DNA from: a virus
Reading direction: 5' to 3' (one strand)
IMG/VR virus record: IMGVR_UViG_3300023184_003237
Span: 4,746 to 68,745 of that record
Length of the DNA: 64,000 bases
Shown: one piece after another, positions 1-64,000 of the stretch
Layout of the letters: each line of letters starts with the position of its first letter
How positions within the stretch are numbered: the first letter of the stretch is position 1
Program-made: the position numbers and the translations under genes
Notes under the pieces: generated by a model
What the model was told of the DNA's origin: nothing
Databases searched by the model: none
The model's input: only the letters and a program-made list of their open reading frames with translations

Positions 1-1
1 C

Positions 2-2776
2 CCAGATAATGAAAGAGTTGAAGCAGTAAAAATATATGAAGATGCGGTTACTCGCAATGCGGATCTTTTAAAAGAAGCAGGAACAGTTAAGTCAGCTAGA
101 GATGCAAAAAAAGCTGAAGTACAAGCAGTAGTGGATGCTAAAAACAAAGAAGTAGAAACCAATGCTGCTAAAACTCCAGAACAAACGGCTGAGCAAAATA
201 AACAATATGCTGCATCTGGTGGCGCCCAAGATGACAAGGGAGGTCCAACAACGACTAACTCTAATGTTCCTATAGTAGATAGTTCTAAATCACAAACAAC
301 GAATGCTTCACCCGCCGCAGCGCCTGCAGTATTGGATCCGCCAGTTGTGACAATCGTTGGTAAATCGGATACTCCAGCCGCAAAACCAAATAGTAAAGCA
401 CCAAGATTAAGAAAAAACCCATTAGGTAATTTTAGTAGCTACACATATCAGATATCATTATATATGATAACTCCTGATGCATATAATGCATTTGTTTTGT
501 CTGGTAGAAAAGATATTAACGCATTTAGATCCGCAATAGATAAATTTAATCAAAAACCGGCAGCTGCTGCATCTTCAACTTTTGTTCAAGCACCGGGTGA
601 AAGAGGAAGAACTGGCTCTCCACCTGCAACATCTAGTACTCAAGCAACTAAAAGTGGTGGAGTATTTTTAATTGCACAAAGTGGCGGGGCTAACAGTAAT
701 ATAAAACGAGCACCGGGATTTGAGGAAGATTTTTATATTGATGATTTAAAATTTTCACAAGCAATAAATGCCAAGGCCACTGCTGCTTCAACCAACACTA
801 CTGACATTTCATTTACAATTACTGAACCATATGGATTTTCTTTTATAACAAAATTAAGAGATGCATCTGATAAATTAAAAGAAATGTCTAATATAAAAAA
901 TGTCAAAGATTTAAAAAATCCAATAAAACAATATTTTATATTGGGTATTAGATTTTTAGGTTATGATAAGTATGGCGAGCTAATTCAATCAGCAGATATA
1001 CCAGGATCAGACGGAGATCCTACTGCAAACTCATTTGGATTATATGAAAGATTTTTTGACATATATATTTCATCAATGAAATTTAAAATAGACGGAAAAG
1101 CAGTAATATATAACATAGAAGCCGCCAACGTATCAGGTCAACCATTTGGTATAAAACGAGGTGTAATTCCTTCAAATTCCACTGCAATAGGGGGAACCGT
1201 GTATGACGCATTACTAGGAGGAAACCCAATAACTAGTAATAGTGATAGTAATCAAAGTACAGCGGAATCAAGTAGACTAGCACAAAAATCTGTACCTCCT
1301 AATTCTGGAAATAAAATAGGATTGTTGTCAAAATTAAATGCAGACCAACGTGCTATGGTTGGTAATAGTATAGAAATAGCAAATGTGTATGATGTGTCTT
1401 TTATAGGAGGCGCAGAAAATACTATTAAAAATGCAAGACTTACAACACCAAATGATACAAATAAATTAAGATCAGGAAGAAGCCCCGACGCAACTAAAAC
1501 AACAAAATCTAATCCAGCCTCCGAATCCAAAGCCGTACCAGATTTAAATGTAAAACAATTTGTATTTCAAAACGGGACACCTATTATGCAAGCTATTGAT
1601 ACTATCATAACATCAAGTTCATATATAGAAGATGGTTTAAAAATTGTAAATAAAGCAAATGAAGAATTAGAATTGGGACAAGGTGGTACTAGTGAAATTA
1701 AATGGTATAATATTAGTGCTGAAATTGAAGTATTAGGATGGGATACTAAGGTAGGAGACTTTGCTTATAAAACAACTTATATAATTCAACCATATGATAC
1801 CCCAGTAGTAATGAGTACTTATGTAAATAAAACTACAAGATATTATGGCCCAAATAAACGTTATGATTATTGGTATACTGGACAAAACACTGAAATTATT
1901 AGTTATACACAACAGATGGATAATACTTATTTTAATGTAACATTGCGAGCCGATGGTTCGGCTGCATCTCAGGGAGGGGATTTTGATATTCCAACTACTA
2001 CCGGATTGCCACAAAACGCAGTAAAAACAGGGGGTGAAAGTGGTGGACAATCATTAGATGCACAAAACTCATATATTACAAACTTGTTTGATCCAAATTC
2101 AATTGCTGAAGCAAAAATAACAATTTTAGGAGATCCTGATTATCTAATGCAAACTGCATCGTCATCTATTACTCAATTATATAATCGTTTTAATGGAACA
2201 GACGGATTTACTATAAATCCTAACGGCGGACAAGTTTTTATTGAAATTAATTTTAAAGAACCCAAAGGGTATTTTAATAAGAATGGTTTATTAAAAATCA
2301 ATGATAGTATTTTCTTTTGGAAATATCCTGCGTATGTAAAAAAAGATATAGATGCTCGAGGAGGCGGGGTAAGTTATATGTTAACAAAAGTAGTAAGTAA
2401 ATTTGTTCGTGGGAAGTTTGAACAAGATTTATCAGCTACCATAGCTACATTTGCAGACACCGCGGCTGATACAACTCAATCTAGTGCGGAAACAAATAGA
2501 CTAAATAGACAAAATAATGCAAGTATTCCTACATTAGCAGATGGGGTCAGTATAGCAGCAAATACCCCGTATATTTCATTACCGCCTTCGGGGCCAGGGT
2601 CATTAGATCCCGGTCAATTAGGTCTATCTGGTTTGCTTAATTCTGCAGGAAGTATCAATAATGTTTTAGACCCTATGCAAAAATTAGCACAAAATACTAC
2701 TATAACAATTCCTACCCCAAATGGCCCGGTTCAAGACGGAGAGGCCGGAACTCCTACTATTTTTGGAAGAGGATAA
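2..2776 (+). CDS. Baseplate hub-like tail protein (T4 gp27/GpD-like), 5'-truncated
   Basis: The frame is open from base 2, so the listed GTG at 131 is probably not the true start. C-terminal motifs AKITILGDPDYL and YMLTKVVSKFVRGKFEQDL resemble hub proteins of large myophages. It lies directly upstream of the gp5-like gene. Confidence 0.6.
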   Translation, partial: PDNERVEAVKIYEDAVTRNADLLKEAGTVKSARDAKKAEVQAVVDAKNKEVETNAAKTPEQTAEQNKQYAASGGAQDDKGGPTTTNSNVPIVDSSKSQTTNASPAAAPAVLDPPVVTIVGKSDTPAAKPNSKAPRLRKNPLGNFSSYTYQISLYMITPDAYNAFVLSGRKDINAFRSAIDKFNQKPAAAASSTFVQAPGERGRTGSPPATSSTQATKSGGVFLIAQSGGANSNIKRAPGFEEDFYIDDLKFSQAINAKATAASTNTTDISFTITEPYGFSFITKLRDASDKLKEMSNIKNVKDLKNPIKQYFILGIRFLGYDKYGELIQSADIPGSDGDPTANSFGLYERFFDIYISSMKFKIDGKAVIYNIEAANVSGQPFGIKRGVIPSNSTAIGGTVYDALLGGNPITSNSDSNQSTAESSRLAQKSVPPNSGNKIGLLSKLNADQRAMVGNSIEIANVYDVSFIGGAENTIKNARLTTPNDTNKLRSGRSPDATKTTKSNPASESKAVPDLNVKQFVFQNGTPIMQAIDTIITSSSYIEDGLKIVNKANEELELGQGGTSEIKWYNISAEIEVLGWDTKVGDFAYKTTYIIQPYDTPVVMSTYVNKTTRYYGPNKRYDYWYTGQNTEIISYTQQMDNTYFNVTLRADGSAASQGGDFDIPTTTGLPQNAVKTGGESGGQSLDAQNSYITNLFDPNSIAEAKITILGDPDYLMQTASSSITQLYNRFNGTDGFTINPNGGQVFIEINFKEPKGYFNKNGLLKINDSIFFWKYPAYVKKDIDARGGGVSYMLTKVVSKFVRGKFEQDLSATIATFADTAADTTQSSAETNRLNRQNNASIPTLADGVSIAANTPYISLPPSGPGSLDPGQLGLSGLLNSAGSINNVLDPMQKLAQNTTITIPTPNGPVQDGEAGTPTIFGRG

Positions 2777-2779
2777 TAA

Positions 2780-5700
2780 ATGCAAGATTATTTTAAACCA
2801 AAAGGACAAGTAAAGAATTTTAAGAACGACTCAGCCGGCGGCGTTGTTCGTAATAGTCCAATCATTGGTGTAGTAAAAAACAACATCGACCCGACTCGCG
2901 GAGGTAGAATAGAAGTTTATGTTGCTGATTTTGGATCTCCTGATCCGGATGATAGTAAAGGATGGATAACTGTAGGATACATGAGTCCATTCTTTGGCAA
3001 TACAAAAGCCAGTGGTCCTAAGGGAGAAAAAGATTATGGCAGCTACACACAAAATCCTAGTTCTTATGGAATGTGGTTTAGCCCACCTGATATTGGTAGT
3101 AAAGTAGTTTGTATTTTTATTAATGGCGATATGAATTATGGATATTACATAGGTAGTGTAATGGATCCAGAATTGCTGCAAATGGTCCCTTCTATAGGTA
3201 CTTCTGGTAATGTAGTATTCAATAAGGGTGAAGCTAATAGTTATGGAGGTGCAACTCAACTTCCCGTAACAAATATAAATACCAACAATTCATCAATTAC
3301 AAATGGACCAAATTTTTTAAAAGCAGCTAAACCGGTGCATAGTTATTCAGCATCAATTTATTTTCAACAGGGATTAATTAGAGATCCAGTCAGAGGTCCA
3401 GTAACAACTAGTGCATTACGTGAATCTCCGTCAAGAGTTGGATGGGGAGTTAGCACACCCGGTAGACCTATATATGAAGGTGGATATACTGATGATACTA
3501 TTACAACCGCGACTGATAGTTCACCTGAAAAATTGAAAGTTATAGCCCGTCGTGCAGGACATTCAATAGTTATGGATGACGGCGACTTATATGGAAATGA
3601 TCAATCTATAAGACTTCGCACATCATTGGGCCATCAGATATTAATGTCTGATAACGGACAAACGTTATTCATTATTCATAGCAATGGACAAAGCTATATC
3701 GAATTAGGCAAAGAAGGCACTATTGATTTATATTCTACTAATAGTGTAAACATTAGAACACAAGGTGATTTAAATTTACATGCTGATAATAATATAAACA
3801 TCAATGCTAAAAAAGATTTAAACATTGCGGCCGATAACATTAAAATAAATTCTACTAACAATTATGATGTAAGAGTTGGAAAAAACTATAGTGGTTACAC
3901 AATGGGCAAGTATACTATTAAAGTTAATGGTTCAATGAGTATGGCTACTGCCGGCGAAGGTTCATATGCTGCCGGTCAACTAATGTATATTAATGGAGAC
4001 AAGATTAATCTAAATACAGGGGCTACCTCAAATCCTCCTGCGGAAGTACCATTAATACCGCAAGTTGCACATACAGATACATTGGGTGATAGTACTAAGG
4101 GATATGCAGCAGCGCCGGGCCTATTATTATCTATTGTTAGTCGTGCCCCTGCTCATGCGCCATGGGCAAGTGCAGGTCAAGGAGTTGATGTTAAAGTAAC
4201 AACTAGTGCTAGTGCAGCATTGCCAGCGCCCGCTTCACCTGCAACGTCAAGTGCTAATAATGCAGCAGCTCCTACTGCTGTAGCCAATCCAGCAAGTGCA
4301 TCTACTTTATCAACTGTGCCGGGCGCAGGAGCTGCAAGTGGAGCATTAACAGCCGGCGCAACTGCAGGATTAGTAGGGGCAGCAGCTAGTGCAGCCGGCG
4401 GAGCGGCAGCAAGTGTAGTAGCAACTGGATCCGGAGTCATAACAGATGCTGCAGGGAAAATTAATGCTGCTGTGGGTTCACTAGCACAAACCCCGCAACA
4501 ATTAGAATCTGCAGGAATATTAAAACCGGGTGCTTCTAATTTAGTTACAGGATTAGTACAAAACGGTGCCAATGTGGCATCAGCAATGACAACTAACTTG
4601 TTTACAGGAGTAGCTGGAGCAGAAAATCTTACTAAAATTTCTACTAACATTACAGCGCAAGTTGGAGCGCAAGTTGCTAACTTGCAAAAAGCACAAACTG
4701 CGTTAACCAACGTTGGTGCAATTACTGGTAGTGAATCAGCAGCAAGTGTTGCTGGATTAGTATCAGCCGCATCATCAGTTGGAGTTGGAGCCACTGCGGA
4801 CTTTATAAAAAATGCAGCAGGGACTTCAATTAATAGTGCTATTTCTGGAGTAACAGGTGGAGCAGCAGCCTTGGCAGGTGGACAAGTAGCGGCCTTGGCA
4901 GGTGGGGCAGGTGCAGCATTGGCTGGAGCAGCCGGAAATGCAGTTGCAAGTGCCATGTCTGCTGGAAGTCTTGCTACGAATTTAGCAACAACTGCAACCG
5001 GGGGATTAAATTCTATAACTAAATCACTTGAAGGAATTGGAGGAGGCGCTGAAAGTCTGTTAGATAAAGCAAAAGGAATTGCTGGATCAGCGTTCTCAGC
5101 AATAACTTCATCATTTAAATCATTTGCCCCCGGAATTCCTCAAAATCCATTATCAATTGTAGCAAAAAATTCAGCAGATTTTGCAGCAGGTGCAGCATCT
5201 AATCTATCAGGCATAGCAGCCAGTGCAGCCGGCGCCGCAGCTTCAGGATCTGGATTGCCTGGCTCATTAGCAAGTGCAGTAGGTTCAGCAACAGCAGGGA
5301 TAGCTAATGTGGCTTCAGGTGCGATTGGTTCAATAACCAGCGGCGCTGGTGGAATAGCCGGAGCATTAGGCGCAGCCGCTAGTGGACTAACAAGTGCAGC
5401 AAGCAACGCAATAAGTGGAATAACAAGCGGACTTCCAAGTGCAGCATCTCTTGCTAGTGGAGTAAATAATTTGCCCGGTGGACAAGGAGCTATATCTGCA
5501 ATAACTTCTGCGGCGGGTGGGTCATCAGTATTAGCAAGTATTGGCGCCGCAGCAAATACTATATCATCAAGTGTGCAAAATGGTATAAGTAGTGCCTCTG
5601 CTCTTGCTAGTGGAACAGCCTCTCTTACAGCCAGCGGCAGTGGTGCATTAGCCGGATTAGCTAGTGGTGCAAATAGTGCATTAGCTGGCATAACTGGCGC

Positions 5701-6286
5701 AGCAGGGTCAGCATTAGCTGGCATAACTGGCGGCCCAGGCGGAGCATTAGCTGGCATAACTGGCGGCCCAGGCGGAGCATTAGCCGGCGCCCTGGCAGCC
5801 GGAAAAGATAAATTATCTTCTCTTGCTAGCGCAGGACTACCTGCAGGACTTGGTGCAAAATTATCAGCAAGTATTAATTCACTTAATACAGCAGGCGCAG
5901 ATCCTATTAAAATGCCAAGCATTGGTTTAGGAACAGTTGATAGAACCGAAATAACCGCATCAATTGGTGCAGTATTGGGTGATTTAAAAATTCCAGGACC
6001 AAATTTTTCGGGAGCAATTTCTGCTGCGGCTACTGGAGCCTTGCAAGCAGCTAATGATATTAGTTCAAAATTACAGAAATATGAAGATGAACGTCAGGCC
6101 ATATATGATAAACAAAAACAAATAGTTAATGCAGCTAAGGCAGCATATGAAAAGGCTGATAGTACGTTGCCTGCAGGCGACCCTGAGATTGATAAATTGG
6201 GGATGACAGCAATTGCTGAAATGCGAAAAGCCGGCGCAATACTTGATGAGACTAGTGCAGGCCGCAAAGCAATTCTTGCAGGGTAA
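2780..6286 (+). CDS. Baseplate central spike protein (gp5/VgrG-like) with long Gly/Ala/Ser-rich C-terminus
   Basis: N-terminal OB-fold signature GVVKNNIDPTRGGRIEVYV...SYGMWFSPPDIGSKVVCIF...YYIG, then beta-helix-like GHSIVMDD/GHQILMSD/YIELGKEGTI repeats, then about 650 aa of low-complexity G/A/S sequence. Confidence 0.85.
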   Translation: MQDYFKPKGQVKNFKNDSAGGVVRNSPIIGVVKNNIDPTRGGRIEVYVADFGSPDPDDSKGWITVGYMSPFFGNTKASGPKGEKDYGSYTQNPSSYGMWFSPPDIGSKVVCIFINGDMNYGYYIGSVMDPELLQMVPSIGTSGNVVFNKGEANSYGGATQLPVTNINTNNSSITNGPNFLKAAKPVHSYSASIYFQQGLIRDPVRGPVTTSALRESPSRVGWGVSTPGRPIYEGGYTDDTITTATDSSPEKLKVIARRAGHSIVMDDGDLYGNDQSIRLRTSLGHQILMSDNGQTLFIIHSNGQSYIELGKEGTIDLYSTNSVNIRTQGDLNLHADNNININAKKDLNIAADNIKINSTNNYDVRVGKNYSGYTMGKYTIKVNGSMSMATAGEGSYAAGQLMYINGDKINLNTGATSNPPAEVPLIPQVAHTDTLGDSTKGYAAAPGLLLSIVSRAPAHAPWASAGQGVDVKVTTSASAALPAPASPATSSANNAAAPTAVANPASASTLSTVPGAGAASGALTAGATAGLVGAAASAAGGAAASVVATGSGVITDAAGKINAAVGSLAQTPQQLESAGILKPGASNLVTGLVQNGANVASAMTTNLFTGVAGAENLTKISTNITAQVGAQVANLQKAQTALTNVGAITGSESAASVAGLVSAASSVGVGATADFIKNAAGTSINSAISGVTGGAAALAGGQVAALAGGAGAALAGAAGNAVASAMSAGSLATNLATTATGGLNSITKSLEGIGGGAESLLDKAKGIAGSAFSAITSSFKSFAPGIPQNPLSIVAKNSADFAAGAASNLSGIAASAAGAAASGSGLPGSLASAVGSATAGIANVASGAIGSITSGAGGIAGALGAAASGLTSAASNAISGITSGLPSAASLASGVNNLPGGQGAISAITSAAGGSSVLASIGAAANTISSSVQNGISSASALASGTASLTASGSGALAGLASGANSALAGITGAAGSALAGITGGPGGALAGITGGPGGALAGALAAGKDKLSSLASAGLPAGLGAKLSASINSLNTAGADPIKMPSIGLGTVDRTEITASIGAVLGDLKIPGPNFSGAISAAATGALQAANDISSKLQKYEDERQAIYDKQKQIVNAAKAAYEKADSTLPAGDPEIDKLGMTAIAEMRKAGAILDETSAGRKAILAG
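5645..5790 (+). repeat. 33-bp coding minisatellite (about 4.4 units; ALAGITGGPGG)
   Basis: GCATTAGC recurs at 5645, 5678, 5711, 5744 and 5777. Units 5711-5743 and 5744-5776 are identical. Confidence 0.9.
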
Positions 6287-6315
6287 ATAATAATAAATAA
6301 GATATAGGATAAAAT

Positions 6316-6765
6316 ATGGCAACGTATATCGGGTATAGTTCAATAAATGCAAATAAGCCTAGGTCTAGTAATCTTCCAGTGGGTACAGGCGGAGCCGTAG
6401 GGTCCACAATTAATCCTTATGTTGTTGGAAATAAATTTCAATTAGTAGATGCCCCATTGGTTGTGCAAGATTTTATAAATGCATTGAATATACAACAAGG
6501 ACAAAAAGTGGGAAATCCAGCATATGGAACCACTCTTTGGTCATTCGTTTTTGAGCCAAATACAGCAGATGTTCAATTTCAACTTCAAAATGAAATACTT
6601 AGGGTAGCTAGTCAAGATCCTAGGATGATAGTAAATTCTGTAAATGCATATCCACATGAAAACGGTATATTAATAGAAATTGAAATGGCTATTGCTCCTT
6701 TTAATAATGCATTTGATTTAAGCGTATTCTTTAATAATGCAACAAATCAAGCGGTTATTCAATAA
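6316..6765 (+). CDS. Baseplate wedge subunit, gp25/GpW family
   Basis: LVVQDFINALNIQQGQKVGNPAYGTTLWSFVFEP...DPRM matches the gp25 pattern (G-E/Q-R/K...P.YG..L...FEP...EPR). Size is 149 aa and it sits between the spike and wedge genes. Confidence 0.88.
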   Translation: MATYIGYSSINANKPRSSNLPVGTGGAVGSTINPYVVGNKFQLVDAPLVVQDFINALNIQQGQKVGNPAYGTTLWSFVFEPNTADVQFQLQNEILRVASQDPRMIVNSVNAYPHENGILIEIEMAIAPFNNAFDLSVFFNNATNQAVIQ

Positions 6766-6792
6766 CCCTAAAAAACCAAGATTCTCATGTAT

Positions 6793-6800
6793 GATAAATA
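6793..6800 (+). promoter_or_regulatory. Putative T4-like late promoter GATAAATA
   Basis: Intergenic GATAAATA 18 nt before the gp6-like ATG. The same (GA/C)TAAATA motif recurs upstream of many genes here. The T4 late consensus is TATAAATA. Confidence 0.55.
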
Positions 6801-6818
6801 CTTAAAAGAGAATAACCT

Positions 6819-9800
6819 ATGGCAACTAGCAGCAGACAATCAGCATTATTTGGGGTAAATGACTGGAAAGCCATTTATCAAACCTTTAACCAGGCCGACT
6901 TCAGAAGTTATGATTATGAAACATTACGCAAGACTTTTATAGATTATTTGCGTATATATTACCCTGAAACCTTTAATGATTATATTGAAAGTTCAGAATT
7001 TATTGCCCTACTTGATGTTATATCATTTATGGGGCAAGGTCTTGCTTTCCGTAACGATTTAAATACCCGTGAAAATTTCATGGATACGGCTGAACGTAGA
7101 GATTCGGTTATCAAATTAGCTAACTTAGTAAGTTATACCCCTAAACGTAATTTAGAATCACAGGGTTATTTAAAAGTAACTAGTATTCAAACTACTCAAA
7201 ATATTTCAGATTTAAATGGATTTAATTTAAGCAATTCTACAATATTATGGAATGACCCTGCAAATCCCTATTGGTTAGAACAATATAATACAATCATTAA
7301 TGCTGCGTTAATCAATACTCAAAGAGTGGGTGTTCCGGGGAACTCAACACAAATTCTTGGTGTAAAAACTGACGAATATACTTTACAAATCCCCGCTGGA
7401 AGTTTACCTATTGTACCATTTAATTCTAATGTTAACGGATTAAATATGAATTTTGAATTGTGTAGCGTCACAACAGTAGGAGAAAATTATGTATATGAAA
7501 TACCTCCTGCACCCACAAATAAATTTAATATGCTATATCGTAATGATAAATTGGGATACGGCAGTCCAAATACAGGATTCTTTTTTTACTTTAAACAAGG
7601 ATCGTTGCAAAACTTTGACTTTACTTTACAAAATCAAATTTCTAATCAAGTAATTGATATTGATATTCAAGGTATTAATAATTCTGATACTTGGTTATAT
7701 CAAATTAGTCAAGCTAATGGATCATTTGGATTATGGACACAAGTAGAAAATGTATATGCTAACGCCTATCTTCAAACTCAAAATAGTATTAGAAAAATCT
7801 TTTCTGTAAATAGCAGATTTAATGATCAAGTAAGTTATATATTTGGTGACGGAGTATTCGGAGAAATCCCAGTTGGTAACTTTAGAGCATATGTTCGTTC
7901 TGGTAATGCATTAACGTATGTTGTTGATCCAACACAAATGCAAGGCATTAGCGTTAACATTAATTATATAAGTAGAGTTGGACGTCAAGAAACATTAACA
8001 CTTGGTTTAGCATTACAAGTTCCTGTATCAAACGCACAAGTAAGAGAATCACTTGCTGATATTAAACAACGTGCCCCAAGTCGTTACTATACTCAAAATC
8101 GCATGGTTAATGGAGAAGATTATAATAATTTCCCCTACACCTTATATAGTTCAATTATTAAATCAAAAGCTATCAATCGCAGTAGTGTTGGTATAAGTAA
8201 AAATTTAGATTTACTTGATCCTACAGGAAAATATTCTAGCACAAACAGTTTTGCTAATGACGGCGGTATATATTTAAATAATAACGAAGGATATAGTTTA
8301 TTGAGTATTGCAAATACTAGTGACATTATAACTTTCTTAACCGGAACCTTATCAACCATATTAGAAGATAATAGATCATTACAATATTATATTCAAAATT
8401 ATACTAGATATGCAATTGGACCTTCTACTGATACTAGTTTAGTAAGTGATCCTGGAGAGAGTTTAGTATATTGGCAAACCAAAACTGTTAATGCAAATAG
8501 TCTTACTGGTTATTTTTATGATATTGTTAATGGTGAAAATAAACCAATTGCAATTGGAACATATTCCACATATAATACAAAATTTATAACCAAAGGTGCA
8601 TTATTAAAATTTAATGCCCCTGCACATTATTATTTTGATACTAATAATAGATTGGTAAGTGGCATTCCAGGTCCAACTGATGCTACTTATATATGGACTA
8701 CAGTATTAAATGTTATAGGTGATGGGTATAATAATGGCGTTGGGGGATTTGCCAATGGAACAGGGCCGGTTACATTAAATGCATACGTTCCAACTGGCGC
8801 AATATTGTCTGTAGTATTGCCAGCATTTAGTAACATTTTATCAAATGCAGTAATAAATGAATGTATTACAAAATTACAATTGCAACAAGATTTTTCATTA
8901 GTATTTGATAATTCATTAACAATAGCACAACAACGATGGTCAGTGCAAACACTTAATGCAAATAATTATTTTGTAAATTTTACTAGCACTGGATACAATA
9001 GATATAGTGTAACATATCGTTCATTGATATATTATTTTGGTAGTGTAGCAGATACACGATTTACCTTTGAAGCAGGAAAATTAGTATATGACCCTTTTAC
9101 TGGTAAAATATTACAAGACTATGTAAACGTATTAGCAACCAATACTCAGCCAGGATCAAATTATCCATTGGATAAATCTATTGCTGCTAGTATAATTGGA
9201 CAAACAGTTAACTCTGACGGATATATAAATGATTTTGAAGTTGAAGTTGCTAGTATAGATACTAACGATAGAAGCATTATACAAAATCCAGATTTTTTTA
9301 ATCAAATTACAGGATATGTAACAGGAAGCACTAACATAGGTATATATACTTTTTTTGAACAAGTGCAAGATGCAATTAATTTAACTAGAGAACAGATGAT
9401 CCCATCGTCTGACGTAATATATCAATATCCAACTAAAACTCAAATTGAAGTAGTAAAATATGAATATGCCGTTGGCCAATTATTCTATGCTTATAATGAT
9501 AATGTGTTTTATATAACTGTACAAGATCCTACTATTACTACGCCATACTATACTTTAGTTCCACAACCGCAATATAGTATGAAACCGGGTCGTCAAGGAT
9601 TGCAATTTCAATATAGACATAATAGCAATAATACTACACGTATTGATCCTGCAACAACTAATATTATTGATTTGTATCTAGTCACACAATCATATTATAC
9701 TTCTTATCAAAATTGGATACAAGATAGTACTGACACATTGCCTATGCCATCTAGACCAACTATAAATGAATTAAGTCAAAGTTATCCTAAAATACAAGAT

Positions 9801-10214
9801 TATAAAATGCTAAGTGATAGTGCTATATTGAATAGTGTTGTGTTTAAGCCATTATTTGGCCCTAAGGCAGCACTTGCTTTAAGAGGCACAATTAAAGTTA
9901 TTAAAAATTCTAATACAAATGCTAGCGATAGCGAAATTCGTAGTGCGGTATTATCACAAATGGATAATTATTTTAATATTAATAACTGGAATTTTGGTGA
10001 TACTTTTTATTTTAGTGAATTGAGCGCATACATACATAATCAAATTGGTGAATACGTTAGTTCTTGTGTATTAGTACCAAATGATCCCGCTATGCATTTT
10101 GGAGATTTATATGAAATTAAATGTTTGCCATACGAAATATTTGTAAATGCAACCACCGCAAACGATGTAATCATAATTTCAGCACTTACTCCAGCTGAAT
10201 TACAGATAGCATAA
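6819..10214 (+). CDS. Baseplate wedge protein, T4 gp6-like
   Basis: YDYETLRKTFIDYLR...FNDYIESS...ENFMDTAERRDSVIKLANLVSYTPKR, FGDGVFGEIP and ESLADIKQRAPSRYYTQNRMVNGEDY are characteristic gp6/baseplate-J motifs. Confidence 0.88.
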   Translation: MATSSRQSALFGVNDWKAIYQTFNQADFRSYDYETLRKTFIDYLRIYYPETFNDYIESSEFIALLDVISFMGQGLAFRNDLNTRENFMDTAERRDSVIKLANLVSYTPKRNLESQGYLKVTSIQTTQNISDLNGFNLSNSTILWNDPANPYWLEQYNTIINAALINTQRVGVPGNSTQILGVKTDEYTLQIPAGSLPIVPFNSNVNGLNMNFELCSVTTVGENYVYEIPPAPTNKFNMLYRNDKLGYGSPNTGFFFYFKQGSLQNFDFTLQNQISNQVIDIDIQGINNSDTWLYQISQANGSFGLWTQVENVYANAYLQTQNSIRKIFSVNSRFNDQVSYIFGDGVFGEIPVGNFRAYVRSGNALTYVVDPTQMQGISVNINYISRVGRQETLTLGLALQVPVSNAQVRESLADIKQRAPSRYYTQNRMVNGEDYNNFPYTLYSSIIKSKAINRSSVGISKNLDLLDPTGKYSSTNSFANDGGIYLNNNEGYSLLSIANTSDIITFLTGTLSTILEDNRSLQYYIQNYTRYAIGPSTDTSLVSDPGESLVYWQTKTVNANSLTGYFYDIVNGENKPIAIGTYSTYNTKFITKGALLKFNAPAHYYFDTNNRLVSGIPGPTDATYIWTTVLNVIGDGYNNGVGGFANGTGPVTLNAYVPTGAILSVVLPAFSNILSNAVINECITKLQLQQDFSLVFDNSLTIAQQRWSVQTLNANNYFVNFTSTGYNRYSVTYRSLIYYFGSVADTRFTFEAGKLVYDPFTGKILQDYVNVLATNTQPGSNYPLDKSIAASIIGQTVNSDGYINDFEVEVASIDTNDRSIIQNPDFFNQITGYVTGSTNIGIYTFFEQVQDAINLTREQMIPSSDVIYQYPTKTQIEVVKYEYAVGQLFYAYNDNVFYITVQDPTITTPYYTLVPQPQYSMKPGRQGLQFQYRHNSNNTTRIDPATTNIIDLYLVTQSYYTSYQNWIQDSTDTLPMPSRPTINELSQSYPKIQDYKMLSDSAILNSVVFKPLFGPKAALALRGTIKVIKNSNTNASDSEIRSAVLSQMDNYFNINNWNFGDTFYFSELSAYIHNQIGEYVSSCVLVPNDPAMHFGDLYEIKCLPYEIFVNATTANDVIIISALTPAELQIA

Positions 10215-10242
10215 GTAATATATAACATAAAGAATTTTAAAG

Positions 10243-13200
10243 ATGGCAACAAGAATTAGAACATTAAATTTTCTCCCAGAAATATTTAAAACTCCAACTA
10301 ATAGTCAATTTTTACAGGCTACGTTAGATCAACTAACGGCAGAACCTAATACTAAAAAAATACAAGGTTACGTTGGTAGTAAATTTGGATATGGAGTTAA
10401 TGCTAATGATTATTATGTAACTGAACCTACTAAGGTTAGAACAGATTATCAATTAGAACCGGGTGTTGCTTTCTTAAAAGAAAATGATACTACTGCTCAA
10501 GATTTTATTAGTTATCCAGGAATAGTTGATGCCTTAAAGGTTGAAGGTGGGTTAACTGAAAACAATAATAGACTATTCAATAGCGAATTTTATTCATGGG
10601 ATTCATTTACTAATTTAGATAAAATTATTAATTTTAATGAATATTATTGGTTGCCAACTGGACCTGAACGAGTAGTTGTTGCGACTGATATTGTGTATAA
10701 TACTTCTGACTATGTAGTTCAAAGTGTATCTAATGAATATTTAATTTCATCACAAACTTCTACAATTGCAAGTATTAATCCAACATTAACATTGTTGCGC
10801 GGTGGTACATATACATTTAGTGTAAATCAAAATAGTCAATTTTGGATACAAGGAGAACCGGGCGTTACTGGATATAGCCCAACACAAAACAATGTACAAA
10901 CTAGAGATGTGTTGGGTGTTACTAATAACGGCGCAGAAACCGGTGTAGTAACATTCACAGTCCCACAACAAGATGCATACAATGAGTATAACTTCCCACT
11001 AGGCCCTACTGTTGGCGTGGTATCTAATTTACCATTTAGTGAAGTTGAAGGAGCATTAGTAAGTTCTATTGGTGGTATAGACGGAGTAACTGCATTAGAC
11101 GGATTGACTGTTATGTTTTATGACACCGGCATTCCAAATGAAGCTGGATTTGTGCAGACTTTTTTTAGTGAAACTGAATACGATACAAATCACAATGTTA
11201 TTGTAGAACCACTAACTATTACCGCTACTGCTACTGCGGCTTCTGCAATTATTACCTTTGATGGTAACACCAATACTTATTACAACGTAGTAACATGTAA
11301 TTCAACACTTGACCTTATTGAAGGACAAACTATAACATTTACCGGTACTGAATTTGGTGGATTGACAGCGTATTCAACAACAACCGGTCCTTGCATTTAT
11401 ACAGTTACAGCGATACCTAGTCCCACACAATTTACAATAGCAATTCCGGGCTCATCAAACACTCCTGGTGGAGTGCCGTTATTGTCATTAACTGCTGCAA
11501 CCGGCACAATGATTGGAAATATAAATGAAGGTTTATATGAAGAAGGAATCTATACTCCGGTAAACTCAACATTATACACTATTACATTATTAGGAGGTAT
11601 TGATAATCCACAAATTAAATTACTTCCTTCAGGTACTATCCCTACTAATAAAAAAATAATACCTATATATGGAACAGAATATGTAAATAAAAATTTTTAT
11701 AGAAGTCCTGCAGGATACGTATCTTTAATACCCTATAATAGTGCAATCTTAGATAGATTATATTATCAAGATGGATCTAGTCCAAACAAAGTTGGTATCA
11801 TTAAAATAATTGATAGTAATGTTACTAATTCATTAAACATATTAACACAAGTTTTAGGAAAAACAAATTATACTTCGCCAAATGGTGTTGTATTTACTAA
11901 CGGATTAAAAGTTTTATTTCAGGGTAGCATATATCCAGAAAGTTATAACAACGTAGAATATTATGTTGAGGGTGTAGGAACTGCAATAGAATTAATACCA
12001 GTTACTACATTAGTTACTCCGGGTTTATTTTCAGAAGGTACATATATACCTTATGATACTTTACCATATGATATTGGTAACTATGATATAACGTTAAATA
12101 TTCCGGTTGAACCAGATTATATAACTATTGCTAGAAATGCAATTAATAAAAATGCTTGGTCAAGAAGCAATAGATGGTTTCATAAAGATGTAATTAATGC
12201 AACTGCATTATATAACAATACACCTGAATTGATTACTCAATTAGAAACTTTAAACAGTAAGGCAAAACGTCCAATAATTGAATTCTATCCAAATTTAAGA
12301 TTATTTAATTCTGGTGTATACGGTAAAGCACCTGTTGATTTTATTGATACTAGAACAAAAGATGCATTTAGTCAGGTGGCAGGACAACCTAATTATTATC
12401 CTGATGTTGCAGGATGGACAACTTATAATGCAATAATAGCACCAGTGCTTGGTGCTATTACTACTAAAACAGCTACTGCTACTAGTGGATTAACAAACCA
12501 AATTACGTTAAACAATACCACTGGATTACACGTTAATGATACTATTGTGTTTGGTGGAACAGTGTTTGGTGGAATTGTTTCTGGAACCAAATATTATATT
12601 ACTAGTATAATTGGTTCTGATATTACAATCTCTGCAATAAATCAAGGGACTGTGTTTTCATTAACTAGTGGTAGTGGGACAATGACCACTTCAATATATC
12701 CATACAGTACCACTATAACTATTCCCACAGCAGATATATCTGGATTATTTGAAGTAGGGCAATATATAACTGATTCTACACAATTATTGCCTTCAGTTAC
12801 TTTTATCACAGACATAACCAAAGTAAGCACTGATACAATAATTACTGTATCTTGGTATGATCAATCAATTATTACTGCAACGTCAGTGGCATCAGTTGTA
12901 ACCGCGGATACTTCATTAGATAACTATGCATTGTTTGATGGATCAAGAATAATTTTTGCCAATGATGATACGTTATCGGTAAGAAATAAAATATATGTTT
13001 CTCATTTCGCTACCATTACCGGTTCTTCAGTTCCAGTTATTACTCTGACAGAAGCAACCGACGGTGAAGTATTAATCGATGAACAAACTGCTGTCTATAG
13101 AGGGTATAATAATAAAGGAAAAGATTTCTATTTTGACGGCGCTATATGGATAATCGGACAGCAAAAAACAACAATAAATCAAGCACCTAAATTTGATATA

Positions 13201-16200
13201 TTTGATAAAAATGATATAAGTTTGGGTAATAATGAATATTATTTCAGTACATCATTTACAGGTTGTACCTTGTTTTCATATGGAATTGGTACTGGGTTAA
13301 ATGACACTGTATTAGGATTTCCCTTGCGCTATAGTAGCGTAGATAATGTAGGAGATATAAGTTTTGATGTTACATTGAATAGTCAAACTTTTAATTACGT
13401 GGATGGCATTACACCAAAAACACAAAAAGTTAATACTGGATATGTATACAATTATATTGATAGAACAACTCATGTAAGAGAATTGGGGTGGCAAACTGCG
13501 GTATCACCTAGTGTTCAATATCAAGTTTTTGATTTTACTTGGGAAACAAACCAGGACACATTGTTTACCTGTGACATTCCTGCAATATATACCATATCTA
13601 CAAAATGGCCATTAGTTCAAGTATACATTAACAATAGATATTTGAATGATACTGAATATACAACGGTTATAACTGACACTTCAACAGTAATAAATATACC
13701 AGTAATTAACGCAGTTGAGACTGTTATACAAGTTTTGATATTAAGTGACCAAGTAAGCCAAACTGCTTATTATCAAACACCTATTAATTTAAATAACAAT
13801 CCGTTAAATGAAGATATTACAACAGCTAATATTGGTGATATTCGTGGACAATATCAAAGTATTTTCTACAACAATCCTAACACAGTTGGACAAGTATTTG
13901 GATCAAACAATTATCGTGATTTAGGCAATTTAGTTCCATGGGGCAATAGAATTATTCAAAATAGCGCCTCGTTAGTATTGCCTGGCACATTCTTACGTAA
14001 ACAAAATCACAATTTGTTTAACTCATTGCTGTTTAATAATAGACAATATATTACTTTTAAAAATTTATTAGTTGATACGGTCAATAATACTGATTATAAT
14101 TATTATATGACAGCTTCAGTAATGCTGGATGATGCATTAGATAAAATGAACGCCTCTCATACTGATAGCGACTCATTCTTTTGGAGTGACATGTTGCCAC
14201 AAAAGGCACCATACATTAGTAATTCTTATAGTTTTGCAAATTCACTAGATGTTAGTATCTATCCATTAAGTAGAATTTATAATTATTCTACTGCAAATTA
14301 CTATGGGGTATTGGTATATTTAATTCGTAATGGAGTTCAAACTCAATTAATCAAAGGGGTCGATTATACAATAAGCACAGATACACCATCATTAACAATA
14401 ACTTTAGACTTGTTGCCAAATGATCAAATTATTATTAATGAATATAATCAAACATATGGAAGTTTTGCACCAAATACTCCTACTAAGCTAGGTTTATATC
14501 CTGCATCTATTCCGGGGGTAGTATTAGATACTGCTTATTTTATTCCTACATATTTCATTCTTGGACATGACGGTTCATATAATAAATTGTACGGAGATTA
14601 CAATCCTGAAACAAATAAATTAGTTGATTTTAGAGATCAAGTATTACTTGAATATGAAACTCGTGTTTATAATAATTTAAAATTAAGTAATGTAATACCT
14701 GTACAATTATATGAAGTATTACCGGGCTTCTTTAGAAACACTGATTACACATATAATGAATTTTTACAAATTTATAGTGAATCTTTTTTAAATTGGATAG
14801 GCCAAAATAGAATAGATTACAAAACACAATTGTTTAATCCTGGTAATAAATTTACATATAATTATAAAAATAACGGAAATAAACTTAATGCTGAGCCTAT
14901 ACAGCAAGGATATTTTAGAGGATTATATTTATATTATTACGACACATCAACTCCAAATGCAACGCCATGGGAAATGATAGGATATGATAATCAGCCATCA
15001 TGGTGGGCCGGCCGTTATGGTCCTGCACCGTATACAAGTGATAACTTAGTATTGTGGGGAGATTTAGCAGCAGGTGAAGATTGGGGAACAATTGATCCAG
15101 TCACAGGTCGGGGTATAGTTTTACCTAAATTTGTTCGTCCTGGCTTATTAGATGTGTTGCCGGTAGATAGTAGTGGTAATTTATTATCTCCGTTCTTATC
15201 AATACTTGGAGATTATGATGAAAATACTTTTAGAAGTGATTGGCAAGTAGGAGACGTTGGCCCAGCTGAATTTAGCTATCGTAGAAGTAGTTCATGGCCA
15301 TTTGATTTGATGCGTATACTTGCATTAACTAAGCCAGCAGAATTCTTTAATTTGGGTGTGGATGTAGATAATTACAAATTCAATAAAGAATTTAATCAAT
15401 ATTTAGTAAATGATAGAAGTCACTTAATAGTTACTGACATTCCAATATATGGTTTAGGTACCCCTGCCACTAGTTATATCAACTGGATTGTTGACTTTGA
15501 GAAACAAGTTGGGGTAGATGCAACTACAAATATAACTACATTATTAAATAACCTAGATGTTCGTTTAGTATATCGTTTGGCTGGATTCAGTGATAAAACA
15601 TTATTGAAATTTTATGTTGAAAAAAGTTCAGCAAATAGCAACAACAGTTCACTATTAATTCCTGATGAAAGCTATAGCGTATTATTATATGATAACCAAC
15701 CATTTGATAGAATTGTATATAGTGGAGTAGTTATACAACTTGTAGAAAATGGTTATAAAGTATACGGCAATAATCAAACTAATGCTTATTTTAAAATATC
15801 AGTACCTAAGGCAAACGGACAATATGAAAAAGTGCAGGTTGAAGGACAAACAGTAACTATACCTACATCTTTTTCTACTAATACAGCAGTAGTTCCGTAC
15901 GGTACTGTATTTTATAATGCACAAGAAGTCGCAATCTTTTTAATAAGTTATGGAGATTATTTACAACAGCAGGGTGTAAAGTTTGACCAAATAGAAAATG
16001 GAATTCCAGTTAACTGGCAACAAATGATTTCAGAATTTTTATACTGGAATCAAATTGGATGGGAGATTGGTAATATAACTACAATTAATCCAGCAGCAAA
16101 TATATTTTCATTTGATAAAGATAGTTACATTATACAACCATTAACATTTAGACAATTAAACTTTGTATTAAATCAAAATCTGTATCCAATACAATCAATT

Positions 16201-19200
16201 GATTTGTCAATTGTACGTGATGGTACTTTATTTACAGCAGCACCTGCTAACGCCGGCGACACTATTGCATACGGACAATTTAATGTTAGTAACATCGAAC
16301 ACGGTATAGTTTTTGATAATGTAACATTGTTTAATGATATAATTTATAATTTAGTAACTGGGTTGCGTCAAAATAGAATTTATTTACGAGGAACTAAAAC
16401 AGCCGACTGGAATGGCACATTAGATGCAGCAGGATTTATACTCAACCAAGATAATATTCAAGAATGGAATAGAGAAATAAAATATACTAAAGGTTCAATA
16501 GTAAAATATAAAAATAAATATTGGACTGCATTAACAATCATTCAAGCAAAAGATTTGTTTGATGAGCGTGATTGGAAACAAACTGATTACAACGAAATAC
16601 AAAAAGGATTGCTGCCCAACAGTCAAACACGTTCATATGAAAGTACATTATATTATGATATAAATAATGCTAACTTGGAAAACGATGCTGACTTATTAAG
16701 TTTTGGTTTAATAGGATATCGACCAAGAGATTATATGGCATTAGCCGATCTTACCGATATAACTCAAGTTAATGTTTATCAAAATTTAATTAAAGAAAAA
16801 GGAACTCTAAATGCAGTTAGCGCCTTTAAGGGAGCAACATTAGCACAAGGCGGAATCGAATACGATGTTTATGAAAATTGGGCTATCAAATCAGGTGAGT
16901 TTGGTGGTATATTAAATAACAACTTTGTTGAATTTAAATTAAAACAAAGTTCTCTAACAGGCAATCCATCTATTGTGGGATTAACTAATGGGACATATAA
17001 CACTGATGGAGTACAACAAGAAGTACCGTTATATAGTATTACAAATTATGGTAGACAAGTAAATAGTCCTAATATATTACCTACGATTTCACCAAGTCAA
17101 CCTTCTACATTATTTCCTACTGCCGGCTATGTTAACTTTAATGATGTTAAGATGGCTAGCTATTTCTATTCTGGATTACCATTGGCAATAAATTCAGTTG
17201 GAACTGTTATACCTATTAATCAATTCTATGTGCGTGATTATGTTTGGTTGGCAAATTATTTGTCAGAATGGCAAGTATACACTCCTGCTAGTTTGGGAAC
17301 GGTAGTAAATGCTACAAATAATTTAAACAACACAGTCACTATAACTTTTAGTAACGCACACAATTTAACAAAATATCAACTGTTTGCAATTGTTAATTTT
17401 GATGCAAACATTAACAATTATTATCTTGTAGCAGCGGTAGTAGATCCGTTTAGTGTACTTGTTAATCTTTCTTTAGACCCTAGTATCCGAAGCGTCACTG
17501 GTAACGGAATTGGGTTTAAAATGCAATCGCAACGTGTTGCAACTGCTCCGGAAATTCAAAATCTGCCTTTATTGGATAACGAATTTAATAAATTAAAAGT
17601 ATGGGTCGATACAAATAATGACGGTGGCTGGGCTGTATTTCGTAAAAGTTTAAACTATCAATATAATAAAGAAATATTAAAAGCAAATAGTCAAACATTT
17701 GGTAGTGCGGTAGCATACACAACTGACATGGGGTATTTGATTGGAGATGCAGACGCCGGCGAGGTGTACAGATATAAATATGATACCTTTACTGATGCAT
17801 ATTTATTAAATCAAACTATAGCGCATGGCGCCTCATTTGGTTCTAACATTTCATACGCAGATGATTTGTTTATAATCTCTGAGCCAACAGGTGCTAAAAA
17901 TGTTTATGTATATCAATTGATAAACACATTATTAGTTAACCGTGTTGATTTGTATCAGACAATTCCTGCGCCACTTGGGGTAACAAACTGGGGTAGTTCT
18001 ACTACATTGTCAGGGGACAAGAATTGGTTATACATATCTGATATTGATAATAACAGCGTTCATGTGTGGCGCAAGTCAGTGGTTACTGATTTGTATGAAG
18101 CGTCATATATTATTGACGGAGATGTGTTGGGATTAACAACTCCGTACAATGCAATAACATATCCACATTACGATAAGTTTGGTTATTCTATATCTACTGA
18201 TTATTACGGCGACACTGTAGTTATTGGAACACCTTTTAAGAATTATGATGTAGCCACAGAGAATTACGGTTATACTTATGTATTTGATAGGATCGTTCAA
18301 ACCTTTGAAGCACAGTCTACAATTCAACAGTATATTCCATTACAATTTGGATTAACATGGACACCTACTCCTAATGTTAAAACTGCCACTGTTATTAGTA
18401 GTAATGCAATAACATTGGATAATGTTACTGGTTTACATGACGGTGCCGCCGGCACTCCAATGGTATTTACGGGCACAGTGTTTGGTGGTATATCATTAAA
18501 TCAGGTATACTATGTTAAATCTATTGTAGATTCAACACATATTACACTTTCATTAACCCGCGATGGTACGGTACTAGCATTAACGAACAGTTCTGGATCA
18601 ATGAGTGTAGTCGCACAAACATCACCACTATATGTTTCTGTTAACGGAACATTAATTGAAGATAATACATATGCTGTTATTGGGTCAAACTTATATGCAT
18701 ACAGTAACAGTAATACTCCGTTAATTAATGCAGGTGATATTATTAGTATTAGTGGTAATAATTTTGTGTTAGCACAAACATTAACTAATGGATTAACACC
18801 TAGAGTTGGAGTAGAGTTTGGTACAAGCGTAGATACTAATAAGTTTGCAAATGAAATATTAGTTGGCGCGCCGTTTGAATTGAACAGTAAAAATTATGAA
18901 GGTGCAGTACATAGGTTTACTAATGGTGGTGAAAGCTATGGTATAATTATCGGTACTAATGATTGTAATATCACTATGGATAGAACAATATTATTAAATG
19001 GATTTAATGTTACATTACCTGCAGGAGATGCAACTACAGCATCAAGCACAATAAATTTAGCAAATATTACTAATATTACTTCTACCGCATTAAATGGTAA
19101 ATTAATAATTCAATTAATTAACATTAACTTAAGTAATCCTAACAATAAATTAACATTGGTAGCATTGGATTCTGCAACATATGAGGAAATGGGAATATCA

Positions 19201-22200
19201 ATATTCACAGAAACACAAGTAATCAATTCACCACACTTGCAAGGTCGTACACAATTTGGAACGACGGTTAAGTTTGATAAATCAAATTCCGGATCTTTTA
19301 TAGCAAGCGCACCTGTAGGTACACGATATTCTGCTACTACCTTTGATTTTACAGATGATGAATTAGACAACGATACTGTTTTTGATAATAACGCCACTCA
19401 GTGGGTAGATACTTTCACAAACGCGGGTGCAGTATATATGTTTGATTATTTGTCTACATATAATGAAAATTTAACTGCTCCGGGCAAATTCGTATATGCA
19501 CAAAGTACAAATGCTAAAGATTTAGATTACGGATCACAACCATATTATGGCACTGCATTAGATTTTAACAGCAATCGTGTTACCATTGGTACTCCTAATT
19601 TCTCACCAAACATTGTTGCTAATGACACCAATGGTCAAGTAGTTACTTATGTAAGCACAAGCGGTACTCCAGATTGGACAGTATATAGAAGTACAAGTGA
19701 TATAGTTGATGTTAACGGAATTGGGCCAATACAGTTGTATAGTGCGTCAACCAATGAAACACTAATTAATTTAGATTATTTTGACCCATTGCAGGGCAAA
19801 TTACTAGGTGCAGTACAAGAAAACATAGATGTTATATCTAATGTTGATCCGGCTGGATATAACAGCCCAGGATATACAGAAGGAAATTTAGTATGGGGAG
19901 CCGATAAAATAGGAACATTGTGGTTCAACACTACCAATTCTCGCTTTATGAATTATCATCAAAATGATGTTAGTTACAACAGCCAATGGTGGGGTAGAGT
20001 ATTCCCGGGAAGTGATGTTTCAGTATATTCATGGGTAACAAGTAATGTTCCTCCTTATCAATATGCAGGACCCGGAATTCCATATGACATAGCCAATTAT
20101 AGTGTATCAGGTGTTGTTAATGCTGAAGGATTAGTTGTCCCTGTGTATTATTTCTGGGCAAGAAATACAAATATTGTATTCACTCAACGAGATAAAACAT
20201 TAGCAGATAGCACACTACAATTATATATTGCCAACCCGCTCGGTACTGGCATTAGTTATTTTTCTCCATTGTTGCCAAACGTATTTGGTTTATATAACTG
20301 TTCAGATTATATAAACGCTAACGATACTACATTACATCTTGGCTATGCAACTGGTACTAACGATGATGTAGCACATAATCAATATAGTTTAATTAGAGCA
20401 AATTATGCAGATGATTTCTTACCGGGGTTTCCAGGATCCGGAGCTGCGTATCAATATCATGGAGCAGTGGGTATAACTCAGCCAGCTGGGCTATACAATA
20501 GAATGCTAGATAGTATGTGCGGGGTTGATAATTTTGGTTCTGTTGTACCTAACCCGTTGTTGCCAAAATTAGTACAAACCGGTGTTTTGGCTAGACCAAG
20601 ACAAGGTTTCTTCTATAATAGATTTGGAGCATTACAGAATTACTTACAATATGCTAATACTGTATTGGCACAATTCCCTATAATTGAAATAAGAAACCCC
20701 CAATTCTTGTACAGAGTAAATCCTACAACCTATGCTACAATAAATGCAAGTAATTTTAATATAGGTAAGGTATATACAATTGAAACAATAGGAACTACGG
20801 ATTTTACATCGATTGGTGCAACATCTAATACTGTAGGAGTAGTCTTTACTGCAACTGGATTAGGAACTGGCACCGGCACCGCAACCATATTAACTTTCTT
20901 AGAAGGTACAGAGTTTGATACTACTAAGTATTGGACTTATATAAATTGGTGGGCTACTGGATATAATAATAATACTAAATCATCATTACAAGTTCCTTTA
21001 TATGCTGATTTGGCCACACTAACTGTAGCCGCTGGTACAATTGTAAAAGTAGCATCAAATAGCGCAGGCAATGGAGAAACGTATATTTTAGAAGCCACTG
21101 GCACATGGACAAGAATCGGACTAGACAATGGAACAATTGCGTTTAGTAGTTATCTTTGGGATTATCCGGCCGCTAGAATTGGATTTGGAGACAATTTCTT
21201 TGATACCAATTTATATGATGAATACCCGAGTGAAGAAACTAGATATATTGTTCGTGCATTAAATGAAGAAATTTACACTAATGAATTGTTAATTTTTAGA
21301 AACAATAGTTTAATTTTATTATTTGAATATATACAAAGTGAAACAATTGAAAATCAAAACTACCTGCCATGGTTAAACAAAACATCATTGATGGATGTTA
21401 CTCACACTATAAGAGAATTAATTCCTTTAGAAGTATTCCGGTCTGACAATCAAGATTTCTTAGCAGGATATATTAATGAAGTTAAACCATATCACGTAGT
21501 AATTAAAGAATTCTTATTTAAGTATACTCGAACCGATATATTTGAAGGAGATATAACAGATTTTGATTTACCTTCTGAATATCATACTGATGTCCAACAA
21601 TTTATAACACCTGAATTAGTATATGCTAATCCAACCGGTGACACTGAATATTTACCCATTAATCCAATATGGCAAACTGCACCGTACAGCCAATGGTTCA
21701 ACAATTATGGATTAAGTATTGTAGGTGAAAATAATTATCCTATTACTAAATTAGCATCCTATGCTTCATTGTCATCAAGTTCTATATATGTAGATAATGT
21801 TTCAGGATTTCCAGTAACTGGAACTATATTAATTGGAACTGAAGAAATTGAATATAGTGATTTAAATTTAGCAACTAACCAATTGTTAGGATTGTTACGA
21901 GGTGCAAATACTACTAAGATTCAACAACATATACCCGGAGCACAAATTTTTATTAATTTGCCACCGGTATTAGTATTGAATTCAGGTAGAGGATATTCTG
22001 AGCCTCCTCGAGTTACAGCATACATCGACACTACAATATACCCTGCACCAAGAGTAGCAGCGCAACTAGAACCAATCATGGCATTAGATTCTGTGATAGG
22101 GGTCAATGTAATTAACCCAGGTGAGGGATATGCGGTACTGCCAACAATACAAATTGACCCGGCATTTATTGTTACTGCCAATAGTTCACAAGTTAATATA

Positions 22201-25200
22201 ATAAATGATACAATTGAAATCAATGCTCCTTTATTACAGACCGGTGACCTAGTAATATATTATCCTGAAGTAGGTTCTACTGCAATCGGTGGTCTAGTTG
22301 TTGGACAAAAATATTACGTGGGTGTATTAGAAACTACTCCATCTACTATTATTGCATTGTACGATACATATTTTACTTTATTGAATGACCATGACCGTGT
22401 TCCTCTTAGTAGCACTGGTACAGGAACTCAAACTTTACGTGCGGGCGCAGTTGCTTCTTGTATAACAAGTTCAATTCCAGTTAGAGAAAATAGTATAACA
22501 TTAAAATTTGACAGAACCTCATATACTTCTCAAGTAACTGATTGGTCTCCGGGCGGGTTCTATGGTTCATTTTATGCAGGATCATATAATGATAGTATTA
22601 GAGAATCATCATCATCCATTCTATTACCACTTACGCAGGAAACCGCATCAGAACCAGTACGTTCAATGTTGGCTAGCGCACATGGTATTGGGTTTGAAAT
22701 ATTAGATGTTGAAAACAAACAAACATTAACTTGGTCTTCACGTACCAGAAACACTGTTCAAACATATGATAATACTACACCATACCCAGATACAGTAAGA
22801 ATTAATCCAAGTCCTGGTGGGTCACCTGTTGATGGAGTATTAGGATCAACATTGGGATTCTACGTGGGGATGCCGGTGTATTTCTCTGGAAGCGGAGTTC
22901 CTTCAGGTAGTCCAATTGTTCCTAATACTACCTATTATGTTAAATCATTAGTTAGATTGCCAAATGCAGCTATCACTTCTGCTAATTTAATAATAGGTCA
23001 ACATTATATAATTGAATATTTAGGTACAACTGATTGGAACAATGTGGTCGGCACAACTGGGGTATCTTACTCGGTGGGTAATGCAATAGTTGTTGCGAAC
23101 ATTACTGTGGGTACTGGCAGAGCAACTCCAGTGACAACTTCTTCTGTTTTAGAAATTGGAAATAGTTATTTAATTGTTAGTTTAGGGACAACTAACTGGA
23201 ACACTGTAGCAGGTACAACCGGGGTAAGTTATACAGTAGGAAATACAATAGTAGTTAAATCAACTGCTAGCGGCACTGGGTTGGCATCAATTATGCAAGA
23301 TACTGGATTTACAATGTCATCTACTGTAAACAACGGTATACCTGGTTCTACATTGCCACTAACATCAGCTACCATTAACGCAACTGGGCTCATATTAAAT
23401 GTAGGTGAATTAACTAATATAGCTTTACTAACTATTAATTATGATGGTATTAGAACAGCAACCGCAACAGCAAAAAATACAAATGTAATTACTGCTCCGT
23501 TAATTGTAACAGGACAAGGTGGCACAAAATCTTTTTATCCTGGACTTCCTATATTCTTTACCGGCACTGTATTTGGTGGAATAGCAGAAAATCAAACATA
23601 TTATGTAACCACTGTGATTGATTTGCAAAACTTTACAATATCTACTAGCAATGATGCATTAATGTTAACTGCAATAGAAACAAGTGCTACAGGATATAAA
23701 ATTACAACTTCTAGTACATCAAACTTATCAATAAATGAGCCTGTAATATTTACCGGAACTACATTTGGTGGAATTGTTGCAGGAACTACATATTATGTAA
23801 GACAAATATTCTCAAATACTACATTCTCTATTTCAACTGCAATTAATGGGTCAGCTTTCACTCTAACCAATGCTACAGGCTCATGTACTGTTACAAGTCA
23901 ACTAAACACTGTGTCATTAACTACAGCAACTGGAACAATGACATTGAATGTTGGCTTACCGGTAAGTCCTGGTCAAATCAATGGTCAAGAATTTACTTTA
24001 TATGACACCTCTAAGTCATATCCCGGTGTTTCTGGAACTGTTTCTAATTTAATTAATAGAAAAATTTCAGCAACTTTGAATACTGTTAATAGAATTTGTT
24101 TAACTAATAAGAGTGGTGGAATAACCAATGTTTATAACAATATGAAATTTAATGTTGCTAGTAATATTGGTGGACTCACTACGTCAGGAGGGCCGTACAT
24201 TGTACAATCAACCGGAATAACTACAATAACAGTTACTAATACTAGTACTACTGGAAATTGGTTAACATTGCCGGTAGATTCTAACCCTAATACTACTGAT
24301 GTATTATACGTTGGTATGCCATTATATTTTACTGGAACAGCATTGGGTGGCATAGTATTAGATATTGTTTACTATGTACATACAATTGACAGTGGTCCTC
24401 CTGTAGGAACAGGAAGATTCACCGTCGCAGATGCAATTGATAGCAGTTCCCCCGTCACACTTACCACAGATAATGGAAGTATGACCGGTACCGGTGAACC
24501 ATATATTGCAGTAAGCAATACATTATCAGATGCTACTGGTTCAGTAACGTTAACGCAGGTAGTAAATGTTACTCCTACATTTAATGTAAGTTATATATTG
24601 GGTGGATATAGTGCTACTGTATCTTCAGCAGGATCAGGATATGCAGTTAATAATACTATTACTATATCAGGCACCGCTGTTGGTGGAACTCATCCTGCAA
24701 ATGATTTAACGTTACAAATTTCAGCAATTGATTCAAGTGGCGGAGTAGTTAGTACTATCGCAAGTGGTACTCCTGCAGGAAACAATGAACAATATTATTT
24801 CAAGGTGTATGATGTAAATCAAGTAGAAGTGTATAGTAATCCTAATTTGACCTCAGCCGTGTCAGGAGAAAATTTCCCATTCAATGGAGTAACTTCTACC
24901 ACAGCAACATCAACAGAATCAGCAACTGATAGTATTACTGTAACGAGTTCTGCCGAATTTATTATTAATGATTCAGTTGTGTTTACTGGAACTGTATTTG
25001 GTAATATTGTATTAGGACAGACTTATTATATATTAGATAAACCAACGTCAACTACAGTGACTATTTCTGCTACCCCAAATGGAAGCACATTTGCACTAGC
25101 CAATTCTTCTGGTTCAATGACCATGGCTAAATTAGGTGATTATGCATTCTTACCAGAACCATTCTTCTTTAGTTCAAGTATTGTAAAATACAATAAACAA

Positions 25201-28200
25201 TTGTATCAATGTATTATAAGCAATAATGATCCTGAATTTATATTTGGCAAATGGGAATTGTTAGATTCGGGAAATAATAAATTAAATGCATTAGACAGAA
25301 TAATAGGTTATTATGATCCAACTGTTAACATGCCGGGAGTAGATTTAACTCAATTGGTAACTGGGATAACTTATCCTAACGCAACATATTTGGGCAATGC
25401 ATTTGCCCCAGCAGATGAATATCCACTTGATACTATATTAATAGATAAACCATTCTATGTTACAGGATTAAATCTAAAAGCAGTTGTTTGGAACGGTACA
25501 AACTATGTAAGTGCAGCAGACACTAGTGATAATTCATCAATAAACTTAAGTCCAACTAGTAGAATTTGGGAAATTACTCAATTATCAAATAGTACACTTA
25601 ATATTACTGACATGTTGTACACAGGTACAAATTATGTTATGACTTGCAACAATAGTGCAACTCCTGTACTATCAAGTACAGACGGTATAAATTGGAGTAC
25701 TATTACTTCATATAACACATTAAGCGTACTTAACGATACTATACCATTATTAATGAATAGTGTTACGTATAATAATGGATTATATGTTGCTGTAGGAAAT
25801 AATATCATTACTTCAGTGGGATTAGCAAGTTGGACTGAAACCTATAGATTTACAAATCCTGAATTTACTAGCGTACTTAATGGAGTAACTCATGTAAACA
25901 CGAGTGGATTTACTGGGTTTATTGCAGTCGGATTAGGACAACAAATTGTCAACGCACTTACAGCAAATGTAGGAATAATATTTACTAGTAGAGATGGAAT
26001 TGTTTGGAATCAAATATCATTTAATGATACAATATATGGATTCAACTCAATTGCATCAAACGGTTACACTATTGTAGCAGTAGGTAACAATGGTATAATA
26101 TATACTAGTTTTAATGCTACCAATTGGTCACAGGCAAGTTCAACTGGGAATGACAATTTAAACAATATCATATGGGATAGTGTCAATAATAGATTTGTTA
26201 TAGTAGGTGACAACGGAGTTATAAAAACAGGATCATCAGACGGGGTAACATGGACTACTCAAACATCAGGGGTAACATCAAGTTTACAAAGTGTGTTATG
26301 GAATAATACAAATAGTGAATATGTAGTTGTTGGATTAGACAACACTGTGCTGCATAGCACAAATGTGACAACCTGGACAAACTATGCTAAATTTGTAACT
26401 CCTGAAAGTATATATACTGTTCAAGGTGATACTTTCACTGCTGGGTATGGTCCTGAAGAAATGGTGCCGGGTATAGTATCTGATACTATCACAATGATTA
26501 CTAATACTCGTCCGGGTACTAACTGGGATGAAACTATCTACCAACATGTTGGCTATAACGTAGTTTCGTTAGAATTGACTCCTGCTGCAGGTGATCAAAC
26601 TGATTATAGTTTTCTTAATGCAGCAATTGTTCCTGCACAAATAAGTGTATTTGTAATTGATTATTCAACTGGGTTAAGCACCACATTGTATGTAGGTAAC
26701 GATTATACTGTTAACTGGATTGATAAAATAGTAACATTGAATAATTCTATTAATTATATTAATCCGGGCACAGATAAATTAAGAATTGATGTATATGAAG
26801 TTGGCAATGGAGATCAATTAGTAAAATCAAACACAGATGCTAATCCTATTAGATTAAATGAAACAACTGGGTTTAATGAGATTTATCTTAATGCAAATTA
26901 TACCGCCGGCATATATCAAGGATCCGGCATAATTAGGCCTACTACTGTTCCACTATATGCTATTGCTAGTTCAACTAATGCCTCATCTGACGCTATCACC
27001 TGCGATAGTGTTAAAAACTTTGTATTAAATGGTCCAATATCATTCAGTGGTACTGTGTTTGGTAATATTGTAGAAGATCAAGTGTATTATGTAAAATCTA
27101 TTAGTGGAGCTACAAATAGAATCACTGTCTCACTTACAGTTAATGGTGAAACTTTTGCATTGTCAGATGCTACTGGATATATGGATGCCATTATACAAGT
27201 TGGCACTGGTATTACATGGTCGCCGCCGGCTGTATATCACAATGGTTCTTTGTTGTCATTGGGTACTACAAGTGTAGTTACTAGAACACGAGAAATCACT
27301 AATACTATAACAACTATATCAACTGGAAGTTTAGTTCTAAATCAACCAATTGTGTTTAGTGACACTATGTTTGGCGATATAATTGTACCTCAACAAGTAT
27401 ATTATGTAAAAACAATATATGATACAAATGAGTTTACTATATCATTAACACCCGGCGGTTCTACTTTAGAATTAACTAATGCTACCGGTGGTGCTACACT
27501 AATTACAAACGATTATTCAATTATTTTAGCAAATAACGGGATTAATGCATCAATTGTATTTGCAGCAGCATATGATGCTACAGTAGACTATCTAGCATAT
27601 ACTATGCTTGGAGAAACTTACCCAATACAGTATGGTTATACATTGCCTGAAATACAAACATTTACCGGTGGCAGCGGAGCAGCATCTTTTACTCTAACAA
27701 ATTATATAGGTGGAGATAATCCAACCAACGCTATTGTAGAAGTTAACGGAATAAGACAAAATGATTCAGCATACACAATAAGTTCTATAACCAATAAAAT
27801 AATATTTAATTCACCGCCGGCAGATGGAGATACTATTGCTGTAACCTCATATAACTTAACTGAACGTCAATATTTTAATACACAATATAATATTACAGGA
27901 TCAGGGGTAGGCACCGCAAGTATTACTATTAGTAATACTACTGCAACTGGTATACCATTTGATTATGGTATACTTGCAGGAAGTTTTGTTGTTGGACAAC
28001 GCTATACTATACAATCACTTAACAATAATGCATATCCAACCCCTGGTGCAAACACAAACTTCACTTTAATTGGGGCATCTTCAAATACCGTAGGTGTATC
28101 GTTTACTGCAACTGGTGTAGGAACTGGAACTGGATCTGCTATTATAGCCGGTGATGGATTTGATGCGAATGTCCAAACAGTTGGTTCATTTGTTGTAGGG

Positions 28201-30138
28201 CAACCATATACTATTGTTACTTTGGGCACCACTACAAATACTCAATGGAATACTATTGCAGGAACTTCTGCAATAACATATTCTGTTGGTAGCACATTTA
28301 CTTGCGCTAACATAGGAACTGGATATGGAACCGGAACAGCATACACAGTGGGATTGTTTAGTCAGTCATTGTATTACTTAACATTAGCATCAGGCACAAC
28401 TAGTGGGTTAGTTGTTAATACTTCTATAGTTTTTGAAAATGTTATTGGTGGTATAGTTGCTGGACAAACTTATTACATAACACAAATATTAGACTCTACT
28501 AAATTTGTTATCTCTACTCAAGTAGGCGGTCTACCATTAGAAGTTACAACCGCTAGCGGATCAATGACCAGCGTTGTAGGCGGGCTAACTGTTTCTAATA
28601 TTGTTGGAATAGATAACGCTATTAGTAATCCAGTAGCAATTAATGTATCCGGTACTATTTCTTCTAACAACTCAATAATATGTAATTCCACTAGTGGTTT
28701 AACAATTGGGCAAGATATAATATTTAAGTCTGCTATTTTTACTGTTAATGCATCATTGGTGAGTGGATATCAATATGAAATTATTACATTGGGCAACACT
28801 ACTCAATTGCAATGGAACACTGCTGCAGGAACCACCGGAGTAGATTATGCAGTGGGTGATGTATTTACTGCATCGACCACCGGTGGAGGAGTGGGTACCG
28901 GAACAGTATTATTAGTAAACTTAGGCGGTATAAGCACACTTGGACAAGTTTATTTTGTTAGAGAAAAACTAGACTCTACTCATTTTACTATAGAAGATCA
29001 ATATGGTGCATTAATTACTCTAACTAATACTTCTGGTAATGACTTGTATGCTTATAGTGGTGGACTAGTAGCAGTTAGAGTTATCACTGGAATTGATAAT
29101 AATTTATCAGAAAATGCGCTTGTTCGTATTGATGGTGTAAAGGGATCAACTCAGTTAAACAACAATACATATTACGCCAAGATAATAAGTAATACTGAAT
29201 TTGATTTGTATACAGAACCATATAATCCTGCATATGGAGTAATTAATCATCCTGTTACTAATGTATCTTCATATGTGTCTGGTGGTTATGTATGGTTGGA
29301 TCAATTGTTTACAATTGACTCATATTTTCAACAAGAAAATGTTGATAGATTGTGGGTAACAGTAAATGGATATAGAGTCCCATCTTCATCATTAAGAATG
29401 AATCAAGATAATAATTTAAGTATTTTAACAACTATTCAAACTGGAGATGTAGTTATTATAACTAGTATGATACCAACGGCTACCCCAAATGAAGAAACTT
29501 ATTTATTAAATGTAACAACAAGTAATCAACCGTCGGTTTATAGAGCAAACTCACAGACTAGAACCTGGTTAACAAAACCATTGGAAAATACTGATAGTAT
29601 AATTTACTTAAATGATGTAACTAATATTACTCATAATGTTGTACAAAATGTCACTTGTCCTGTCGCGGTTGACGGAGTTTACAATATTGGATTAACGTCA
29701 AATAAAAAGGCACTGTGTCACGTAGTAGTTTACAATAATACCACTACAACTCTTGTAGACCCTACCAATTATTCAATAGTTATTGAAGATACTGCTCCAA
29801 TCTTGCAAATTTCTGCACAAGTTTCTGCGGGAAATTCCTTGACTCTTACTTCAGTTGAAGGTAGATTGTTATATGTTAACGGTGAGCAAATTGGATTTAG
29901 AGAATGTGATTTGTCTAATAATACTGTAACTAATTTAACTCGAGGTGCAAACGGAACCGGGGCGCAAACTTATATTCCATTGTATACTGAAGTATACGGA
30001 TTGATACCTAGTAATCGTATGACTGACGTATTATATTCTCAGGGATGGAATTCTTATGTCTACAATCCAGTTGACGGCGACCCATTACAGATTAGCGATA
30101 CATTGGGAGCAGGTTTCTTGAGAACGGATATAACTTAA
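10243..30138 (+). CDS. Giant (6631 aa) multidomain virion/baseplate protein (gp7-like position) with beta-propellers and repeated beta modules
   Basis: Uninterrupted 19.9-kb ORF after gp6, with N-terminus TLNFLPEIFKT and a YINEVKPYH motif. It has 7 FG-GAP-like blades, 7 Asp-box-like blades, about 13 'F.GT.FGGI...YYV' repeats and 6 'G..Y.I..LGTT.W' repeats. It is Thr/Ser/Asn-rich. Confidence 0.75.
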   Translation: MATRIRTLNFLPEIFKTPTNSQFLQATLDQLTAEPNTKKIQGYVGSKFGYGVNANDYYVTEPTKVRTDYQLEPGVAFLKENDTTAQDFISYPGIVDALKVEGGLTENNNRLFNSEFYSWDSFTNLDKIINFNEYYWLPTGPERVVVATDIVYNTSDYVVQSVSNEYLISSQTSTIASINPTLTLLRGGTYTFSVNQNSQFWIQGEPGVTGYSPTQNNVQTRDVLGVTNNGAETGVVTFTVPQQDAYNEYNFPLGPTVGVVSNLPFSEVEGALVSSIGGIDGVTALDGLTVMFYDTGIPNEAGFVQTFFSETEYDTNHNVIVEPLTITATATAASAIITFDGNTNTYYNVVTCNSTLDLIEGQTITFTGTEFGGLTAYSTTTGPCIYTVTAIPSPTQFTIAIPGSSNTPGGVPLLSLTAATGTMIGNINEGLYEEGIYTPVNSTLYTITLLGGIDNPQIKLLPSGTIPTNKKIIPIYGTEYVNKNFYRSPAGYVSLIPYNSAILDRLYYQDGSSPNKVGIIKIIDSNVTNSLNILTQVLGKTNYTSPNGVVFTNGLKVLFQGSIYPESYNNVEYYVEGVGTAIELIPVTTLVTPGLFSEGTYIPYDTLPYDIGNYDITLNIPVEPDYITIARNAINKNAWSRSNRWFHKDVINATALYNNTPELITQLETLNSKAKRPIIEFYPNLRLFNSGVYGKAPVDFIDTRTKDAFSQVAGQPNYYPDVAGWTTYNAIIAPVLGAITTKTATATSGLTNQITLNNTTGLHVNDTIVFGGTVFGGIVSGTKYYITSIIGSDITISAINQGTVFSLTSGSGTMTTSIYPYSTTITIPTADISGLFEVGQYITDSTQLLPSVTFITDITKVSTDTIITVSWYDQSIITATSVASVVTADTSLDNYALFDGSRIIFANDDTLSVRNKIYVSHFATITGSSVPVITLTEATDGEVLIDEQTAVYRGYNNKGKDFYFDGAIWIIGQQKTTINQAPKFDIFDKNDISLGNNEYYFSTSFTGCTLFSYGIGTGLNDTVLGFPLRYSSVDNVGDISFDVTLNSQTFNYVDGITPKTQKVNTGYVYNYIDRTTHVRELGWQTAVSPSVQYQVFDFTWETNQDTLFTCDIPAIYTISTKWPLVQVYINNRYLNDTEYTTVITDTSTVINIPVINAVETVIQVLILSDQVSQTAYYQTPINLNNNPLNEDITTANIGDIRGQYQSIFYNNPNTVGQVFGSNNYRDLGNLVPWGNRIIQNSASLVLPGTFLRKQNHNLFNSLLFNNRQYITFKNLLVDTVNNTDYNYYMTASVMLDDALDKMNASHTDSDSFFWSDMLPQKAPYISNSYSFANSLDVSIYPLSRIYNYSTANYYGVLVYLIRNGVQTQLIKGVDYTISTDTPSLTITLDLLPNDQIIINEYNQTYGSFAPNTPTKLGLYPASIPGVVLDTAYFIPTYFILGHDGSYNKLYGDYNPETNKLVDFRDQVLLEYETRVYNNLKLSNVIPVQLYEVLPGFFRNTDYTYNEFLQIYSESFLNWIGQNRIDYKTQLFNPGNKFTYNYKNNGNKLNAEPIQQGYFRGLYLYYYDTSTPNATPWEMIGYDNQPSWWAGRYGPAPYTSDNLVLWGDLAAGEDWGTIDPVTGRGIVLPKFVRPGLLDVLPVDSSGNLLSPFLSILGDYDENTFRSDWQVGDVGPAEFSYRRSSSWPFDLMRILALTKPAEFFNLGVDVDNYKFNKEFNQYLVNDRSHLIVTDIPIYGLGTPATSYINWIVDFEKQVGVDATTNITTLLNNLDVRLVYRLAGFSDKTLLKFYVEKSSANSNNSSLLIPDESYSVLLYDNQPFDRIVYSGVVIQLVENGYKVYGNNQTNAYFKISVPKANGQYEKVQVEGQTVTIPTSFSTNTAVVPYGTVFYNAQEVAIFLISYGDYLQQQGVKFDQIENGIPVNWQQMISEFLYWNQIGWEIGNITTINPAANIFSFDKDSYIIQPLTFRQLNFVLNQNLYPIQSIDLSIVRDGTLFTAAPANAGDTIAYGQFNVSNIEHGIVFDNVTLFNDIIYNLVTGLRQNRIYLRGTKTADWNGTLDAAGFILNQDNIQEWNREIKYTKGSIVKYKNKYWTALTIIQAKDLFDERDWKQTDYNEIQKGLLPNSQTRSYESTLYYDINNANLENDADLLSFGLIGYRPRDYMALADLTDITQVNVYQNLIKEKGTLNAVSAFKGATLAQGGIEYDVYENWAIKSGEFGGILNNNFVEFKLKQSSLTGNPSIVGLTNGTYNTDGVQQEVPLYSITNYGRQVNSPNILPTISPSQPSTLFPTAGYVNFNDVKMASYFYSGLPLAINSVGTVIPINQFYVRDYVWLANYLSEWQVYTPASLGTVVNATNNLNNTVTITFSNAHNLTKYQLFAIVNFDANINNYYLVAAVVDPFSVLVNLSLDPSIRSVTGNGIGFKMQSQRVATAPEIQNLPLLDNEFNKLKVWVDTNNDGGWAVFRKSLNYQYNKEILKANSQTFGSAVAYTTDMGYLIGDADAGEVYRYKYDTFTDAYLLNQTIAHGASFGSNISYADDLFIISEPTGAKNVYVYQLINTLLVNRVDLYQTIPAPLGVTNWGSSTTLSGDKNWLYISDIDNNSVHVWRKSVVTDLYEASYIIDGDVLGLTTPYNAITYPHYDKFGYSISTDYYGDTVVIGTPFKNYDVATENYGYTYVFDRIVQTFEAQSTIQQYIPLQFGLTWTPTPNVKTATVISSNAITLDNVTGLHDGAAGTPMVFTGTVFGGISLNQVYYVKSIVDSTHITLSLTRDGTVLALTNSSGSMSVVAQTSPLYVSVNGTLIEDNTYAVIGSNLYAYSNSNTPLINAGDIISISGNNFVLAQTLTNGLTPRVGVEFGTSVDTNKFANEILVGAPFELNSKNYEGAVHRFTNGGESYGIIIGTNDCNITMDRTILLNGFNVTLPAGDATTASSTINLANITNITSTALNGKLIIQLININLSNPNNKLTLVALDSATYEEMGISIFTETQVINSPHLQGRTQFGTTVKFDKSNSGSFIASAPVGTRYSATTFDFTDDELDNDTVFDNNATQWVDTFTNAGAVYMFDYLSTYNENLTAPGKFVYAQSTNAKDLDYGSQPYYGTALDFNSNRVTIGTPNFSPNIVANDTNGQVVTYVSTSGTPDWTVYRSTSDIVDVNGIGPIQLYSASTNETLINLDYFDPLQGKLLGAVQENIDVISNVDPAGYNSPGYTEGNLVWGADKIGTLWFNTTNSRFMNYHQNDVSYNSQWWGRVFPGSDVSVYSWVTSNVPPYQYAGPGIPYDIANYSVSGVVNAEGLVVPVYYFWARNTNIVFTQRDKTLADSTLQLYIANPLGTGISYFSPLLPNVFGLYNCSDYINANDTTLHLGYATGTNDDVAHNQYSLIRANYADDFLPGFPGSGAAYQYHGAVGITQPAGLYNRMLDSMCGVDNFGSVVPNPLLPKLVQTGVLARPRQGFFYNRFGALQNYLQYANTVLAQFPIIEIRNPQFLYRVNPTTYATINASNFNIGKVYTIETIGTTDFTSIGATSNTVGVVFTATGLGTGTGTATILTFLEGTEFDTTKYWTYINWWATGYNNNTKSSLQVPLYADLATLTVAAGTIVKVASNSAGNGETYILEATGTWTRIGLDNGTIAFSSYLWDYPAARIGFGDNFFDTNLYDEYPSEETRYIVRALNEEIYTNELLIFRNNSLILLFEYIQSETIENQNYLPWLNKTSLMDVTHTIRELIPLEVFRSDNQDFLAGYINEVKPYHVVIKEFLFKYTRTDIFEGDITDFDLPSEYHTDVQQFITPELVYANPTGDTEYLPINPIWQTAPYSQWFNNYGLSIVGENNYPITKLASYASLSSSSIYVDNVSGFPVTGTILIGTEEIEYSDLNLATNQLLGLLRGANTTKIQQHIPGAQIFINLPPVLVLNSGRGYSEPPRVTAYIDTTIYPAPRVAAQLEPIMALDSVIGVNVINPGEGYAVLPTIQIDPAFIVTANSSQVNIINDTIEINAPLLQTGDLVIYYPEVGSTAIGGLVVGQKYYVGVLETTPSTIIALYDTYFTLLNDHDRVPLSSTGTGTQTLRAGAVASCITSSIPVRENSITLKFDRTSYTSQVTDWSPGGFYGSFYAGSYNDSIRESSSSILLPLTQETASEPVRSMLASAHGIGFEILDVENKQTLTWSSRTRNTVQTYDNTTPYPDTVRINPSPGGSPVDGVLGSTLGFYVGMPVYFSGSGVPSGSPIVPNTTYYVKSLVRLPNAAITSANLIIGQHYIIEYLGTTDWNNVVGTTGVSYSVGNAIVVANITVGTGRATPVTTSSVLEIGNSYLIVSLGTTNWNTVAGTTGVSYTVGNTIVVKSTASGTGLASIMQDTGFTMSSTVNNGIPGSTLPLTSATINATGLILNVGELTNIALLTINYDGIRTATATAKNTNVITAPLIVTGQGGTKSFYPGLPIFFTGTVFGGIAENQTYYVTTVIDLQNFTISTSNDALMLTAIETSATGYKITTSSTSNLSINEPVIFTGTTFGGIVAGTTYYVRQIFSNTTFSISTAINGSAFTLTNATGSCTVTSQLNTVSLTTATGTMTLNVGLPVSPGQINGQEFTLYDTSKSYPGVSGTVSNLINRKISATLNTVNRICLTNKSGGITNVYNNMKFNVASNIGGLTTSGGPYIVQSTGITTITVTNTSTTGNWLTLPVDSNPNTTDVLYVGMPLYFTGTALGGIVLDIVYYVHTIDSGPPVGTGRFTVADAIDSSSPVTLTTDNGSMTGTGEPYIAVSNTLSDATGSVTLTQVVNVTPTFNVSYILGGYSATVSSAGSGYAVNNTITISGTAVGGTHPANDLTLQISAIDSSGGVVSTIASGTPAGNNEQYYFKVYDVNQVEVYSNPNLTSAVSGENFPFNGVTSTTATSTESATDSITVTSSAEFIINDSVVFTGTVFGNIVLGQTYYILDKPTSTTVTISATPNGSTFALANSSGSMTMAKLGDYAFLPEPFFFSSSIVKYNKQLYQCIISNNDPEFIFGKWELLDSGNNKLNALDRIIGYYDPTVNMPGVDLTQLVTGITYPNATYLGNAFAPADEYPLDTILIDKPFYVTGLNLKAVVWNGTNYVSAADTSDNSSINLSPTSRIWEITQLSNSTLNITDMLYTGTNYVMTCNNSATPVLSSTDGINWSTITSYNTLSVLNDTIPLLMNSVTYNNGLYVAVGNNIITSVGLASWTETYRFTNPEFTSVLNGVTHVNTSGFTGFIAVGLGQQIVNALTANVGIIFTSRDGIVWNQISFNDTIYGFNSIASNGYTIVAVGNNGIIYTSFNATNWSQASSTGNDNLNNIIWDSVNNRFVIVGDNGVIKTGSSDGVTWTTQTSGVTSSLQSVLWNNTNSEYVVVGLDNTVLHSTNVTTWTNYAKFVTPESIYTVQGDTFTAGYGPEEMVPGIVSDTITMITNTRPGTNWDETIYQHVGYNVVSLELTPAAGDQTDYSFLNAAIVPAQISVFVIDYSTGLSTTLYVGNDYTVNWIDKIVTLNNSINYINPGTDKLRIDVYEVGNGDQLVKSNTDANPIRLNETTGFNEIYLNANYTAGIYQGSGIIRPTTVPLYAIASSTNASSDAITCDSVKNFVLNGPISFSGTVFGNIVEDQVYYVKSISGATNRITVSLTVNGETFALSDATGYMDAIIQVGTGITWSPPAVYHNGSLLSLGTTSVVTRTREITNTITTISTGSLVLNQPIVFSDTMFGDIIVPQQVYYVKTIYDTNEFTISLTPGGSTLELTNATGGATLITNDYSIILANNGINASIVFAAAYDATVDYLAYTMLGETYPIQYGYTLPEIQTFTGGSGAASFTLTNYIGGDNPTNAIVEVNGIRQNDSAYTISSITNKIIFNSPPADGDTIAVTSYNLTERQYFNTQYNITGSGVGTASITISNTTATGIPFDYGILAGSFVVGQRYTIQSLNNNAYPTPGANTNFTLIGASSNTVGVSFTATGVGTGTGSAIIAGDGFDANVQTVGSFVVGQPYTIVTLGTTTNTQWNTIAGTSAITYSVGSTFTCANIGTGYGTGTAYTVGLFSQSLYYLTLASGTTSGLVVNTSIVFENVIGGIVAGQTYYITQILDSTKFVISTQVGGLPLEVTTASGSMTSVVGGLTVSNIVGIDNAISNPVAINVSGTISSNNSIICNSTSGLTIGQDIIFKSAIFTVNASLVSGYQYEIITLGNTTQLQWNTAAGTTGVDYAVGDVFTASTTGGGVGTGTVLLVNLGGISTLGQVYFVREKLDSTHFTIEDQYGALITLTNTSGNDLYAYSGGLVAVRVITGIDNNLSENALVRIDGVKGSTQLNNNTYYAKIISNTEFDLYTEPYNPAYGVINHPVTNVSSYVSGGYVWLDQLFTIDSYFQQENVDRLWVTVNGYRVPSSSLRMNQDNNLSILTTIQTGDVVIITSMIPTATPNEETYLLNVTTSNQPSVYRANSQTRTWLTKPLENTDSIIYLNDVTNITHNVVQNVTCPVAVDGVYNIGLTSNKKALCHVVVYNNTTTTLVDPTNYSIVIEDTAPILQISAQVSAGNSLTLTSVEGRLLYVNGEQIGFRECDLSNNTVTNLTRGANGTGAQTYIPLYTEVYGLIPSNRMTDVLYSQGWNSYVYNPVDGDPLQISDTLGAGFLRTDIT

Positions 30139-30139
30139 A

Positions 30140-30147
30140 GATAAATA
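30140..30147 (+). promoter_or_regulatory. Putative late promoter GATAAATA
   Basis: Intergenic, 5 nt before the ATG at 30153. Confidence 0.5.
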
Positions 30148-30152
30148 AATAT

Positions 30153-30302
30153 ATGAACGAAAAACTGGAAGAAAATAAGGAACAACCTACTGCTCAGGAG
30201 AAAAAACCTAACGAACACGGGGGTTTTTATTTTTCTTCCGGCATAAAGATAACAGACCCAAATACTAAGGAAATCTTAGTACATAAAAGAGGCGATAATT
30301 AA
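30153..30302 (+). CDS. Small 49-aa protein missing from the ORF track (MNEKLEENKEQPTAQEKKPNEHGGFYFSSGIKITDPNTKEILVHKRGDN)
   Basis: Fills the gap exactly: ATG at 30153, TAA at 30300-30302, next ATG at 30303. Its C-terminal half resembles the N-terminus of the next gene. Confidence 0.75.
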   Translation: MNEKLEENKEQPTAQEKKPNEHGGFYFSSGIKITDPNTKEILVHKRGDN

Positions 30303-30923
30303 ATGTCAGTAATAACACTATCATACAAAGTAGAAGGATTTATTAAAATCCATGACCCTAACAACGGGGAAGTATTTGTAGACAAGAAAAATGCTATAAA
30401 TTACGAAACCATGTCTGAGGCCATTGCTGATACATTAAGTAGTCGCGGATACGGTGAAATCTATGAAATGGCGTTTGGTAACGGTGGTGCTAGTGTGTCA
30501 GATACTGGAGTTATCACCTATTTGCCGCCAAACGTAACTGGACAAAATGCAGCATTATATAATCAAACTTACGCTAAAATTGTTGATGATACTAGCGTGT
30601 TTAACTTAGATCCTACACGTAATAAGATGACGGTTACTCATACTACAGGAAAGTATTATACTGACATTTTGGTTCAATGTTTGCTAGATTATGGAGAACC
30701 ATCTGGCCAGGCAGCATTTGATAATAGTACACAAACTGATTCTAGTTATATTTTTGATGAGTTGGGTTTACTTGCTAATTATGGAACAGATAGTTCAGGA
30801 CAAATAATAACAAGATTATTGACCCATGTGATTTTTCACCCGGTCCAAAAGAGTTTAAATAGACAGATACAAATAGATTACACGGTTAGGATTCAAAGTC
30901 TGACTAACTTAGTAACAATTTAA
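30303..30923 (+). CDS. Putative virion structural protein (tail/baseplate associated)
   Basis: 206-aa ORF in the tail module with MAFGNGG...FDELGL...LLTHVIFHPVQKSLNR...DYT motifs, reminiscent of tail-collar/fibre-attachment proteins. Confidence 0.55.
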   Translation: MSVITLSYKVEGFIKIHDPNNGEVFVDKKNAINYETMSEAIADTLSSRGYGEIYEMAFGNGGASVSDTGVITYLPPNVTGQNAALYNQTYAKIVDDTSVFNLDPTRNKMTVTHTTGKYYTDILVQCLLDYGEPSGQAAFDNSTQTDSSYIFDELGLLANYGTDSSGQIITRLLTHVIFHPVQKSLNRQIQIDYTVRIQSLTNLVTI

Positions 30924-30931
30924 GATAAATA
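30924..30931 (+). promoter_or_regulatory. Putative late promoter GATAAATA
   Basis: Intergenic, followed by a GGAG Shine-Dalgarno and the ATG at 30955. Confidence 0.55.
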
Positions 30932-30954
30932 ACAGATATCGGAGTAATTTTAAA

Positions 30955-32205
30955 ATGGCATATCAAATTCTAAAAAGCAATGGTCAATTATTGACGACCA
31001 TTGCTGACGGCACACTCAATGTAAGTGCAACCACACTACAGCTTCCGGGTAGGAATTACGCCGGCTACGGATTATATTTGGACACTAACTTTGTTCATAT
31101 GATAGAAAATTTTGCGTACAGTAGCCCTCCAGCAAATCCTCTTCAGGGTCAGTTATGGTTTGATACTAACACTAGCACATTAAAAGTTTGCCCTAGTGAT
31201 GGTGCTGTGGCATCATCATGGTTGTCGCTAACTTCTACTTCAAGCGGAGGAACAACATCATTTGGTGCGGTAACTGTTACCGGTAACATAACAGCTGGAA
31301 ACATTGGCAGTACGGGAACTATAAGTGGAGTTACTGGCGCGTTTACTAATGTTACCGCTACTCTTGCTAACATAACAACTGCCAATATTGGCACAGCTAA
31401 TATTGGAACAACCAATACTCAACTTATTTCTACAGGTGCAAACGCAACCGAAGGCACAATACAAGGTACATGGACATTAAACGGTGGCGGAACTGCTGGT
31501 AGTGTAGCAGGAACCGGTTTATTAATTCAAAATGGTAATCTTGTTATCCCTCCTGGTCCGGGTACTTCAAATTTAGGTATCAGAACAGATTTCTATTACT
31601 ATTCAAATGGAAATCCTGTAAGTTTTGCAGGTACATATAACAACAGCAATGTATCAGAATACTTATCCAATGCTAATGTCTCTGGTGGACGCTTTGCAGG
31701 GGCAATTTCCCCATCTAGTGTTACTACAACAACAATTACAGCCGGTAGTTCAGGTACAGCAGGACAAATTACAGGTAACTGGACGTTGGGTGCTAGCAGT
31801 AGATTAAATGCAACATACGCTGACTTGGCAGAACGATTTGAAGCAGATGCTTATTACGATGCAGGTACTGTTGTTGAATTGGGTGGCGATAAAGAAATCA
31901 CTAGTGTAAGATACGAATTGAGTGAAGATATATTTGGTGTTATTTCAGATACTGCTGCGTACTTAATGAATTCAGGTGCAGGAGATAATAGGACTCACCC
32001 TCCAGTTGCTATGACCGGTCGTGTACAAGTTAAAGTTACTGGTATAGTTAAGAAAGGTGATCGTCTAGTTAGTGCAGGAAACGGAATGGCTCGTGCCGCT
32101 CAAACCGGTGAAGCAACTGCATTTAATGTTATTGGTCGTGCATTAGAAAATAAAACATCAAATAGTATTGGAACAGTTTTAGCAATTGTTACTGTATCTA
32201 AATAA
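30955..32205 (+). CDS. Tail fibre-like protein with C-terminal intramolecular-chaperone (peptidase G2-like) domain
   Basis: N-terminal GRNYAGYG...ENFA...NPLQGQLWFD attachment module, T/G/N-rich shaft, and C-terminal YADLAERF...GVIS...GRVQVKV.G...KGD.LVS...IGRALE. Confidence 0.7.
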   Translation: MAYQILKSNGQLLTTIADGTLNVSATTLQLPGRNYAGYGLYLDTNFVHMIENFAYSSPPANPLQGQLWFDTNTSTLKVCPSDGAVASSWLSLTSTSSGGTTSFGAVTVTGNITAGNIGSTGTISGVTGAFTNVTATLANITTANIGTANIGTTNTQLISTGANATEGTIQGTWTLNGGGTAGSVAGTGLLIQNGNLVIPPGPGTSNLGIRTDFYYYSNGNPVSFAGTYNNSNVSEYLSNANVSGGRFAGAISPSSVTTTTITAGSSGTAGQITGNWTLGASSRLNATYADLAERFEADAYYDAGTVVELGGDKEITSVRYELSEDIFGVISDTAAYLMNSGAGDNRTHPPVAMTGRVQVKVTGIVKKGDRLVSAGNGMARAAQTGEATAFNVIGRALENKTSNSIGTVLAIVTVSK

Positions 32206-32216
32206 GGATTAAAAAA

Positions 32217-33188
32217 ATGTCATACGCACAATTTGGAACAATAGCAGCAACGGATTTTAACGCATTGGTAGGAGGTAACCCCACTACATCCTCAACTACA
32301 CTTAATGCTACATGGGCAACAGGTGGAGGACAAGCAGGATATGGGCAAACTGCTGTAGCTAACGTGGCGCCCGGCACTAGTATTGCCGCGGTAGGGCAGT
32401 GGGCAAATTTAGTAAGTGCTACTGCATGTGCAGCATCACATCAAGGATCTACACTTAGTTCAGTAATTACCCCAATTGCTGGAGGGACCATTATCTATCA
32501 GGCTAATATTCCTACTAATATAAGTACAATATTCACTAATAAATTAAATGCTTTAACACAAGGCACATCTACTATTGCTTATGCTAACAGAACAACAACT
32601 TGGGCAAGTAATATTACTGCAACATTTACTGCCAGTTTTGCTAATGGTGATGCCGCAAGGTATTTCTTTAATTCAGGTGGACAACTTAAACTAAGTTTTA
32701 GTCATCCCACTGGAACAGCAATTAATAACTCCTTAAACGCACTTGCAAGTGCCATTGGTACTGTTGTTGTTTCTGCTCCTTCTTCCGGAACAATTACAGT
32801 CGCTACAGTTTCATACAATGGTGTTACTAAAATAGGTGGAAGTGGAACAGTAAATTCAATTTCAACTAATTCAGGGTATTGGGGATTGCTTACATCCAAT
32901 ACTACAGTTTTTAAACAATTAATTGCATCAGCAGGAGCACCAACTGGATATGCCAATACTAATATAAATATTGTTGCAACAACTACTGCTACTGTAGGAA
33001 GTAATAGCGATAACGGTAATATTATTACTATATATTGTAATTGGGCAGAACTTAACTCCACTGGTCTGACAGCAGCAGCGGGTTCAAATTCAGTTTTAAC
33101 TGTAGTTTATCCTGAACAAGCTAATATTGCAAATAGTTGGGGATTAGTCACACTTTCTGCCAATACATCATCTGTCCCGGGTTCATAA
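32217..33188 (+). CDS. Putative virion fibre/structural protein
   Basis: Thr/Ala/Ser/Gly-rich 323-aa ORF with a FANGDAARYFFNSGG motif, following the tail-fibre gene. Confidence 0.55.
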   Translation: MSYAQFGTIAATDFNALVGGNPTTSSTTLNATWATGGGQAGYGQTAVANVAPGTSIAAVGQWANLVSATACAASHQGSTLSSVITPIAGGTIIYQANIPTNISTIFTNKLNALTQGTSTIAYANRTTTWASNITATFTASFANGDAARYFFNSGGQLKLSFSHPTGTAINNSLNALASAIGTVVVSAPSSGTITVATVSYNGVTKIGGSGTVNSISTNSGYWGLLTSNTTVFKQLIASAGAPTGYANTNINIVATTTATVGSNSDNGNIITIYCNWAELNSTGLTAAAGSNSVLTVVYPEQANIANSWGLVTLSANTSSVPGS

Positions 33189-33213
33189 TTTTTTATGGCA
33201 ACATGATATCCAT

Positions 33214-33234
33214 CTAAATACTCTTAGGAGAGTA
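33214..33234 (+). promoter_or_regulatory. CTAAATA late-promoter motif overlapping a hairpin (TACTCT-tagg-AGAGTA) that covers the AGGAG ribosome-binding site
   Basis: Sequence CTAAATACTCTTAGGAGAGTA-CG-ATG, with a 6-bp inverted repeat at 33219-33234. Confidence 0.45.
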
Positions 33235-33236
33235 CG

Positions 33237-33542
33237 ATGGATATCAAAAACTTACTTGCTGAATCAAAAGCAAGATTCAATCATAATTCGGCTAAAGCAT
33301 ATCTAGCAGAAAAATATAAATCAAAACTAATCGTTGCCGAACAAGGTGGTTTATGGAAAGCGGATGCCGAAACAATCTCATTGCTCAATAGCTTTTCATC
33401 AGCTACGCTAGTTCTTATGGACACCTTTAATAGCCCAGTTAAGGTAGATCGCCAACAACTACTAGAAAAACTTCAACAAATCTACGAAACTACCATGGAA
33501 CAATGGTATAATGAATGGCAACTACTTGAAAGCAAGAGATGA
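33237..33542 (+). CDS. Hypothetical protein (first gene of the modification run)
   Basis: 101-aa ORF with an AGGAG SD and an ATGA overlap with the next gene. Confidence 0.75.
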   Translation: MDIKNLLAESKARFNHNSAKAYLAEKYKSKLIVAEQGGLWKADAETISLLNSFSSATLVLMDTFNSPVKVDRQQLLEKLQQIYETTMEQWYNEWQLLESKR

Positions 33543-34351
33543 CCCGAGGCGCAATTTTATTTGCTTTTAATACTGAGAAATTTAATTATTATGATATGGC
33601 AGAATATGCTGCTAAACGCATAAATCATTTTCTCAATCTTCCGGTAACAATTGTTACTGATGAAGATTCATTTCCAAAAAATACTAGCTATGTTTGGGAT
33701 AAAGTAATTAAAATTGTTCCTGACAAAAATAATACACGAGTATGGGGCACATGGATTAATAAGGGCAGATGGCAAGCATACGAATTTACACCCTACGATG
33801 AAACATTGTTATTGGATGTTGATTATGTAGTAAACTCATCAAAATTGTTAAAAATATTTGACTTGTATGATGATTTCTGCTGCCATAATACGATTGACTG
33901 CTTAATGCAGCCTAACTCTGGACAAGAAAAATTAAGTCATTATGGATATAACTCTCTTTGGGCCACAGTGGTTGCATTTAAAAAAACTACCAAAGTTAAT
34001 AATATCTTTAACTGCATGAAAATGATACAGAATAATTATGAATTCTATATGAATTTGCACTCATTCAGTACAGGTATATATAGAAATGATTATTCATTGA
34101 CTATTGCATTGAGTATTATTAATGGACATTTAACTGATAACCGTGATTTTATCCCATGGAATTTGTTACACATAGCTAACAATACACAAATATATAAATC
34201 TAATAAAGATGAATTAGATTCAGAATTCACCGTAACATTTGATAATTGGCAAAGAGGTAAAATTCGCAAAGAATATGTAACAATTAATGATTTAGATTTT
34301 CACATAATGGATAAAGAACTGTATGTAGGGATCATTGAAAATGCAAAATAA
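33539..34351 (+). CDS. GT-A fold glycosyltransferase-like protein (DxD)
   Basis: AYEFTPYDETLLLDVDY carries a DxD after the SPY/TPY motif, and YRNDY follows. This pattern is typical of nucleotide-diphospho-sugar transferases. Confidence 0.7.
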   Translation: MTRGAILFAFNTEKFNYYDMAEYAAKRINHFLNLPVTIVTDEDSFPKNTSYVWDKVIKIVPDKNNTRVWGTWINKGRWQAYEFTPYDETLLLDVDYVVNSSKLLKIFDLYDDFCCHNTIDCLMQPNSGQEKLSHYGYNSLWATVVAFKKTTKVNNIFNCMKMIQNNYEFYMNLHSFSTGIYRNDYSLTIALSIINGHLTDNRDFIPWNLLHIANNTQIYKSNKDELDSEFTVTFDNWQRGKIRKEYVTINDLDFHIMDKELYVGIIENAK

Positions 34352-35102
34352 TAAAGGTTTTGTAATAATGGCGCAAGGAGACGATTATGAAAAATGCGCC
34401 CGGGCTTTGGAACTTAGCATTAAACGTGCTATGCCCGATGCTAATGTTACTATTATAACAACCAAAATGTTGCCGTACGGAGATCAATGTCCCGACACAT
34501 TTTGGAAATTGCAAAATGATTGGCAAGTTTATGAAGCTAGTCCATATGAATACACAATCAAATTAGAAGCAGATATGTATATTCCCCAATCAATTGAATA
34601 TTGGTTTGATTCATTGAAAGATAGAGATGTTGTTATTTGTACTAATATAAAAAATTTTATGCAAGAAGATTCTGATGTAACATTTTATAGAAGATTCATT
34701 ATTGATAATAAATTACCTAATACTTACAACGGGATTACATATTTTAAGAAATCACCATTGGCTCAGCAATTCTTTGAAACTACAAGAACTATTTGGGAAA
34801 ATTGGAAAGATGTTCGCAGCACACTACAATGTAATGTAAATGAACTAGCATCAACTGATTGGGTTTATGCAATCGCATCTCATATTATAGGGGTTGAAAA
34901 AACTACACTGCCACAGTTTGAAGCAATGTCAATGATTCATATGAAACAATATATTAATAATACCCCGTCTGAAGATTGGACAGATATATTTACATCTGAA
35001 ATTTTACCTCATTCTATCCGAATAAATACAATTCCTCAATTATACCCGTTTCACTATCATGTTAAGCACTTTGCAAATACTATACTGGAGAACTTAAAAT
35101 GA
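34341..35102 (+). CDS. GT-A fold glycosyltransferase-like protein (paralog, ExD)
   Basis: YEASPYEYTIKLEADM parallels the preceding gene; LPNTYNGITYF, STDWVYA and HYH motifs are present. The ATG at 34341 is a more likely start than the TTG at 34335. Confidence 0.65.
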   Translation: MQNNKGFVIMAQGDDYEKCARALELSIKRAMPDANVTIITTKMLPYGDQCPDTFWKLQNDWQVYEASPYEYTIKLEADMYIPQSIEYWFDSLKDRDVVICTNIKNFMQEDSDVTFYRRFIIDNKLPNTYNGITYFKKSPLAQQFFETTRTIWENWKDVRSTLQCNVNELASTDWVYAIASHIIGVEKTTLPQFEAMSMIHMKQYINNTPSEDWTDIFTSEILPHSIRINTIPQLYPFHYHVKHFANTILENLK

Positions 35103-35446
35103 TAGAAAATAATGATGAGTCTATGTTTGTTTGGAATGCACCTACTATCGAAAAGCCCGAATTTAGGTTGTATTATGATGATTTAGGTAGTATAATATGT
35201 TATTCAGGTGATAAACTACAAGAAGGTAACTTTATAGTTATAGATGCTCAAACTTTTGCTGAAGCTAGATATGATTTAAGAATTATCGATGGTAGAATCA
35301 TTAAAAATTCTAGTCACGCAACTATAGTTAGACTAACACCTAGTGACAACGGAACGTTGTGTGCTAGCGAAGACCTAAGTGTTATTGTATCTGAGGAAGA
35401 TGAAGTTGAAAAACAATATTGGAAGTTAACTGTTTATGAATTTTGA
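35099..35446 (+). CDS. Hypothetical protein
   Basis: 115-aa ORF, translationally coupled (ATGA) on its 5' side and overlapping the next gene. Confidence 0.7.
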   Translation: MIENNDESMFVWNAPTIEKPEFRLYYDDLGSIICYSGDKLQEGNFIVIDAQTFAEARYDLRIIDGRIIKNSSHATIVRLTPSDNGTLCASEDLSVIVSEEDEVEKQYWKLTVYEF

Positions 35447-36389
35447 AAATATTGTGGATGTTGCTGATTTAGATTGTATCTATCTAAGTTATGATGAGCC
35501 ACAAAAAGAAGAATTTTGGCTTAAAATTAAAAATATGATACCCTGGGCTAAACGAGTAGACGGAGTTAAAGGCTCTGATGCTGCTCATAAAGCAGCAGGT
35601 GAAGAAAGTGATACAGAACGATTTATTTTAATTGACGGTGATAACATGCCGGACGAAAGTTTTTTCAATATGCAATTAAATTTTACTGATAAAGATCCTA
35701 AATATAAATTAGCACAATATCGTTGGAAAGCAATTAATAGTATTAACGGATTGCGCTATGGTAATGGTGGCATGAGTAGCTGGACAAAGACGTATGTTGC
35801 TAATATGCAAACACATGAAAATCAAACAGAAGGTGACATTAGCCGTATTGCTGATTTCTGTTTAGACAGCAAAGATAATTTATACTGGGCAATGCATGAT
35901 TGTTATTCTACTACTTATCCCAATTATACTCCGTTTCAAGCATGGCGCGCAGGATTTCGTGAAGGCGTAAAGATGGTTCTTGATAAAGGAGCTAAGCCTG
36001 ATATCAATACATTTAGAGAAACAGTTTCTAATCGTAATGTCAATAACTTAACAATATGGCACAACGTGGGAATGGACGTAGATAACGGAGAGTGGGCAAT
36101 TATGGGCGCACGTATGGGAACTCACATGACTATGTTAACAGATTGGGAACATACTAATGTTCAGTGGTTTGATAACTATACAACCATGTGGGAACAAGTT
36201 AAGAATGAAGATCCTTTGATATTAGCAGAAACATACGGCATTGAATTAAGTGCAAAATTAGGGTTACCTATGTGTGCTTTAGACAAAGTTCAAAGTAAAT
36301 TTTTTAAACGTCACTACAACGCTGACAAATACAATGTAGGTCCACTTGTAACTGAGATGGATGTTATTCGTAGAATCGAAGGATGGTAA
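35436..36389 (+). CDS. GT-A/GT2-like glycosyltransferase (DGD motif)
   Basis: DCIYLSYDEP...RVDGVKGSDAAHKAA...ERFILIDGDN...NGLRYGNGG...AWRAGFREGVK. It is clearly homologous to the C-terminal domain of the 55748..62146 protein. Confidence 0.65.
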   Translation: MNFENIVDVADLDCIYLSYDEPQKEEFWLKIKNMIPWAKRVDGVKGSDAAHKAAGEESDTERFILIDGDNMPDESFFNMQLNFTDKDPKYKLAQYRWKAINSINGLRYGNGGMSSWTKTYVANMQTHENQTEGDISRIADFCLDSKDNLYWAMHDCYSTTYPNYTPFQAWRAGFREGVKMVLDKGAKPDINTFRETVSNRNVNNLTIWHNVGMDVDNGEWAIMGARMGTHMTMLTDWEHTNVQWFDNYTTMWEQVKNEDPLILAETYGIELSAKLGLPMCALDKVQSKFFKRHYNADKYNVGPLVTEMDVIRRIEGW

Positions 36390-37783
36390 TGAGTAGTGAA
36401 CACCAACGCATACAAGACATTAAAATAAAGATTGAGAATGAAGTAGGTCCTACTTTTTGCCTTGCTAAATTTCATCATGTAACTATGTATCTACAATCAG
36501 GTGAGACACATAGTTGTTATCACCCACAGCCGCACAAAATTCCTCTAATAGAATTAAAAGATAATCCATCTGCATTGCATAATACAATTCAGAAAAAAGA
36601 AGAACGTAAACTAATGCTTGAAGGTGGTAAACCTTCTGGCTGTCAATATTGCTGGAACATTGAAGCAATGGGTCCAGAATATATCAGTGACCGTCATATT
36701 CGTAATGCATCTATCTTTACAGAAGAACGATATGAACAAACAGTCAAGGGTCCTTGGGATCAAAACATCAATCCAGAATACTTAGAGATTAACTTTGGTA
36801 ACGAATGTAATTTTAAATGTGGCTATTGTCATCCCAAGTATTCTACTAGTTTCTATAATGAAATTAAAGTTAATGGCCCTGTAACAACAGTAAAGAACCA
36901 TCGCTGCGATGTTGATTGGATGAAACTATATCAGCGTGAAGAAGAAAATCCCTACGTTGATGCATTCTGGAAGTGGTGGCCTGAATTACGCAAGACATTA
37001 AATATTATGCGGGTAACAGGTGGCGAACCAACTATGCATACAAGTACTTGGAAATTGCTTAAAGAAATTGATAAAGATCCTATGCCATGGTTAGAGTTAA
37101 ATATTAATAGTAACTTAGGCACTAAAACGGCTCTTGTTGAAAAGTTAAGTGATAGTGTAAAACAATTATGTGATGATGGGAAAATAAAGTCATTCAAATT
37201 ATTTACTAGCCTAGACACATGGGGACCCAAAGCTGAATATATTCGTACTGGATTAAATTTGGAATTATGGGAAAAGAATTTTCACACATATCTTACTAGA
37301 ACTGATAGCCCCATAACGTTTATGATTACGTTTAACATCTTTAGTGTAACTACATTTAAAGAATTTTTAGCTAAGTTTTTAGAATGGCGTGAGCAGTATG
37401 GGTGGTATGATGATATTAAGGATCACCGAGTTCGCTTTGATACTCCATACTTACGTGACCCAATACAGTATGATATGAACATTCTTCCTAAAGAAGAATT
37501 CATGCCCTATATGCATGATGCATTAAAGTTTATGGAAGAAAATGTAGATGACAATGCTAGTAATAAGTTTACTACAGTTGAATATGAAAAGTTCAAACGT
37601 GTAGTAGATTACATGGCAGAGACAGTTTATTCCGAAGATAAATTAACTGAAGGGCGTAGAGATTTTTATAATTGGTTCAATGAATTAGACGAACGTAGAG
37701 ATACTGATATGTTATCTATTTTTCCTGAGTATATGAATTTTTATAAATTGTGCCAAGAAACTAACCAATTAAATCCATTATGA
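36389..37783 (+). CDS. Radical SAM protein with N-terminal twitch-like Cys cluster
   Basis: CNFKCGYC and TGGEP motifs, with N-terminal FC...SC...CQYC. The start is probably the TAATG-coupled ATG at 36389 (the track gives 36383). Confidence 0.85.
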   Translation: MSSEHQRIQDIKIKIENEVGPTFCLAKFHHVTMYLQSGETHSCYHPQPHKIPLIELKDNPSALHNTIQKKEERKLMLEGGKPSGCQYCWNIEAMGPEYISDRHIRNASIFTEERYEQTVKGPWDQNINPEYLEINFGNECNFKCGYCHPKYSTSFYNEIKVNGPVTTVKNHRCDVDWMKLYQREEENPYVDAFWKWWPELRKTLNIMRVTGGEPTMHTSTWKLLKEIDKDPMPWLELNINSNLGTKTALVEKLSDSVKQLCDDGKIKSFKLFTSLDTWGPKAEYIRTGLNLELWEKNFHTYLTRTDSPITFMITFNIFSVTTFKEFLAKFLEWREQYGWYDDIKDHRVRFDTPYLRDPIQYDMNILPKEEFMPYMHDALKFMEENVDDNASNKFTTVEYEKFKRVVDYMAETVYSEDKLTEGRRDFYNWFNELDERRDTDMLSIFPEYMNFYKLCQETNQLNPL

Positions 37784-39009
37784 ATAAAGAATATCACTTA
37801 ACAGAAAGCAAAACGTTTTGTATGTTGCCATGGGTACATTTATATACTACTCCAATTGGAGTAGCAGCGCCCTGTTGTATTTCTGCATCGATTTCAACTG
37901 AAAAAGGCATGGGAGATTCTACTAAACAACCATTAATGGAACTTGTAAATTCTGAAAAAATGAAAGAATTACGTATGGATATGTTAGCTGGTGTTAAAAA
38001 TCCAGAATGTAATTCTTGTCATGTTGGGGAATTACACGGCGGGAATAGCTTTAGACAATCAGCAAATAAAGACTATGGAAAGTTTTTTGATGAAGCTATA
38101 AACAATACATTACCAGATGGGTCAATAACAAAATTTGAAATGAGATATTTTGATATTAGATTCAATAATATATGTAACTTTAAATGCAGAACGTGTGTTA
38201 GTGAATTTAGTAGCCAATGGGAACAAGAGAACTTAAAAAATAAAGTAACATACGCAAAAATTCATCCAAAAAATGATAGTCCAAAATTCTTGCAAGAAGT
38301 AATAGACCAAATTCAATTTATGCAAACTGCATATTTTGCAGGCGGAGAACCGTTAATTACTGAAGAACATTATGTGTTATTAGAAGAAATGATAAAACAA
38401 GGTCGAACTGACATAAAATTAAGATATAACACAAATTTGAGTAATTTAAAATTTAAAAATAAAGACTTACTAGGGTTATGGAAACATTTTGATAAAAATA
38501 TTGAATTAAGTGCCAGCATAGACCATTATGGAAGTCGTGCGGAATATATAAGAAATGGAACTGTATGGCCAACAATAGAAGAAAATTTTCTTAATATTAA
38601 AAAATTGCCATATGTTAATATGCAAATTAATACAGTATTAAGCATTTTTAATTTATTGACATTCGATAAATTTTATGAATATTTAATTAATAATAAAATG
38701 TATTCCCCTATTGATCCGACATATGGATTATATAGAATGACAGGACCAATCTATTTGTCATGTCACATTTTACCTGAAGAATACAAAATACAAGGTAAAG
38801 AAAGTATAGAAAAATCTATATCCTTGTTAAAACAACATAACTTTACAAAACATCAAATAGCTTCATTAGAGCAAGTATTACCCTGGTTATTTTCTGAAAA
38901 TATATGGGAACAAAATAAAAATGAATTTAAAAATGAAGTCCAACGATTAGATAAAATTAGAGGGGAAGATTTTAGTAAAACTTTTCCTGAACTAGCAGGA
39001 TTATTATGA
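37780..39009 (+). CDS. Radical SAM protein with N-terminal twitch-like domain
   Basis: FCMLPW...PCC...CNSC at the N-terminus, then CNFKCRTC and AGGEP. Confidence 0.88.
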   Translation: MNKEYHLTESKTFCMLPWVHLYTTPIGVAAPCCISASISTEKGMGDSTKQPLMELVNSEKMKELRMDMLAGVKNPECNSCHVGELHGGNSFRQSANKDYGKFFDEAINNTLPDGSITKFEMRYFDIRFNNICNFKCRTCVSEFSSQWEQENLKNKVTYAKIHPKNDSPKFLQEVIDQIQFMQTAYFAGGEPLITEEHYVLLEEMIKQGRTDIKLRYNTNLSNLKFKNKDLLGLWKHFDKNIELSASIDHYGSRAEYIRNGTVWPTIEENFLNIKKLPYVNMQINTVLSIFNLLTFDKFYEYLINNKMYSPIDPTYGLYRMTGPIYLSCHILPEEYKIQGKESIEKSISLLKQHNFTKHQIASLEQVLPWLFSENIWEQNKNEFKNEVQRLDKIRGEDFSKTFPELAGLL

Positions 39010-40232
39010 ACAAAGAATATTTATTAAACGAAAGTAAAACTTTTTGCATGTTCCCATGGGTACACTTAAATGTAACTCCCAAGGGAGATATCTACCCCTG
39101 CTGTAGCAATGACTATACTGTACCTTTTGGAAATACTAAACAAACTAGTCTCAAAGATGCCTTCAACAACGAACAGATGAAGCAATTGCGTTTGGATATG
39201 CTAGCTGATAAGCCAAACAAAATATGTAACTTTTGCTACAAACACGAAGAAGCAGGTCCTCATAGCTTTAGAAATTATAGCAAAGAACACTTTGGTAAAC
39301 ACTTTGATTCAGTTGTGCCAACTACAACTGAAGACGGTACCGTACCTGAATTCAAAATGCATTACTTTGATATACGATTCAGTAACATATGCAATTTCAA
39401 ATGCAGAACATGTGGAAGTGAATTTAGTAGTCAATGGGGAGCAGAAATGCGAGCCAATCATGATCCAAAACATCCTATCGTAATTCATGCTGATGAAAAA
39501 GGTAATCTACTACGTGAAGTATTAGAACAAGTAGAACATATTGACTTAGCTTATTTTGCAGGCGGTGAACCCACATTAACTGAAGAACATTATATAATGC
39601 TAGAGGAGATGATACGCAAAGGCCGTACTGACATAACATTACGATATAACACAAACGCTAGCAACATTAAATTTAAAGATTATGATTTACTAGACATGTG
39701 GAAACACTTTAAGAAGATTGAATTGTCGTGTTCAGTTGATCATTATGGTGAACGTGCTGAATGGTTGCGTCATGGAACAGATTGGGGTTTAGTAGAAAGC
39801 AATTTACTAAAGTTTAGAGAATTAGATTATGTTTCGTTTCAATTGAATACTGTTTTTTCAATATTTAATTACGCAACAATTGGCGAATTCTATTCGTATT
39901 TAAAGAGCAAGGGTATTGTTCGTGCTGAAGATTGGTATCATAGTTTATATCTAGCAGTACATCCTAGCTATTATGGTGCTAAAAGTTTACCCAAAGAATT
40001 AAAAGTTGAAGCAGCTAATAAGGCATTAATATGGGTAGAGAATAATAAAAATGATCATACTTCATTATCCCGTCTAGTTAATGATGGAATAAACTTTGCT
40101 AAAGACAATGACACTTGGGCTGATAACAAAGAAACTTTTATGTTACATACTGGATCAGGTGATAGGATACGCGGTGAAAGTTTCTGGAAAACTTTCCCTG
40201 AATTAAATAAATTACAAGACTTGATGGAGTAA
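39006..40232 (+). CDS. Radical SAM protein with N-terminal twitch-like domain (close paralog of the previous gene)
   Basis: FCMFPW...PCC...CNFC, CNFKCRTC and AGGEP. Confidence 0.88.
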   Translation: MNKEYLLNESKTFCMFPWVHLNVTPKGDIYPCCSNDYTVPFGNTKQTSLKDAFNNEQMKQLRLDMLADKPNKICNFCYKHEEAGPHSFRNYSKEHFGKHFDSVVPTTTEDGTVPEFKMHYFDIRFSNICNFKCRTCGSEFSSQWGAEMRANHDPKHPIVIHADEKGNLLREVLEQVEHIDLAYFAGGEPTLTEEHYIMLEEMIRKGRTDITLRYNTNASNIKFKDYDLLDMWKHFKKIELSCSVDHYGERAEWLRHGTDWGLVESNLLKFRELDYVSFQLNTVFSIFNYATIGEFYSYLKSKGIVRAEDWYHSLYLAVHPSYYGAKSLPKELKVEAANKALIWVENNKNDHTSLSRLVNDGINFAKDNDTWADNKETFMLHTGSGDRIRGESFWKTFPELNKLQDLME

Positions 40233-40234
40233 AA

Positions 40235-41512
40235 ATGCAAGATACACTCGTAGTAGAAAATTTAGTTAAACACGGTAAACATTTTTGTGTATTACCCTGG
40301 GTGCATTTTCATTCATGGCCCGACGGAAGAGTAATGCCCTGTTGTATAGCAGATAGCAATATGCCAGTGGCAGATATTAAAAACGATGAGTCTATTATTC
40401 AAATGATGAATAGTGAAGATTACAAGAAAATGCGTACAGCAATGCTTAGTGATGAGCCAGTAGAAGCCTGCAAACGTTGCTATGACTTAGAGTTAATGGG
40501 TACATGGACAATGCGTCAAAGTCATAACAAACGTAGAGGACTTGAATATGTTGATATGATTGCAAAGAACACATCAGATGATGGAACTCTTTCTGAATTT
40601 CAAATGAAGTATATGGATTTGCGTTTTAGTAATATGTGTAACATGAAATGTCGCAGTTGCGGACCAGGGTGTAGTAGTCTTTGGGCACAAGAGTTTGTGG
40701 ATGAACGCGGCGTTGATACATATGAAAAATATTTCAATACCAAAAAGGTTGTAATTAATTCAGCAGAAGAAATGGGGTTTATGAACAAACTTAAACCTTA
40801 TTTAAAAGATGTATTAGAAGTTTATTTTGCAGGTGGAGAAATTATTATTACTCCGGAACATTATGAATGTTTAGATTATTGGATTGAAAATGGTTTAACA
40901 GATCAAGTTGAATTAACTTACACAACAAACTTTAGTTCATTAAAATACAAAGATAAAGATTTAATTGGTTACTGGAAAAAGTTCCCACAATTAAAAATAT
41001 GGGCTAGTTTAGATGCTGAAGGCGATGTAGCAGAAGCAATCAGAAAAGGAACAGACTGGAAACGAATTGTTAAAAATATCAAATCCTTAAAGGAGCAAGT
41101 TCCACATGCACAATTTCAAATAACGCCAACTATTAGTATTTGGAATGTATTTGATTTTCCTGATTTCTTTGATTATATGGTTAAAGAAGGATTCATTGAT
41201 GACAAAACATCTAGTCCTAGATTCAATTTAGCAACCAACCCATGGTATGCAAATATTATGATTTTACCTAAGCATGTCAAACGCAGATTGGTTGAATTAT
41301 ATCGTGTATATGCCAATAGGTATGAGAATGTAAATGATGAGATATATCATGGTTTTAAAATGATTATTTACAATTTACATGTTGGAGAAGAAAACAAAGG
41401 TGGGATAATAGAATTTAAACAATTTAATGATGAATTAGATGAATTTAGAAATGAAAAATTAGTTGATATTATACCAGAATTAAAAGAGGTTTATGAATGG
41501 GCAGAAAGTTAA
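40235..41512 (+). CDS. Radical SAM protein with N-terminal twitch-like domain
   Basis: FCVLPW...PCC...CKRC, CNMKCRSC and AGGE. Confidence 0.88.
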   Translation: MQDTLVVENLVKHGKHFCVLPWVHFHSWPDGRVMPCCIADSNMPVADIKNDESIIQMMNSEDYKKMRTAMLSDEPVEACKRCYDLELMGTWTMRQSHNKRRGLEYVDMIAKNTSDDGTLSEFQMKYMDLRFSNMCNMKCRSCGPGCSSLWAQEFVDERGVDTYEKYFNTKKVVINSAEEMGFMNKLKPYLKDVLEVYFAGGEIIITPEHYECLDYWIENGLTDQVELTYTTNFSSLKYKDKDLIGYWKKFPQLKIWASLDAEGDVAEAIRKGTDWKRIVKNIKSLKEQVPHAQFQITPTISIWNVFDFPDFFDYMVKEGFIDDKTSSPRFNLATNPWYANIMILPKHVKRRLVELYRVYANRYENVNDEIYHGFKMIIYNLHVGEENKGGIIEFKQFNDELDEFRNEKLVDIIPELKEVYEWAES

Positions 41513-42471
41513 TAGCAATCGAGGCCCCTGAGCCTTATCTTGCCATTACATGGCAGGTTAACAATTATTGCAATTTCAAATGCAGTTATTGTAATCCGGG
41601 TAATTGGGGAGGAACTGATATTAATGATGGGAATACAGATTTATATATTCGTAACTTAGAAACAATTATTAATCGTTATAAAGCAGTTGGATATAAGAAC
41701 TTTAAGTTTTTCTTTAGCGGCGGCGAACCCACCGCATGGCGTAATTTTATCCCAATCTGTGAATGGTTATATAAAGAATTACCACAAGCTACACTAGCTG
41801 TTAATACAAATTTAAGTCGTCCATTAAAATGGTGGGAAAAGAATCATTATCTATTTGATGATATAGTGGCTAGCTTCCATGTTGAGTTTGCAGACAAACA
41901 ACGCTATGAAGAAAACAGTATATTCTTATGTGATAAAGTAAATTATTTAGCCACTAAGATGCTATTACATGAAGAAAGATTCTGGGAAGTAGTAGAGTAC
42001 GGAAAGCATTTAAAAACAGTAATGCCCAATTACTTTTTAGAGTGGACACCGTTGTTCGATGAGATGAGTGTAAATGCAGGGCCCTGGACATACAAAGACC
42101 CTGCAAAGACTCAATTTATTAATGAATGTACAAGTGAACATCAGCAAACTAAAACAAAACCAGATAAAAGAACTAACTACACCGTTAGCTATAATAAATA
42201 TAACGATGGTCACAGTGAAGTATGTAACAGTAATGAAATAATTGTTGCTGGAAACAACTTCTTTAAAGGATGGAATTGTAATGTAGGTGATGCTATTTTT
42301 ATTAATCCTGTTGGTGACATGAGTTTAGCAAGCTGTGGCATGGGAGGATATGTTGGTCATATATTAAAAGATATTTCTCGTGCCGGCCCAAAACAGATAG
42401 TATGTAAAAAAGAACATTGCCATTGTGGCACAGATATTATAATCCCTAAATTTATAGAAGAAAAAATTTAA
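41497..42471 (+). CDS. Radical SAM protein with C-terminal twitch/SPASM-like Cys motif
   Basis: CNFKCSYC near the N-terminus, SGGEP, and C-terminal CNVG...SCG...CKKEHCHC. Confidence 0.88.
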   Translation: MGRKLIAIEAPEPYLAITWQVNNYCNFKCSYCNPGNWGGTDINDGNTDLYIRNLETIINRYKAVGYKNFKFFFSGGEPTAWRNFIPICEWLYKELPQATLAVNTNLSRPLKWWEKNHYLFDDIVASFHVEFADKQRYEENSIFLCDKVNYLATKMLLHEERFWEVVEYGKHLKTVMPNYFLEWTPLFDEMSVNAGPWTYKDPAKTQFINECTSEHQQTKTKPDKRTNYTVSYNKYNDGHSEVCNSNEIIVAGNNFFKGWNCNVGDAIFINPVGDMSLASCGMGGYVGHILKDISRAGPKQIVCKKEHCHCGTDIIIPKFIEEKI

Positions 42472-42473
42472 TT

Positions 42474-43793
42474 ATGTCACTACTTATTAACCCCCCTATT
42501 AAAGTTGTATATAGTTGGATAGGGCCGCGAGGCCCCATAGTTAATACAGAATTGCCAAATGTGTTATCTTTTGCATGTGTAGCTGAAGGTGCACAAACCA
42601 CTTCACATAATTTTTGGTCTGATGATTTGTGGTGGAGAGTATTTCATAAAAATAAAGATTACACGCTTGCTCCTACATGGGATATTAGTCCAGATGAATA
42701 CTTTATATATCCATATACATTGACTTGGCGAATAGATTTTAAAAATTATTTTTATGGTAATTCCGGACTTTTTGAATTTTCTCATACCCCTCCTTCAGTT
42801 ATACACAGTGTTCGGTTTGGTAAAGGATATTTTTTAATAGATTGCACTGCTGAAGCCTGGGTTAAACCAAATCAGATACATGCAATGCATTCATATTTTT
42901 CTCATTTTAATAAAATACCAATGGGAAAAATTATATATTTAAATGGGTGTATGAATTCAGAAAAGTTGTACAATGATTGGTGTGATAATAATGAAATACC
43001 AAATGACAGTAAATATAGAATGATTATGATTTCGTTGCCTATATCACAATCAACAGTAGCTTCACACATATTTACAGTTCCAAATCCTGAATATAATACT
43101 GAAGTTGTTCCAGAAAAGTTATTTTTATGTTGGAATAGAAGATTCCGATTACATAGAAGTATACTTGCATTGGGATTAGAAAAGGAAAATTTAATAAATA
43201 GAAGTTATTATAGCATGGGAAAAGTGGATCCAGAATCGCTTTTGCCATTTGCTGATACAATAGATCCAAACTGGATACAGGGAACGTCCATTGACCCACT
43301 AGATATTTTTAAATTTACACAAAAATTACCATTAATTCTTGATGACGAAACAGATATTAGAAGAATGTGCGGAGATCATGATGCGGCTGCAAGACCATTT
43401 TATCAAAATAGTTTGGTAAGTATAATAACTGAAACTAATTTTGATATGGATGAATTAACATTAACTGAAAAATCATTTAAACCGTTTAAAGAAAAACATC
43501 CATTTATTATAGTAGGGGTTAATGGAGCATTAAAGTCTATGCGTGAATTTGAATTTATGACATTTGGTGAATTTTGGGATGAAAGTTATGATGAAGAACC
43601 AGATCCAATTACCAGAATGAGAAAAATTATTAAAGTTTGCAAATATATAGGTTCCTGGGATAATGAAAAGATACTTGATTTTAAACGTAAAGTAAAACCA
43701 ATATTGGAACATAATTATAATATGGTGAAAATAGATTTGGCTAAAAAAACCGCTGACATCATTAAAAACAAAATTAAAAGGATAGCGCAATGA
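42474..43793 (+). CDS. Putative GT-B-type glycosyltransferase ('FLC.NRR...HR / ITET...TEK..KP' family), paralog 1
   Basis: FLCWNRRFRLHR, NSLVSIITET, LTEKSFKPFKEKHPFI and GEFWDESYD motifs, shared with three other ORFs here. TEK recalls the GT10 nucleotide-sugar motif. Confidence 0.5.
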   Translation: MSLLINPPIKVVYSWIGPRGPIVNTELPNVLSFACVAEGAQTTSHNFWSDDLWWRVFHKNKDYTLAPTWDISPDEYFIYPYTLTWRIDFKNYFYGNSGLFEFSHTPPSVIHSVRFGKGYFLIDCTAEAWVKPNQIHAMHSYFSHFNKIPMGKIIYLNGCMNSEKLYNDWCDNNEIPNDSKYRMIMISLPISQSTVASHIFTVPNPEYNTEVVPEKLFLCWNRRFRLHRSILALGLEKENLINRSYYSMGKVDPESLLPFADTIDPNWIQGTSIDPLDIFKFTQKLPLILDDETDIRRMCGDHDAAARPFYQNSLVSIITETNFDMDELTLTEKSFKPFKEKHPFIIVGVNGALKSMREFEFMTFGEFWDESYDEEPDPITRMRKIIKVCKYIGSWDNEKILDFKRKVKPILEHNYNMVKIDLAKKTADIIKNKIKRIAQ

Positions 43794-44764
43794 AGAAAAT
43801 ATTAGTATGCGGAGCCGGCGGTTTTATTGGGTCGCACTTAATTGAAAGTTTAAAAAAACAAGGTCATTATATAATTGGAGCAGATTTAAAACATCCATTA
43901 TATGATAACAATATTGCAGATGAGTTTTACATTATGGATTTACGTAATCAACTTAATGTAGAAAAACTAATAACAAGTGATATTGATGAAATATATCAAC
44001 TTGCGGCTGACATGGGCGGCGCCGGGTATATTTTTACCGGGGAGCATGATGCAGATATAATGCATAATTCCGCAATGATTAATTTAAACATATTGCATGA
44101 AATGCAAAAGAAAAACGTAAAGAATATTTTCTATTCCAGTAGCGCATGTATGTACCCTGAACACAATCAAACAGATCCTAGTAATCCGTTACTAAGTGAA
44201 GAAAGTGCATATCCAGCTGCACCTGATAGTGAGTACGGTTGGGAAAAATTATTTAGCGAAAGATTATATATGTCTTACGCACGTAATTACGGTATGCGAG
44301 TACGTATTGCACGTTTTCATAATATATTTGGACCTAAAGGTAGCTGGAACAATGGCAAAGAAAAATCTCCAGCAGCATTATGTCGGAAGATAGCGATGTG
44401 TAAAGATCACGGTGTAATAGATGTATGGGGTCCGGGTAATCAGACACGTAGTTTTTTATATATTGATGAATGTATAGAGGGTATGCAACGTATTATGGCT
44501 AGCGAATGTGAAGTACCCTTAAATTTAGGTAGTGAACGCATGATAAGTATTAACAACCTTGTTTTTTTAATTGCTAAATTAGTAAACAAGAGTATAGCAA
44601 TAAACAATGTAGATGGTCCAATGGGCGTCAGAGGCAGGACCAGCCATAATAAATTAATTAAAGAAATGATTAATTGGACGCCGGGCGAGAATTTAGAATA
44701 TGGATTATTACAAACATATAACTGGATTGTTACGCAAATCGAATCAAACAAAAAGGATTATTAA
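43790..44764 (+). CDS. NAD-dependent epimerase, GDP-mannose 3,5-epimerase (GME)-like
   Basis: GAGGFIG, LAADMGG, SSACMYP, YGWEK, RFHNIFGP, GKEKSPAALCRK, QTRSF and GVRGR track the known GME sequence closely, including the catalytic Cys and Lys positions. Confidence 0.88.
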   Translation: MKKILVCGAGGFIGSHLIESLKKQGHYIIGADLKHPLYDNNIADEFYIMDLRNQLNVEKLITSDIDEIYQLAADMGGAGYIFTGEHDADIMHNSAMINLNILHEMQKKNVKNIFYSSSACMYPEHNQTDPSNPLLSEESAYPAAPDSEYGWEKLFSERLYMSYARNYGMRVRIARFHNIFGPKGSWNNGKEKSPAALCRKIAMCKDHGVIDVWGPGNQTRSFLYIDECIEGMQRIMASECEVPLNLGSERMISINNLVFLIAKLVNKSIAINNVDGPMGVRGRTSHNKLIKEMINWTPGENLEYGLLQTYNWIVTQIESNKKDY

Positions 44765-45666
44765 TGACAAAATACATAATAGGGTTAGGTTGCAGCTGGA
44801 CACAAGGCGAGGGAGGATACCCTGAACAAGTTTGGAAAGATCATGGTGGAAGAGTTCAAGTAAGGGGACGGGATGATTACTATTTACGTGCAATTGAACA
44901 TGAAAACAGTTGGGTAAATGTCTTATGCCGTGATCATTTTACTGATCATATTCCTATAAATTTGGGTGCTAGAGGAATAGGTAATAGAGGTGCAGTACAT
45001 CAATTGCACTTCTGTGATAAGGTAGATTTTAATAATAGTACTGGTATTATTGTTTTAATGATGAGCGGATTTGAACGTTTTGATTTCTTTGCTCAACGAC
45101 TAAGACGAACATCAATGGCAGGACAAGCACTTGCACCCGATGATTTTTATTCTACTGGGGAGTATACGCATTACAAATGGAGAACAATGTGGCCGTCAGT
45201 GGGACATGGCGGTGGTGAACAAGAACTATGGAAAATATATGCTACACAGTTGTGGAGCGAACAATTTGTTGCAAGTGAACAAATGATGGCATTATTAGAT
45301 TTACAAACATTTGCCAAGGCATATGGATATAAAGTAGTAGTAGCTAATGCATTTAATCAACATGACAGGTCACAAAAATCAAATGATTATCTTAAGGAAC
45401 ATGCTGGCTACCTTGCAGATAAATTTGATTGGGAAAATTCTTATTTACATAATACTACATCATATACAGCATTTATGCAGAAACTTGTAGAATTAGATGG
45501 ATTAATGAAACCAGACGAATGGGGAGGATACTATTCGTTTTATAGTAAAAGAGATTGGCCCGCTAAATACTTGACAAATTGTGAGGGCGCACACCCAACC
45601 ATAGAAGGATACAAAGTGATCGGTAAAGAACTTGCCGATTTTATAAAATTACGTAACTATGCCTAA
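44764..45666 (+). CDS. SGNH-hydrolase-like protein (GCS variant), possible acyltransferase/esterase
   Basis: Block I GCSWTQG, block II NLGARGIGN, block V GAHPTIEGY. Confidence 0.6.
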   Translation: MTKYIIGLGCSWTQGEGGYPEQVWKDHGGRVQVRGRDDYYLRAIEHENSWVNVLCRDHFTDHIPINLGARGIGNRGAVHQLHFCDKVDFNNSTGIIVLMMSGFERFDFFAQRLRRTSMAGQALAPDDFYSTGEYTHYKWRTMWPSVGHGGGEQELWKIYATQLWSEQFVASEQMMALLDLQTFAKAYGYKVVVANAFNQHDRSQKSNDYLKEHAGYLADKFDWENSYLHNTTSYTAFMQKLVELDGLMKPDEWGGYYSFYSKRDWPAKYLTNCEGAHPTIEGYKVIGKELADFIKLRNYA

Positions 45667-47587
45667 AAAAATAATTAGTTTTGTTAACCCAAATTTTCAG
45701 CAAGGTCCCAAGGAGTTTAATGCTTATTACTTACCTTATACTCCTGCTATAATTTGGTGTTATGCTAATCAATTCACAGAAATATCCAATGCTTATGAGT
45801 TAGGAGAATTCATATGGCGCCGGGATAATATTGAGGAAATAGTAGAAATTCTACGACATAGTGATATAGTTGGGTTTAGTACATACATATGGAATCGTAG
45901 TTATAATGCAGTACTAGCCAGAGAACTTAAAAAAGCCAATCCAAACATTTTTATTGTTGGAGGCGGGCCTGAATATCCAATAGAAAAACTTAATTTTTTT
46001 GTTAATCATCCCTTTTTAGATATATGTGTTAAATCAGAGGGCGAAATATCATTTAAGAATATATTAGTAGAACATTTAAAAGACAACCCTGACTATGCTT
46101 CTATTAAAGGATTATTAATAAACAACGATAGTAAGACAATAGACACTGGGGATAGCGTTCGCATTGATGATTTAGATGTTATTCCTAGTCCATACTTAAC
46201 AGGGGTGTTTGATAAATTAATGAGTAAACACCCTGAAATAAGATGGAATGCAACGTTAGAAACTAATCGAGGATGTCCCTATGCTTGCACCTTCTGTGAC
46301 TGGGGAAGTCTTACATATAATAAAGTTAAAAAGTTTGACCTAAATAGAGTATTCCATGAATTAGAATGGATAGGAAAAAACAAATGTGATTTTGTAAGTA
46401 TAACTGATGCAAACTTTGGTATTTTCCCAGAACGTGATAATATCATTGCGGATAAATTGATTGCAGTACAAAAAGAATATGATAACCCTAAAGCATATAC
46501 TATTAGTTGGGCAAAAAATCAAAAACGTGAAATTGTAGACATTGTTAAAAAACTTATATATGAGGGTGGGGCTAAGATAGGATTAAACTTATCTGTTCAA
46601 ACAATGGATGAGAATGTGCTTGATATAATTAAACGTAAAAATTTAGGCACAAATGCAATTGAAGAAGTATTTGCTATGTGTGAAGAAAATAATATTCCAC
46701 TTTATACTGAATTAATTCTGGGCCTGCCGGGAGAATCGTTAGCATCATGGAAAGATAACTTTTATCAATTATATAAAGCAGGTAATCACACTGGCATAAC
46801 TATCTATCAAGCACAATTGCTTGAAAATGCTGAAATGAATTTATTACAACGTAAGCTATACAAACTTGAAGGCAGGATAGTATATGATTATCTTGTGGGT
46901 ACTTATAATGAGCATGAACTTCAAGAAGGGGTAGAAGTAGTTGTATCTACTAAAGATTTACCTGCGGATAAAATGATAGATGCTCAAATATTCAGTTGGT
47001 TTCAAAACACCTTTCATATTAATGGTATGACAAACTATATTAGTAGATTTTTGCGTAAGTATAAAAATATAGAATATGAAGTTTTTTATGAACAGTTATT
47101 AGAACATATTGAGCGTGATCCATGGTTTAATAGTGAAATGGAACGTATTAGAGAACATTATAGCAATTGGAGCAAGCATGGTAGAATTGATCATATACCT
47201 ATTCAAGGTATGGAAATACATGGATGGAATTTAATTCATAGCACATTGATTAATATACATAGTGAGGGTAAACATAATCATGTATTTGAAATGATTGATG
47301 AATTTCTTAAAGAAAATTTTGAAATTCCAAAAGATATACACAATGAACTTATGTTGTTTCAAAAAAAGTTTTTGGTAGATTACACTGGAATTAGTCTATA
47401 CCCGCAAACAATAAATTTTAAATATGACCTATTAGGCTATATTCAAAATGGAACAGAATTAGTTAAAGATAGTACATATTATTTTGATTTTCCTGAGGAT
47501 AAAGATATGAGTTTAGCAAGATTTTGTGAACAAATATTCTTTGCTAGAAGAAGAAATTTTGGTAAGGCGTGGATTACTAAATTATGA
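45659..47587 (+). CDS. B12-binding-domain radical SAM enzyme (class B methyltransferase-like)
   Basis: N-terminal DIVGFSTYIWN...VGGGPE...SEGE module, then ETNRGCPYACTFC, DANFG and LILGLPGES. Confidence 0.88.
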   Translation: MPKKIISFVNPNFQQGPKEFNAYYLPYTPAIIWCYANQFTEISNAYELGEFIWRRDNIEEIVEILRHSDIVGFSTYIWNRSYNAVLARELKKANPNIFIVGGGPEYPIEKLNFFVNHPFLDICVKSEGEISFKNILVEHLKDNPDYASIKGLLINNDSKTIDTGDSVRIDDLDVIPSPYLTGVFDKLMSKHPEIRWNATLETNRGCPYACTFCDWGSLTYNKVKKFDLNRVFHELEWIGKNKCDFVSITDANFGIFPERDNIIADKLIAVQKEYDNPKAYTISWAKNQKREIVDIVKKLIYEGGAKIGLNLSVQTMDENVLDIIKRKNLGTNAIEEVFAMCEENNIPLYTELILGLPGESLASWKDNFYQLYKAGNHTGITIYQAQLLENAEMNLLQRKLYKLEGRIVYDYLVGTYNEHELQEGVEVVVSTKDLPADKMIDAQIFSWFQNTFHINGMTNYISRFLRKYKNIEYEVFYEQLLEHIERDPWFNSEMERIREHYSNWSKHGRIDHIPIQGMEIHGWNLIHSTLINIHSEGKHNHVFEMIDEFLKENFEIPKDIHNELMLFQKKFLVDYTGISLYPQTINFKYDLLGYIQNGTELVKDSTYYFDFPEDKDMSLARFCEQIFFARRRNFGKAWITKL

Positions 47588-48717
47588 ATTTAAGTCAAAT
47601 CGTACAACACGATACGAATAATAAAAAAATTATTGTTGCTACTAGATACTTAGATAATTTTATTTTAACCGATGAAAATTATAGTACTATTGCAGATTGT
47701 ATAAACTCAATCTATTCTATTAATAATAATCTATCAATACAATTTGATTGTGCAGGAGAAGGGTTACCATTACGTGGATTGCTATCAACAGATCAAATTG
47801 TTAGACTATTAGTAAAAAATTTTGATATCAATTTAGATAATATTACCTTTTTATCCGGAAGCATCGAATGTGAAGAAAATCATAGATATTATTTAAAACA
47901 TTGTGCTACTTTTAATTTAATTCCGTTACAAGTGATATTTAATAATGCTTATGAATATCATGCTAGAGATAAAATACAACAAAATTTAGATTTTTATACA
48001 AACATTTTGATAAGAAATGTGTCTATAAAAAAGAAAAAATTTCTTTGTTTTAATAGAAGACCTGCATATCATAGATTATATATAATTGCTGAAGCAATAA
48101 AACGCAATTTGTTAGATGATGCTTATTTTTCAATGTATCTCAATGCAAATGAATCAGATAATATAACAGCAGAGGCTGATGCCAAAATGCCACCAATATC
48201 TCACATGCATATGTTGATGCCAATGTTAGCAGCAGACGTTGAAAAAACAATATTGTCTAATATAGATAAATTTCCAATGAGATTATCATTAAGTATAAGT
48301 GACCCGCACGGTCTTATACATGATTCACATTTGTATAATAATTCATATTTTGGTATAGTAACTGAAACAAAGTTTTTTGCTGACACGAAAGATATGGACA
48401 TATTAAAAAATGATATGCAATTAGATTGCATATTTTTTAGTGAAAAAACATTTAAATTTATTTCCGGAAAATTGCCCTTTGTATTAGTTGGATTCCCTAA
48501 TTCTCTTAAGGTACTCAGAGAAAGAGGATACAAAACGTTCCATCCTTTTATAAATGAAAGTTATGATTCTATTGAAAATGATGAAGAACGATTAAAAGCT
48601 ATTATGAATGAAATTGAAAGACTGTATAATTATACAGATGATGAATTTTTAGAATTTGAAAATAATGTATTACCAATGGTTGAATATAATTTTAAAAAAT
48701 TAATGATGTTAAGATAA
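47584..48717 (+). CDS. Putative GT-B-type glycosyltransferase, paralog 2
   Basis: FLCFNRRPAYHR, NSYFGIVTET, FSEKTFKFI...LPFV and GYKTFHPFINESYD. Confidence 0.5.
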   Translation: MNLSQIVQHDTNNKKIIVATRYLDNFILTDENYSTIADCINSIYSINNNLSIQFDCAGEGLPLRGLLSTDQIVRLLVKNFDINLDNITFLSGSIECEENHRYYLKHCATFNLIPLQVIFNNAYEYHARDKIQQNLDFYTNILIRNVSIKKKKFLCFNRRPAYHRLYIIAEAIKRNLLDDAYFSMYLNANESDNITAEADAKMPPISHMHMLMPMLAADVEKTILSNIDKFPMRLSLSISDPHGLIHDSHLYNNSYFGIVTETKFFADTKDMDILKNDMQLDCIFFSEKTFKFISGKLPFVLVGFPNSLKVLRERGYKTFHPFINESYDSIENDEERLKAIMNEIERLYNYTDDEFLEFENNVLPMVEYNFKKLMMLR

Positions 48718-48733
48718 AAGCGTAAATAATCAT

Positions 48734-51133
48734 ATGAACAAAAAAGTAGCAATGATAGGGGTTGGAAAATTGGGTGAACCAGTAGCAGAAGTAATGGCAA
48801 ACTATTATGATGTTGTTGGATATGATGTAGATACAAAAACACCTACGTTTCCAATGTTAAACACCATAGAAGAAACGGTGAAGGATAAAGATTTTATTTT
48901 TATTGCCGCACCTACCCCACACGATCCAATATACGGGGGTGAAACACCATCTAGTCATTTACCAAATAAAGATTTTGATTATACTATTGCAAAAGATTTA
49001 TTAAATGAAATTAACAAATATGTTAATTCTTCACAGTTAGTTATATTAATTTCAACCGTTCTTCCGGGAACCGTTAGGAATGAATTAAGTACTTGTATTA
49101 CTAATGCTAGATTTATTTATAACCCTTATTTAATTGCAATGGGAACGGTATCATGGGATTTTGTTAATCCAGAAATGGTTATTATTGGGACTGAAAACGG
49201 TGATCTAACCGGTGATGCAAAAGAACTAATTGACTTTTATAAGCCCATGATGAAAAATGACCCTAGATATGAAGTAGGAACATGGGATGAAGCAGAATCA
49301 ATTAAGATTTTTTATAATACATTTATTAGCACAAAACTAGCATTAGTAAACATGATACAAGATGTTGCAGAAACAAATGGTAATATAAATGTTGATGTTG
49401 TAACTAATGCATTAGCAAAATCAACACATAGAATTATGGGCCCGTCATACATGAAAGCAGGACTAGGCGACGCCGGAGCATGTCATCCTAGAGACAATAT
49501 AGCATTGAGATATCTTGCCGATAGATTAGATTTAGGTTACGATTTGTTTGATGCTATTATGAGAGCCAGAGAAGTTCAAGCAGAACGTATGGCATTGCGT
49601 TGTTTAAAAAATGGTAAGAATATTACCATAATTGGCAAGGCATATAAACCAAATGTCCCTTACACCAATGGTAGTGCTAGTATGTTAATAGGACATTATA
49701 TTGAAAAACACGGAGGTAATGTACATTATTATGATGAAAATACTAACGATACCAATTTAAATTTAGAATGGACTGAAGTATATTTAATTGGTTACTGGGA
49801 ATCCTGGGTTGAAAATGTAATACGTAAAATCAAACCAGAGTCTGTATTAATTGATCCATGGCGAAATAATCTTTCTTTAAAGCACCGAGGAGAAGTAATA
49901 CATTATGGAAATACTAAAAAAAAAATAGAAAGTTTGGAACCTCCTAATTACGGTATTGTTAAAATAGCACGTATGCAGGAATTGTTGATAACAGTGTGGC
50001 CTGAATTAAAAGAGCATATCAATAAAATTCATTTGATAGACAGTGGCATTATGACAACAAATGAACCTGTGTTTCATTTAAGATCCACTGAAACTATTAT
50101 CAAAGATATATTAAATGCAAAAAAGAACGGTGCAACCAAATTCTTTCTTTATAACGTATCAGAAGGAGTTCTTCCTCATATGGTTTCTAAAATTCATAGA
50201 ATTGCCAATTTATTAGAGGGTGTTATTGATTCTAAAGATTTCTTTTATGTGTCTGGATCTCCTGATTGTCAAGAAGTATACGATAAAATGTATAACAGAA
50301 AAATATCAGGTAATACATATTGGAAATCAAAAATATCAATTTTGTCCGGACATTTCTTTCAGTTGCTTTCACAATCGATGTATGCTGAATATAATAACAA
50401 AATAGAATATATAGTTGAAGAAAAAAATAAGAAATTTTTGTGTTTTAATAATATGGCTAGAGAACACAGAGCCAGATTGCTTGAATTTATGTTGGCTAAT
50501 AATTATGTTAAAGATGGATATTATTCATTTGAAGGAGCTACTCCTGGCAACAGTGACTGGAAACACATTATGAATATTTTAAATGATGATTTTAAACATA
50601 TAAAACGCAATAGTCATATATTTCCTATGAAATTAAATTTAAAATTAAAAGAAACAGTTAATTTAAATCCATATTGCTACAATTGTAACATAACAGAAGA
50701 TGACCTAAAATATTTTAACAATAGTTATTTTAGTATAGTTACTGAAACCATGTTTTATGATGAAAGTAAAGGAAGATTCCAACGACATGCTACAGAAGAT
50801 TGTATTTTTATCACAGAAAAAACATTTAAATGTATAGTTACAAAACATCCTTTTATCTTATTGGCCCGGCCCGGGATGTTAGCTGAATTAAAGAAAATGG
50901 GATATAAAACTTTTTCTCCCATTATTGATGAAACATATGATACAGTTCAAAATGATGATGATAGGTTAAAGTTAATTCTAACCGAAATTGACAAACTAAT
51001 GAAAAAACCAACAAAAGAATGGGCCGAGTGGCAATCGCAAATCAAAGACATTGTAGAATACAATCATACTCATTTTTATTCTACTAGAGATTATGCAGTA
51101 ACTGAAAATATTGAGAAATATTTTATTGAATAA
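48734..51133 (+). CDS. UDP-glucose/GDP-mannose dehydrogenase family domain fused to a GT-like domain (paralog 3)
   Basis: N-terminal half: GVGKLG Rossmann motif, AAPTP, ISTVLPGT, YNP, AESIKIFYNTF, GACHPRD catalytic Cys motif, AYKPN. C-terminal half: FLCFNN..REHR, NSYFSIVTET, ITEKTFK...KHPFI, GYKTFSPIIDETYD. An A10 run sits at the junction. Confidence 0.82.
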   Translation: MNKKVAMIGVGKLGEPVAEVMANYYDVVGYDVDTKTPTFPMLNTIEETVKDKDFIFIAAPTPHDPIYGGETPSSHLPNKDFDYTIAKDLLNEINKYVNSSQLVILISTVLPGTVRNELSTCITNARFIYNPYLIAMGTVSWDFVNPEMVIIGTENGDLTGDAKELIDFYKPMMKNDPRYEVGTWDEAESIKIFYNTFISTKLALVNMIQDVAETNGNINVDVVTNALAKSTHRIMGPSYMKAGLGDAGACHPRDNIALRYLADRLDLGYDLFDAIMRAREVQAERMALRCLKNGKNITIIGKAYKPNVPYTNGSASMLIGHYIEKHGGNVHYYDENTNDTNLNLEWTEVYLIGYWESWVENVIRKIKPESVLIDPWRNNLSLKHRGEVIHYGNTKKKIESLEPPNYGIVKIARMQELLITVWPELKEHINKIHLIDSGIMTTNEPVFHLRSTETIIKDILNAKKNGATKFFLYNVSEGVLPHMVSKIHRIANLLEGVIDSKDFFYVSGSPDCQEVYDKMYNRKISGNTYWKSKISILSGHFFQLLSQSMYAEYNNKIEYIVEEKNKKFLCFNNMAREHRARLLEFMLANNYVKDGYYSFEGATPGNSDWKHIMNILNDDFKHIKRNSHIFPMKLNLKLKETVNLNPYCYNCNITEDDLKYFNNSYFSIVTETMFYDESKGRFQRHATEDCIFITEKTFKCIVTKHPFILLARPGMLAELKKMGYKTFSPIIDETYDTVQNDDDRLKLILTEIDKLMKKPTKEWAEWQSQIKDIVEYNHTHFYSTRDYAVTENIEKYFIE

Positions 51134-51182
51134 TAAATCCACTGCAACAAAAAGACTTAAATAGTCTATATAGGAGATTAGT

Positions 51183-53426
51183 TTGGATTACACCTTAAAA
51201 GACTTTGCAGTTGATAAATTAGAAGCCAAAGAAAGACCCACGGAAGATATTGCAGATGCCCGTCATCGTAGCATGATGGAAGCTATCGCACCGTACGCAA
51301 AACAAACGGTACAAAAAAACTTAACTCCAGTGTATGTAGACTACAAAACAAGAAAAACTAAATTAGTTTTGGTCTTGTGTCCAGAATGGAGTCCCTTTAT
51401 GCCACCGTTTAGTTTAGCTAGATTGAGTGGCATATCTAAAAGTTCAGGATATGAAACTCATGTTATGGATTTAAATGTCAAGGCATACAATGAATATCGA
51501 ACCGATTGGAAACCCAATAACAAACTTCCATTTAGATTATGGGATCCAACAGGAAGTTGGCATTGGTTAGGTGATACTTACATGAAAGATATTCATCCAG
51601 TATTAGAGCCTTTGCTCAGTAAAGCTGTAGATGATATTGTAGCACTTAACCCAGATGTAGTTGGGTTTAGTATCTATTATATTAGTGAAGCACCTAGCAA
51701 ATGGATGTGTAAAGAATTAAAACGTAGATTGCCCAATGTAAAAATTGCAGTAGGTGGCCCTAACGTTCATAACAGTTGGTTTAAAATTGAACCATACTAT
51801 GATTATGTTGTTATAGGAGAAGGTGAAGCAAACTTATTGTATCTGTTAGATGAAGTTGAAGATGGTATTGTACATAATGAAACTAAAATATTAAATCAAC
51901 CCGAAGATCAACGCATTAACATTAATGGTCTTCCTATGCCAGATTATGAATCTATTGATTTCAGTCAATATGAATTGCCTAATGGCGTTAATTCAGAAAT
52001 AAGTAGAGGATGTACTGCAAAGTGTACTTTTTGCGAAGAAACACATTTTTGGAAATATCGTCAACGACAAGCAGTTGATTTAATTACTGAACTTGAATGG
52101 CTTTATTATAATAAGGGAACTGATGTTGTTTGGTTTATTGATAGTTTGGTTAATGGTAATTTAAAAGAACTTAGAGCATTTGTTAAAGGTGTGGTTGCAA
52201 AAGACCTTAAAATTAAATGGACAGGATATGCCCGTTGTGATGGTCGTATGGATTTAGAATATATGCAAGACTTAGCAGCAGGTGGGTGTGTTATGTTTAA
52301 CTATGGAATCGAATCCGGAAGTCAAAAAGTTTTAGATGATATGTCTAAAGGTGTTACTATCGCTGAGATGGAACAAAACTTTATTGATGGAAAGAAAGTT
52401 GGTATATGGGCATCAACAAATTGGATAGTGGGGTTTCCCACTGAAGATTTTCAAGACTACGCTGATAGTATGACATTGTTATGGCGTATGAGAAATAACA
52501 ATATTAATAACGCAGGGTTAGGTGTAGGATTCTCACAGGGTCCAGAAACTATAGTTGGACAAAACCCACATAGATATAATTTAAGCTGGCACAAGTATCA
52601 AGGACATTGGATTACAAATGACTTTACTATGGGTGGTACTCATGTAATGACTAGAGTAAAAACATTTCATATGTTTGCTGATTTTTTAAAGGGATGCACT
52701 GATATTCCAATTGGGTATCCGGTAAGAACTAGTTTAGCTAGAGATCATTATAAAATAACATTAAATAACAACAATTGTATTAGAGAGATTGAATATGAAA
52801 AATTTGATTATAATATAATTAAACCAAATATTAATTCATTTGCAGATACATTAGTAAATGAGATGTGGCCATTCTTTAGAATGTTATGGAAAACTAGGGG
52901 GGGATATACTGCTGAAGTTAAATTTAATCCTGATATTGATTTGATAGAGTTTGGTAGTCAGTTTGGCCCAGGCATGTATAACGCTGTTTATAAGTTTACT
53001 ATTAGTGATGAAGGCAAGTGGGATGCTGATTTTGATATTAAGTTTGATCAAATAGACAATAACTTTGATGACAGATTGCCACCACCTGAAGGAAGAAAGG
53101 GTCCGTTCTATGCACAAGATTATAGCAGAATTCAAGCTAATACTGCTAAACGTGCTAGAAAATTAGCAAAGCCAGATTGGGACCTTGAATTAGGTAGAAA
53201 CACACAAGACTTTACTGACTTATTAAATGAAGAACAATTATTCAACGACACGATAGATTTCTCATTTAAATTACATTGGGTAGACTCGGGTGATTGGAGC
53301 AACTATACTGATTATGAAGTAAAAGTATCAGATACTACCAGTGTAGTAATTCCTGAAAAAGAAGCAATGACTCAAGCAGAATTTGTATCTATTGATATAT
53401 CAACTATTAAAATTAAAACAACATGA
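51183..53426 (+). CDS. B12-binding-domain radical SAM enzyme
   Basis: TTG start after an AGGAG SD. Motifs PPFSLARL, PDVVGFSIY, GGPNV, GEGE, SRGCTAKCTFC, GIESGSQKVL and WIVGFPTE. Confidence 0.88.
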   Translation: MDYTLKDFAVDKLEAKERPTEDIADARHRSMMEAIAPYAKQTVQKNLTPVYVDYKTRKTKLVLVLCPEWSPFMPPFSLARLSGISKSSGYETHVMDLNVKAYNEYRTDWKPNNKLPFRLWDPTGSWHWLGDTYMKDIHPVLEPLLSKAVDDIVALNPDVVGFSIYYISEAPSKWMCKELKRRLPNVKIAVGGPNVHNSWFKIEPYYDYVVIGEGEANLLYLLDEVEDGIVHNETKILNQPEDQRININGLPMPDYESIDFSQYELPNGVNSEISRGCTAKCTFCEETHFWKYRQRQAVDLITELEWLYYNKGTDVVWFIDSLVNGNLKELRAFVKGVVAKDLKIKWTGYARCDGRMDLEYMQDLAAGGCVMFNYGIESGSQKVLDDMSKGVTIAEMEQNFIDGKKVGIWASTNWIVGFPTEDFQDYADSMTLLWRMRNNNINNAGLGVGFSQGPETIVGQNPHRYNLSWHKYQGHWITNDFTMGGTHVMTRVKTFHMFADFLKGCTDIPIGYPVRTSLARDHYKITLNNNNCIREIEYEKFDYNIIKPNINSFADTLVNEMWPFFRMLWKTRGGYTAEVKFNPDIDLIEFGSQFGPGMYNAVYKFTISDEGKWDADFDIKFDQIDNNFDDRLPPPEGRKGPFYAQDYSRIQANTAKRARKLAKPDWDLELGRNTQDFTDLLNEEQLFNDTIDFSFKLHWVDSGDWSNYTDYEVKVSDTTSVVIPEKEAMTQAEFVSIDISTIKIKTT

Positions 53427-54172
53427 AACAAAAAATAATGTTAATTGCCGGTTGTAGCCATTCATCCGGGTCAGAAATAGATGGAACACAGGATTCTTAT
53501 TATAATAGACAACATTCATATGGAAATTTGCTAGCAGGTAAAATTGGATATACTCCAATTAATACAGCAGACCCGGGTGCCACAAATTCAACCATTGCTA
53601 GAAGTGTTTTACAATGGGTTAGTGAAAAATATGATCCTGAAACTATGGAAGTATTTGTATTAGTTAGCTGGACAGACTGCATTAGAATGGAAGTTCCGTG
53701 GGAACGAATGTCTTGGTACGGTGAGCATAGTCCATATATGGATTATCATGCTAATAGTGGAGATAAATATTTAAGGGTGAGTATAGGATGGCCTGGCGGA
53801 GATCCTGAAGAAAAACTTTTAATTCCAGATTATCATGACTTTATATCAAAAAATGAAAAATATTTGGAAATATTGAGTGCTAATTTAATACTCCAAGTTC
53901 AGTATTTTTTGAAATCAAAAAACATAAATTATATAATGTGCAACACAATGTGTATGTTTGATAAAAAAACGTCACACAATGATTTTTACCTATCACTAAT
54001 TGATCACACTAAATATTACAACATAACGGATAACTCTCAATCATTTTATATAAAATATAAAGATTTGGGGTATACTAATCCTAAAGCAAAATATTGGCAT
54101 CACAATGAAACTCCTCATGCATTATATGCCGATGAGTTGTATAATTTTATAGAGGCAAACAAATGTTTATAG
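53423..54172 (+). CDS. SGNH-hydrolase-like protein (GCS variant)
   Basis: IAGCSHSSG, NTADPGATNSTIAR, VSWT and WHHNETPH motifs. Confidence 0.55.
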   Translation: MKQKIMLIAGCSHSSGSEIDGTQDSYYNRQHSYGNLLAGKIGYTPINTADPGATNSTIARSVLQWVSEKYDPETMEVFVLVSWTDCIRMEVPWERMSWYGEHSPYMDYHANSGDKYLRVSIGWPGGDPEEKLLIPDYHDFISKNEKYLEILSANLILQVQYFLKSKNINYIMCNTMCMFDKKTSHNDFYLSLIDHTKYYNITDNSQSFYIKYKDLGYTNPKAKYWHHNETPHALYADELYNFIEANKCL

Positions 54173-54261
54173 TAAGATGGTTTAAAAATTTGATTAGAGA
54201 ATATAAATATCGCAAGCGATTAAAAGAACTACGTAAGCGTGATCCGTTTATTTACAAATGA
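54163..54261 (+). CDS. 32-aa basic micro-protein MFIVRWFKNLIREYKYRKRLKELRKRDPFIYK (missing from the ORF track)
   Basis: GAGG SD upstream. It bridges the gap between neighbours and its TGA overlaps the carbamoyltransferase ATG (ATGA). Confidence 0.7.
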   Translation: MFIVRWFKNLIREYKYRKRLKELRKRDPFIYK

Positions 54262-55739
54262 ACTATATAGGCATATCAGCTGGCTTCCATGATGCAGCCG
54301 TTAGCGTAGTAGATAAACATGGCAATATATTGTTTGCTGGTCACAGCGAACGTTATAGTAAAAAAAAGCACGACAAGGATGTGTGTGAAAGATTGATGTA
54401 CGATGCATTCCAACACACCAATTCTGCATATTTACAATATCATTACTACGAACGGCCGTGGTTAAAATCATTGCGTCAACTGCGTAGTGGTGAAGGCTTT
54501 ACTTGGCCGTCATGGGAAAAGATATTGGGTGTTACTTATTACCAAATTGGCTCCCCCAAAATTCATACACATGGTCATCATCTATGCCATGCAGCCGCCG
54601 GATTTCAAACAAGTCCCTTTAATGATGCTACCGTTGTAGTAATTGACGCTATTGGGGAATTTGATACCATCACTATTTGGGATGCACATTATGATTCCTC
54701 AACTGGTAAAGCAAAATACAAAAAACTATGGAGCATGAAGTATCCAAACAGCATTGGTTTATTTTATTCAGCAATGACTAAAAGAGTTGGGCTACGCCCG
54801 CTAGATGAAGAATACATTCTAATGGGTATGGCAGCATATGGAAAACCTATACATCTAAAGGATATGATAAGTGAGTTAGTGGATAATAAAGATATATTCA
54901 CTTTTAAGCAAAATCTACATATAGGTGTTAGTAAAGATTTCTTAAAAGATGCTGATAATTACAACATTGCTAGTACGTCCCAAGAGTTAGTAGAACATAT
55001 GATTACTAGAGTAATAGCTAAAGCTAGAATGATAGGCTCTAGTAAGAATCTAGTATACGGAGGCGGCGTAGCATTGAATTGTTTAGCAAACAGATTACTG
55101 GGGAACTTTTATGAAAATATTTGGATTATGCCTAACCCCGGCGATGCTGGCAATAGTTTGGGTGCAGCATGCCTTGGGCATGGTACTAAAGTTAATTGGA
55201 CTGATGCTTTTCTTGGTCATAACATCCCTGGCAAGTATCCTGTTAATAACATACTTGATGTGTTACTTACTGATCGGATTGTTGGTGTCGCATCAGGACG
55301 AGCAGAGTTCGGCCCGAGAGCATTGGGTAACAGAAGTTTACTTGCAGACCCAAGAGGACATTCAATTAAAAACAAAGTAAATGAGATTAAACGCAGACAA
55401 CAGTTTAGACCATTTGCCCCTGTCATATTAGAAGAATATGCTCACCAATACTTTGATATGCCTAAGCACTGGAATGATAGTAGATATATGCAAGTGATTA
55501 GCAAGTGTAAGTATCCTGAAAAATTCCCTGCTATTGTACATCATGACGGGACTAGCCGTGTACAAACTGTGCCAAAAGATGGATCTGGCATCAGAGAGTT
55601 ATTAGAAAAATGGTATGTAATGACAGAATGCCCCATGTTGTTGAATACAAGTTTAAATATACGCGGTGAGCCAATGGTCAACGACCGTAGTGATGCTGAT
55701 AGATTTGAAAAACTATACGGGGTTAAAGTTTTATCATAA
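54258..55739 (+). CDS. O-carbamoyltransferase, NodU/CmcH family
   Basis: HDAAV, ERYSKKKHD, HHLCHAAAG, DAIGE, GGVALNC, PGDAG, EFGPRALGNRS, FRPFAP, VHHDGTSRVQTV and LLNTSLN motifs. Confidence 0.93.
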   Translation: MNYIGISAGFHDAAVSVVDKHGNILFAGHSERYSKKKHDKDVCERLMYDAFQHTNSAYLQYHYYERPWLKSLRQLRSGEGFTWPSWEKILGVTYYQIGSPKIHTHGHHLCHAAAGFQTSPFNDATVVVIDAIGEFDTITIWDAHYDSSTGKAKYKKLWSMKYPNSIGLFYSAMTKRVGLRPLDEEYILMGMAAYGKPIHLKDMISELVDNKDIFTFKQNLHIGVSKDFLKDADNYNIASTSQELVEHMITRVIAKARMIGSSKNLVYGGGVALNCLANRLLGNFYENIWIMPNPGDAGNSLGAACLGHGTKVNWTDAFLGHNIPGKYPVNNILDVLLTDRIVGVASGRAEFGPRALGNRSLLADPRGHSIKNKVNEIKRRQQFRPFAPVILEEYAHQYFDMPKHWNDSRYMQVISKCKYPEKFPAIVHHDGTSRVQTVPKDGSGIRELLEKWYVMTECPMLLNTSLNIRGEPMVNDRSDADRFEKLYGVKVLS

Positions 55740-55747
55740 GTAATTAA

Positions 55748-58700
55748 ATGCTAAGAGATGTATTTTATTACGGTAATAAACCCAATGTTCACCCAAGAGA
55801 AAAATTTGCAACTTCAATAGAAGATGCTAGACAACAATGTACCACTGAACATTTTTGGATAATCAACGAATACTGTGATTATCAGAATTTTGATTGGGAC
55901 TTTGATTTTGAATTCTTACCCAATGAAGATGTATGGGCGGAAGAACACAACAACGTATGGCCTAGTCAGCATCAAAAAGATAGCGGAACCTGGCTATGCT
56001 CATCTCAACCAAGTCAAGTAATTATTTATAGAAATGATGTTAATCCGGTAATTCGTAAAAATATAAAAAATGATAATTGGGTATTGGTATATCCAGTTGA
56101 CGAAACTAAATTTGATTTTAGTTGGCACCCAGATCCAACAGATCCTCCCTATATACATTCATGGGGATGTAAATTTTTCCCAGTAGAATTGCAAGCCTGT
56201 GTAGAATATCATGCACCAGGTGCCAGTACTATAAAGTATATGAGAGGTGTTGTAGAATTATTACCCCAGCCTGATAAATTTGACCATTTTGAAAATAGTT
56301 ATGATATAGATTATTCTTGGGTACCTGATCCAACAAGCCCTCCCTACATTTATGTATGGGGAAATCAGTGGAACAAACCTGAAGATAAAATTAGTATTCA
56401 GTATGTTGTAGAAGGTGCAACAGAATATAAGTTTATGAAAGAACGGGCTACACGTAAACCATGTTTAGAAAATTGGGCTATTCCTGAAAATATTGATTAT
56501 AAAAATTTTGATTATTCATGGGAACCTAGTCCAGCCGAACCACCTTTCATTTATCAATTTGGAACACAATGGCAAAAAACAGGTGGGCCTCGATATGAGG
56601 TTGAGGGTGCAACAGAAATCAAGTATATAGATATTTTTAAAGCTAAAAGATTAGTTAATATGACTAATTGGACCTTACCTAAAAATATTGATATTAAAGA
56701 TTTTGATTTTAGTTGGCACCCAGACGATACCAGTCCTCCATACATATATAGATTTCCAACTCAATGGGCTATGAGTGGTGGACCAGTATATGTTGTACCT
56801 GAGGCAACTGAAATAAAATATATTGACACATTGGTAGCAAAAGCTACAGCGTCAATGGATAATTGGGAGATACCTGATTATATTGATGTTGATAATTTTG
56901 ATTATAGTTGGCATCCATATATAGAAGATGAACCTTACATATATCAATTTGGTACTCAATGGCAAAAGACCGGGGGCCCAAAATATATAACTCCCGGGAC
57001 AAATAAAAATAGTCCTGTGAAATATATTGATACACGTATTATTAAAGCAAAACGACTACCTAATAAAAAAGCATTTACTACATTAGATAATATTGTAATT
57101 AAAGATTTTGATTATTCATGGCATCCAGATACTACAGAAGAATCTTTTATTTATGTGTTTGGAAATACGCAGTATCCAGCAGAAATAATGCCTACAATTG
57201 AGTATGTGATGCCAGGGGCAACTCAAATAAAATATATAAATGATATAGTTGTTAAATTAGGAGAAAATAGAAATAACTGGATAATTACACAACCTATTGC
57301 TGAGGATAACTTTGACTTTAGTTGGGTGCCTAATCCCAAAGATCCTCCTTACATATATACATGGGGTAATAAATATATTTCTAATTTATATAAGCCGACG
57401 ATTCAATATAAAGTAGAAGGCGCAATTGAAATAAAATATATGGATGATCTTGTTAAAGTATTACCTGAATTAGATAAATGGGTGATACCGGCTAATATTG
57501 ATGATAGTTTTTTTGATTATACATGGAGACCTGATCCATTAGAACCAGATTTAATTTGGCAGTTCGGAACACAATGGCAAAAGACAGGTGGACCAAGATA
57601 TATAGTACCGGGCGCTACTGAAATAAAATATGTTGACACTCAAAAAGTAAAAGTATTACCAAACAATGTTTATTGGAAAATAATAGATAATCTTAAAATA
57701 AAAGAATTTGATTATTCATGGCATCCGGATGAAACCGAAGAATCTTTTATTTATGTGTTTGGAAATACGCAGTATCCAGCAGAAATAATGCCTACAATTG
57801 AGTATGTGATGCCAGGGGCAACTCAAATAAAATATATAGGAGAAGTTATTGCTCTACTTGATGTAGATATGAATGGATGGATAGTACCTGACAATATTGA
57901 TATTGGTGAGTTTGATTTTAGCTGGAAGCCTAATCCCAAAGACCCAGCCTACATATATGAGTTTGGCACTCAATGGCAAAAGACAGGTGGACCACGATAT
58001 ATAATACCGGGTGCTACTGAAATAAAATATGTTGACACTCAAAAAGTTAAAATATTAACAAATAAATTAAATTGGATTATACCTAAAAAGATTGATATTA
58101 CAGATTTTGATTTTAGCTGGCATCCAGATGACTCCAGTCCTCCATACATATATAGATTTCCAACTCAATGGGCTACTAGTGGCGGACCAGAATACATTGT
58201 ATCAGGTGCAACTGAAATAAAATATATTGACATATTGATGGCAAAAGCAGTACCTGACAAAACAAATTGGGAATTTGATCCTACAACGATTGATGTTAAT
58301 AATTTTGATTTTAGTTGGCATCCATATATAGAAGATGAGCCGTACATATATCAATTTGGTACTCAATGGCAAAAGACAGGTGGCCCGCGCTATGTAACTC
58401 CTGGAGCGCATAAAAATAGCCCTGTGAAATATATTGATACACGTATTATTAAATCAAAACGTTTATCTAATAAAAAATATTGGAGAACAGTCAACAATTA
58501 TGTAATTGCTGATTTTGATTATAGTTGGCATCCTGATGAAACCGAAGAATCTTTTATATATGTTTTTGGCAATACGCAGTATCCAGCAGAGATAATGCCT
58601 ACTATTGAATATTATATTCCTGGAGCTGATCAATACAAATATATAAATGATATAGTTGTAAAGCTAGGGGAAAATAAATTAAATTGGATCATTCCTAATA

Positions 58701-61700
58701 ACGTAGATACTACTGACTTTGATTTCAGTTGGGTGCCTAATCCCAAAGACCCAGCCTACATATATGAGTTTGGTACTCAATGGCAAAAGACAGGTGGACC
58801 AAGATATATAGTACCGGGCGCTACTGAAATAAAATACGTTGACACTCAAAAAGTACTGGCACTGCCTAATAAAAATAATTGGGTAATGCCGATCGGGTTA
58901 AAAATTGCTAGTTTTGATTATTCATGGCATCCAGATGCAACGGAAGAAGATTATATTTATCAATTTGGCACTCAATGGGTAATGACCGGCGGACCCAAGT
59001 ATGTAATGCCCGGGGCTACACAAGTTAAATATATTGACAATAATAATGCTATAATTGGTCCTAATAAAGCAAATTGGGTAATACCTAAAAATATTGCAGT
59101 AGACCAATTTGATTTTAGTTGGCATCCACATCCCGATGATCCTATGTTCATCTATCATTTTGGTACACAATGGCAAAAGACCGGCGGTCCAAAATATTTA
59201 ACGCCCGGCGTTAATAAAGATAGTCCAGTAAAATATATTGATACACGTATTATTAAAGCAAAAAGATTACCTGAAAAGGATAATTTTATAATTTTAGATA
59301 ATATTGTTATTAAGGATTTTGATTATTCATGGCATCCGGACGAGACAGATACTCCATTCATTTACGTATTTGGAAATACGCAGTATCCAGCAGAGATAAT
59401 GCCTACTATTCAATATATACCTAAAGAAATTGCTAAATTATCCTCAGATAACCCAATTGGTCAAATTAAATATGTTACTGATATTGTTGCAAAATTGGGA
59501 CCAAACAAAACTAACTGGGTAATTCCTGATAATGTTATTGCTTTTGATTATAGCTGGGTACCTAATCCTAAAGACCCGGATTACATATATGAATTTGGCA
59601 CGCAATGGCATGACAGGGGGGGACCAAGATATGTACCTAATAGTATACCTAGGCTAGCTTCGGGTGAACCCATTGGTCAAATTAAATATGTTACTGATAT
59701 TGTTGCAAAATTGGGAGAAAATAAATCTTGCTGGAATATTCCAGATGATATTGATTTAAATAATTTTGATTTTAGCTGGGTTCCTCATCCAAACGAACCT
59801 GCCTATATTTATATATTTGGTACTCAATGGCAAAAAACAGGTGGACCTACGTATGTGCCTGAGGCTATTCCAATATTGGCATCAGGTAAACCAATTGGGC
59901 AACTCAAATATGTTGACTCTATCCATGCTACAAAATTGCCATCTAAAAAATATTGGTTCAATCCTAATCAATCAGATATTAGCACATTTGATTATAGCTG
60001 GCACCCAGATGAAACTGCACCACCCTACATATATCAATTTGGTACATTGCTAGATAAAGAGGATGGCCCTAGGTATATGTCACCAAACACAAACGGTGAA
60101 ATAATATATTTGGAAAGAGTAGAAAGAACTGAGATAGAGATTGAAATACCCATAGAAAAAATAGAAGGTTTTCCTAAATATATTATTACAACAACCTTAG
60201 AAGATTTAATTGAACAGCACCCTAATAAATTATTCTGGGCATTAAATCCTGATTTAGATTATAGTGAGTTTGATTTTGATTGGCGACCTGATATTGAGCA
60301 ATCACAATATTTACATGCTTTTGGTTCACAGGATAATATTAATACACAAACATATTTTGTTAACGCAGCGTCCTGGTTAAAAGGATTCAAAGATATTAAC
60401 TACGTAGAAGATAAAACTATTAATGTAAAAATTAATATCGATATGTTTTTTGTAGACAGAAGTAACAATGAATCACAGGTAAGATTTGAAGGGTTAAAAC
60501 AACAATTTCCTAATATACAAAAGACTCGCTACTTGAATAGTTGGGTCGATACTATTAATCGTTGCATTAATCGTGCTAGTAGTAATTTGTGCTGGATATT
60601 GAACAGTGAATTAGATTATAGTGATTTTGATTTCAACTATTATCCTAATCCATGGCAAATGAAGATGGTTCATGTGTTTGGTACGCAATGGAGCCATTGG
60701 GGAACCACATTTATGGTTAACCGCGAAACATTTGCACAAGATACAAAATTTATTAAGATAATTGAACATCTTTCTAACTTGAACTTTGTTAAAGACAGAA
60801 AAGCAAAGGCAACAAACATCTTGTATGATATTGTTTATATTGACCATGGTAACACGGACATGACACAACTTAAAAAAGAAGGAAAATTAATAGTCAACTA
60901 TCAGGATAGTTATATTGCAACATTGCAAAAAATGTTAAGTATGCTTACTGTAAAAAAAGAACATTATGTTTGGGTAGCTAGCACAGTATGTGATTATAAA
61001 GATTTTGATTTTACTTATATATGCGATCCGTTTGCTAAAGATCAATTACATGTATTTCCTAGCGATAGACAGAAGTTTGGGGACACATTCTTAATTGATG
61101 TTAACAAACTTAGAACATTGATTGAAGATATGAATACATTAGAAGATTATGAAAAAATTAATTATAATCAAAGTCAGAGAGTTAAAAGATTATCAGCACC
61201 GGTTATTGTAACTAAAGAAGATACTCATGTAAACAATATAAATTCAATATTCAATTTCCCATATGCTGTGTTTATCACTGAGGATAACAAAGACATTAAT
61301 ATCATTGATACTGAACCTATGAGTTTATGGACACCGGAATCTAAAAATATTCAGATTACTAGTGTCGGTGGAACACGTATTGTTGTTCCAAAAGAAGCCA
61401 AAGATTATATAAAACATGAATTATATGATTACCCATATATCATTACTAATAGCCGACTTGCTAAATCTAATCCATTGGATATTGTATTTTTTAGTAACGG
61501 AGAAACTAGTGCAGATACAAATTACGAACATTTATTAAAAATAACGCAAGGGTTACCAAATAAAGTAGTAAGAATAGATGGGGTAAGCGGTCGTGTAAAT
61601 AGTCAACATGTAGCAGCAAATTCTAGTGACACTCAATGGTATTTTCTAGTTAATGCTAAATTAAAAGTAAATTCTAAATTTGATTTTAACTGGCAACCGG

Positions 61701-62146
61701 ATAGATTACAAATTCCAAAGCATTATATTTTTCATGCCACTAACCCTGTTAACGGGTTAAAGTATGGTCACCAAGCTATTGTTGCTAACAATAAAAAACT
61801 TACACTAGAAAACTTTGGAACTGGATTAGACTTTACTATGGATAGTGAACATGAGATTATTAAAATCAACTCAGGTGTTGCAATATTTAATACTAGTGCA
61901 TGGGACACCTGGCGTACAGCATTCCGTGAATGTATTAAACTTAAAGCATCATCTACTGATGAAAGCAAAGAACGTTTGGAAATGTGGTTAACTGTGGGTA
62001 TGGGTGAGTTCAATGAATACAGCATGGAAGGTGCACAACATGCAGTAGAATACTATAACGAAGTTAACGGGGACTTTGATAAATTAAGATTAAGTTATGA
62101 TTGGCCTTGGTTGAAAGAAAAATTTAATTTTTATTATAACATATGA
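55748..62146 (+). CDS. 2132-aa repeat protein: about 20 'FD(F/Y)SWxP...YIYxFG' modules plus degenerate GT-A-like domains
   Basis: Tandem 65-75-aa repeats span about 56111-60045. The C-terminal domain (61475-62146) aligns with the 35436..36389 GT but has NAK in place of DGD. Confidence 0.75.
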   Translation: MLRDVFYYGNKPNVHPREKFATSIEDARQQCTTEHFWIINEYCDYQNFDWDFDFEFLPNEDVWAEEHNNVWPSQHQKDSGTWLCSSQPSQVIIYRNDVNPVIRKNIKNDNWVLVYPVDETKFDFSWHPDPTDPPYIHSWGCKFFPVELQACVEYHAPGASTIKYMRGVVELLPQPDKFDHFENSYDIDYSWVPDPTSPPYIYVWGNQWNKPEDKISIQYVVEGATEYKFMKERATRKPCLENWAIPENIDYKNFDYSWEPSPAEPPFIYQFGTQWQKTGGPRYEVEGATEIKYIDIFKAKRLVNMTNWTLPKNIDIKDFDFSWHPDDTSPPYIYRFPTQWAMSGGPVYVVPEATEIKYIDTLVAKATASMDNWEIPDYIDVDNFDYSWHPYIEDEPYIYQFGTQWQKTGGPKYITPGTNKNSPVKYIDTRIIKAKRLPNKKAFTTLDNIVIKDFDYSWHPDTTEESFIYVFGNTQYPAEIMPTIEYVMPGATQIKYINDIVVKLGENRNNWIITQPIAEDNFDFSWVPNPKDPPYIYTWGNKYISNLYKPTIQYKVEGAIEIKYMDDLVKVLPELDKWVIPANIDDSFFDYTWRPDPLEPDLIWQFGTQWQKTGGPRYIVPGATEIKYVDTQKVKVLPNNVYWKIIDNLKIKEFDYSWHPDETEESFIYVFGNTQYPAEIMPTIEYVMPGATQIKYIGEVIALLDVDMNGWIVPDNIDIGEFDFSWKPNPKDPAYIYEFGTQWQKTGGPRYIIPGATEIKYVDTQKVKILTNKLNWIIPKKIDITDFDFSWHPDDSSPPYIYRFPTQWATSGGPEYIVSGATEIKYIDILMAKAVPDKTNWEFDPTTIDVNNFDFSWHPYIEDEPYIYQFGTQWQKTGGPRYVTPGAHKNSPVKYIDTRIIKSKRLSNKKYWRTVNNYVIADFDYSWHPDETEESFIYVFGNTQYPAEIMPTIEYYIPGADQYKYINDIVVKLGENKLNWIIPNNVDTTDFDFSWVPNPKDPAYIYEFGTQWQKTGGPRYIVPGATEIKYVDTQKVLALPNKNNWVMPIGLKIASFDYSWHPDATEEDYIYQFGTQWVMTGGPKYVMPGATQVKYIDNNNAIIGPNKANWVIPKNIAVDQFDFSWHPHPDDPMFIYHFGTQWQKTGGPKYLTPGVNKDSPVKYIDTRIIKAKRLPEKDNFIILDNIVIKDFDYSWHPDETDTPFIYVFGNTQYPAEIMPTIQYIPKEIAKLSSDNPIGQIKYVTDIVAKLGPNKTNWVIPDNVIAFDYSWVPNPKDPDYIYEFGTQWHDRGGPRYVPNSIPRLASGEPIGQIKYVTDIVAKLGENKSCWNIPDDIDLNNFDFSWVPHPNEPAYIYIFGTQWQKTGGPTYVPEAIPILASGKPIGQLKYVDSIHATKLPSKKYWFNPNQSDISTFDYSWHPDETAPPYIYQFGTLLDKEDGPRYMSPNTNGEIIYLERVERTEIEIEIPIEKIEGFPKYIITTTLEDLIEQHPNKLFWALNPDLDYSEFDFDWRPDIEQSQYLHAFGSQDNINTQTYFVNAASWLKGFKDINYVEDKTINVKINIDMFFVDRSNNESQVRFEGLKQQFPNIQKTRYLNSWVDTINRCINRASSNLCWILNSELDYSDFDFNYYPNPWQMKMVHVFGTQWSHWGTTFMVNRETFAQDTKFIKIIEHLSNLNFVKDRKAKATNILYDIVYIDHGNTDMTQLKKEGKLIVNYQDSYIATLQKMLSMLTVKKEHYVWVASTVCDYKDFDFTYICDPFAKDQLHVFPSDRQKFGDTFLIDVNKLRTLIEDMNTLEDYEKINYNQSQRVKRLSAPVIVTKEDTHVNNINSIFNFPYAVFITEDNKDINIIDTEPMSLWTPESKNIQITSVGGTRIVVPKEAKDYIKHELYDYPYIITNSRLAKSNPLDIVFFSNGETSADTNYEHLLKITQGLPNKVVRIDGVSGRVNSQHVAANSSDTQWYFLVNAKLKVNSKFDFNWQPDRLQIPKHYIFHATNPVNGLKYGHQAIVANNKKLTLENFGTGLDFTMDSEHEIIKINSGVAIFNTSAWDTWRTAFRECIKLKASSTDESKERLEMWLTVGMGEFNEYSMEGAQHAVEYYNEVNGDFDKLRLSYDWPWLKEKFNFYYNI
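57137..57838 (+). repeat. 102-bp perfect direct repeat (57137-57238 and 57737-57838)
   Basis: GAAGAATCTTTTATTTATGTG...CAAATAAAATATATA is identical in both copies, which are exactly 600 bp apart. Confidence 0.92.
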
Positions 62147-63165
62147 AAAATTTGACAATAGATTATTGGAACCATCATGTTGACCGATATGGTTTTATGA
62201 AAAAGATATTTGATAAAGAACCAGTAGACAACATAATAATTTTTGCTTGCAATGAATGGGATACATTGTCAATTTTTGGTAATGTGTATGTATGGGATTA
62301 TTTTCACTATTATGTACAAAAAGAAAAAATTAAAATAGAATTGATAACTGCTAGTCCGATACCATATCAATCTGAAAATTTAAACATTACATATTGGGGA
62401 GAATATTGGTTAATAAAAACATATGCAAATGTTATGAGGCCGGATGCGTCAAAAGCTATTAAGCTGAAAAAAGAAAAGGCAATGGGATTAAAATATCATT
62501 TTATTTGTATGAATCATAGACCCCATATTCATCGGTGTCGTCTTATAGATTTGTTAGAAAAAAATAATTTAATATCTAGTAATGCAATTTCTTGGCACAA
62601 TACTAACGAATTTGGTACATATCCCTTTGAATATTTTAAACCTAAAATGTTAAAATTTAATCAAACTTTTGATTCATATGCTGAAGATAAAAATACGAGC
62701 AATTTACCAATCGAATATTTTCAATCATTTGCACAATTGATTTCTGAAAGCACCGACGAACATATGTTTTTTTCAGAAAAAGTATCAATGGCATTAATTT
62801 GGGAAAAACCTTTTTTAGCGCATTCGGGTCCCGGACTTCATAAATATTTAACAACGTTAGGATTTGAGTTATATACTGAAATTTTTGATTATTCATTTGA
62901 TTCGGAACTTGACTCTAAAAAAAGACTTAATATGATAGTAAATAATTTTATCAAACTATGTGAAATTCCATTAGATAAATTGAAAAAAATAGAAAATCAA
63001 CTACAACCTAAGTTAGAACATAATAAAAATAGAGCAAAAGAAATTGCAATGAATATTGATAAATTTCCAGAAATAATTAAATCTTTTAAAGATGATTTTT
63101 CGGCATTAACTGATATATATGAAAATATTAATTATATTAATTATATTCAAAATCTTACTAAATAA
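62143..63165 (+). CDS. Putative GT-B-type glycosyltransferase, paralog 4
   Basis: FICMNHRPHIHR, QSFAQLISES, FSEKVSMAL..EKPFL and GFELYTEIFDYSFD. Confidence 0.5.
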   Translation: MKNLTIDYWNHHVDRYGFMKKIFDKEPVDNIIIFACNEWDTLSIFGNVYVWDYFHYYVQKEKIKIELITASPIPYQSENLNITYWGEYWLIKTYANVMRPDASKAIKLKKEKAMGLKYHFICMNHRPHIHRCRLIDLLEKNNLISSNAISWHNTNEFGTYPFEYFKPKMLKFNQTFDSYAEDKNTSNLPIEYFQSFAQLISESTDEHMFFSEKVSMALIWEKPFLAHSGPGLHKYLTTLGFELYTEIFDYSFDSELDSKKRLNMIVNNFIKLCEIPLDKLKKIENQLQPKLEHNKNRAKEIAMNIDKFPEIIKSFKDDFSALTDIYENINYINYIQNLTK

Positions 63166-63168
63166 TAT

Positions 63169-63360
63169 ATGATAGTAAAACTTGCAAACAAAATCGGACA
63201 GGCACATGCTAAGTTCTTTATGTGGTTAGGGCGCAAAGCCGAAACTAACCCATGGTGGGCAGTTGCATTAACTATTTGGGCATTGTATGAAATTGGTGAA
63301 CATATTGCCGGTCCAGTTATGGCAATCATGTATGCTACTGGGCACCTAGTTGTTCAATAA
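63169..63360 (+). CDS. Small putative membrane protein
   Basis: 63 aa with hydrophobic segments (PWWAVALTIWALY; GPVMAIMY). Confidence 0.6.
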   Translation: MIVKLANKIGQAHAKFFMWLGRKAETNPWWAVALTIWALYEIGEHIAGPVMAIMYATGHLVVQ

Positions 63361-63410
63361 TGTCAACTAAATACATGTCTACCGCGTTATATATGTATAG
63401 GAGATAAATT

Positions 63411-63740
63411 ATGAAGAAATTACTTTTGGTTGCACTAACATTAATGGTCAGTAATATGGCTTTTGCTCAAGATTGTCGTTGGGGTATAGATCATCGTCAT
63501 CCAGGATGCGGACCTCGTTGGGAACACAGACCCGTTATTGTTGAACGTAATGATTGGGTAGCCCCATTGATTATTGGTGGTATTGCTGGTGCAGTTATTG
63601 CCAATGCTAATCAGCAACCAGTTGTTGTTCAACGTGAACAAGTGATTGTACAACAACCACAAACTGTTTGTACTTCTTGGAAAGAAATTCAACAACCAGA
63701 TGGACAGATTTACCGTGAGCGTAATTGCTATCAACGATAA
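63411..63740 (+). CDS. Putative exported small protein
   Basis: AGGAG SD, signal-peptide-like MKKLLLVALTLMVSNMAFA, a GGIAGAVIA segment and two Cys pairs. Confidence 0.7.
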   Translation: MKKLLLVALTLMVSNMAFAQDCRWGIDHRHPGCGPRWEHRPVIVERNDWVAPLIIGGIAGAVIANANQQPVVVQREQVIVQQPQTVCTSWKEIQQPDGQIYRERNCYQR

Positions 63741-63749
63741 ATAAAAAGA

Positions 63750-64000
63750 TAGTTGTAATCCCTTCAAAGAGGATGTGTTCAAGACGCCGGTTCGAATCCG
63801 GCCAGGTCCACCATAAACACATAGACCGTGCATTATCGTCATTTGACGGTGGTAAACAGAATGACGTAACTGGAACCCTTGTTATGTGTTTATGATGGGC
63901 CTGCTCTGGTAATCGATTGGGCAAATAGTCAGCGACGGCAACTCGGTAGATGACGACCGTTAATCGCATAAAATCAATAACTGCAAACGACGAGTTATAT
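63750..64000 (+). ncRNA. ssrA: Circularly permuted (two-piece) tmRNA gene, 3'-truncated by the window edge
   Basis: The acceptor piece ends GAC-GCCGG-TTCGAAT-CCGGC-CAGGTCC-A-CCA (63783-63813). The coding piece starts GGGCCTG at 63897, which pairs with CAGGTCC and gives G3:U70. TTGGGCA (63917-23) pairs with TGTTCAA (63776-82). The resume context AATAACT-GCA AAC GAC GAG TTA TAT encodes ANDELY from 63983. Confidence 0.9.

What the first reader, a model, noticed from the sequence alone, without database searches (positions are those of the whole stretch)
33237..63360. ~30-kb phage-encoded glycan synthesis and radical-SAM tailoring system next to the tail genes
Seen: about 24 co-oriented genes, mostly joined by ATGA or TAATG overlaps (33539, 35099, 36389, 37780, 39006, 43790, 44764, 47584, 53423, 54258, 62143). 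They encode 7 radical SAM enzymes, about 8 GT-like domains, a GME-like epimerase, an NDP-sugar dehydrogenase, 2 SGNH-like proteins, a carbamoyltransferase and a GT-derived repeat protein. No flippase, polymerase, ABC exporter or nucleotide kinase/hydroxymethylase was recognised in the window. Inference: the run follows the fibre genes, shares late-promoter motifs and lacks export genes. The best hypothesis is therefore cytoplasmic assembly of a heavily modified (carbamoylated, methylated, acylated, radical-rearranged) glycan on virion proteins. DNA hypermodification or host-surface remodelling are alternatives. This density of Fe-S/B12 radical enzymes in one viral operon is unusual and, to my knowledge, biochemically uncharacterised.
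Basis: partly seen in the sequence, partly recalled or inferred. Interest (0 to 1): 0.88.

Follow-up and report, generated by a model that had tools for sequence, protein, structure and literature searches.

The report
Phage sugar-building and radical-enzyme gene island
A common freshwater giant phage carries, right after its tail-fibre genes, a conserved 30-kb block of soluble sugar-making, sugar-transferring and radical SAM enzymes whose target is still unknown, most plausibly the virus particle itself.

Summary
Window 33237-63360 holds 22 co-oriented, mostly overlapping ORFs on a phage contig (baseplate and fibre genes upstream). Confirmed:
- 7 radical SAM enzymes: 4 N-terminal-twitch paralogs, 1 short, 2 B12-type.
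- A GDP-mannose 3,5-epimerase homolog (E 2e-90).
- An NDP-sugar dehydrogenase fused to a GT-B-like domain.
- An O-carbamoyltransferase.
- 2 SGNH-like proteins (motif level).
- A 2132-aa protein with about 19 repeats.

GT-like claims: 6 of 8 supported.
- One GT-B fold model, with 3 paralogs.
- One GT-A fold model with a conserved DxD, plus a DxD-less copy.
- 2 unverified.

"GT-derived repeats" was not supported.

The island is syntenic in 77 viral loci, including complete 360-kb relatives. Those relatives lack lipid-carrier, flippase and polymerase genes and have an ordinary thymidylate synthase. A TAAATA box precedes baseplate genes, a fibre gene and cluster genes alike. It is conserved in 54 of 54 loci before the first cluster gene.

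Best reading: a late-expressed cytoplasmic glycan-building and tailoring system. Virion proteins are the likeliest acceptor (about 0.4). Host-surface, small-molecule and DNA targets remain open.

Pelagimyophage "host recognition clusters" with GTs and radical SAM cassettes are a printed precedent. A GT-A plus tandem N-twitch radical SAM module also occurs in bacterial MAGs.

The parts
33215..33220 (+). TAAATA box 22 nt upstream of the first cluster gene (promoter-like; a T4-type late promoter by analogy, which is recalled)
   Evidence: the motif is enriched in gaps (10 observed, 1.56 expected); it is present within 60 nt upstream in 54 of 54 related loci, mostly 21-27 nt from the start codon.
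33237..33542 (+). 101-aa conserved protein, function unknown
   Evidence: No family hit. Homologs in 54 of 77 viral loci.
33539..34351 (+). 270-aa protein, paralog of the next gene. The GT-A-like reading is unverified. D93 and D95 ('DVD') are invariant.
   Evidence: Alignment A7. hhalign against the next gene's family gives probability 98.8%, E 9.8e-17. No PDB or Pfam hit.
34335..35102 (+). 255-aa paralog of the previous gene. The GT-like reading is unverified.
   Evidence: phrog_1903 (unknown function) at E 1.5e-5. Alignment A5. No GT in PDB; the best hit is RtcB at E 0.039, taken as chance. 3402 unnamed homologs.
35099..35446 (+). 115-aa conserved protein, function unknown
   Evidence: No family hit. 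Homologs in 55 of 77 loci.
35436..36389 (+). GT-A fold glycosyltransferase-like enzyme with a near-invariant D67-x-D69. It is the most conserved unknown protein of the island.
   Evidence: AF2 model with pLDDT 93.3. Foldseek top hit is PBCV-1 A64R (2p6w) at E 4e-4, followed by BcsA, HAS, TarP, RmlT and SunS. VIA gives B4GALNT1 at Z 9.4, rmsd 3.1, 144 aligned. The DxD is seen in A2. More than 8000 90%-identity clusters exist, and 1135 representatives at 50% identity.
36383..37783 (+). N-terminal-twitch radical SAM enzyme (divergent paralog)
   Evidence: NF033640 at 311.5 bits against a cut-off of 170. Four twitch Cys and CX3CX2C are invariant.
37780..39009 (+). N-terminal-twitch radical SAM enzyme
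   Evidence: NF033640 at 378 bits. SPASM domain at residues 14-81.
39006..40232 (+). N-terminal-twitch radical SAM enzyme
   Evidence: NF033640 at 369 bits. 47% identical to the previous gene.
40235..41512 (+). N-terminal-twitch radical SAM enzyme
   Evidence: NF033640 at 362.6 bits.
41497..42471 (+). Short radical SAM enzyme with a Cys-rich C-terminus
   Evidence: PF04055 at 30.6 bits. CNFKCSYC motif. Homologs sit next to N-twitch radical SAM genes in 15 of 62 bacterial loci.
42474..43793 (+). GT-B-like paralog (C-terminal half)
   Evidence: BLASTP to 47584-48717 at E 6.7e-20.
43790..44764 (+). GDP-mannose 3,5-epimerase homolog
   Evidence: 2c59 at E 2.1e-90 over residues 3-321; the next family scores 3e-24. 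PF01370 at E 1.6e-42.
44764..45666 (+). SGNH-like hydrolase/acyl-esterase candidate
   Evidence: Invariant G9, C10, S11, G15, N74 and H277 in A6. GDSL-like PDB hits at block V only, E about 0.7.
45659..47587 (+). B12-binding-type radical SAM enzyme (probable C-methyltransferase class)
   Evidence: PF04055 at 47.8 bits. PF02310 at 29.8 bits, under its cut-off of 32.1. KedN5-family model at 248 bits, far under its cut-off of 700.
47584..48717 (+). GT-B fold glycosyltransferase-like enzyme (the modelled member)
   Evidence: AF2 model with pLDDT 94.5. All listed Foldseek PDB hits are GT-B enzymes; the best is 7mi0 at E 2.6e-4. VIA gives T4 BGT at Z 10.8-11.2, PglH 10.5, T4 AGT 10.2 and H. pylori FucT 9.6.
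48734..51133 (+). NDP-sugar 6-dehydrogenase (residues about 1-400) fused to a GT-B-like domain (about 459-778)
   Evidence: TIGR03026 at E 1.2e-39. UGDH structures at E 5e-19. BLASTP to 47584-48717 at E 9.5e-37.
51183..53426 (+). B12-binding radical SAM enzyme
   Evidence: PF04055 at 53.7 bits and PF02310 at 40.7 bits, both over their cut-offs.
53423..54172 (+). SGNH-like protein (second family)
   Evidence: Aligns with 44764-45666 and shares the S, N and H positions. DUF6071 at E 0.0059, under its cut-off.
54258..55739 (+). O-carbamoyltransferase (NodU/CmcH type)
   Evidence: PF16861 at 163 bits and PF02543 at 125 bits. NovN at E 7e-46, plus GdmN and TobZ. A TATAAATA box lies at 54202 in the 85-nt gap upstream.
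55748..62146 (+). 2132-aa protein: about 19 tandem repeats of 65-75 aa (residues about 110-1480), a linker, and a C-terminal GT-A-like domain without DxD
   Evidence: 21 motif copies. C-terminus against the A2 profile by hhalign: probability 99.3%, E 3.2e-20, with IDGDN replaced by VNAKL. The same loss occurs in 3 relatives. ORF length in relatives is 2312, 1237 and 1649 aa.
62143..63165 (+). GT-B-like paralog
   Evidence: BLASTP to 48734-51133 at E 1.1e-10 and to 42474-43793 at E 5.8e-8.
63169..63360 (+). 63-aa hydrophobic ORF. Membership in the island is uncertain.
   Evidence: Not tested further.

Best explanation
TIER 1 (about 0.8). This is a phage-encoded, entirely soluble system that builds and tailors an unusual glycan from host nucleotide sugars.
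- GDP-mannose is epimerised by the GME homolog (43790-44764), presumably to GDP-L-galactose or GDP-L-gulose.
- A host NDP-hexose is oxidised to a uronic acid by the dehydrogenase half of 48734-51133.
- Four GT-B-like enzymes and the DxD-bearing GT-A enzyme (35436-36389) transfer the sugars.
- The product is tailored in several ways. The carbamoyltransferase adds O-carbamoyl groups. The two SGNH-like proteins probably add or remove acyl esters. The two B12-type radical SAM enzymes probably C-methylate it. Four N-twitch radical SAM paralogs and the short radical SAM enzyme rework it by chemistry that is still unknown.

TIER 2 (about 0.4 overall). The island is transcribed with the baseplate and fibre genes from TAAATA-box promoters, late in infection. 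Its acceptor is a cytoplasmic virion component: the fibres, the 6631-aa protein, or the 2132-aa repeat protein.

Shown here: enzyme families and folds, synteny, lack of membrane and export parts, and the shared motif.
Inferred: substrates, order of steps, timing, and acceptor.
For: - Phage context: baseplate hub, gp25-like and gp6-like wedge proteins, and a fibre with a Peptidase_G2 chaperone domain, all upstream.
- Enzyme set.
- GT-B and GT-A folds from high-confidence models. DxD is near-invariant in 77 homologs.
- No KD TM-like segment in any of 21 cluster proteins.
- 0 of 3 near-complete relatives have Bac_transf, Glycos_transf_4, Polysacc_synt, Wzy_C or NTP_transferase; controls ring in 10-14 of 14 genomes.
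- Synteny holds in 77 viral loci, and through the carbamoyltransferase and repeat protein in 3 relatives.
- TAAATA box: 17.5 per kb in gaps against 0.79 per kb in coding sequence. 0 of 2000 shuffles reach the observed 10.
- The box is conserved in 56 of 56 loci before the fibre gene and 54 of 54 before the first cluster gene, but in 0 of 61 before an internal overlapped gene.
- The nearest solved radical SAM relatives act on small molecules: viperin E 3e-6, BtrN twitch domain E 5e-6, BlsE E 0.02. Peptide maturases score weaker: SkfB 0.005, YydG 0.4.
- The top Foldseek hit of the GT-A model is the PBCV-1 capsid-glycosylating A64R.
- The repeat protein is as Cys-poor (0.6%) as the structural proteins (0-0.6%). 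The enzymes have 1.1-3.7%.
Against: - No acceptor is identified, and no glycoprotein evidence exists.
- The late timing rests on a motif and on a recalled T4 analogy. No RNA run holds the sequence, so timing was not tested.
- In relatives thyA lies only 8-16 kb beyond the island in the same orientation. The island therefore borders the nucleotide-metabolism region as well as the fibres.
- The best VIA matches of the GT-B model are T4 DNA beta- and alpha-glucosyltransferases: Z 11.2 and 10.2, within about 1 of other GT-B enzymes.
- Bacterial loci with the same GT-A plus N-twitch radical SAM module also hold 2OG oxygenases, a PNP_UDP_1 nucleosidase-like gene and TauD. They look like small-molecule pathways.
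- The authors of the closest printed precedent favour host O-chain modification (PMC7029224).
- Two of the eight GT-like proteins are unverified.
Confidence: 0.4

Rival explanations
1. Host-envelope remodelling. The enzymes make modified nucleotide sugars and add them to host LPS, capsule or S-layer glycans through the host's own lipid-carrier, flippase and ligase machinery. This would block superinfection or alter adsorption.
For: This is the interpretation printed for fibre-adjacent GT, UDP-glucose dehydrogenase and radical SAM genes in pelagimyophage host recognition clusters (PMC7029224, passages read). GME, NDP-sugar dehydrogenase and carbamoyltransferase are typical of surface-polysaccharide loci (established knowledge).
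Against: There is no initiating phosphoglycosyl transferase, flippase, polymerase or ligase in the window or in 3 near-complete relatives. No cluster protein has a TM-like segment. The shared TAAATA box suggests expression with virion genes, and late expression leaves little time for surface change to pay off (inference).
Confidence: 0.2
2. Small-molecule product. The island makes a free, heavily tailored glycoside, aminocyclitol-like or nucleoside-like metabolite, such as an inhibitor of competitors or a host-manipulating compound. It would not be a polymer-bound glycan.
For: The nearest solved relatives of several enzymes are natural-product enzymes: NovN, GdmN and TobZ, BtrN, viperin and BlsE, and a KedN5-like model that scores under its cut-off. 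Bacterial loci with the same module add 2OG oxygenases, TauD and a PNP_UDP_1 protein, and lack glycan-export genes within 10 kb.
Against: At least six GT-like domains, and a 2132-aa repeat protein conserved with the island, fit a polymeric or protein acceptor better. No exporter is present. The island sits in the fibre module.
Confidence: 0.15
3. DNA hypermodification. The GTs glycosylate phage DNA bases, and the other enzymes tailor the attached sugar. This would protect the genome from restriction or CRISPR.
For: The best VIA matches of the GT-B model are T4 beta-glucosyltransferase (Z 10.8-11.2) and alpha-glucosyltransferase (Z 10.1-10.2). In relatives the island lies 8-16 kb from thyA. All proteins are soluble.
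Against: Each of 3 relatives has a single ThyA-family gene. The one examined (G002) behaves as a canonical thymidylate synthase: all 60 listed PDB hits are TS, the best at E 3.4e-82, and it has the PCH and PFNIASYALL motifs. No dCMP or dUMP hydroxymethylase paralog is evident. No Tet_JBP match was found, but the controls were silent, so that result is inconclusive. The Z scores are tied with many non-DNA GT-B enzymes. The motif points to late expression.
Confidence: 0.1
4. The radical SAM enzymes modify protein, not sugar. They would install cross-links, epimerised residues or C-methyl groups on a fibre or on the repeat protein, in the manner of RiPP maturases, while the sugar enzymes act separately.
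For: 51183-53426 scores E 3.5e-29 against the RiPP C-methyltransferase model TIGR03975, under its cut-off. SPASM/twitch radical SAM enzymes are often peptide maturases (established knowledge). An Asp/Asn beta-hydroxylase domain sits beside the module in bacterial locus L134.
Against: The N-terminal twitch arrangement is unlike RiPP maturases. The nearest solved relatives by profile are viperin and BtrN rather than SkfB or YydG. No precursor-like peptide was recognised: the small ORFs 33237 and 35099 lack an obvious core (by eye only).
Confidence: 0.12

Closest known systems
Host recognition cluster of pelagimyophages and cyanomyophages (Zaragoza-Solas et al. 2020, PMC7029224; passages read)
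   Same: A large region with tail-fibre genes followed by glycosyltransferases, nucleotide-sugar genes (UDP-glucose 6-dehydrogenase) and radical SAM gene cassettes. Function is untested.
   Different: Here the phage is a freshwater jumbo phage. Its wedge protein is 32-34% identical to GAP32, Atu_ph07 and Phosso, and its relatives are 335-364 kb. The island is syntenic rather than hypervariable in its first half. It carries 7 radical SAM genes. Its GTs escape all Pfam models.
Autonomous virion glycosylation of giant viruses (chlorovirus PBCV-1 A64R and others; Chem Rev 2022 PMC9614988, listing and abstract only) and of mycobacteriophages (Freeman 2023, seen only as a reference entry)
   Same: Virus-encoded soluble GTs and nucleotide-sugar enzymes that act in the cytoplasm without lipid-carrier export. 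A64R is the top Foldseek hit of the GT-A model.
   Different: To my knowledge (recalled) no radical SAM, B12 or carbamoyl tailoring is known there. The acceptor here is not shown.
T4 DNA glucosyltransferases BGT and AGT
   Same: Small phage GT-B enzymes. They are the best structural matches of the GT-B model: Z 11.2 with rmsd 5.4 over 265 aligned, and Z 10.2 with rmsd 4.8 over 275 aligned.
   Different: 8-10% sequence identity. The scores are tied with PglH, OtsA, FucT and others. No hydroxymethylase was found in relatives.
GT10 alpha-1,3-fucosyltransferases
   Same: GT-B fold matches with the lowest rmsd: H. pylori FucT 2nzx at Z 9.6, rmsd 3.9; FUT9 8d0o at Z 9.2, rmsd 4.2. Invariant R164 and E287-K288 resemble the GT10 R and 'EK' motifs (the motif is recalled). 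A GDP-L-galactose donor from the GME homolog would be a close analogue of GDP-L-fucose (inference).
   Different: No PF00852 hit in the window protein or in 87 homologs. The Atlas lead scores only 0.77-0.78.
Aminoglycoside and natural-product tailoring enzymes (BtrN, TobZ, NovN, B12 radical SAM methylases)
   Same: The same enzyme classes. The twitch domain aligns to BtrN's at E 5e-6. The carbamoyltransferase aligns to NovN and TobZ.
   Different: The twitch domain is N-terminal here. The setting is a phage fibre module. Many GTs are present.

Membership tests
Radical SAM superfamily | CX3CX2C cluster motif | tested here: met
   Present in 7 of 7 (sequences). Invariant in 12 N-twitch sequences.
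Radical SAM superfamily | PF04055 score over the gathering cut-off (29.5 bits) | tested here: inconclusive
   4 of 7 pass the cut-off (38.5, 30.6, 47.8 and 53.7 bits). 3 of 7 fall under it (27.4, 24.8 and 17.1), but those three pass NF033640.
NCBIfam NF033640 N_Twi_rSAM | Whole-protein score over the cut-off (170 bits), with the N-terminal twitch Cys residues | tested here: met
   311.5, 378, 369.3 and 362.6 bits for the four paralogs. C14, C33, C74 and C77 are invariant. 41497-42471 scores only 29.6 bits and is not a member.
B12-binding (class B) radical SAM | PF02310 B12-binding domain upstream of the radical SAM core | tested here: inconclusive
   51183-53426 scores 40.7 bits against a cut-off of 32.1: met. 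45659-47587 scores 29.8 bits: under the cut-off.
KedN5 family C-methyltransferase (NF033712) | Score over the cut-off (700 bits) | tested here: not met
   248 bits, covering model positions 61-388 of 624.
GDP-mannose 3,5-epimerase | Full-length similarity to solved GME that stands apart from other SDR sugar enzymes | tested here: met
   2c59 at E 2.1e-90 over residues 3-321. The next family (UXS) scores 3.3e-24. Catalytic residues and activity were not tested.
UDP-glucose/GDP-mannose dehydrogenase family | N-terminal, central and C-terminal Pfam domains | tested here: inconclusive
   The N-terminal domain (52.4 bits) and central domain (58.1 bits) pass their cut-offs. The C-terminal UDP-binding domain scores 19 bits against a cut-off of 30. 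TIGR03026 scores 136 bits against 189.8.
NodU/CmcH O-carbamoyltransferase | Carbam_trans_N and Carbam_trans_C both over their cut-offs | tested here: met
   124.9 and 163.2 bits. The NodU equivalog model scores 129 bits against a cut-off of 1000: not NodU itself.
GT-B fold glycosyltransferases | Two Rossmann-like domains that match solved GT-B enzymes over the whole chain | tested here: met
   pLDDT 94.5. The 50 listed VIA rows are almost all GT-B-type enzymes, Z 7.8-10.8, spanning residues 9-377. Foldseek's best hit is at E 2.6e-4.
GT10 fucosyltransferase family | PF00852 match | tested here: not met
   0 of 87 family members hit it at E <= 0.01. The likeness is structural and motif-level only.
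GT-A fold / GT2-like glycosyltransferases | Nucleotide-diphospho-sugar transferase fold with a DxD motif | tested here: met
   Residues 5-170 match GT-A enzymes at Z 8.0-9.4. D67 and D69 are conserved in 90% or more of 77 sequences. For the GT2 Pfam models, 0 hits in the window protein and 1 of 77 homologs for each model.
GT-A fold (C-terminal domain of 55748-62146) | DxD motif | tested here: not met
   IDGDN is replaced by VNAKL, and by VFAKL or VWGKL in 3 relatives. The domain is homologous to the family (E 3.2e-20) but is probably not a metal-dependent transferase.
GT8 / GT-A (33539-34351 and 34335-35102) | Any sequence or fold link to a known GT | tested here: inconclusive
   No Pfam, NCBIfam or PDB hit. 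There is only an invariant D-x-D or E-x-D after a hydrophobic strand.
SGNH/GDSL hydrolases | Block I Ser, block III Asn, and block V (D/E)xxH | tested here: met
   S11, N74 and H277 are invariant across both families. The block V alignment to two GDSL-like structures is at E about 0.7, which is not significant. No Pfam SGNH model hits.

The most novel reading that the evidence does not exclude
A conserved module consists of a DxD GT-A enzyme, three to six tandem N-terminal-twitch radical SAM paralogs and a short radical SAM enzyme. It is shared by an abundant freshwater jumbo-phage lineage and by bacterial MAGs (Bdellovibrionota, a gammaproteobacterium, a Neisseriaceae bin). The proposal is that it makes a radical-rearranged sugar that the phage installs on its own fibres or on the copy-number-variable 2132-aa repeat protein. 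That would be the first radical-SAM-dependent virion glycan, and it would give a function to the N_Twi_rSAM family.
Probability: 0.25. Interest if true: 0.85.

Novelty: new variant of a known kind. Interest (0 to 1): 0.62.

Why it matters
The lineage is abundant. The core GT-A protein alone has more than 8000 90%-identity clusters. Near-identical DNA is held in freshwater and lake runs of at least five studies.

About a tenth of each 335-364-kb relative's genome is spent on this island, yet none of its GT-like families is in Pfam, and the N-twitch radical SAM family has no known substrate.

If the glycan decorates virions, it would extend virus-encoded glycosylation, so far known from giant viruses and mycobacteriophages, to radical chemistry in aquatic phages. 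That bears on host range, grazing and particle stability.

If the target is DNA or a free metabolite, the chemistry would be equally new. In either case the island supplies a defined enzyme set for assigning radical SAM sugar chemistry.

Tried and rejected
CLOSED OR FAILED TOOLS
- Searches failed through a machine outage and were repeated.
- Supplementary files were not consulted. Those of PMC7029224 may list the radical SAM and GT families in pelagimyophage clusters.

SEARCHES THAT FOUND NOTHING USEFUL
- Megablast of 36000-56000 against GenBank phages: no match.
- TATAAATA as a full octamer is not enriched: 9 observed, 21 expected. The 6-mer TAAATA in gaps is enriched.
- The sigma-70 and terminator scans were at chance level.
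- No tRNA.
- No DNA tandem repeat under the protein repeats.

PROFILE SEARCHES AGAINST PDB
- GT-B family: no hit.
- 33539 family: no hit.
- 34335 family: only RtcB at E 0.039, taken as chance.
- GT-A family: GmaR at E 0.073, over the DxD region only.

OTHER NEGATIVE OR WEAK RESULTS
- Pfam scans of 87 GT-B-family and 77 GT-A-family homologs gave no usable GT family.
- The third homolog search, with the merged 33539/34335 profile, returned 3402 unnamed proteins without Pfam domains.
- The 33539 profile did not match the PF03407 protein of bacterial locus L131.
- Repeat profile against the GT-A profile: not significant.
- The first alignment for the genome scan was too diverse.
- Tet_JBP search: nothing, but the controls were silent.
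- No RNA holder was listed for the stretch.

LITERATURE SEARCHES WITH NO DIRECT HIT
- 'radical SAM' + 'twitch domain' + 'N-terminal' + 'glycosyltransferase'.
- 'jumbo phage' + 'radical SAM' + 'glycosyltransferase'.
- N_Twi_rSAM / NF033640.
- 'radical SAM' + 'bacteriophage' + 'nucleotide sugar' + 'viral glycosylation'.
- 'huge phages' + 'radical SAM'.

Full report
CONTEXT

The window is bases 4746-68745 of a single 68,745-bp virus record. Every long ORF lies on the + strand.

Upstream of the finding lie, in order:
- a baseplate hub (2780-6286, phrog_13211, E 1.2e-38);
- a gp25-like wedge protein (6316-6765);
- a gp6-like wedge protein (6819-10214, phrog_10646, E 2.6e-255), which is 32-34% identical by tblastn to the wedge proteins of jumbo phages Phosso, GAP32, Atu_ph07 and others;
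- a 6631-aa ORF;
- three fibre-like genes, one with a Peptidase_G2 intramolecular chaperone domain.

The contig is therefore phage, not cellular. Megablast found no close GenBank phage.

OBSERVATION

From 33237 to 63360 there are 22 co-oriented ORFs. Of the 21 junctions, 14 are overlaps. 54258 instead follows an 85-nt gap that holds a TATAAATA.

Seven proteins are radical SAM enzymes, each with CX3CX2C.
- Four are paralogs of NCBIfam N_Twi_rSAM, scoring 311-378 bits against a cut-off of 170. They share four invariant N-terminal twitch cysteines.
- One is a short form (41497-42471).
- Two are B12-type. The KedN5 model is far under its cut-off (248 bits against 700), so I do not file 45659-47587 there.

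Other enzymes:
- 43790-44764 is a clear GDP-mannose 3,5-epimerase homolog. It matches 2c59 at E 2.1e-90, and the next family scores 3e-24.
- 48734-51133 is an NDP-sugar dehydrogenase fused to a second domain.
- 54258-55739 is an O-carbamoyltransferase. Both Pfam domains pass their cut-offs, and its PDB relatives are NovN, GdmN and TobZ.
- 44764-45666 and 53423-54172 align with each other. They share the SGNH block I Ser, block III Asn and block V His. The only PDB hits of their joint profile are two GDSL-like proteins at a non-significant E of about 0.7.

THE GT-LIKE CLAIMS

No Pfam, NCBIfam or PHROG GT model hits any cluster protein, so I tested folds.

GT-B family.
- For 47584-48717, 137 homologs, all unnamed, were found. 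The best 120 are listed.
- An 87-row alignment gave an AF2 model with pLDDT 94.5.
- All listed Foldseek PDB hits are GT-B glycosyltransferases. The best is at E 2.6e-4, with TM 0.3-0.4.
- VIA-align gives T4 beta-glucosyltransferase at Z 10.8-11.2, PglH at 10.5, T4 alpha-glucosyltransferase at 10.1-10.2, and H. pylori and human fucosyltransferases at 9.2-9.6 with the lowest rmsd. Rows within 1 Z are tied.
- BLASTP shows three paralogs in the window: 42474-43793, the C-terminal half of 48734-51133, and 62143-63165.
- In BFVD the family is viral and uncharacterised. It includes a 788-aa dehydrogenase fusion.
- The Atlas shows fusions to methyltransferase and epimerase domains in other phages.

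GT-A family.
- For 35436-36389, more than 8000 90%-identity clusters exist, and 1135 representatives at 50% identity.
- The model (pLDDT 93.3) has a GT-A fold over residues 5-170. Foldseek's top hit is PBCV-1 A64R at E 4e-4. VIA gives B4GALNT1 at Z 9.4.
- D67-x-D69 is nearly invariant.
- The C-terminus of the 2132-aa protein is homologous (hhalign E 3.2e-20). It has lost the DxD in the window and in three relatives.

Unverified pair.
- 33539-34351 and 34335-35102 are paralogs of each other (probability 98.8%).

In total, six of about eight GT-like domains have support. One of the six is probably non-catalytic.

Repeats.
- The 2132-aa protein has 21 copies of an F-D-F/Y-S-W-x-P motif, and about 19 tandem units of 65-75 aa.
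- A profile of the units does not significantly match the GT-A profile (E 0.26). 'GT-derived' is therefore unproven.

CONSERVATION

A scan of viral contigs found 77 loci with the N-twitch enzyme at 31-93% identity.
- Gene order from the fibre genes through the radical SAM block is kept. The number of N-twitch paralogs varies, and the second half of the island is more variable.
- Two relatives are complete with terminal repeats (364,247 and 360,683 bp). One is 95% complete (335,035 bp).
- In all three, the order B12 radical SAM, GT-B-like, (SGNH-like), carbamoyltransferase, repeat protein is kept.
- The repeat protein is 2312, 1237 and 1649 aa in these relatives, so its copy number varies.
- Near-identical DNA sits in freshwater and lake runs: 7 runs hold at least half of the sampled words, from 5 studies.

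WHAT THE REST OF THE GENOME SAYS

The three relatives have no Bac_transf, Glycos_transf_4, Polysacc_synt, Wzy_C or NTP_transferase match, while the controls ring in 10-14 of 14 genomes. Two things follow. The sugars must start from host nucleotide sugars. The phage brings no lipid-carrier export route.

None of the 21 cluster proteins has a TM-like segment.

Each relative has one ThyA-family gene. The one examined (G002) is a canonical thymidylate synthase by its PDB neighbours and motifs. This argues against hmC- or hmU-based DNA glycosylation. The Tet_JBP search found nothing, but its controls were silent.

REGULATION

TAAATA on the + strand occurs 10 times in 572 nt of intergenic gaps, against 0.79 per kb in coding sequence. 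None of 2000 shuffles reached 10.
- It lies 22-29 nt before the starts of two baseplate genes, a fibre gene, the first cluster gene and 51183.
- It also lies before 48734 and 54258.
- It is kept in 56 of 56 related loci before the fibre gene and in 54 of 54 before the first cluster gene.
- It is found in 0 of 61 loci before an internal overlapped gene and in 1 of 37 before 30303.

That this is a T4-type late promoter is an analogy from memory, not a result.

BACTERIAL COUNTERPARTS

A scan of species genomes found 62 loci at 25-41% identity, leaving out one 1.7-kb fragment at 75%. Most are in Bdellovibrionota, Flavobacteriales and Elusimicrobia MAGs.

Among the 62 loci:
- many carry tandem N-twitch paralogs;
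- 15 carry a 41497-like gene;
- 3 carry the 35436-like GT-A;
- 7-8 carry B12 radical SAM genes;
- 4 carry the carbamoyltransferase.

None showed the window's structural proteins within 10 kb.

Neighbours examined in 3 of the 62 loci include a PF03407 sugar transferase, 2OG oxygenases, TauD, a PNP_UDP_1 protein and an Asp/Asn hydroxylase domain.

The profile of the N-twitch family is nearest to an unnamed radical SAM structure (E 8.5e-8), viperin (3e-6) and BtrN's twitch domain (5e-6). Peptide maturases score weaker.

INTERPRETATION

Shown: the enzyme classes and folds, solubility, lack of export genes, synteny, and the shared upstream motif.

Inferred: a cytoplasmic pathway from GDP-mannose and an NDP-hexose to a carbamoylated, acylated, C-methylated and radically altered glycan, expressed with virion genes.

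The acceptor is open. My odds are:
- virion proteins, about 0.4;
- host envelope, 0.2;
- free metabolite, 0.15;
- DNA, 0.1.

Radical SAM action on protein (0.12) is a partly overlapping option.

Against the virion reading:
- there are no acceptor data;
- thyA lies 8-16 kb downstream in relatives;
- the T4 DNA glucosyltransferases are the top structural analogues, though tied;
- the bacterial loci have a natural-product look.

COMPARISON AND NOVELTY

Fibre-adjacent GTs, UDP-glucose dehydrogenase and radical SAM cassettes were described in pelagimyophage host recognition clusters. Their authors favoured host O-chain modification (PMC7029224, passages).

My other searches found no characterisation of such a system or of N_Twi_rSAM.

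I rate this a new variant of a known kind. It is real, conserved and abundant. It is biochemically unexplored, but as a genomic pattern it is not unprecedented.

Noticed in passing
window 10243-30138 (+): A single 6631-aa ORF lies between the baseplate wedge gene and the fibre genes. It is strongly acidic (net charge about -246), 20% Ser+Thr and almost free of Cys. Homologous stretches occur in 40 of 77 related loci at a median identity of 56%. It is a candidate giant fibre or adhesin, and a possible glycan acceptor.
   Followed up: partly
window 4001-6000: GC rises to 0.479 against about 0.33 elsewhere. The rise falls inside the baseplate-hub gene (13.8% Gly). Two long antisense ORFs lie there (4177-4956 and 5140-5922), probably compositional artefacts.
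   Followed up: no
window 63411-63740 (+) and 63600-64000: A 109-aa ORF has a signal-peptide-like N-terminus and four Cys. Beyond it only antisense ORFs are open. No tRNA was found.
   Followed up: no
window 55748-62146; G001, G002, G003: The repeat protein is 2132 aa here and 2312, 1237 and 1649 aa in three relatives, with conserved ends. Repeat number therefore changes quickly while the DxD-less C-terminal domain is kept.
   Followed up: partly
L129, L131, L134 (bacterial MAG loci): Bacterial loci combine a 35436-like GT-A, a second DxD-less-type copy, 2-6 tandem N-twitch radical SAM genes, 41497-like genes and B12 radical SAM genes. They add 2OG oxygenases and a PNP_UDP_1 protein. This is a conserved cellular module of unknown product.
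   Followed up: partly
L081: A 1.7-kb contig binned into a Flavobacteriaceae MAG encodes an N-twitch enzyme 75% identical to the window's, far above the other cellular hits (at most 41%). It is probably a phage fragment in the bin, or a faint host hint.
   Followed up: no
window about 40200 (3' end of 39006-40232): A TAAATA lies about 28-31 nt before the 40235 start, inside the preceding coding sequence, in 33 of 59 related loci. It may be an internal promoter, or a by-product of a conserved peptide.
   Followed up: no

Follow-up and report, generated by a model that had tools for sequence, protein, structure and literature searches.

The contig ends within a permuted tmRNA gene

The DNA analyzed here (the window, 64,000 nt) comprises bases 4746–68745 of a 68,745-base IMG/VR record, which is classed as linear and about 11% complete. 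Since the end of the window is also the end of the contig, the last gene on it is truncated at position 64000. This gene, on the plus strand at 63751–64000, was recognized both by Rfam and by direct reading as a circularly permuted tmRNA (ssrA) gene, of which the initial ~250 nt are present; its last ~140 nt lie beyond the window, where the end of the tag and the terminator are predicted from relatives. It is preceded on the same strand by a 109-aa ORF (63411–63740) with a signal-peptide-like N-terminus and no family match, which ends 10 nt before the tmRNA. A GATAAATA motif (63736–63743, plus strand) overlaps the stop codon of this ORF and was not supported as a promoter.

Assignment to the beta-type two-piece tmRNAs was based on a score at or above the curated Rfam gathering threshold. 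The beta_tmRNA model RF01850 matched positions 63717–64000 (plus strand) with 103.4 bits (E 2.4e-30; gathering score 84), and the tmRNA_permuted model RF04321 matched 63751–64000 (plus strand) with 107.9 bits (E 4.4e-20; gathering score 47). Both matches are cut at the 3' end, and both exceed their thresholds despite the truncation. ARAGORN reported no genes in the window, because the gene is truncated and not because it is absent.

The permuted order can be read directly: T-arm and CCA end come first, and the 5' acceptor strand and tag frame follow downstream. The acceptor piece (63751–63813, plus strand) was delimited by the Rfam alignments, by pair counts and by the 62-nt acceptor pieces of 50 of 53 phage-type loci (18 of them distinct). 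According to the Rfam alignment, it opens with the 5' strands of the inter-piece helices: AGTTG at 63751–63755, CC at 63761–63762, TC at 63764–63765, GA at 63769–63770 and TGTTCAA at 63776–63782. The T-arm follows at 63786–63802 (GCCGG at 63786–63790, TTCGAAT at 63791–63797 and CCGGC at 63798–63802), and then the acceptor 3' strand CAGGTCC (63803–63809), the discriminator A (63810) and an encoded CCA (63811–63813).

The intervening segment, or spacer (63814–63896, plus strand), varies in length among relatives and would be cut out of the precursor. It folds into a long hairpin that stacks on the acceptor stem and includes a 12-bp stem, CATAAACACATA / TATGTGTTTATG; the fold of positions 63803–63903 has an energy of −37.2 kcal/mol (z −4.17), equalled by none of 200 shuffles.

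The 5' part of the coding piece (63897–64000, plus strand, truncated by the contig end) is supported by the letters themselves, by Rfam and by 100% identity to positions 3338–3441 of another viral contig, L008. Its first element is the acceptor 5' strand GGGCCTG (63897–63903), whose G3 pairs with the U at 63807. Within the piece lie a D-loop analogue, CTCTGGTAATCGA, identified from the letters and from Rfam, the sequence GGCAACT (63937–63943), a hairpin CGGT/ACCG (63944–63947/63956–63959) and the resume codon GCA at 63983. From there, direct translation gives the first six codons of the tag frame (GCA AAC GAC GAG TTA TAT, ANDELY, 63983–64000). Complementary letters connect the two pieces in the helices TGTTCAA (63776–63782)/TTGGGCA (63917–63923) and AGTTGT (63751–63756)/GCAACT (63938–63943). 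The positions that the first-pass annotation had given for the T-arm, the acceptor strands, the inter-piece helices, the upstream motif and the ANDELY codons all agree with the letters to the base.

Complete genes and conserved pairing in related contigs

A 27-mer from the start of the coding piece occurs in 12 other viral contigs. All 12 loci have full-length RF01850 matches (96.3–143.3 bits, model positions 1–331) and RF04321 matches above the cut-off, and in 11 of them ARAGORN predicted a permuted tmRNA (tmRNA*) with a complete tag. Contig L008, 100% identical to the window over 63749–64000, supplies the whole gene: its tag, ANDELYSMAA*, is followed by a short 3' hairpin and an intrinsic terminator, GAACCCGCTTCGGCGGGTTT, with a T-run behind it. 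The expected end of the tag in ...AA and a stop, with a terminator beyond, is therefore present in a gene identical to that of the window up to the contig end. ARAGORN gave the same tag for L010, and ANDELYSLAA* for the syntenic L011, which derives from a 229,851-base contig and is 91.4% identical to the window over 63157–64000. Judging from these relatives, the complete tag of the window would be ANDELYSMAA or ANDELYSLAA.

A second T-arm and CCA end downstream of the tag had been named in the first-pass annotation as the mark of an ordinary one-piece ssrA preceded by a duplicated 3' fragment. No such second end follows the tag in L008 or in L010, where only the hairpin and terminator are found; the one-piece explanation therefore does not apply, and the two-piece reading stands.

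An alignment of 14 unique phage-type genes was scored for 46 pairs, made up of the Rfam beta-type helices and two 3' hairpins. Standard pairs occupied 97.1% of the cells, and 18 pairs had changes on both sides. None of 500 column shuffles reached any of the five observed pairing values, and pairing fell to 26–47% in a control in which partners were slid by 1–3 columns. The covariation supports the tmRNA fold.

The 7-bp acceptor stem between the pieces, which was also recovered by co-folding, was standard at all seven pairs in 14 of 14 unique genes. It occurs in the variants GGGCCTG/CAGGTCC, GGGGGTG/CACCTCC and GGGGATG/CATCTCC, and pairs 4 and 5 were changed on both sides in three genes. The G3:U70 alanine identity pair, which the first-pass annotation had read in this stem, was retained in all 14. 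The P2-type inter-piece helices 1–4 were 100% paired in the same 14 genes, with four pairs changed on both sides, and helices 7–9, which lie outside the tRNA-like domain, covary as well. Minimum-free-energy (MFE) co-folding of the two separate pieces recovered the acceptor stem and T-arm and missed the P2-type helices, mispairing the 5' end of the acceptor piece with the U-tract of the terminator. The inter-piece helices beyond the acceptor stem, also part of the original reading, thus rest on covariation and not on thermodynamics.

These complete genes bear on the suggestion that the locus is a non-functional remnant or decoy, whether an ssrA fragment left as an attachment-site relic or an RNA with a tRNA-like domain that would titrate SmpB to block host trans-translation. 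A decoy RNA titrating SmpB has reportedly been proposed for mycobacteriophage DS6A. Phages are described as often carrying ssrA fragments, and tmRNA genes as common integration sites (PMC9004378, PMC4131195), and the copy in the window is incomplete. Its truncation falls exactly at the contig end, however, and relatives have the two pieces complete with a terminator, and a tag frame that runs open to a stop; the covarying helices extend outside the tRNA-like domain, and the integrase domain PF00589 was detected in none of five related records, all of them fragments. A remnant or decoy is accordingly regarded as highly improbable, and the possibility of an ssrA fragment serving as a phage attachment site was rejected on the presence of both pieces, tag and terminator in relatives together with the integrase result. 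The gene is very probably functional in the phage.

Phage context, expression and partners

On sequence grounds, the contig is assigned to a Rak2/GAP32/Atu_ph07-like jumbo myovirus. Its baseplate wedge protein (phrog_10646, E 2.6e-255) shares 32–34% identity, over 95–100% of its length, with its counterparts in Rak2/GAP32/Atu_ph07/Phosso-type jumbo myoviruses, and the window also encodes gp25-like and gp5 OB-fold-like baseplate domains and an ORF of 6,631 aa. In five larger records the tmRNA gene is internal to the contig and flanked by phage genes on either side. In one of these, G001 (229,851 nt), it occupies positions 126,968–127,353. The genes upstream of it are those of the window, including a carbamoyltransferase (88% identical) and a giant protein (45%), while the genes downstream, on the same strand, encode a porin, a metallophosphoesterase, a glycosyltransferase, an ATPase (phrog_1297) and a DUF2201 protein (phrog_1314). 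The claim of a phage-encoded circularly permuted tmRNA is thus borne out by Rfam, by ARAGORN on the relatives and by the phage gene context.

The same observations weigh on the idea that the gene is host DNA, that is, a bacterial tmRNA on a prophage–host junction or in a chimeric assembly whose junction is a conserved RNA gene. The contig does end inside the gene, a place where assemblies fragment, and a degenerate beta-type pattern matched, besides 20 phage-type viral contigs (GC 0.37–0.41), two of high GC (L100 and L105, 0.62), making 22 in total; these two 'viral' contigs hold an ordinary cellular-type gene with the tag ANDERFALAA, probably as host flank. Against this, the gene of G001 is placed between window-like upstream genes and phage-family genes, all carriers of the phage-type gene have 36–42% GC, the phage 27-mer has no match in a collection with one genome for each of 185,579 species, and the cellular ssrA of G075, a genome with a related two-piece gene, has a different neighborhood. 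We find a host origin of this stretch hardly credible.

The first-pass annotation had also called the RNA late-expressed, and this was left without support: TATAAATA shows no enrichment in the window (9 matches versus 20.98 expected from shuffles, with at least 9 in 99 of 100 shuffles), and a sister lineage has a sigma-70 promoter. In that lineage, represented by G004 and G005, a near-consensus promoter (TTGACA-17-TATACT) ends 9 nt before the gene. No sigma-70-like site was found in the window between the 109-aa ORF, with its stop at 63740, and the tmRNA; the promoter was not carried along, because homology between the window and L008 begins only at 63749. The tmRNA of the window may be read through from, or co-transcribed with, the 109-aa ORF.

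Four RNA-labelled sequencing runs contained only 4–6% of the sampled words. Among the RNA-labelled runs, X16 yielded nothing and X17 a single 34-nt piece at low depth, whereas contigs from X15 span the acceptor piece, a short spacer and the coding piece, and could represent either DNA carry-over or the precursor.

With regard to protein partners, SmpB (PF01668) was found in none of five related records, all fragments (11–61% complete), and the phage RNA would therefore have to rely on the SmpB of its host. ClpP was likewise found in none of the five. Only in G004 and G005 is the tmRNA followed, after ~4.7 kb, by a ClpX-like gene (zf-C4_ClpX plus AAA_2).

By analogy with the established biology of permuted tmRNAs, the acceptor piece, spacer and coding piece would be transcribed in that order as a single precursor. 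RNase P cleavage 5' of GGGCCUG and tRNA 3'-end processing to CCA would remove the spacer hairpin, leaving an acceptor piece of ~63 nt and a coding piece of ~190 nt held together by the 7-bp acceptor stem and the P2-type helices. The tRNA-like domain would be charged with alanine by virtue of G3:U70, and with host SmpB and EF-Tu the RNA would enter stalled ribosomes, where translation could resume on GCA and add ANDELYS(M/L)AA, a presumptive Clp-type degron. In the course of a long jumbo-phage infection, with host mRNAs being destroyed, the phage would probably benefit because ribosomes continue to be recycled and truncated proteins are cleared.

In G001, G004, L104 and L106 the tmRNA is followed by a Porin_4 gene, and the porins of G001 and G004 are 56% identical. 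At a strict threshold (E ≤ 1e-25), the phage porin had no match in 301 genomes of the surveyed bacterial order, G075 included. Joint capture of tmRNA and porin was considered and found unsupported, since no porin lies near the ssrA gene of G075.

Cellular counterparts and diversification among phages

The premise of the first-pass annotation, that phage tmRNAs are one-piece, agrees with the phage tmRNAs listed in 2014, which are one-piece or TLD-only (PMC4131195), but is out of date, as two-piece phage tmRNAs have been published (PMC9004378). According to the latter source (2022), the OM43 phage Melnitz has a two-piece tmRNA of the alpha lineage with a glutamine riboswitch, and ARAGORN-permuted forms number 53 among 133 unique phage tmRNAs, 50 of the 53 being aquatic. 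The betaproteobacterial two-piece tmRNA is there cited as the 'third lineage' of Sharkady & Williams 2004. Elsewhere, 79 bacteriophage tmRNA sequences are counted (PMC11915505), and huge phages (Al-Shayeb et al. 2020) are reported to carry tmRNAs and in some cases SmpB as well (PMC7162821). No paper naming a beta-type permuted phage tmRNA was found in the literature as consulted, although supplementary Table S1 of PMC9004378 or Table S2 of PMC11915505 may list one.

Like Melnitz and the pelagimyophages, the phages described here carry a complete circularly permuted ssrA, theirs being in a lytic T4-like aquatic myovirus, and the parts of PMC9004378 consulted report no phage smpB for Melnitz, just as none was found in the five fragment records here. 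Both groups have an outer-membrane pore gene beside the tmRNA, curli CsgGF in Melnitz and Porin_4 here (PMC9004378). The Melnitz gene, however, is of the alpha lineage and has the glutamine riboswitch, whereas the best clan member here is RF01850, not RF01849, and no riboswitch family reached its gathering score in the window or in the 12 relatives. The candidate assignment to the Melnitz group, alpha-type with a glnA-type riboswitch, was dropped on these two results. The genomes also differ in class, 141.5 kb for Melnitz (PMC9004378) versus jumbo here. The huge phages likewise carry tmRNAs within a translation-support gene set, in some instances with SmpB (PMC7162821), which was not found in the five fragment records examined here.

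Blastn of the phage gene against 50,697 GenBank phage records gave no match, and a cellular beta-type gene gave only partial matches (13–26% of the query) in three of the records. The degenerate beta-type pattern identified 74 cellular genes, mostly in Azonexus/Dechloromonas, Thauera and other Rhodocyclaceae. All 74 have a GGGG[G/C/A]TG acceptor strand, a 1-nt linker and DNA of 53–70% GC, and they are ~68–77% identical to the phage acceptor piece. The resemblance between the phage genes and the betaproteobacterial two-piece tmRNA (RF01850) extends to gene order, break point, helices, the ANDE-type tag and the 3' hairpin and terminator, and the same sigma-70 promoter layout is kept in one phage lineage. 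The beta-like character that the first-pass annotation had seen in the ANDE-type tag is confirmed, since cellular beta-type genes give ANDERFALAA and ANDENFALAA.

In contrast, the phage genes score only 96–143 bits with RF01850, compared with 292–296 bits for the cellular, Rhodocyclales-type genes, and because of this gap the phage RNA is called divergent and its compatibility with host factors is assumed. Most phage copies have the GGGCCTG acceptor strand, their linker is 2 nt, and their D-loop analogue is one base longer (CTGGTAATCGA versus cellular CTGGT[T/C]TCGA). Spacers measure 63–210 nt in most phage copies versus 31–43 nt in four cellular genes (G075, G035, G185 and G186), and the phage-type gene is carried by low-GC jumbo phages.

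Among 151 genomes sampled from the order, four exceeded the RF01850 cut-off. One of these is G075 (1.96 Mb, 39% GC locally), whose two-piece gene is divergent and gives the tag ANDENFALAA. Its relatives G185 and G186 also have a divergent two-piece gene, which brings the count to 3 of the 41 genomes in that family, and the three genes score 160–169 bits with RF01850. The tag-proximal segment of G186 is almost identical to the phage consensus, and the spacer of G185 starts and ends like phage spacers, whose flanks are CCACCATAAG ... CTTATGATGGGG.

An unrooted tree of 78 rows and 162 columns separated the phage genes (14 rows; 100/100), the low-GC cells (3 rows; 100/99) and the other cells (61 rows; 98/68), with the phage clade on a long branch of 0.35 changes per column. 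As the tree is an unrooted three-way split, the phage clade is nearer to neither cellular group and the donor lineage is not resolved. The position of all phage genes on one side of a single long branch fits one capture, and the donor was possibly a low-GC betaproteobacterial two-piece lineage like that of G075, G185 and G186.

The RNA had originally been proposed to be either captured from a host or independently permuted. The first part is supported by the beta-type architecture; the second would have a one-piece tmRNA permuted inside phages and converging on the beta-type layout. Although the long phage branch (0.35 changes per column) and features peculiar to the phage genes, such as the 2-nt linker and long spacers, could be put down to such a history, the shared break point and the end-to-end fit to the beta model (positions 1–331) argue for capture and against independent permutation. 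The full-length RF01850 matches take in the promoter-proximal region at the 5' end as well as the same 3' hairpins, and the likeness to the tag-proximal segment of G186 and of the CCACCATAAG ... CTTATGATGGGG spacer flanks to those of G185 tells in the same direction. Convergence on this scale is barely conceivable. It is very likely, on the combined evidence, that a jumbo myovirus here encodes a functional two-piece tmRNA of the beta type, positions 63751–64000 being the 5' three-quarters of its gene, and that this gene was captured once from a betaproteobacterial two-piece lineage and then diversified and moved between related phages.

The extent of this diversification was followed with a core 21-mer, which recovered 33 metagenome contigs, all of 36–42% GC. 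Proteins from known phage contexts are matched by one or more ORFs of at least 80 aa in 26 of these contigs; the seven without such a match are short (1.1–3.7 kb). Together with the 20 viral contigs, these make 53 phage-type loci, which are partly redundant, several of the metagenome contigs being, to judge from their equal lengths, the same records as viral contigs. Across these loci the 62-nt acceptor pieces come in 18 distinct forms (mean pairwise identity 0.91), the spacers in 20, of 24–169 nt (and one of 210 nt in L137), and the tags in 18, of 10–33 residues; nearly all of the tags retain a hydrophobic ...AA end.

In the relatives L004/L005 and L013 a tRNA is located inside the spacer, identified as tRNA-Arg(CCG) (RF00005, 42.5 bits versus a cut-off of 29); the spacer of the window has its hairpin and no tRNA. 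A tRNA within the intervening sequence of a permuted tmRNA has been called 'a unique feature' of one nominally archaeal MAG (PMC11915505). The nested tRNAs on the phage contigs are similar in placement, but are tRNA-Arg(CCG) and not the tRNA-Ala of that MAG (PMC11915505).

The diversity of the tags allows a different emphasis, in which the tmRNA is mainly a reprogrammed tagging device and not an agent of general rescue: the chemistry of rescue would be unchanged, and selection would act on the fate of the tagged proteins, redirected to particular proteases (the phage ClpX in some lineages) or made to escape host adaptors. Tags as varied as these on acceptor pieces averaging 91% identity, their common hydrophobic end, and the ClpX-like gene near the tmRNA of G004 and G005 are in keeping with this. 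Yet no ClpX was found in the lineage of the window as sampled (G000, and G001 at 61% complete), ClpP was found in none of the five records, and tag variability is high among bacteria too, so that tagging as the main role seems unlikely.

Somewhat less doubtful, though still tentative, is a broader proposal, that the phage-only beta-type radiation constitutes a mobile, customizable tagging module. Its tRNA-like core would be frozen by the need to fit the SmpB, AlaRS and RNase P of the host, while the tag, 10 to 33 residues long, would evolve fast so as to direct the fate of tagged proteins, together with the phage ClpX in some lineages. The excised spacer might serve as a landing pad, lengthening from 24 to 210 nt and able to carry a working tRNA-Arg(CCG), one precursor then giving three RNAs. 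The module would move between unrelated positions of co-occurring jumbo phages; movement between genome positions is suggested because the genes of the window and G004 are 100% identical, spacer included, despite different flanks.

Phage tmRNAs, permuted ones included, are already published, and no new principle is involved; a beta-type, phage-specific two-piece tmRNA of jumbo freshwater phages is known as a kind and appears new as a lineage. With it, the third permuted lineage, that of the betaproteobacteria, joins the two-piece tmRNAs of phages, the Melnitz example being alpha-type. The features of more interest lie in the relatives rather than in the window, namely hypervariable tags on a frozen core, spacers that have expanded and hold a nested tRNA-Arg(CCG), and identical genes in different contexts, along with the porin and ClpX neighbors. 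Jumbo freshwater phages in which the tRNA-like core is strongly conserved and the tag and spacer varied offer a natural series in which to study the advantage that a ribosome-rescue RNA of its own gives a virus, and whether the tag sequence serves to redirect proteolysis, and the low-GC cellular clade of G075, G185 and G186 provides a testable lead to the host.

The stretch containing the gene turns up in many studies, in DNA runs from lakes and freshwater. In the best of these runs, numerous short contigs add up to a high depth over the conserved core, the spacer and tag are thinly covered, and a variant with a short spacer co-occurs. Cores shared among co-occurring variants are the likely reason why the contig of the window breaks inside the gene.

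Tags, core and spacer of the phage-type tmRNA genes

Among the phage-type tmRNA loci, the tRNA-like core is nearly invariant, while the tags are very diverse. The loci scanned for both elements (L002-L013, L099-L108 and L112-L144) encode 18 distinct tags of 10-33 residues, examples of which are ANDELYSMAA, ANDESYRIAA, ATAITNEAYALAA and ANANTTGTVKVTMGKNFRFGRQAANDSAVLLAA. Their acceptor pieces, all 62 nt in length, comprise 18 distinct sequences with a mean identity of 91%.

The tmRNA of the window has an exact counterpart in the sister lineage. Window positions 63749-64000 are 100% identical to positions 3190-3441 of L008, the complete relative in phage record G004, and the match includes the tmRNA together with its 83-nt spacer, which belongs to an otherwise hypervariable segment. 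Identity of tmRNA and spacer, despite upstream flanks that do not align, suggests either a recent exchange of the tmRNA between co-occurring phages or a rearrangement.

A short-spacer form was observed in L103, L104, L106 and metagenome loci whose spacer measures 24 nt, and its acceptor stem (GGGGGTG or GGGGATG) is cell-like. Given a midpoint root, which was applied to the tmRNA tree for drawing only, this form is a basal branch of the phage clade. It may represent the ancestral state that preceded spacer expansion.

A tRNA gene between the two tmRNA pieces

In three loci the spacer itself houses a tRNA-Arg(CCG) with an encoded CCA, as detected by ARAGORN (L004, 6454-6524, minus strand; L005, 5646-5719, plus strand; L013, 4383-4456, minus strand). 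The tRNA in L004 scores 42.5 bits with the Rfam model RF00005, for which the cut-off is 29. With a tRNA in this position, three RNAs would come from one precursor. A single comparable case is described as unique in PMC11915505; it is likewise a tRNA in a permuted tmRNA, from a nominally archaeal MAG, but the tRNA there is tRNA-Ala rather than tRNA-Arg(CCG).

Cellular relatives and downstream genes

Divergent two-piece tmRNAs of the beta type (160-169 bits) were found in G075 (L097/L109), G185 (L110) and G186 (L111), which form a low-GC cellular clade with small genomes of 1.7-2.3 Mb. The tag in G075 is ANDENFALAA. The permuted tmRNA occurs in only 3 of the 41 sampled genomes of this family. 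Two IMG/VR contigs of 62% GC, L100 and L105, bear an ordinary cellular-type beta tmRNA with the tag ANDERFALAA; this is probably not a phage gene, the contigs being more likely host DNA that flanks an integrated element.

Several phage lineages have, after the tmRNA, a gene for a porin of the Gram-negative type (Pfam Porin_4, E 2e-23 to 2.8e-19), located at L019 8757-9641 (minus), L020 10956-11882 (plus), L104 1126-2013 (minus) and L106 4659-5585 (plus). The porins of G001, of the window's own lineage, and G004 share 56% identity, and no homologue of the phage porin was detected at E <= 1e-25 among 301 genomes of the order of G075. The G004/G005 lineage additionally encodes a ClpX-like unfoldase (zf-C4_ClpX plus AAA_2), whose gene lies on the downstream side of the tmRNA at a distance of about 4.7 kb (L020 14873-16105, plus strand; match in G005, C1 37940-38044). 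This gene was not found in the fragment records G000-G003, and ClpP was found in none of the five phage records, likewise fragments.

Other large features of the window

Directly after the baseplate genes lies a single ORF of 6,631 aa (10243-30138, plus strand), which matches no Pfam family above threshold; its sole match, E1_FCCH, is sub-threshold. The second large ORF, of 2,132 aa (55748-62146), is likewise without a family match. Five consecutive genes of the radical-SAM/SPASM type (36383-42471) are followed, at 43790-55739 and likewise on the plus strand, by genes for an NAD-dependent sugar epimerase, a 799-aa fusion protein with UDP-glucose-dehydrogenase and a Nol-like carbamoyltransferase. 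These genes constitute a large modification or glycan cluster of a jumbo phage.
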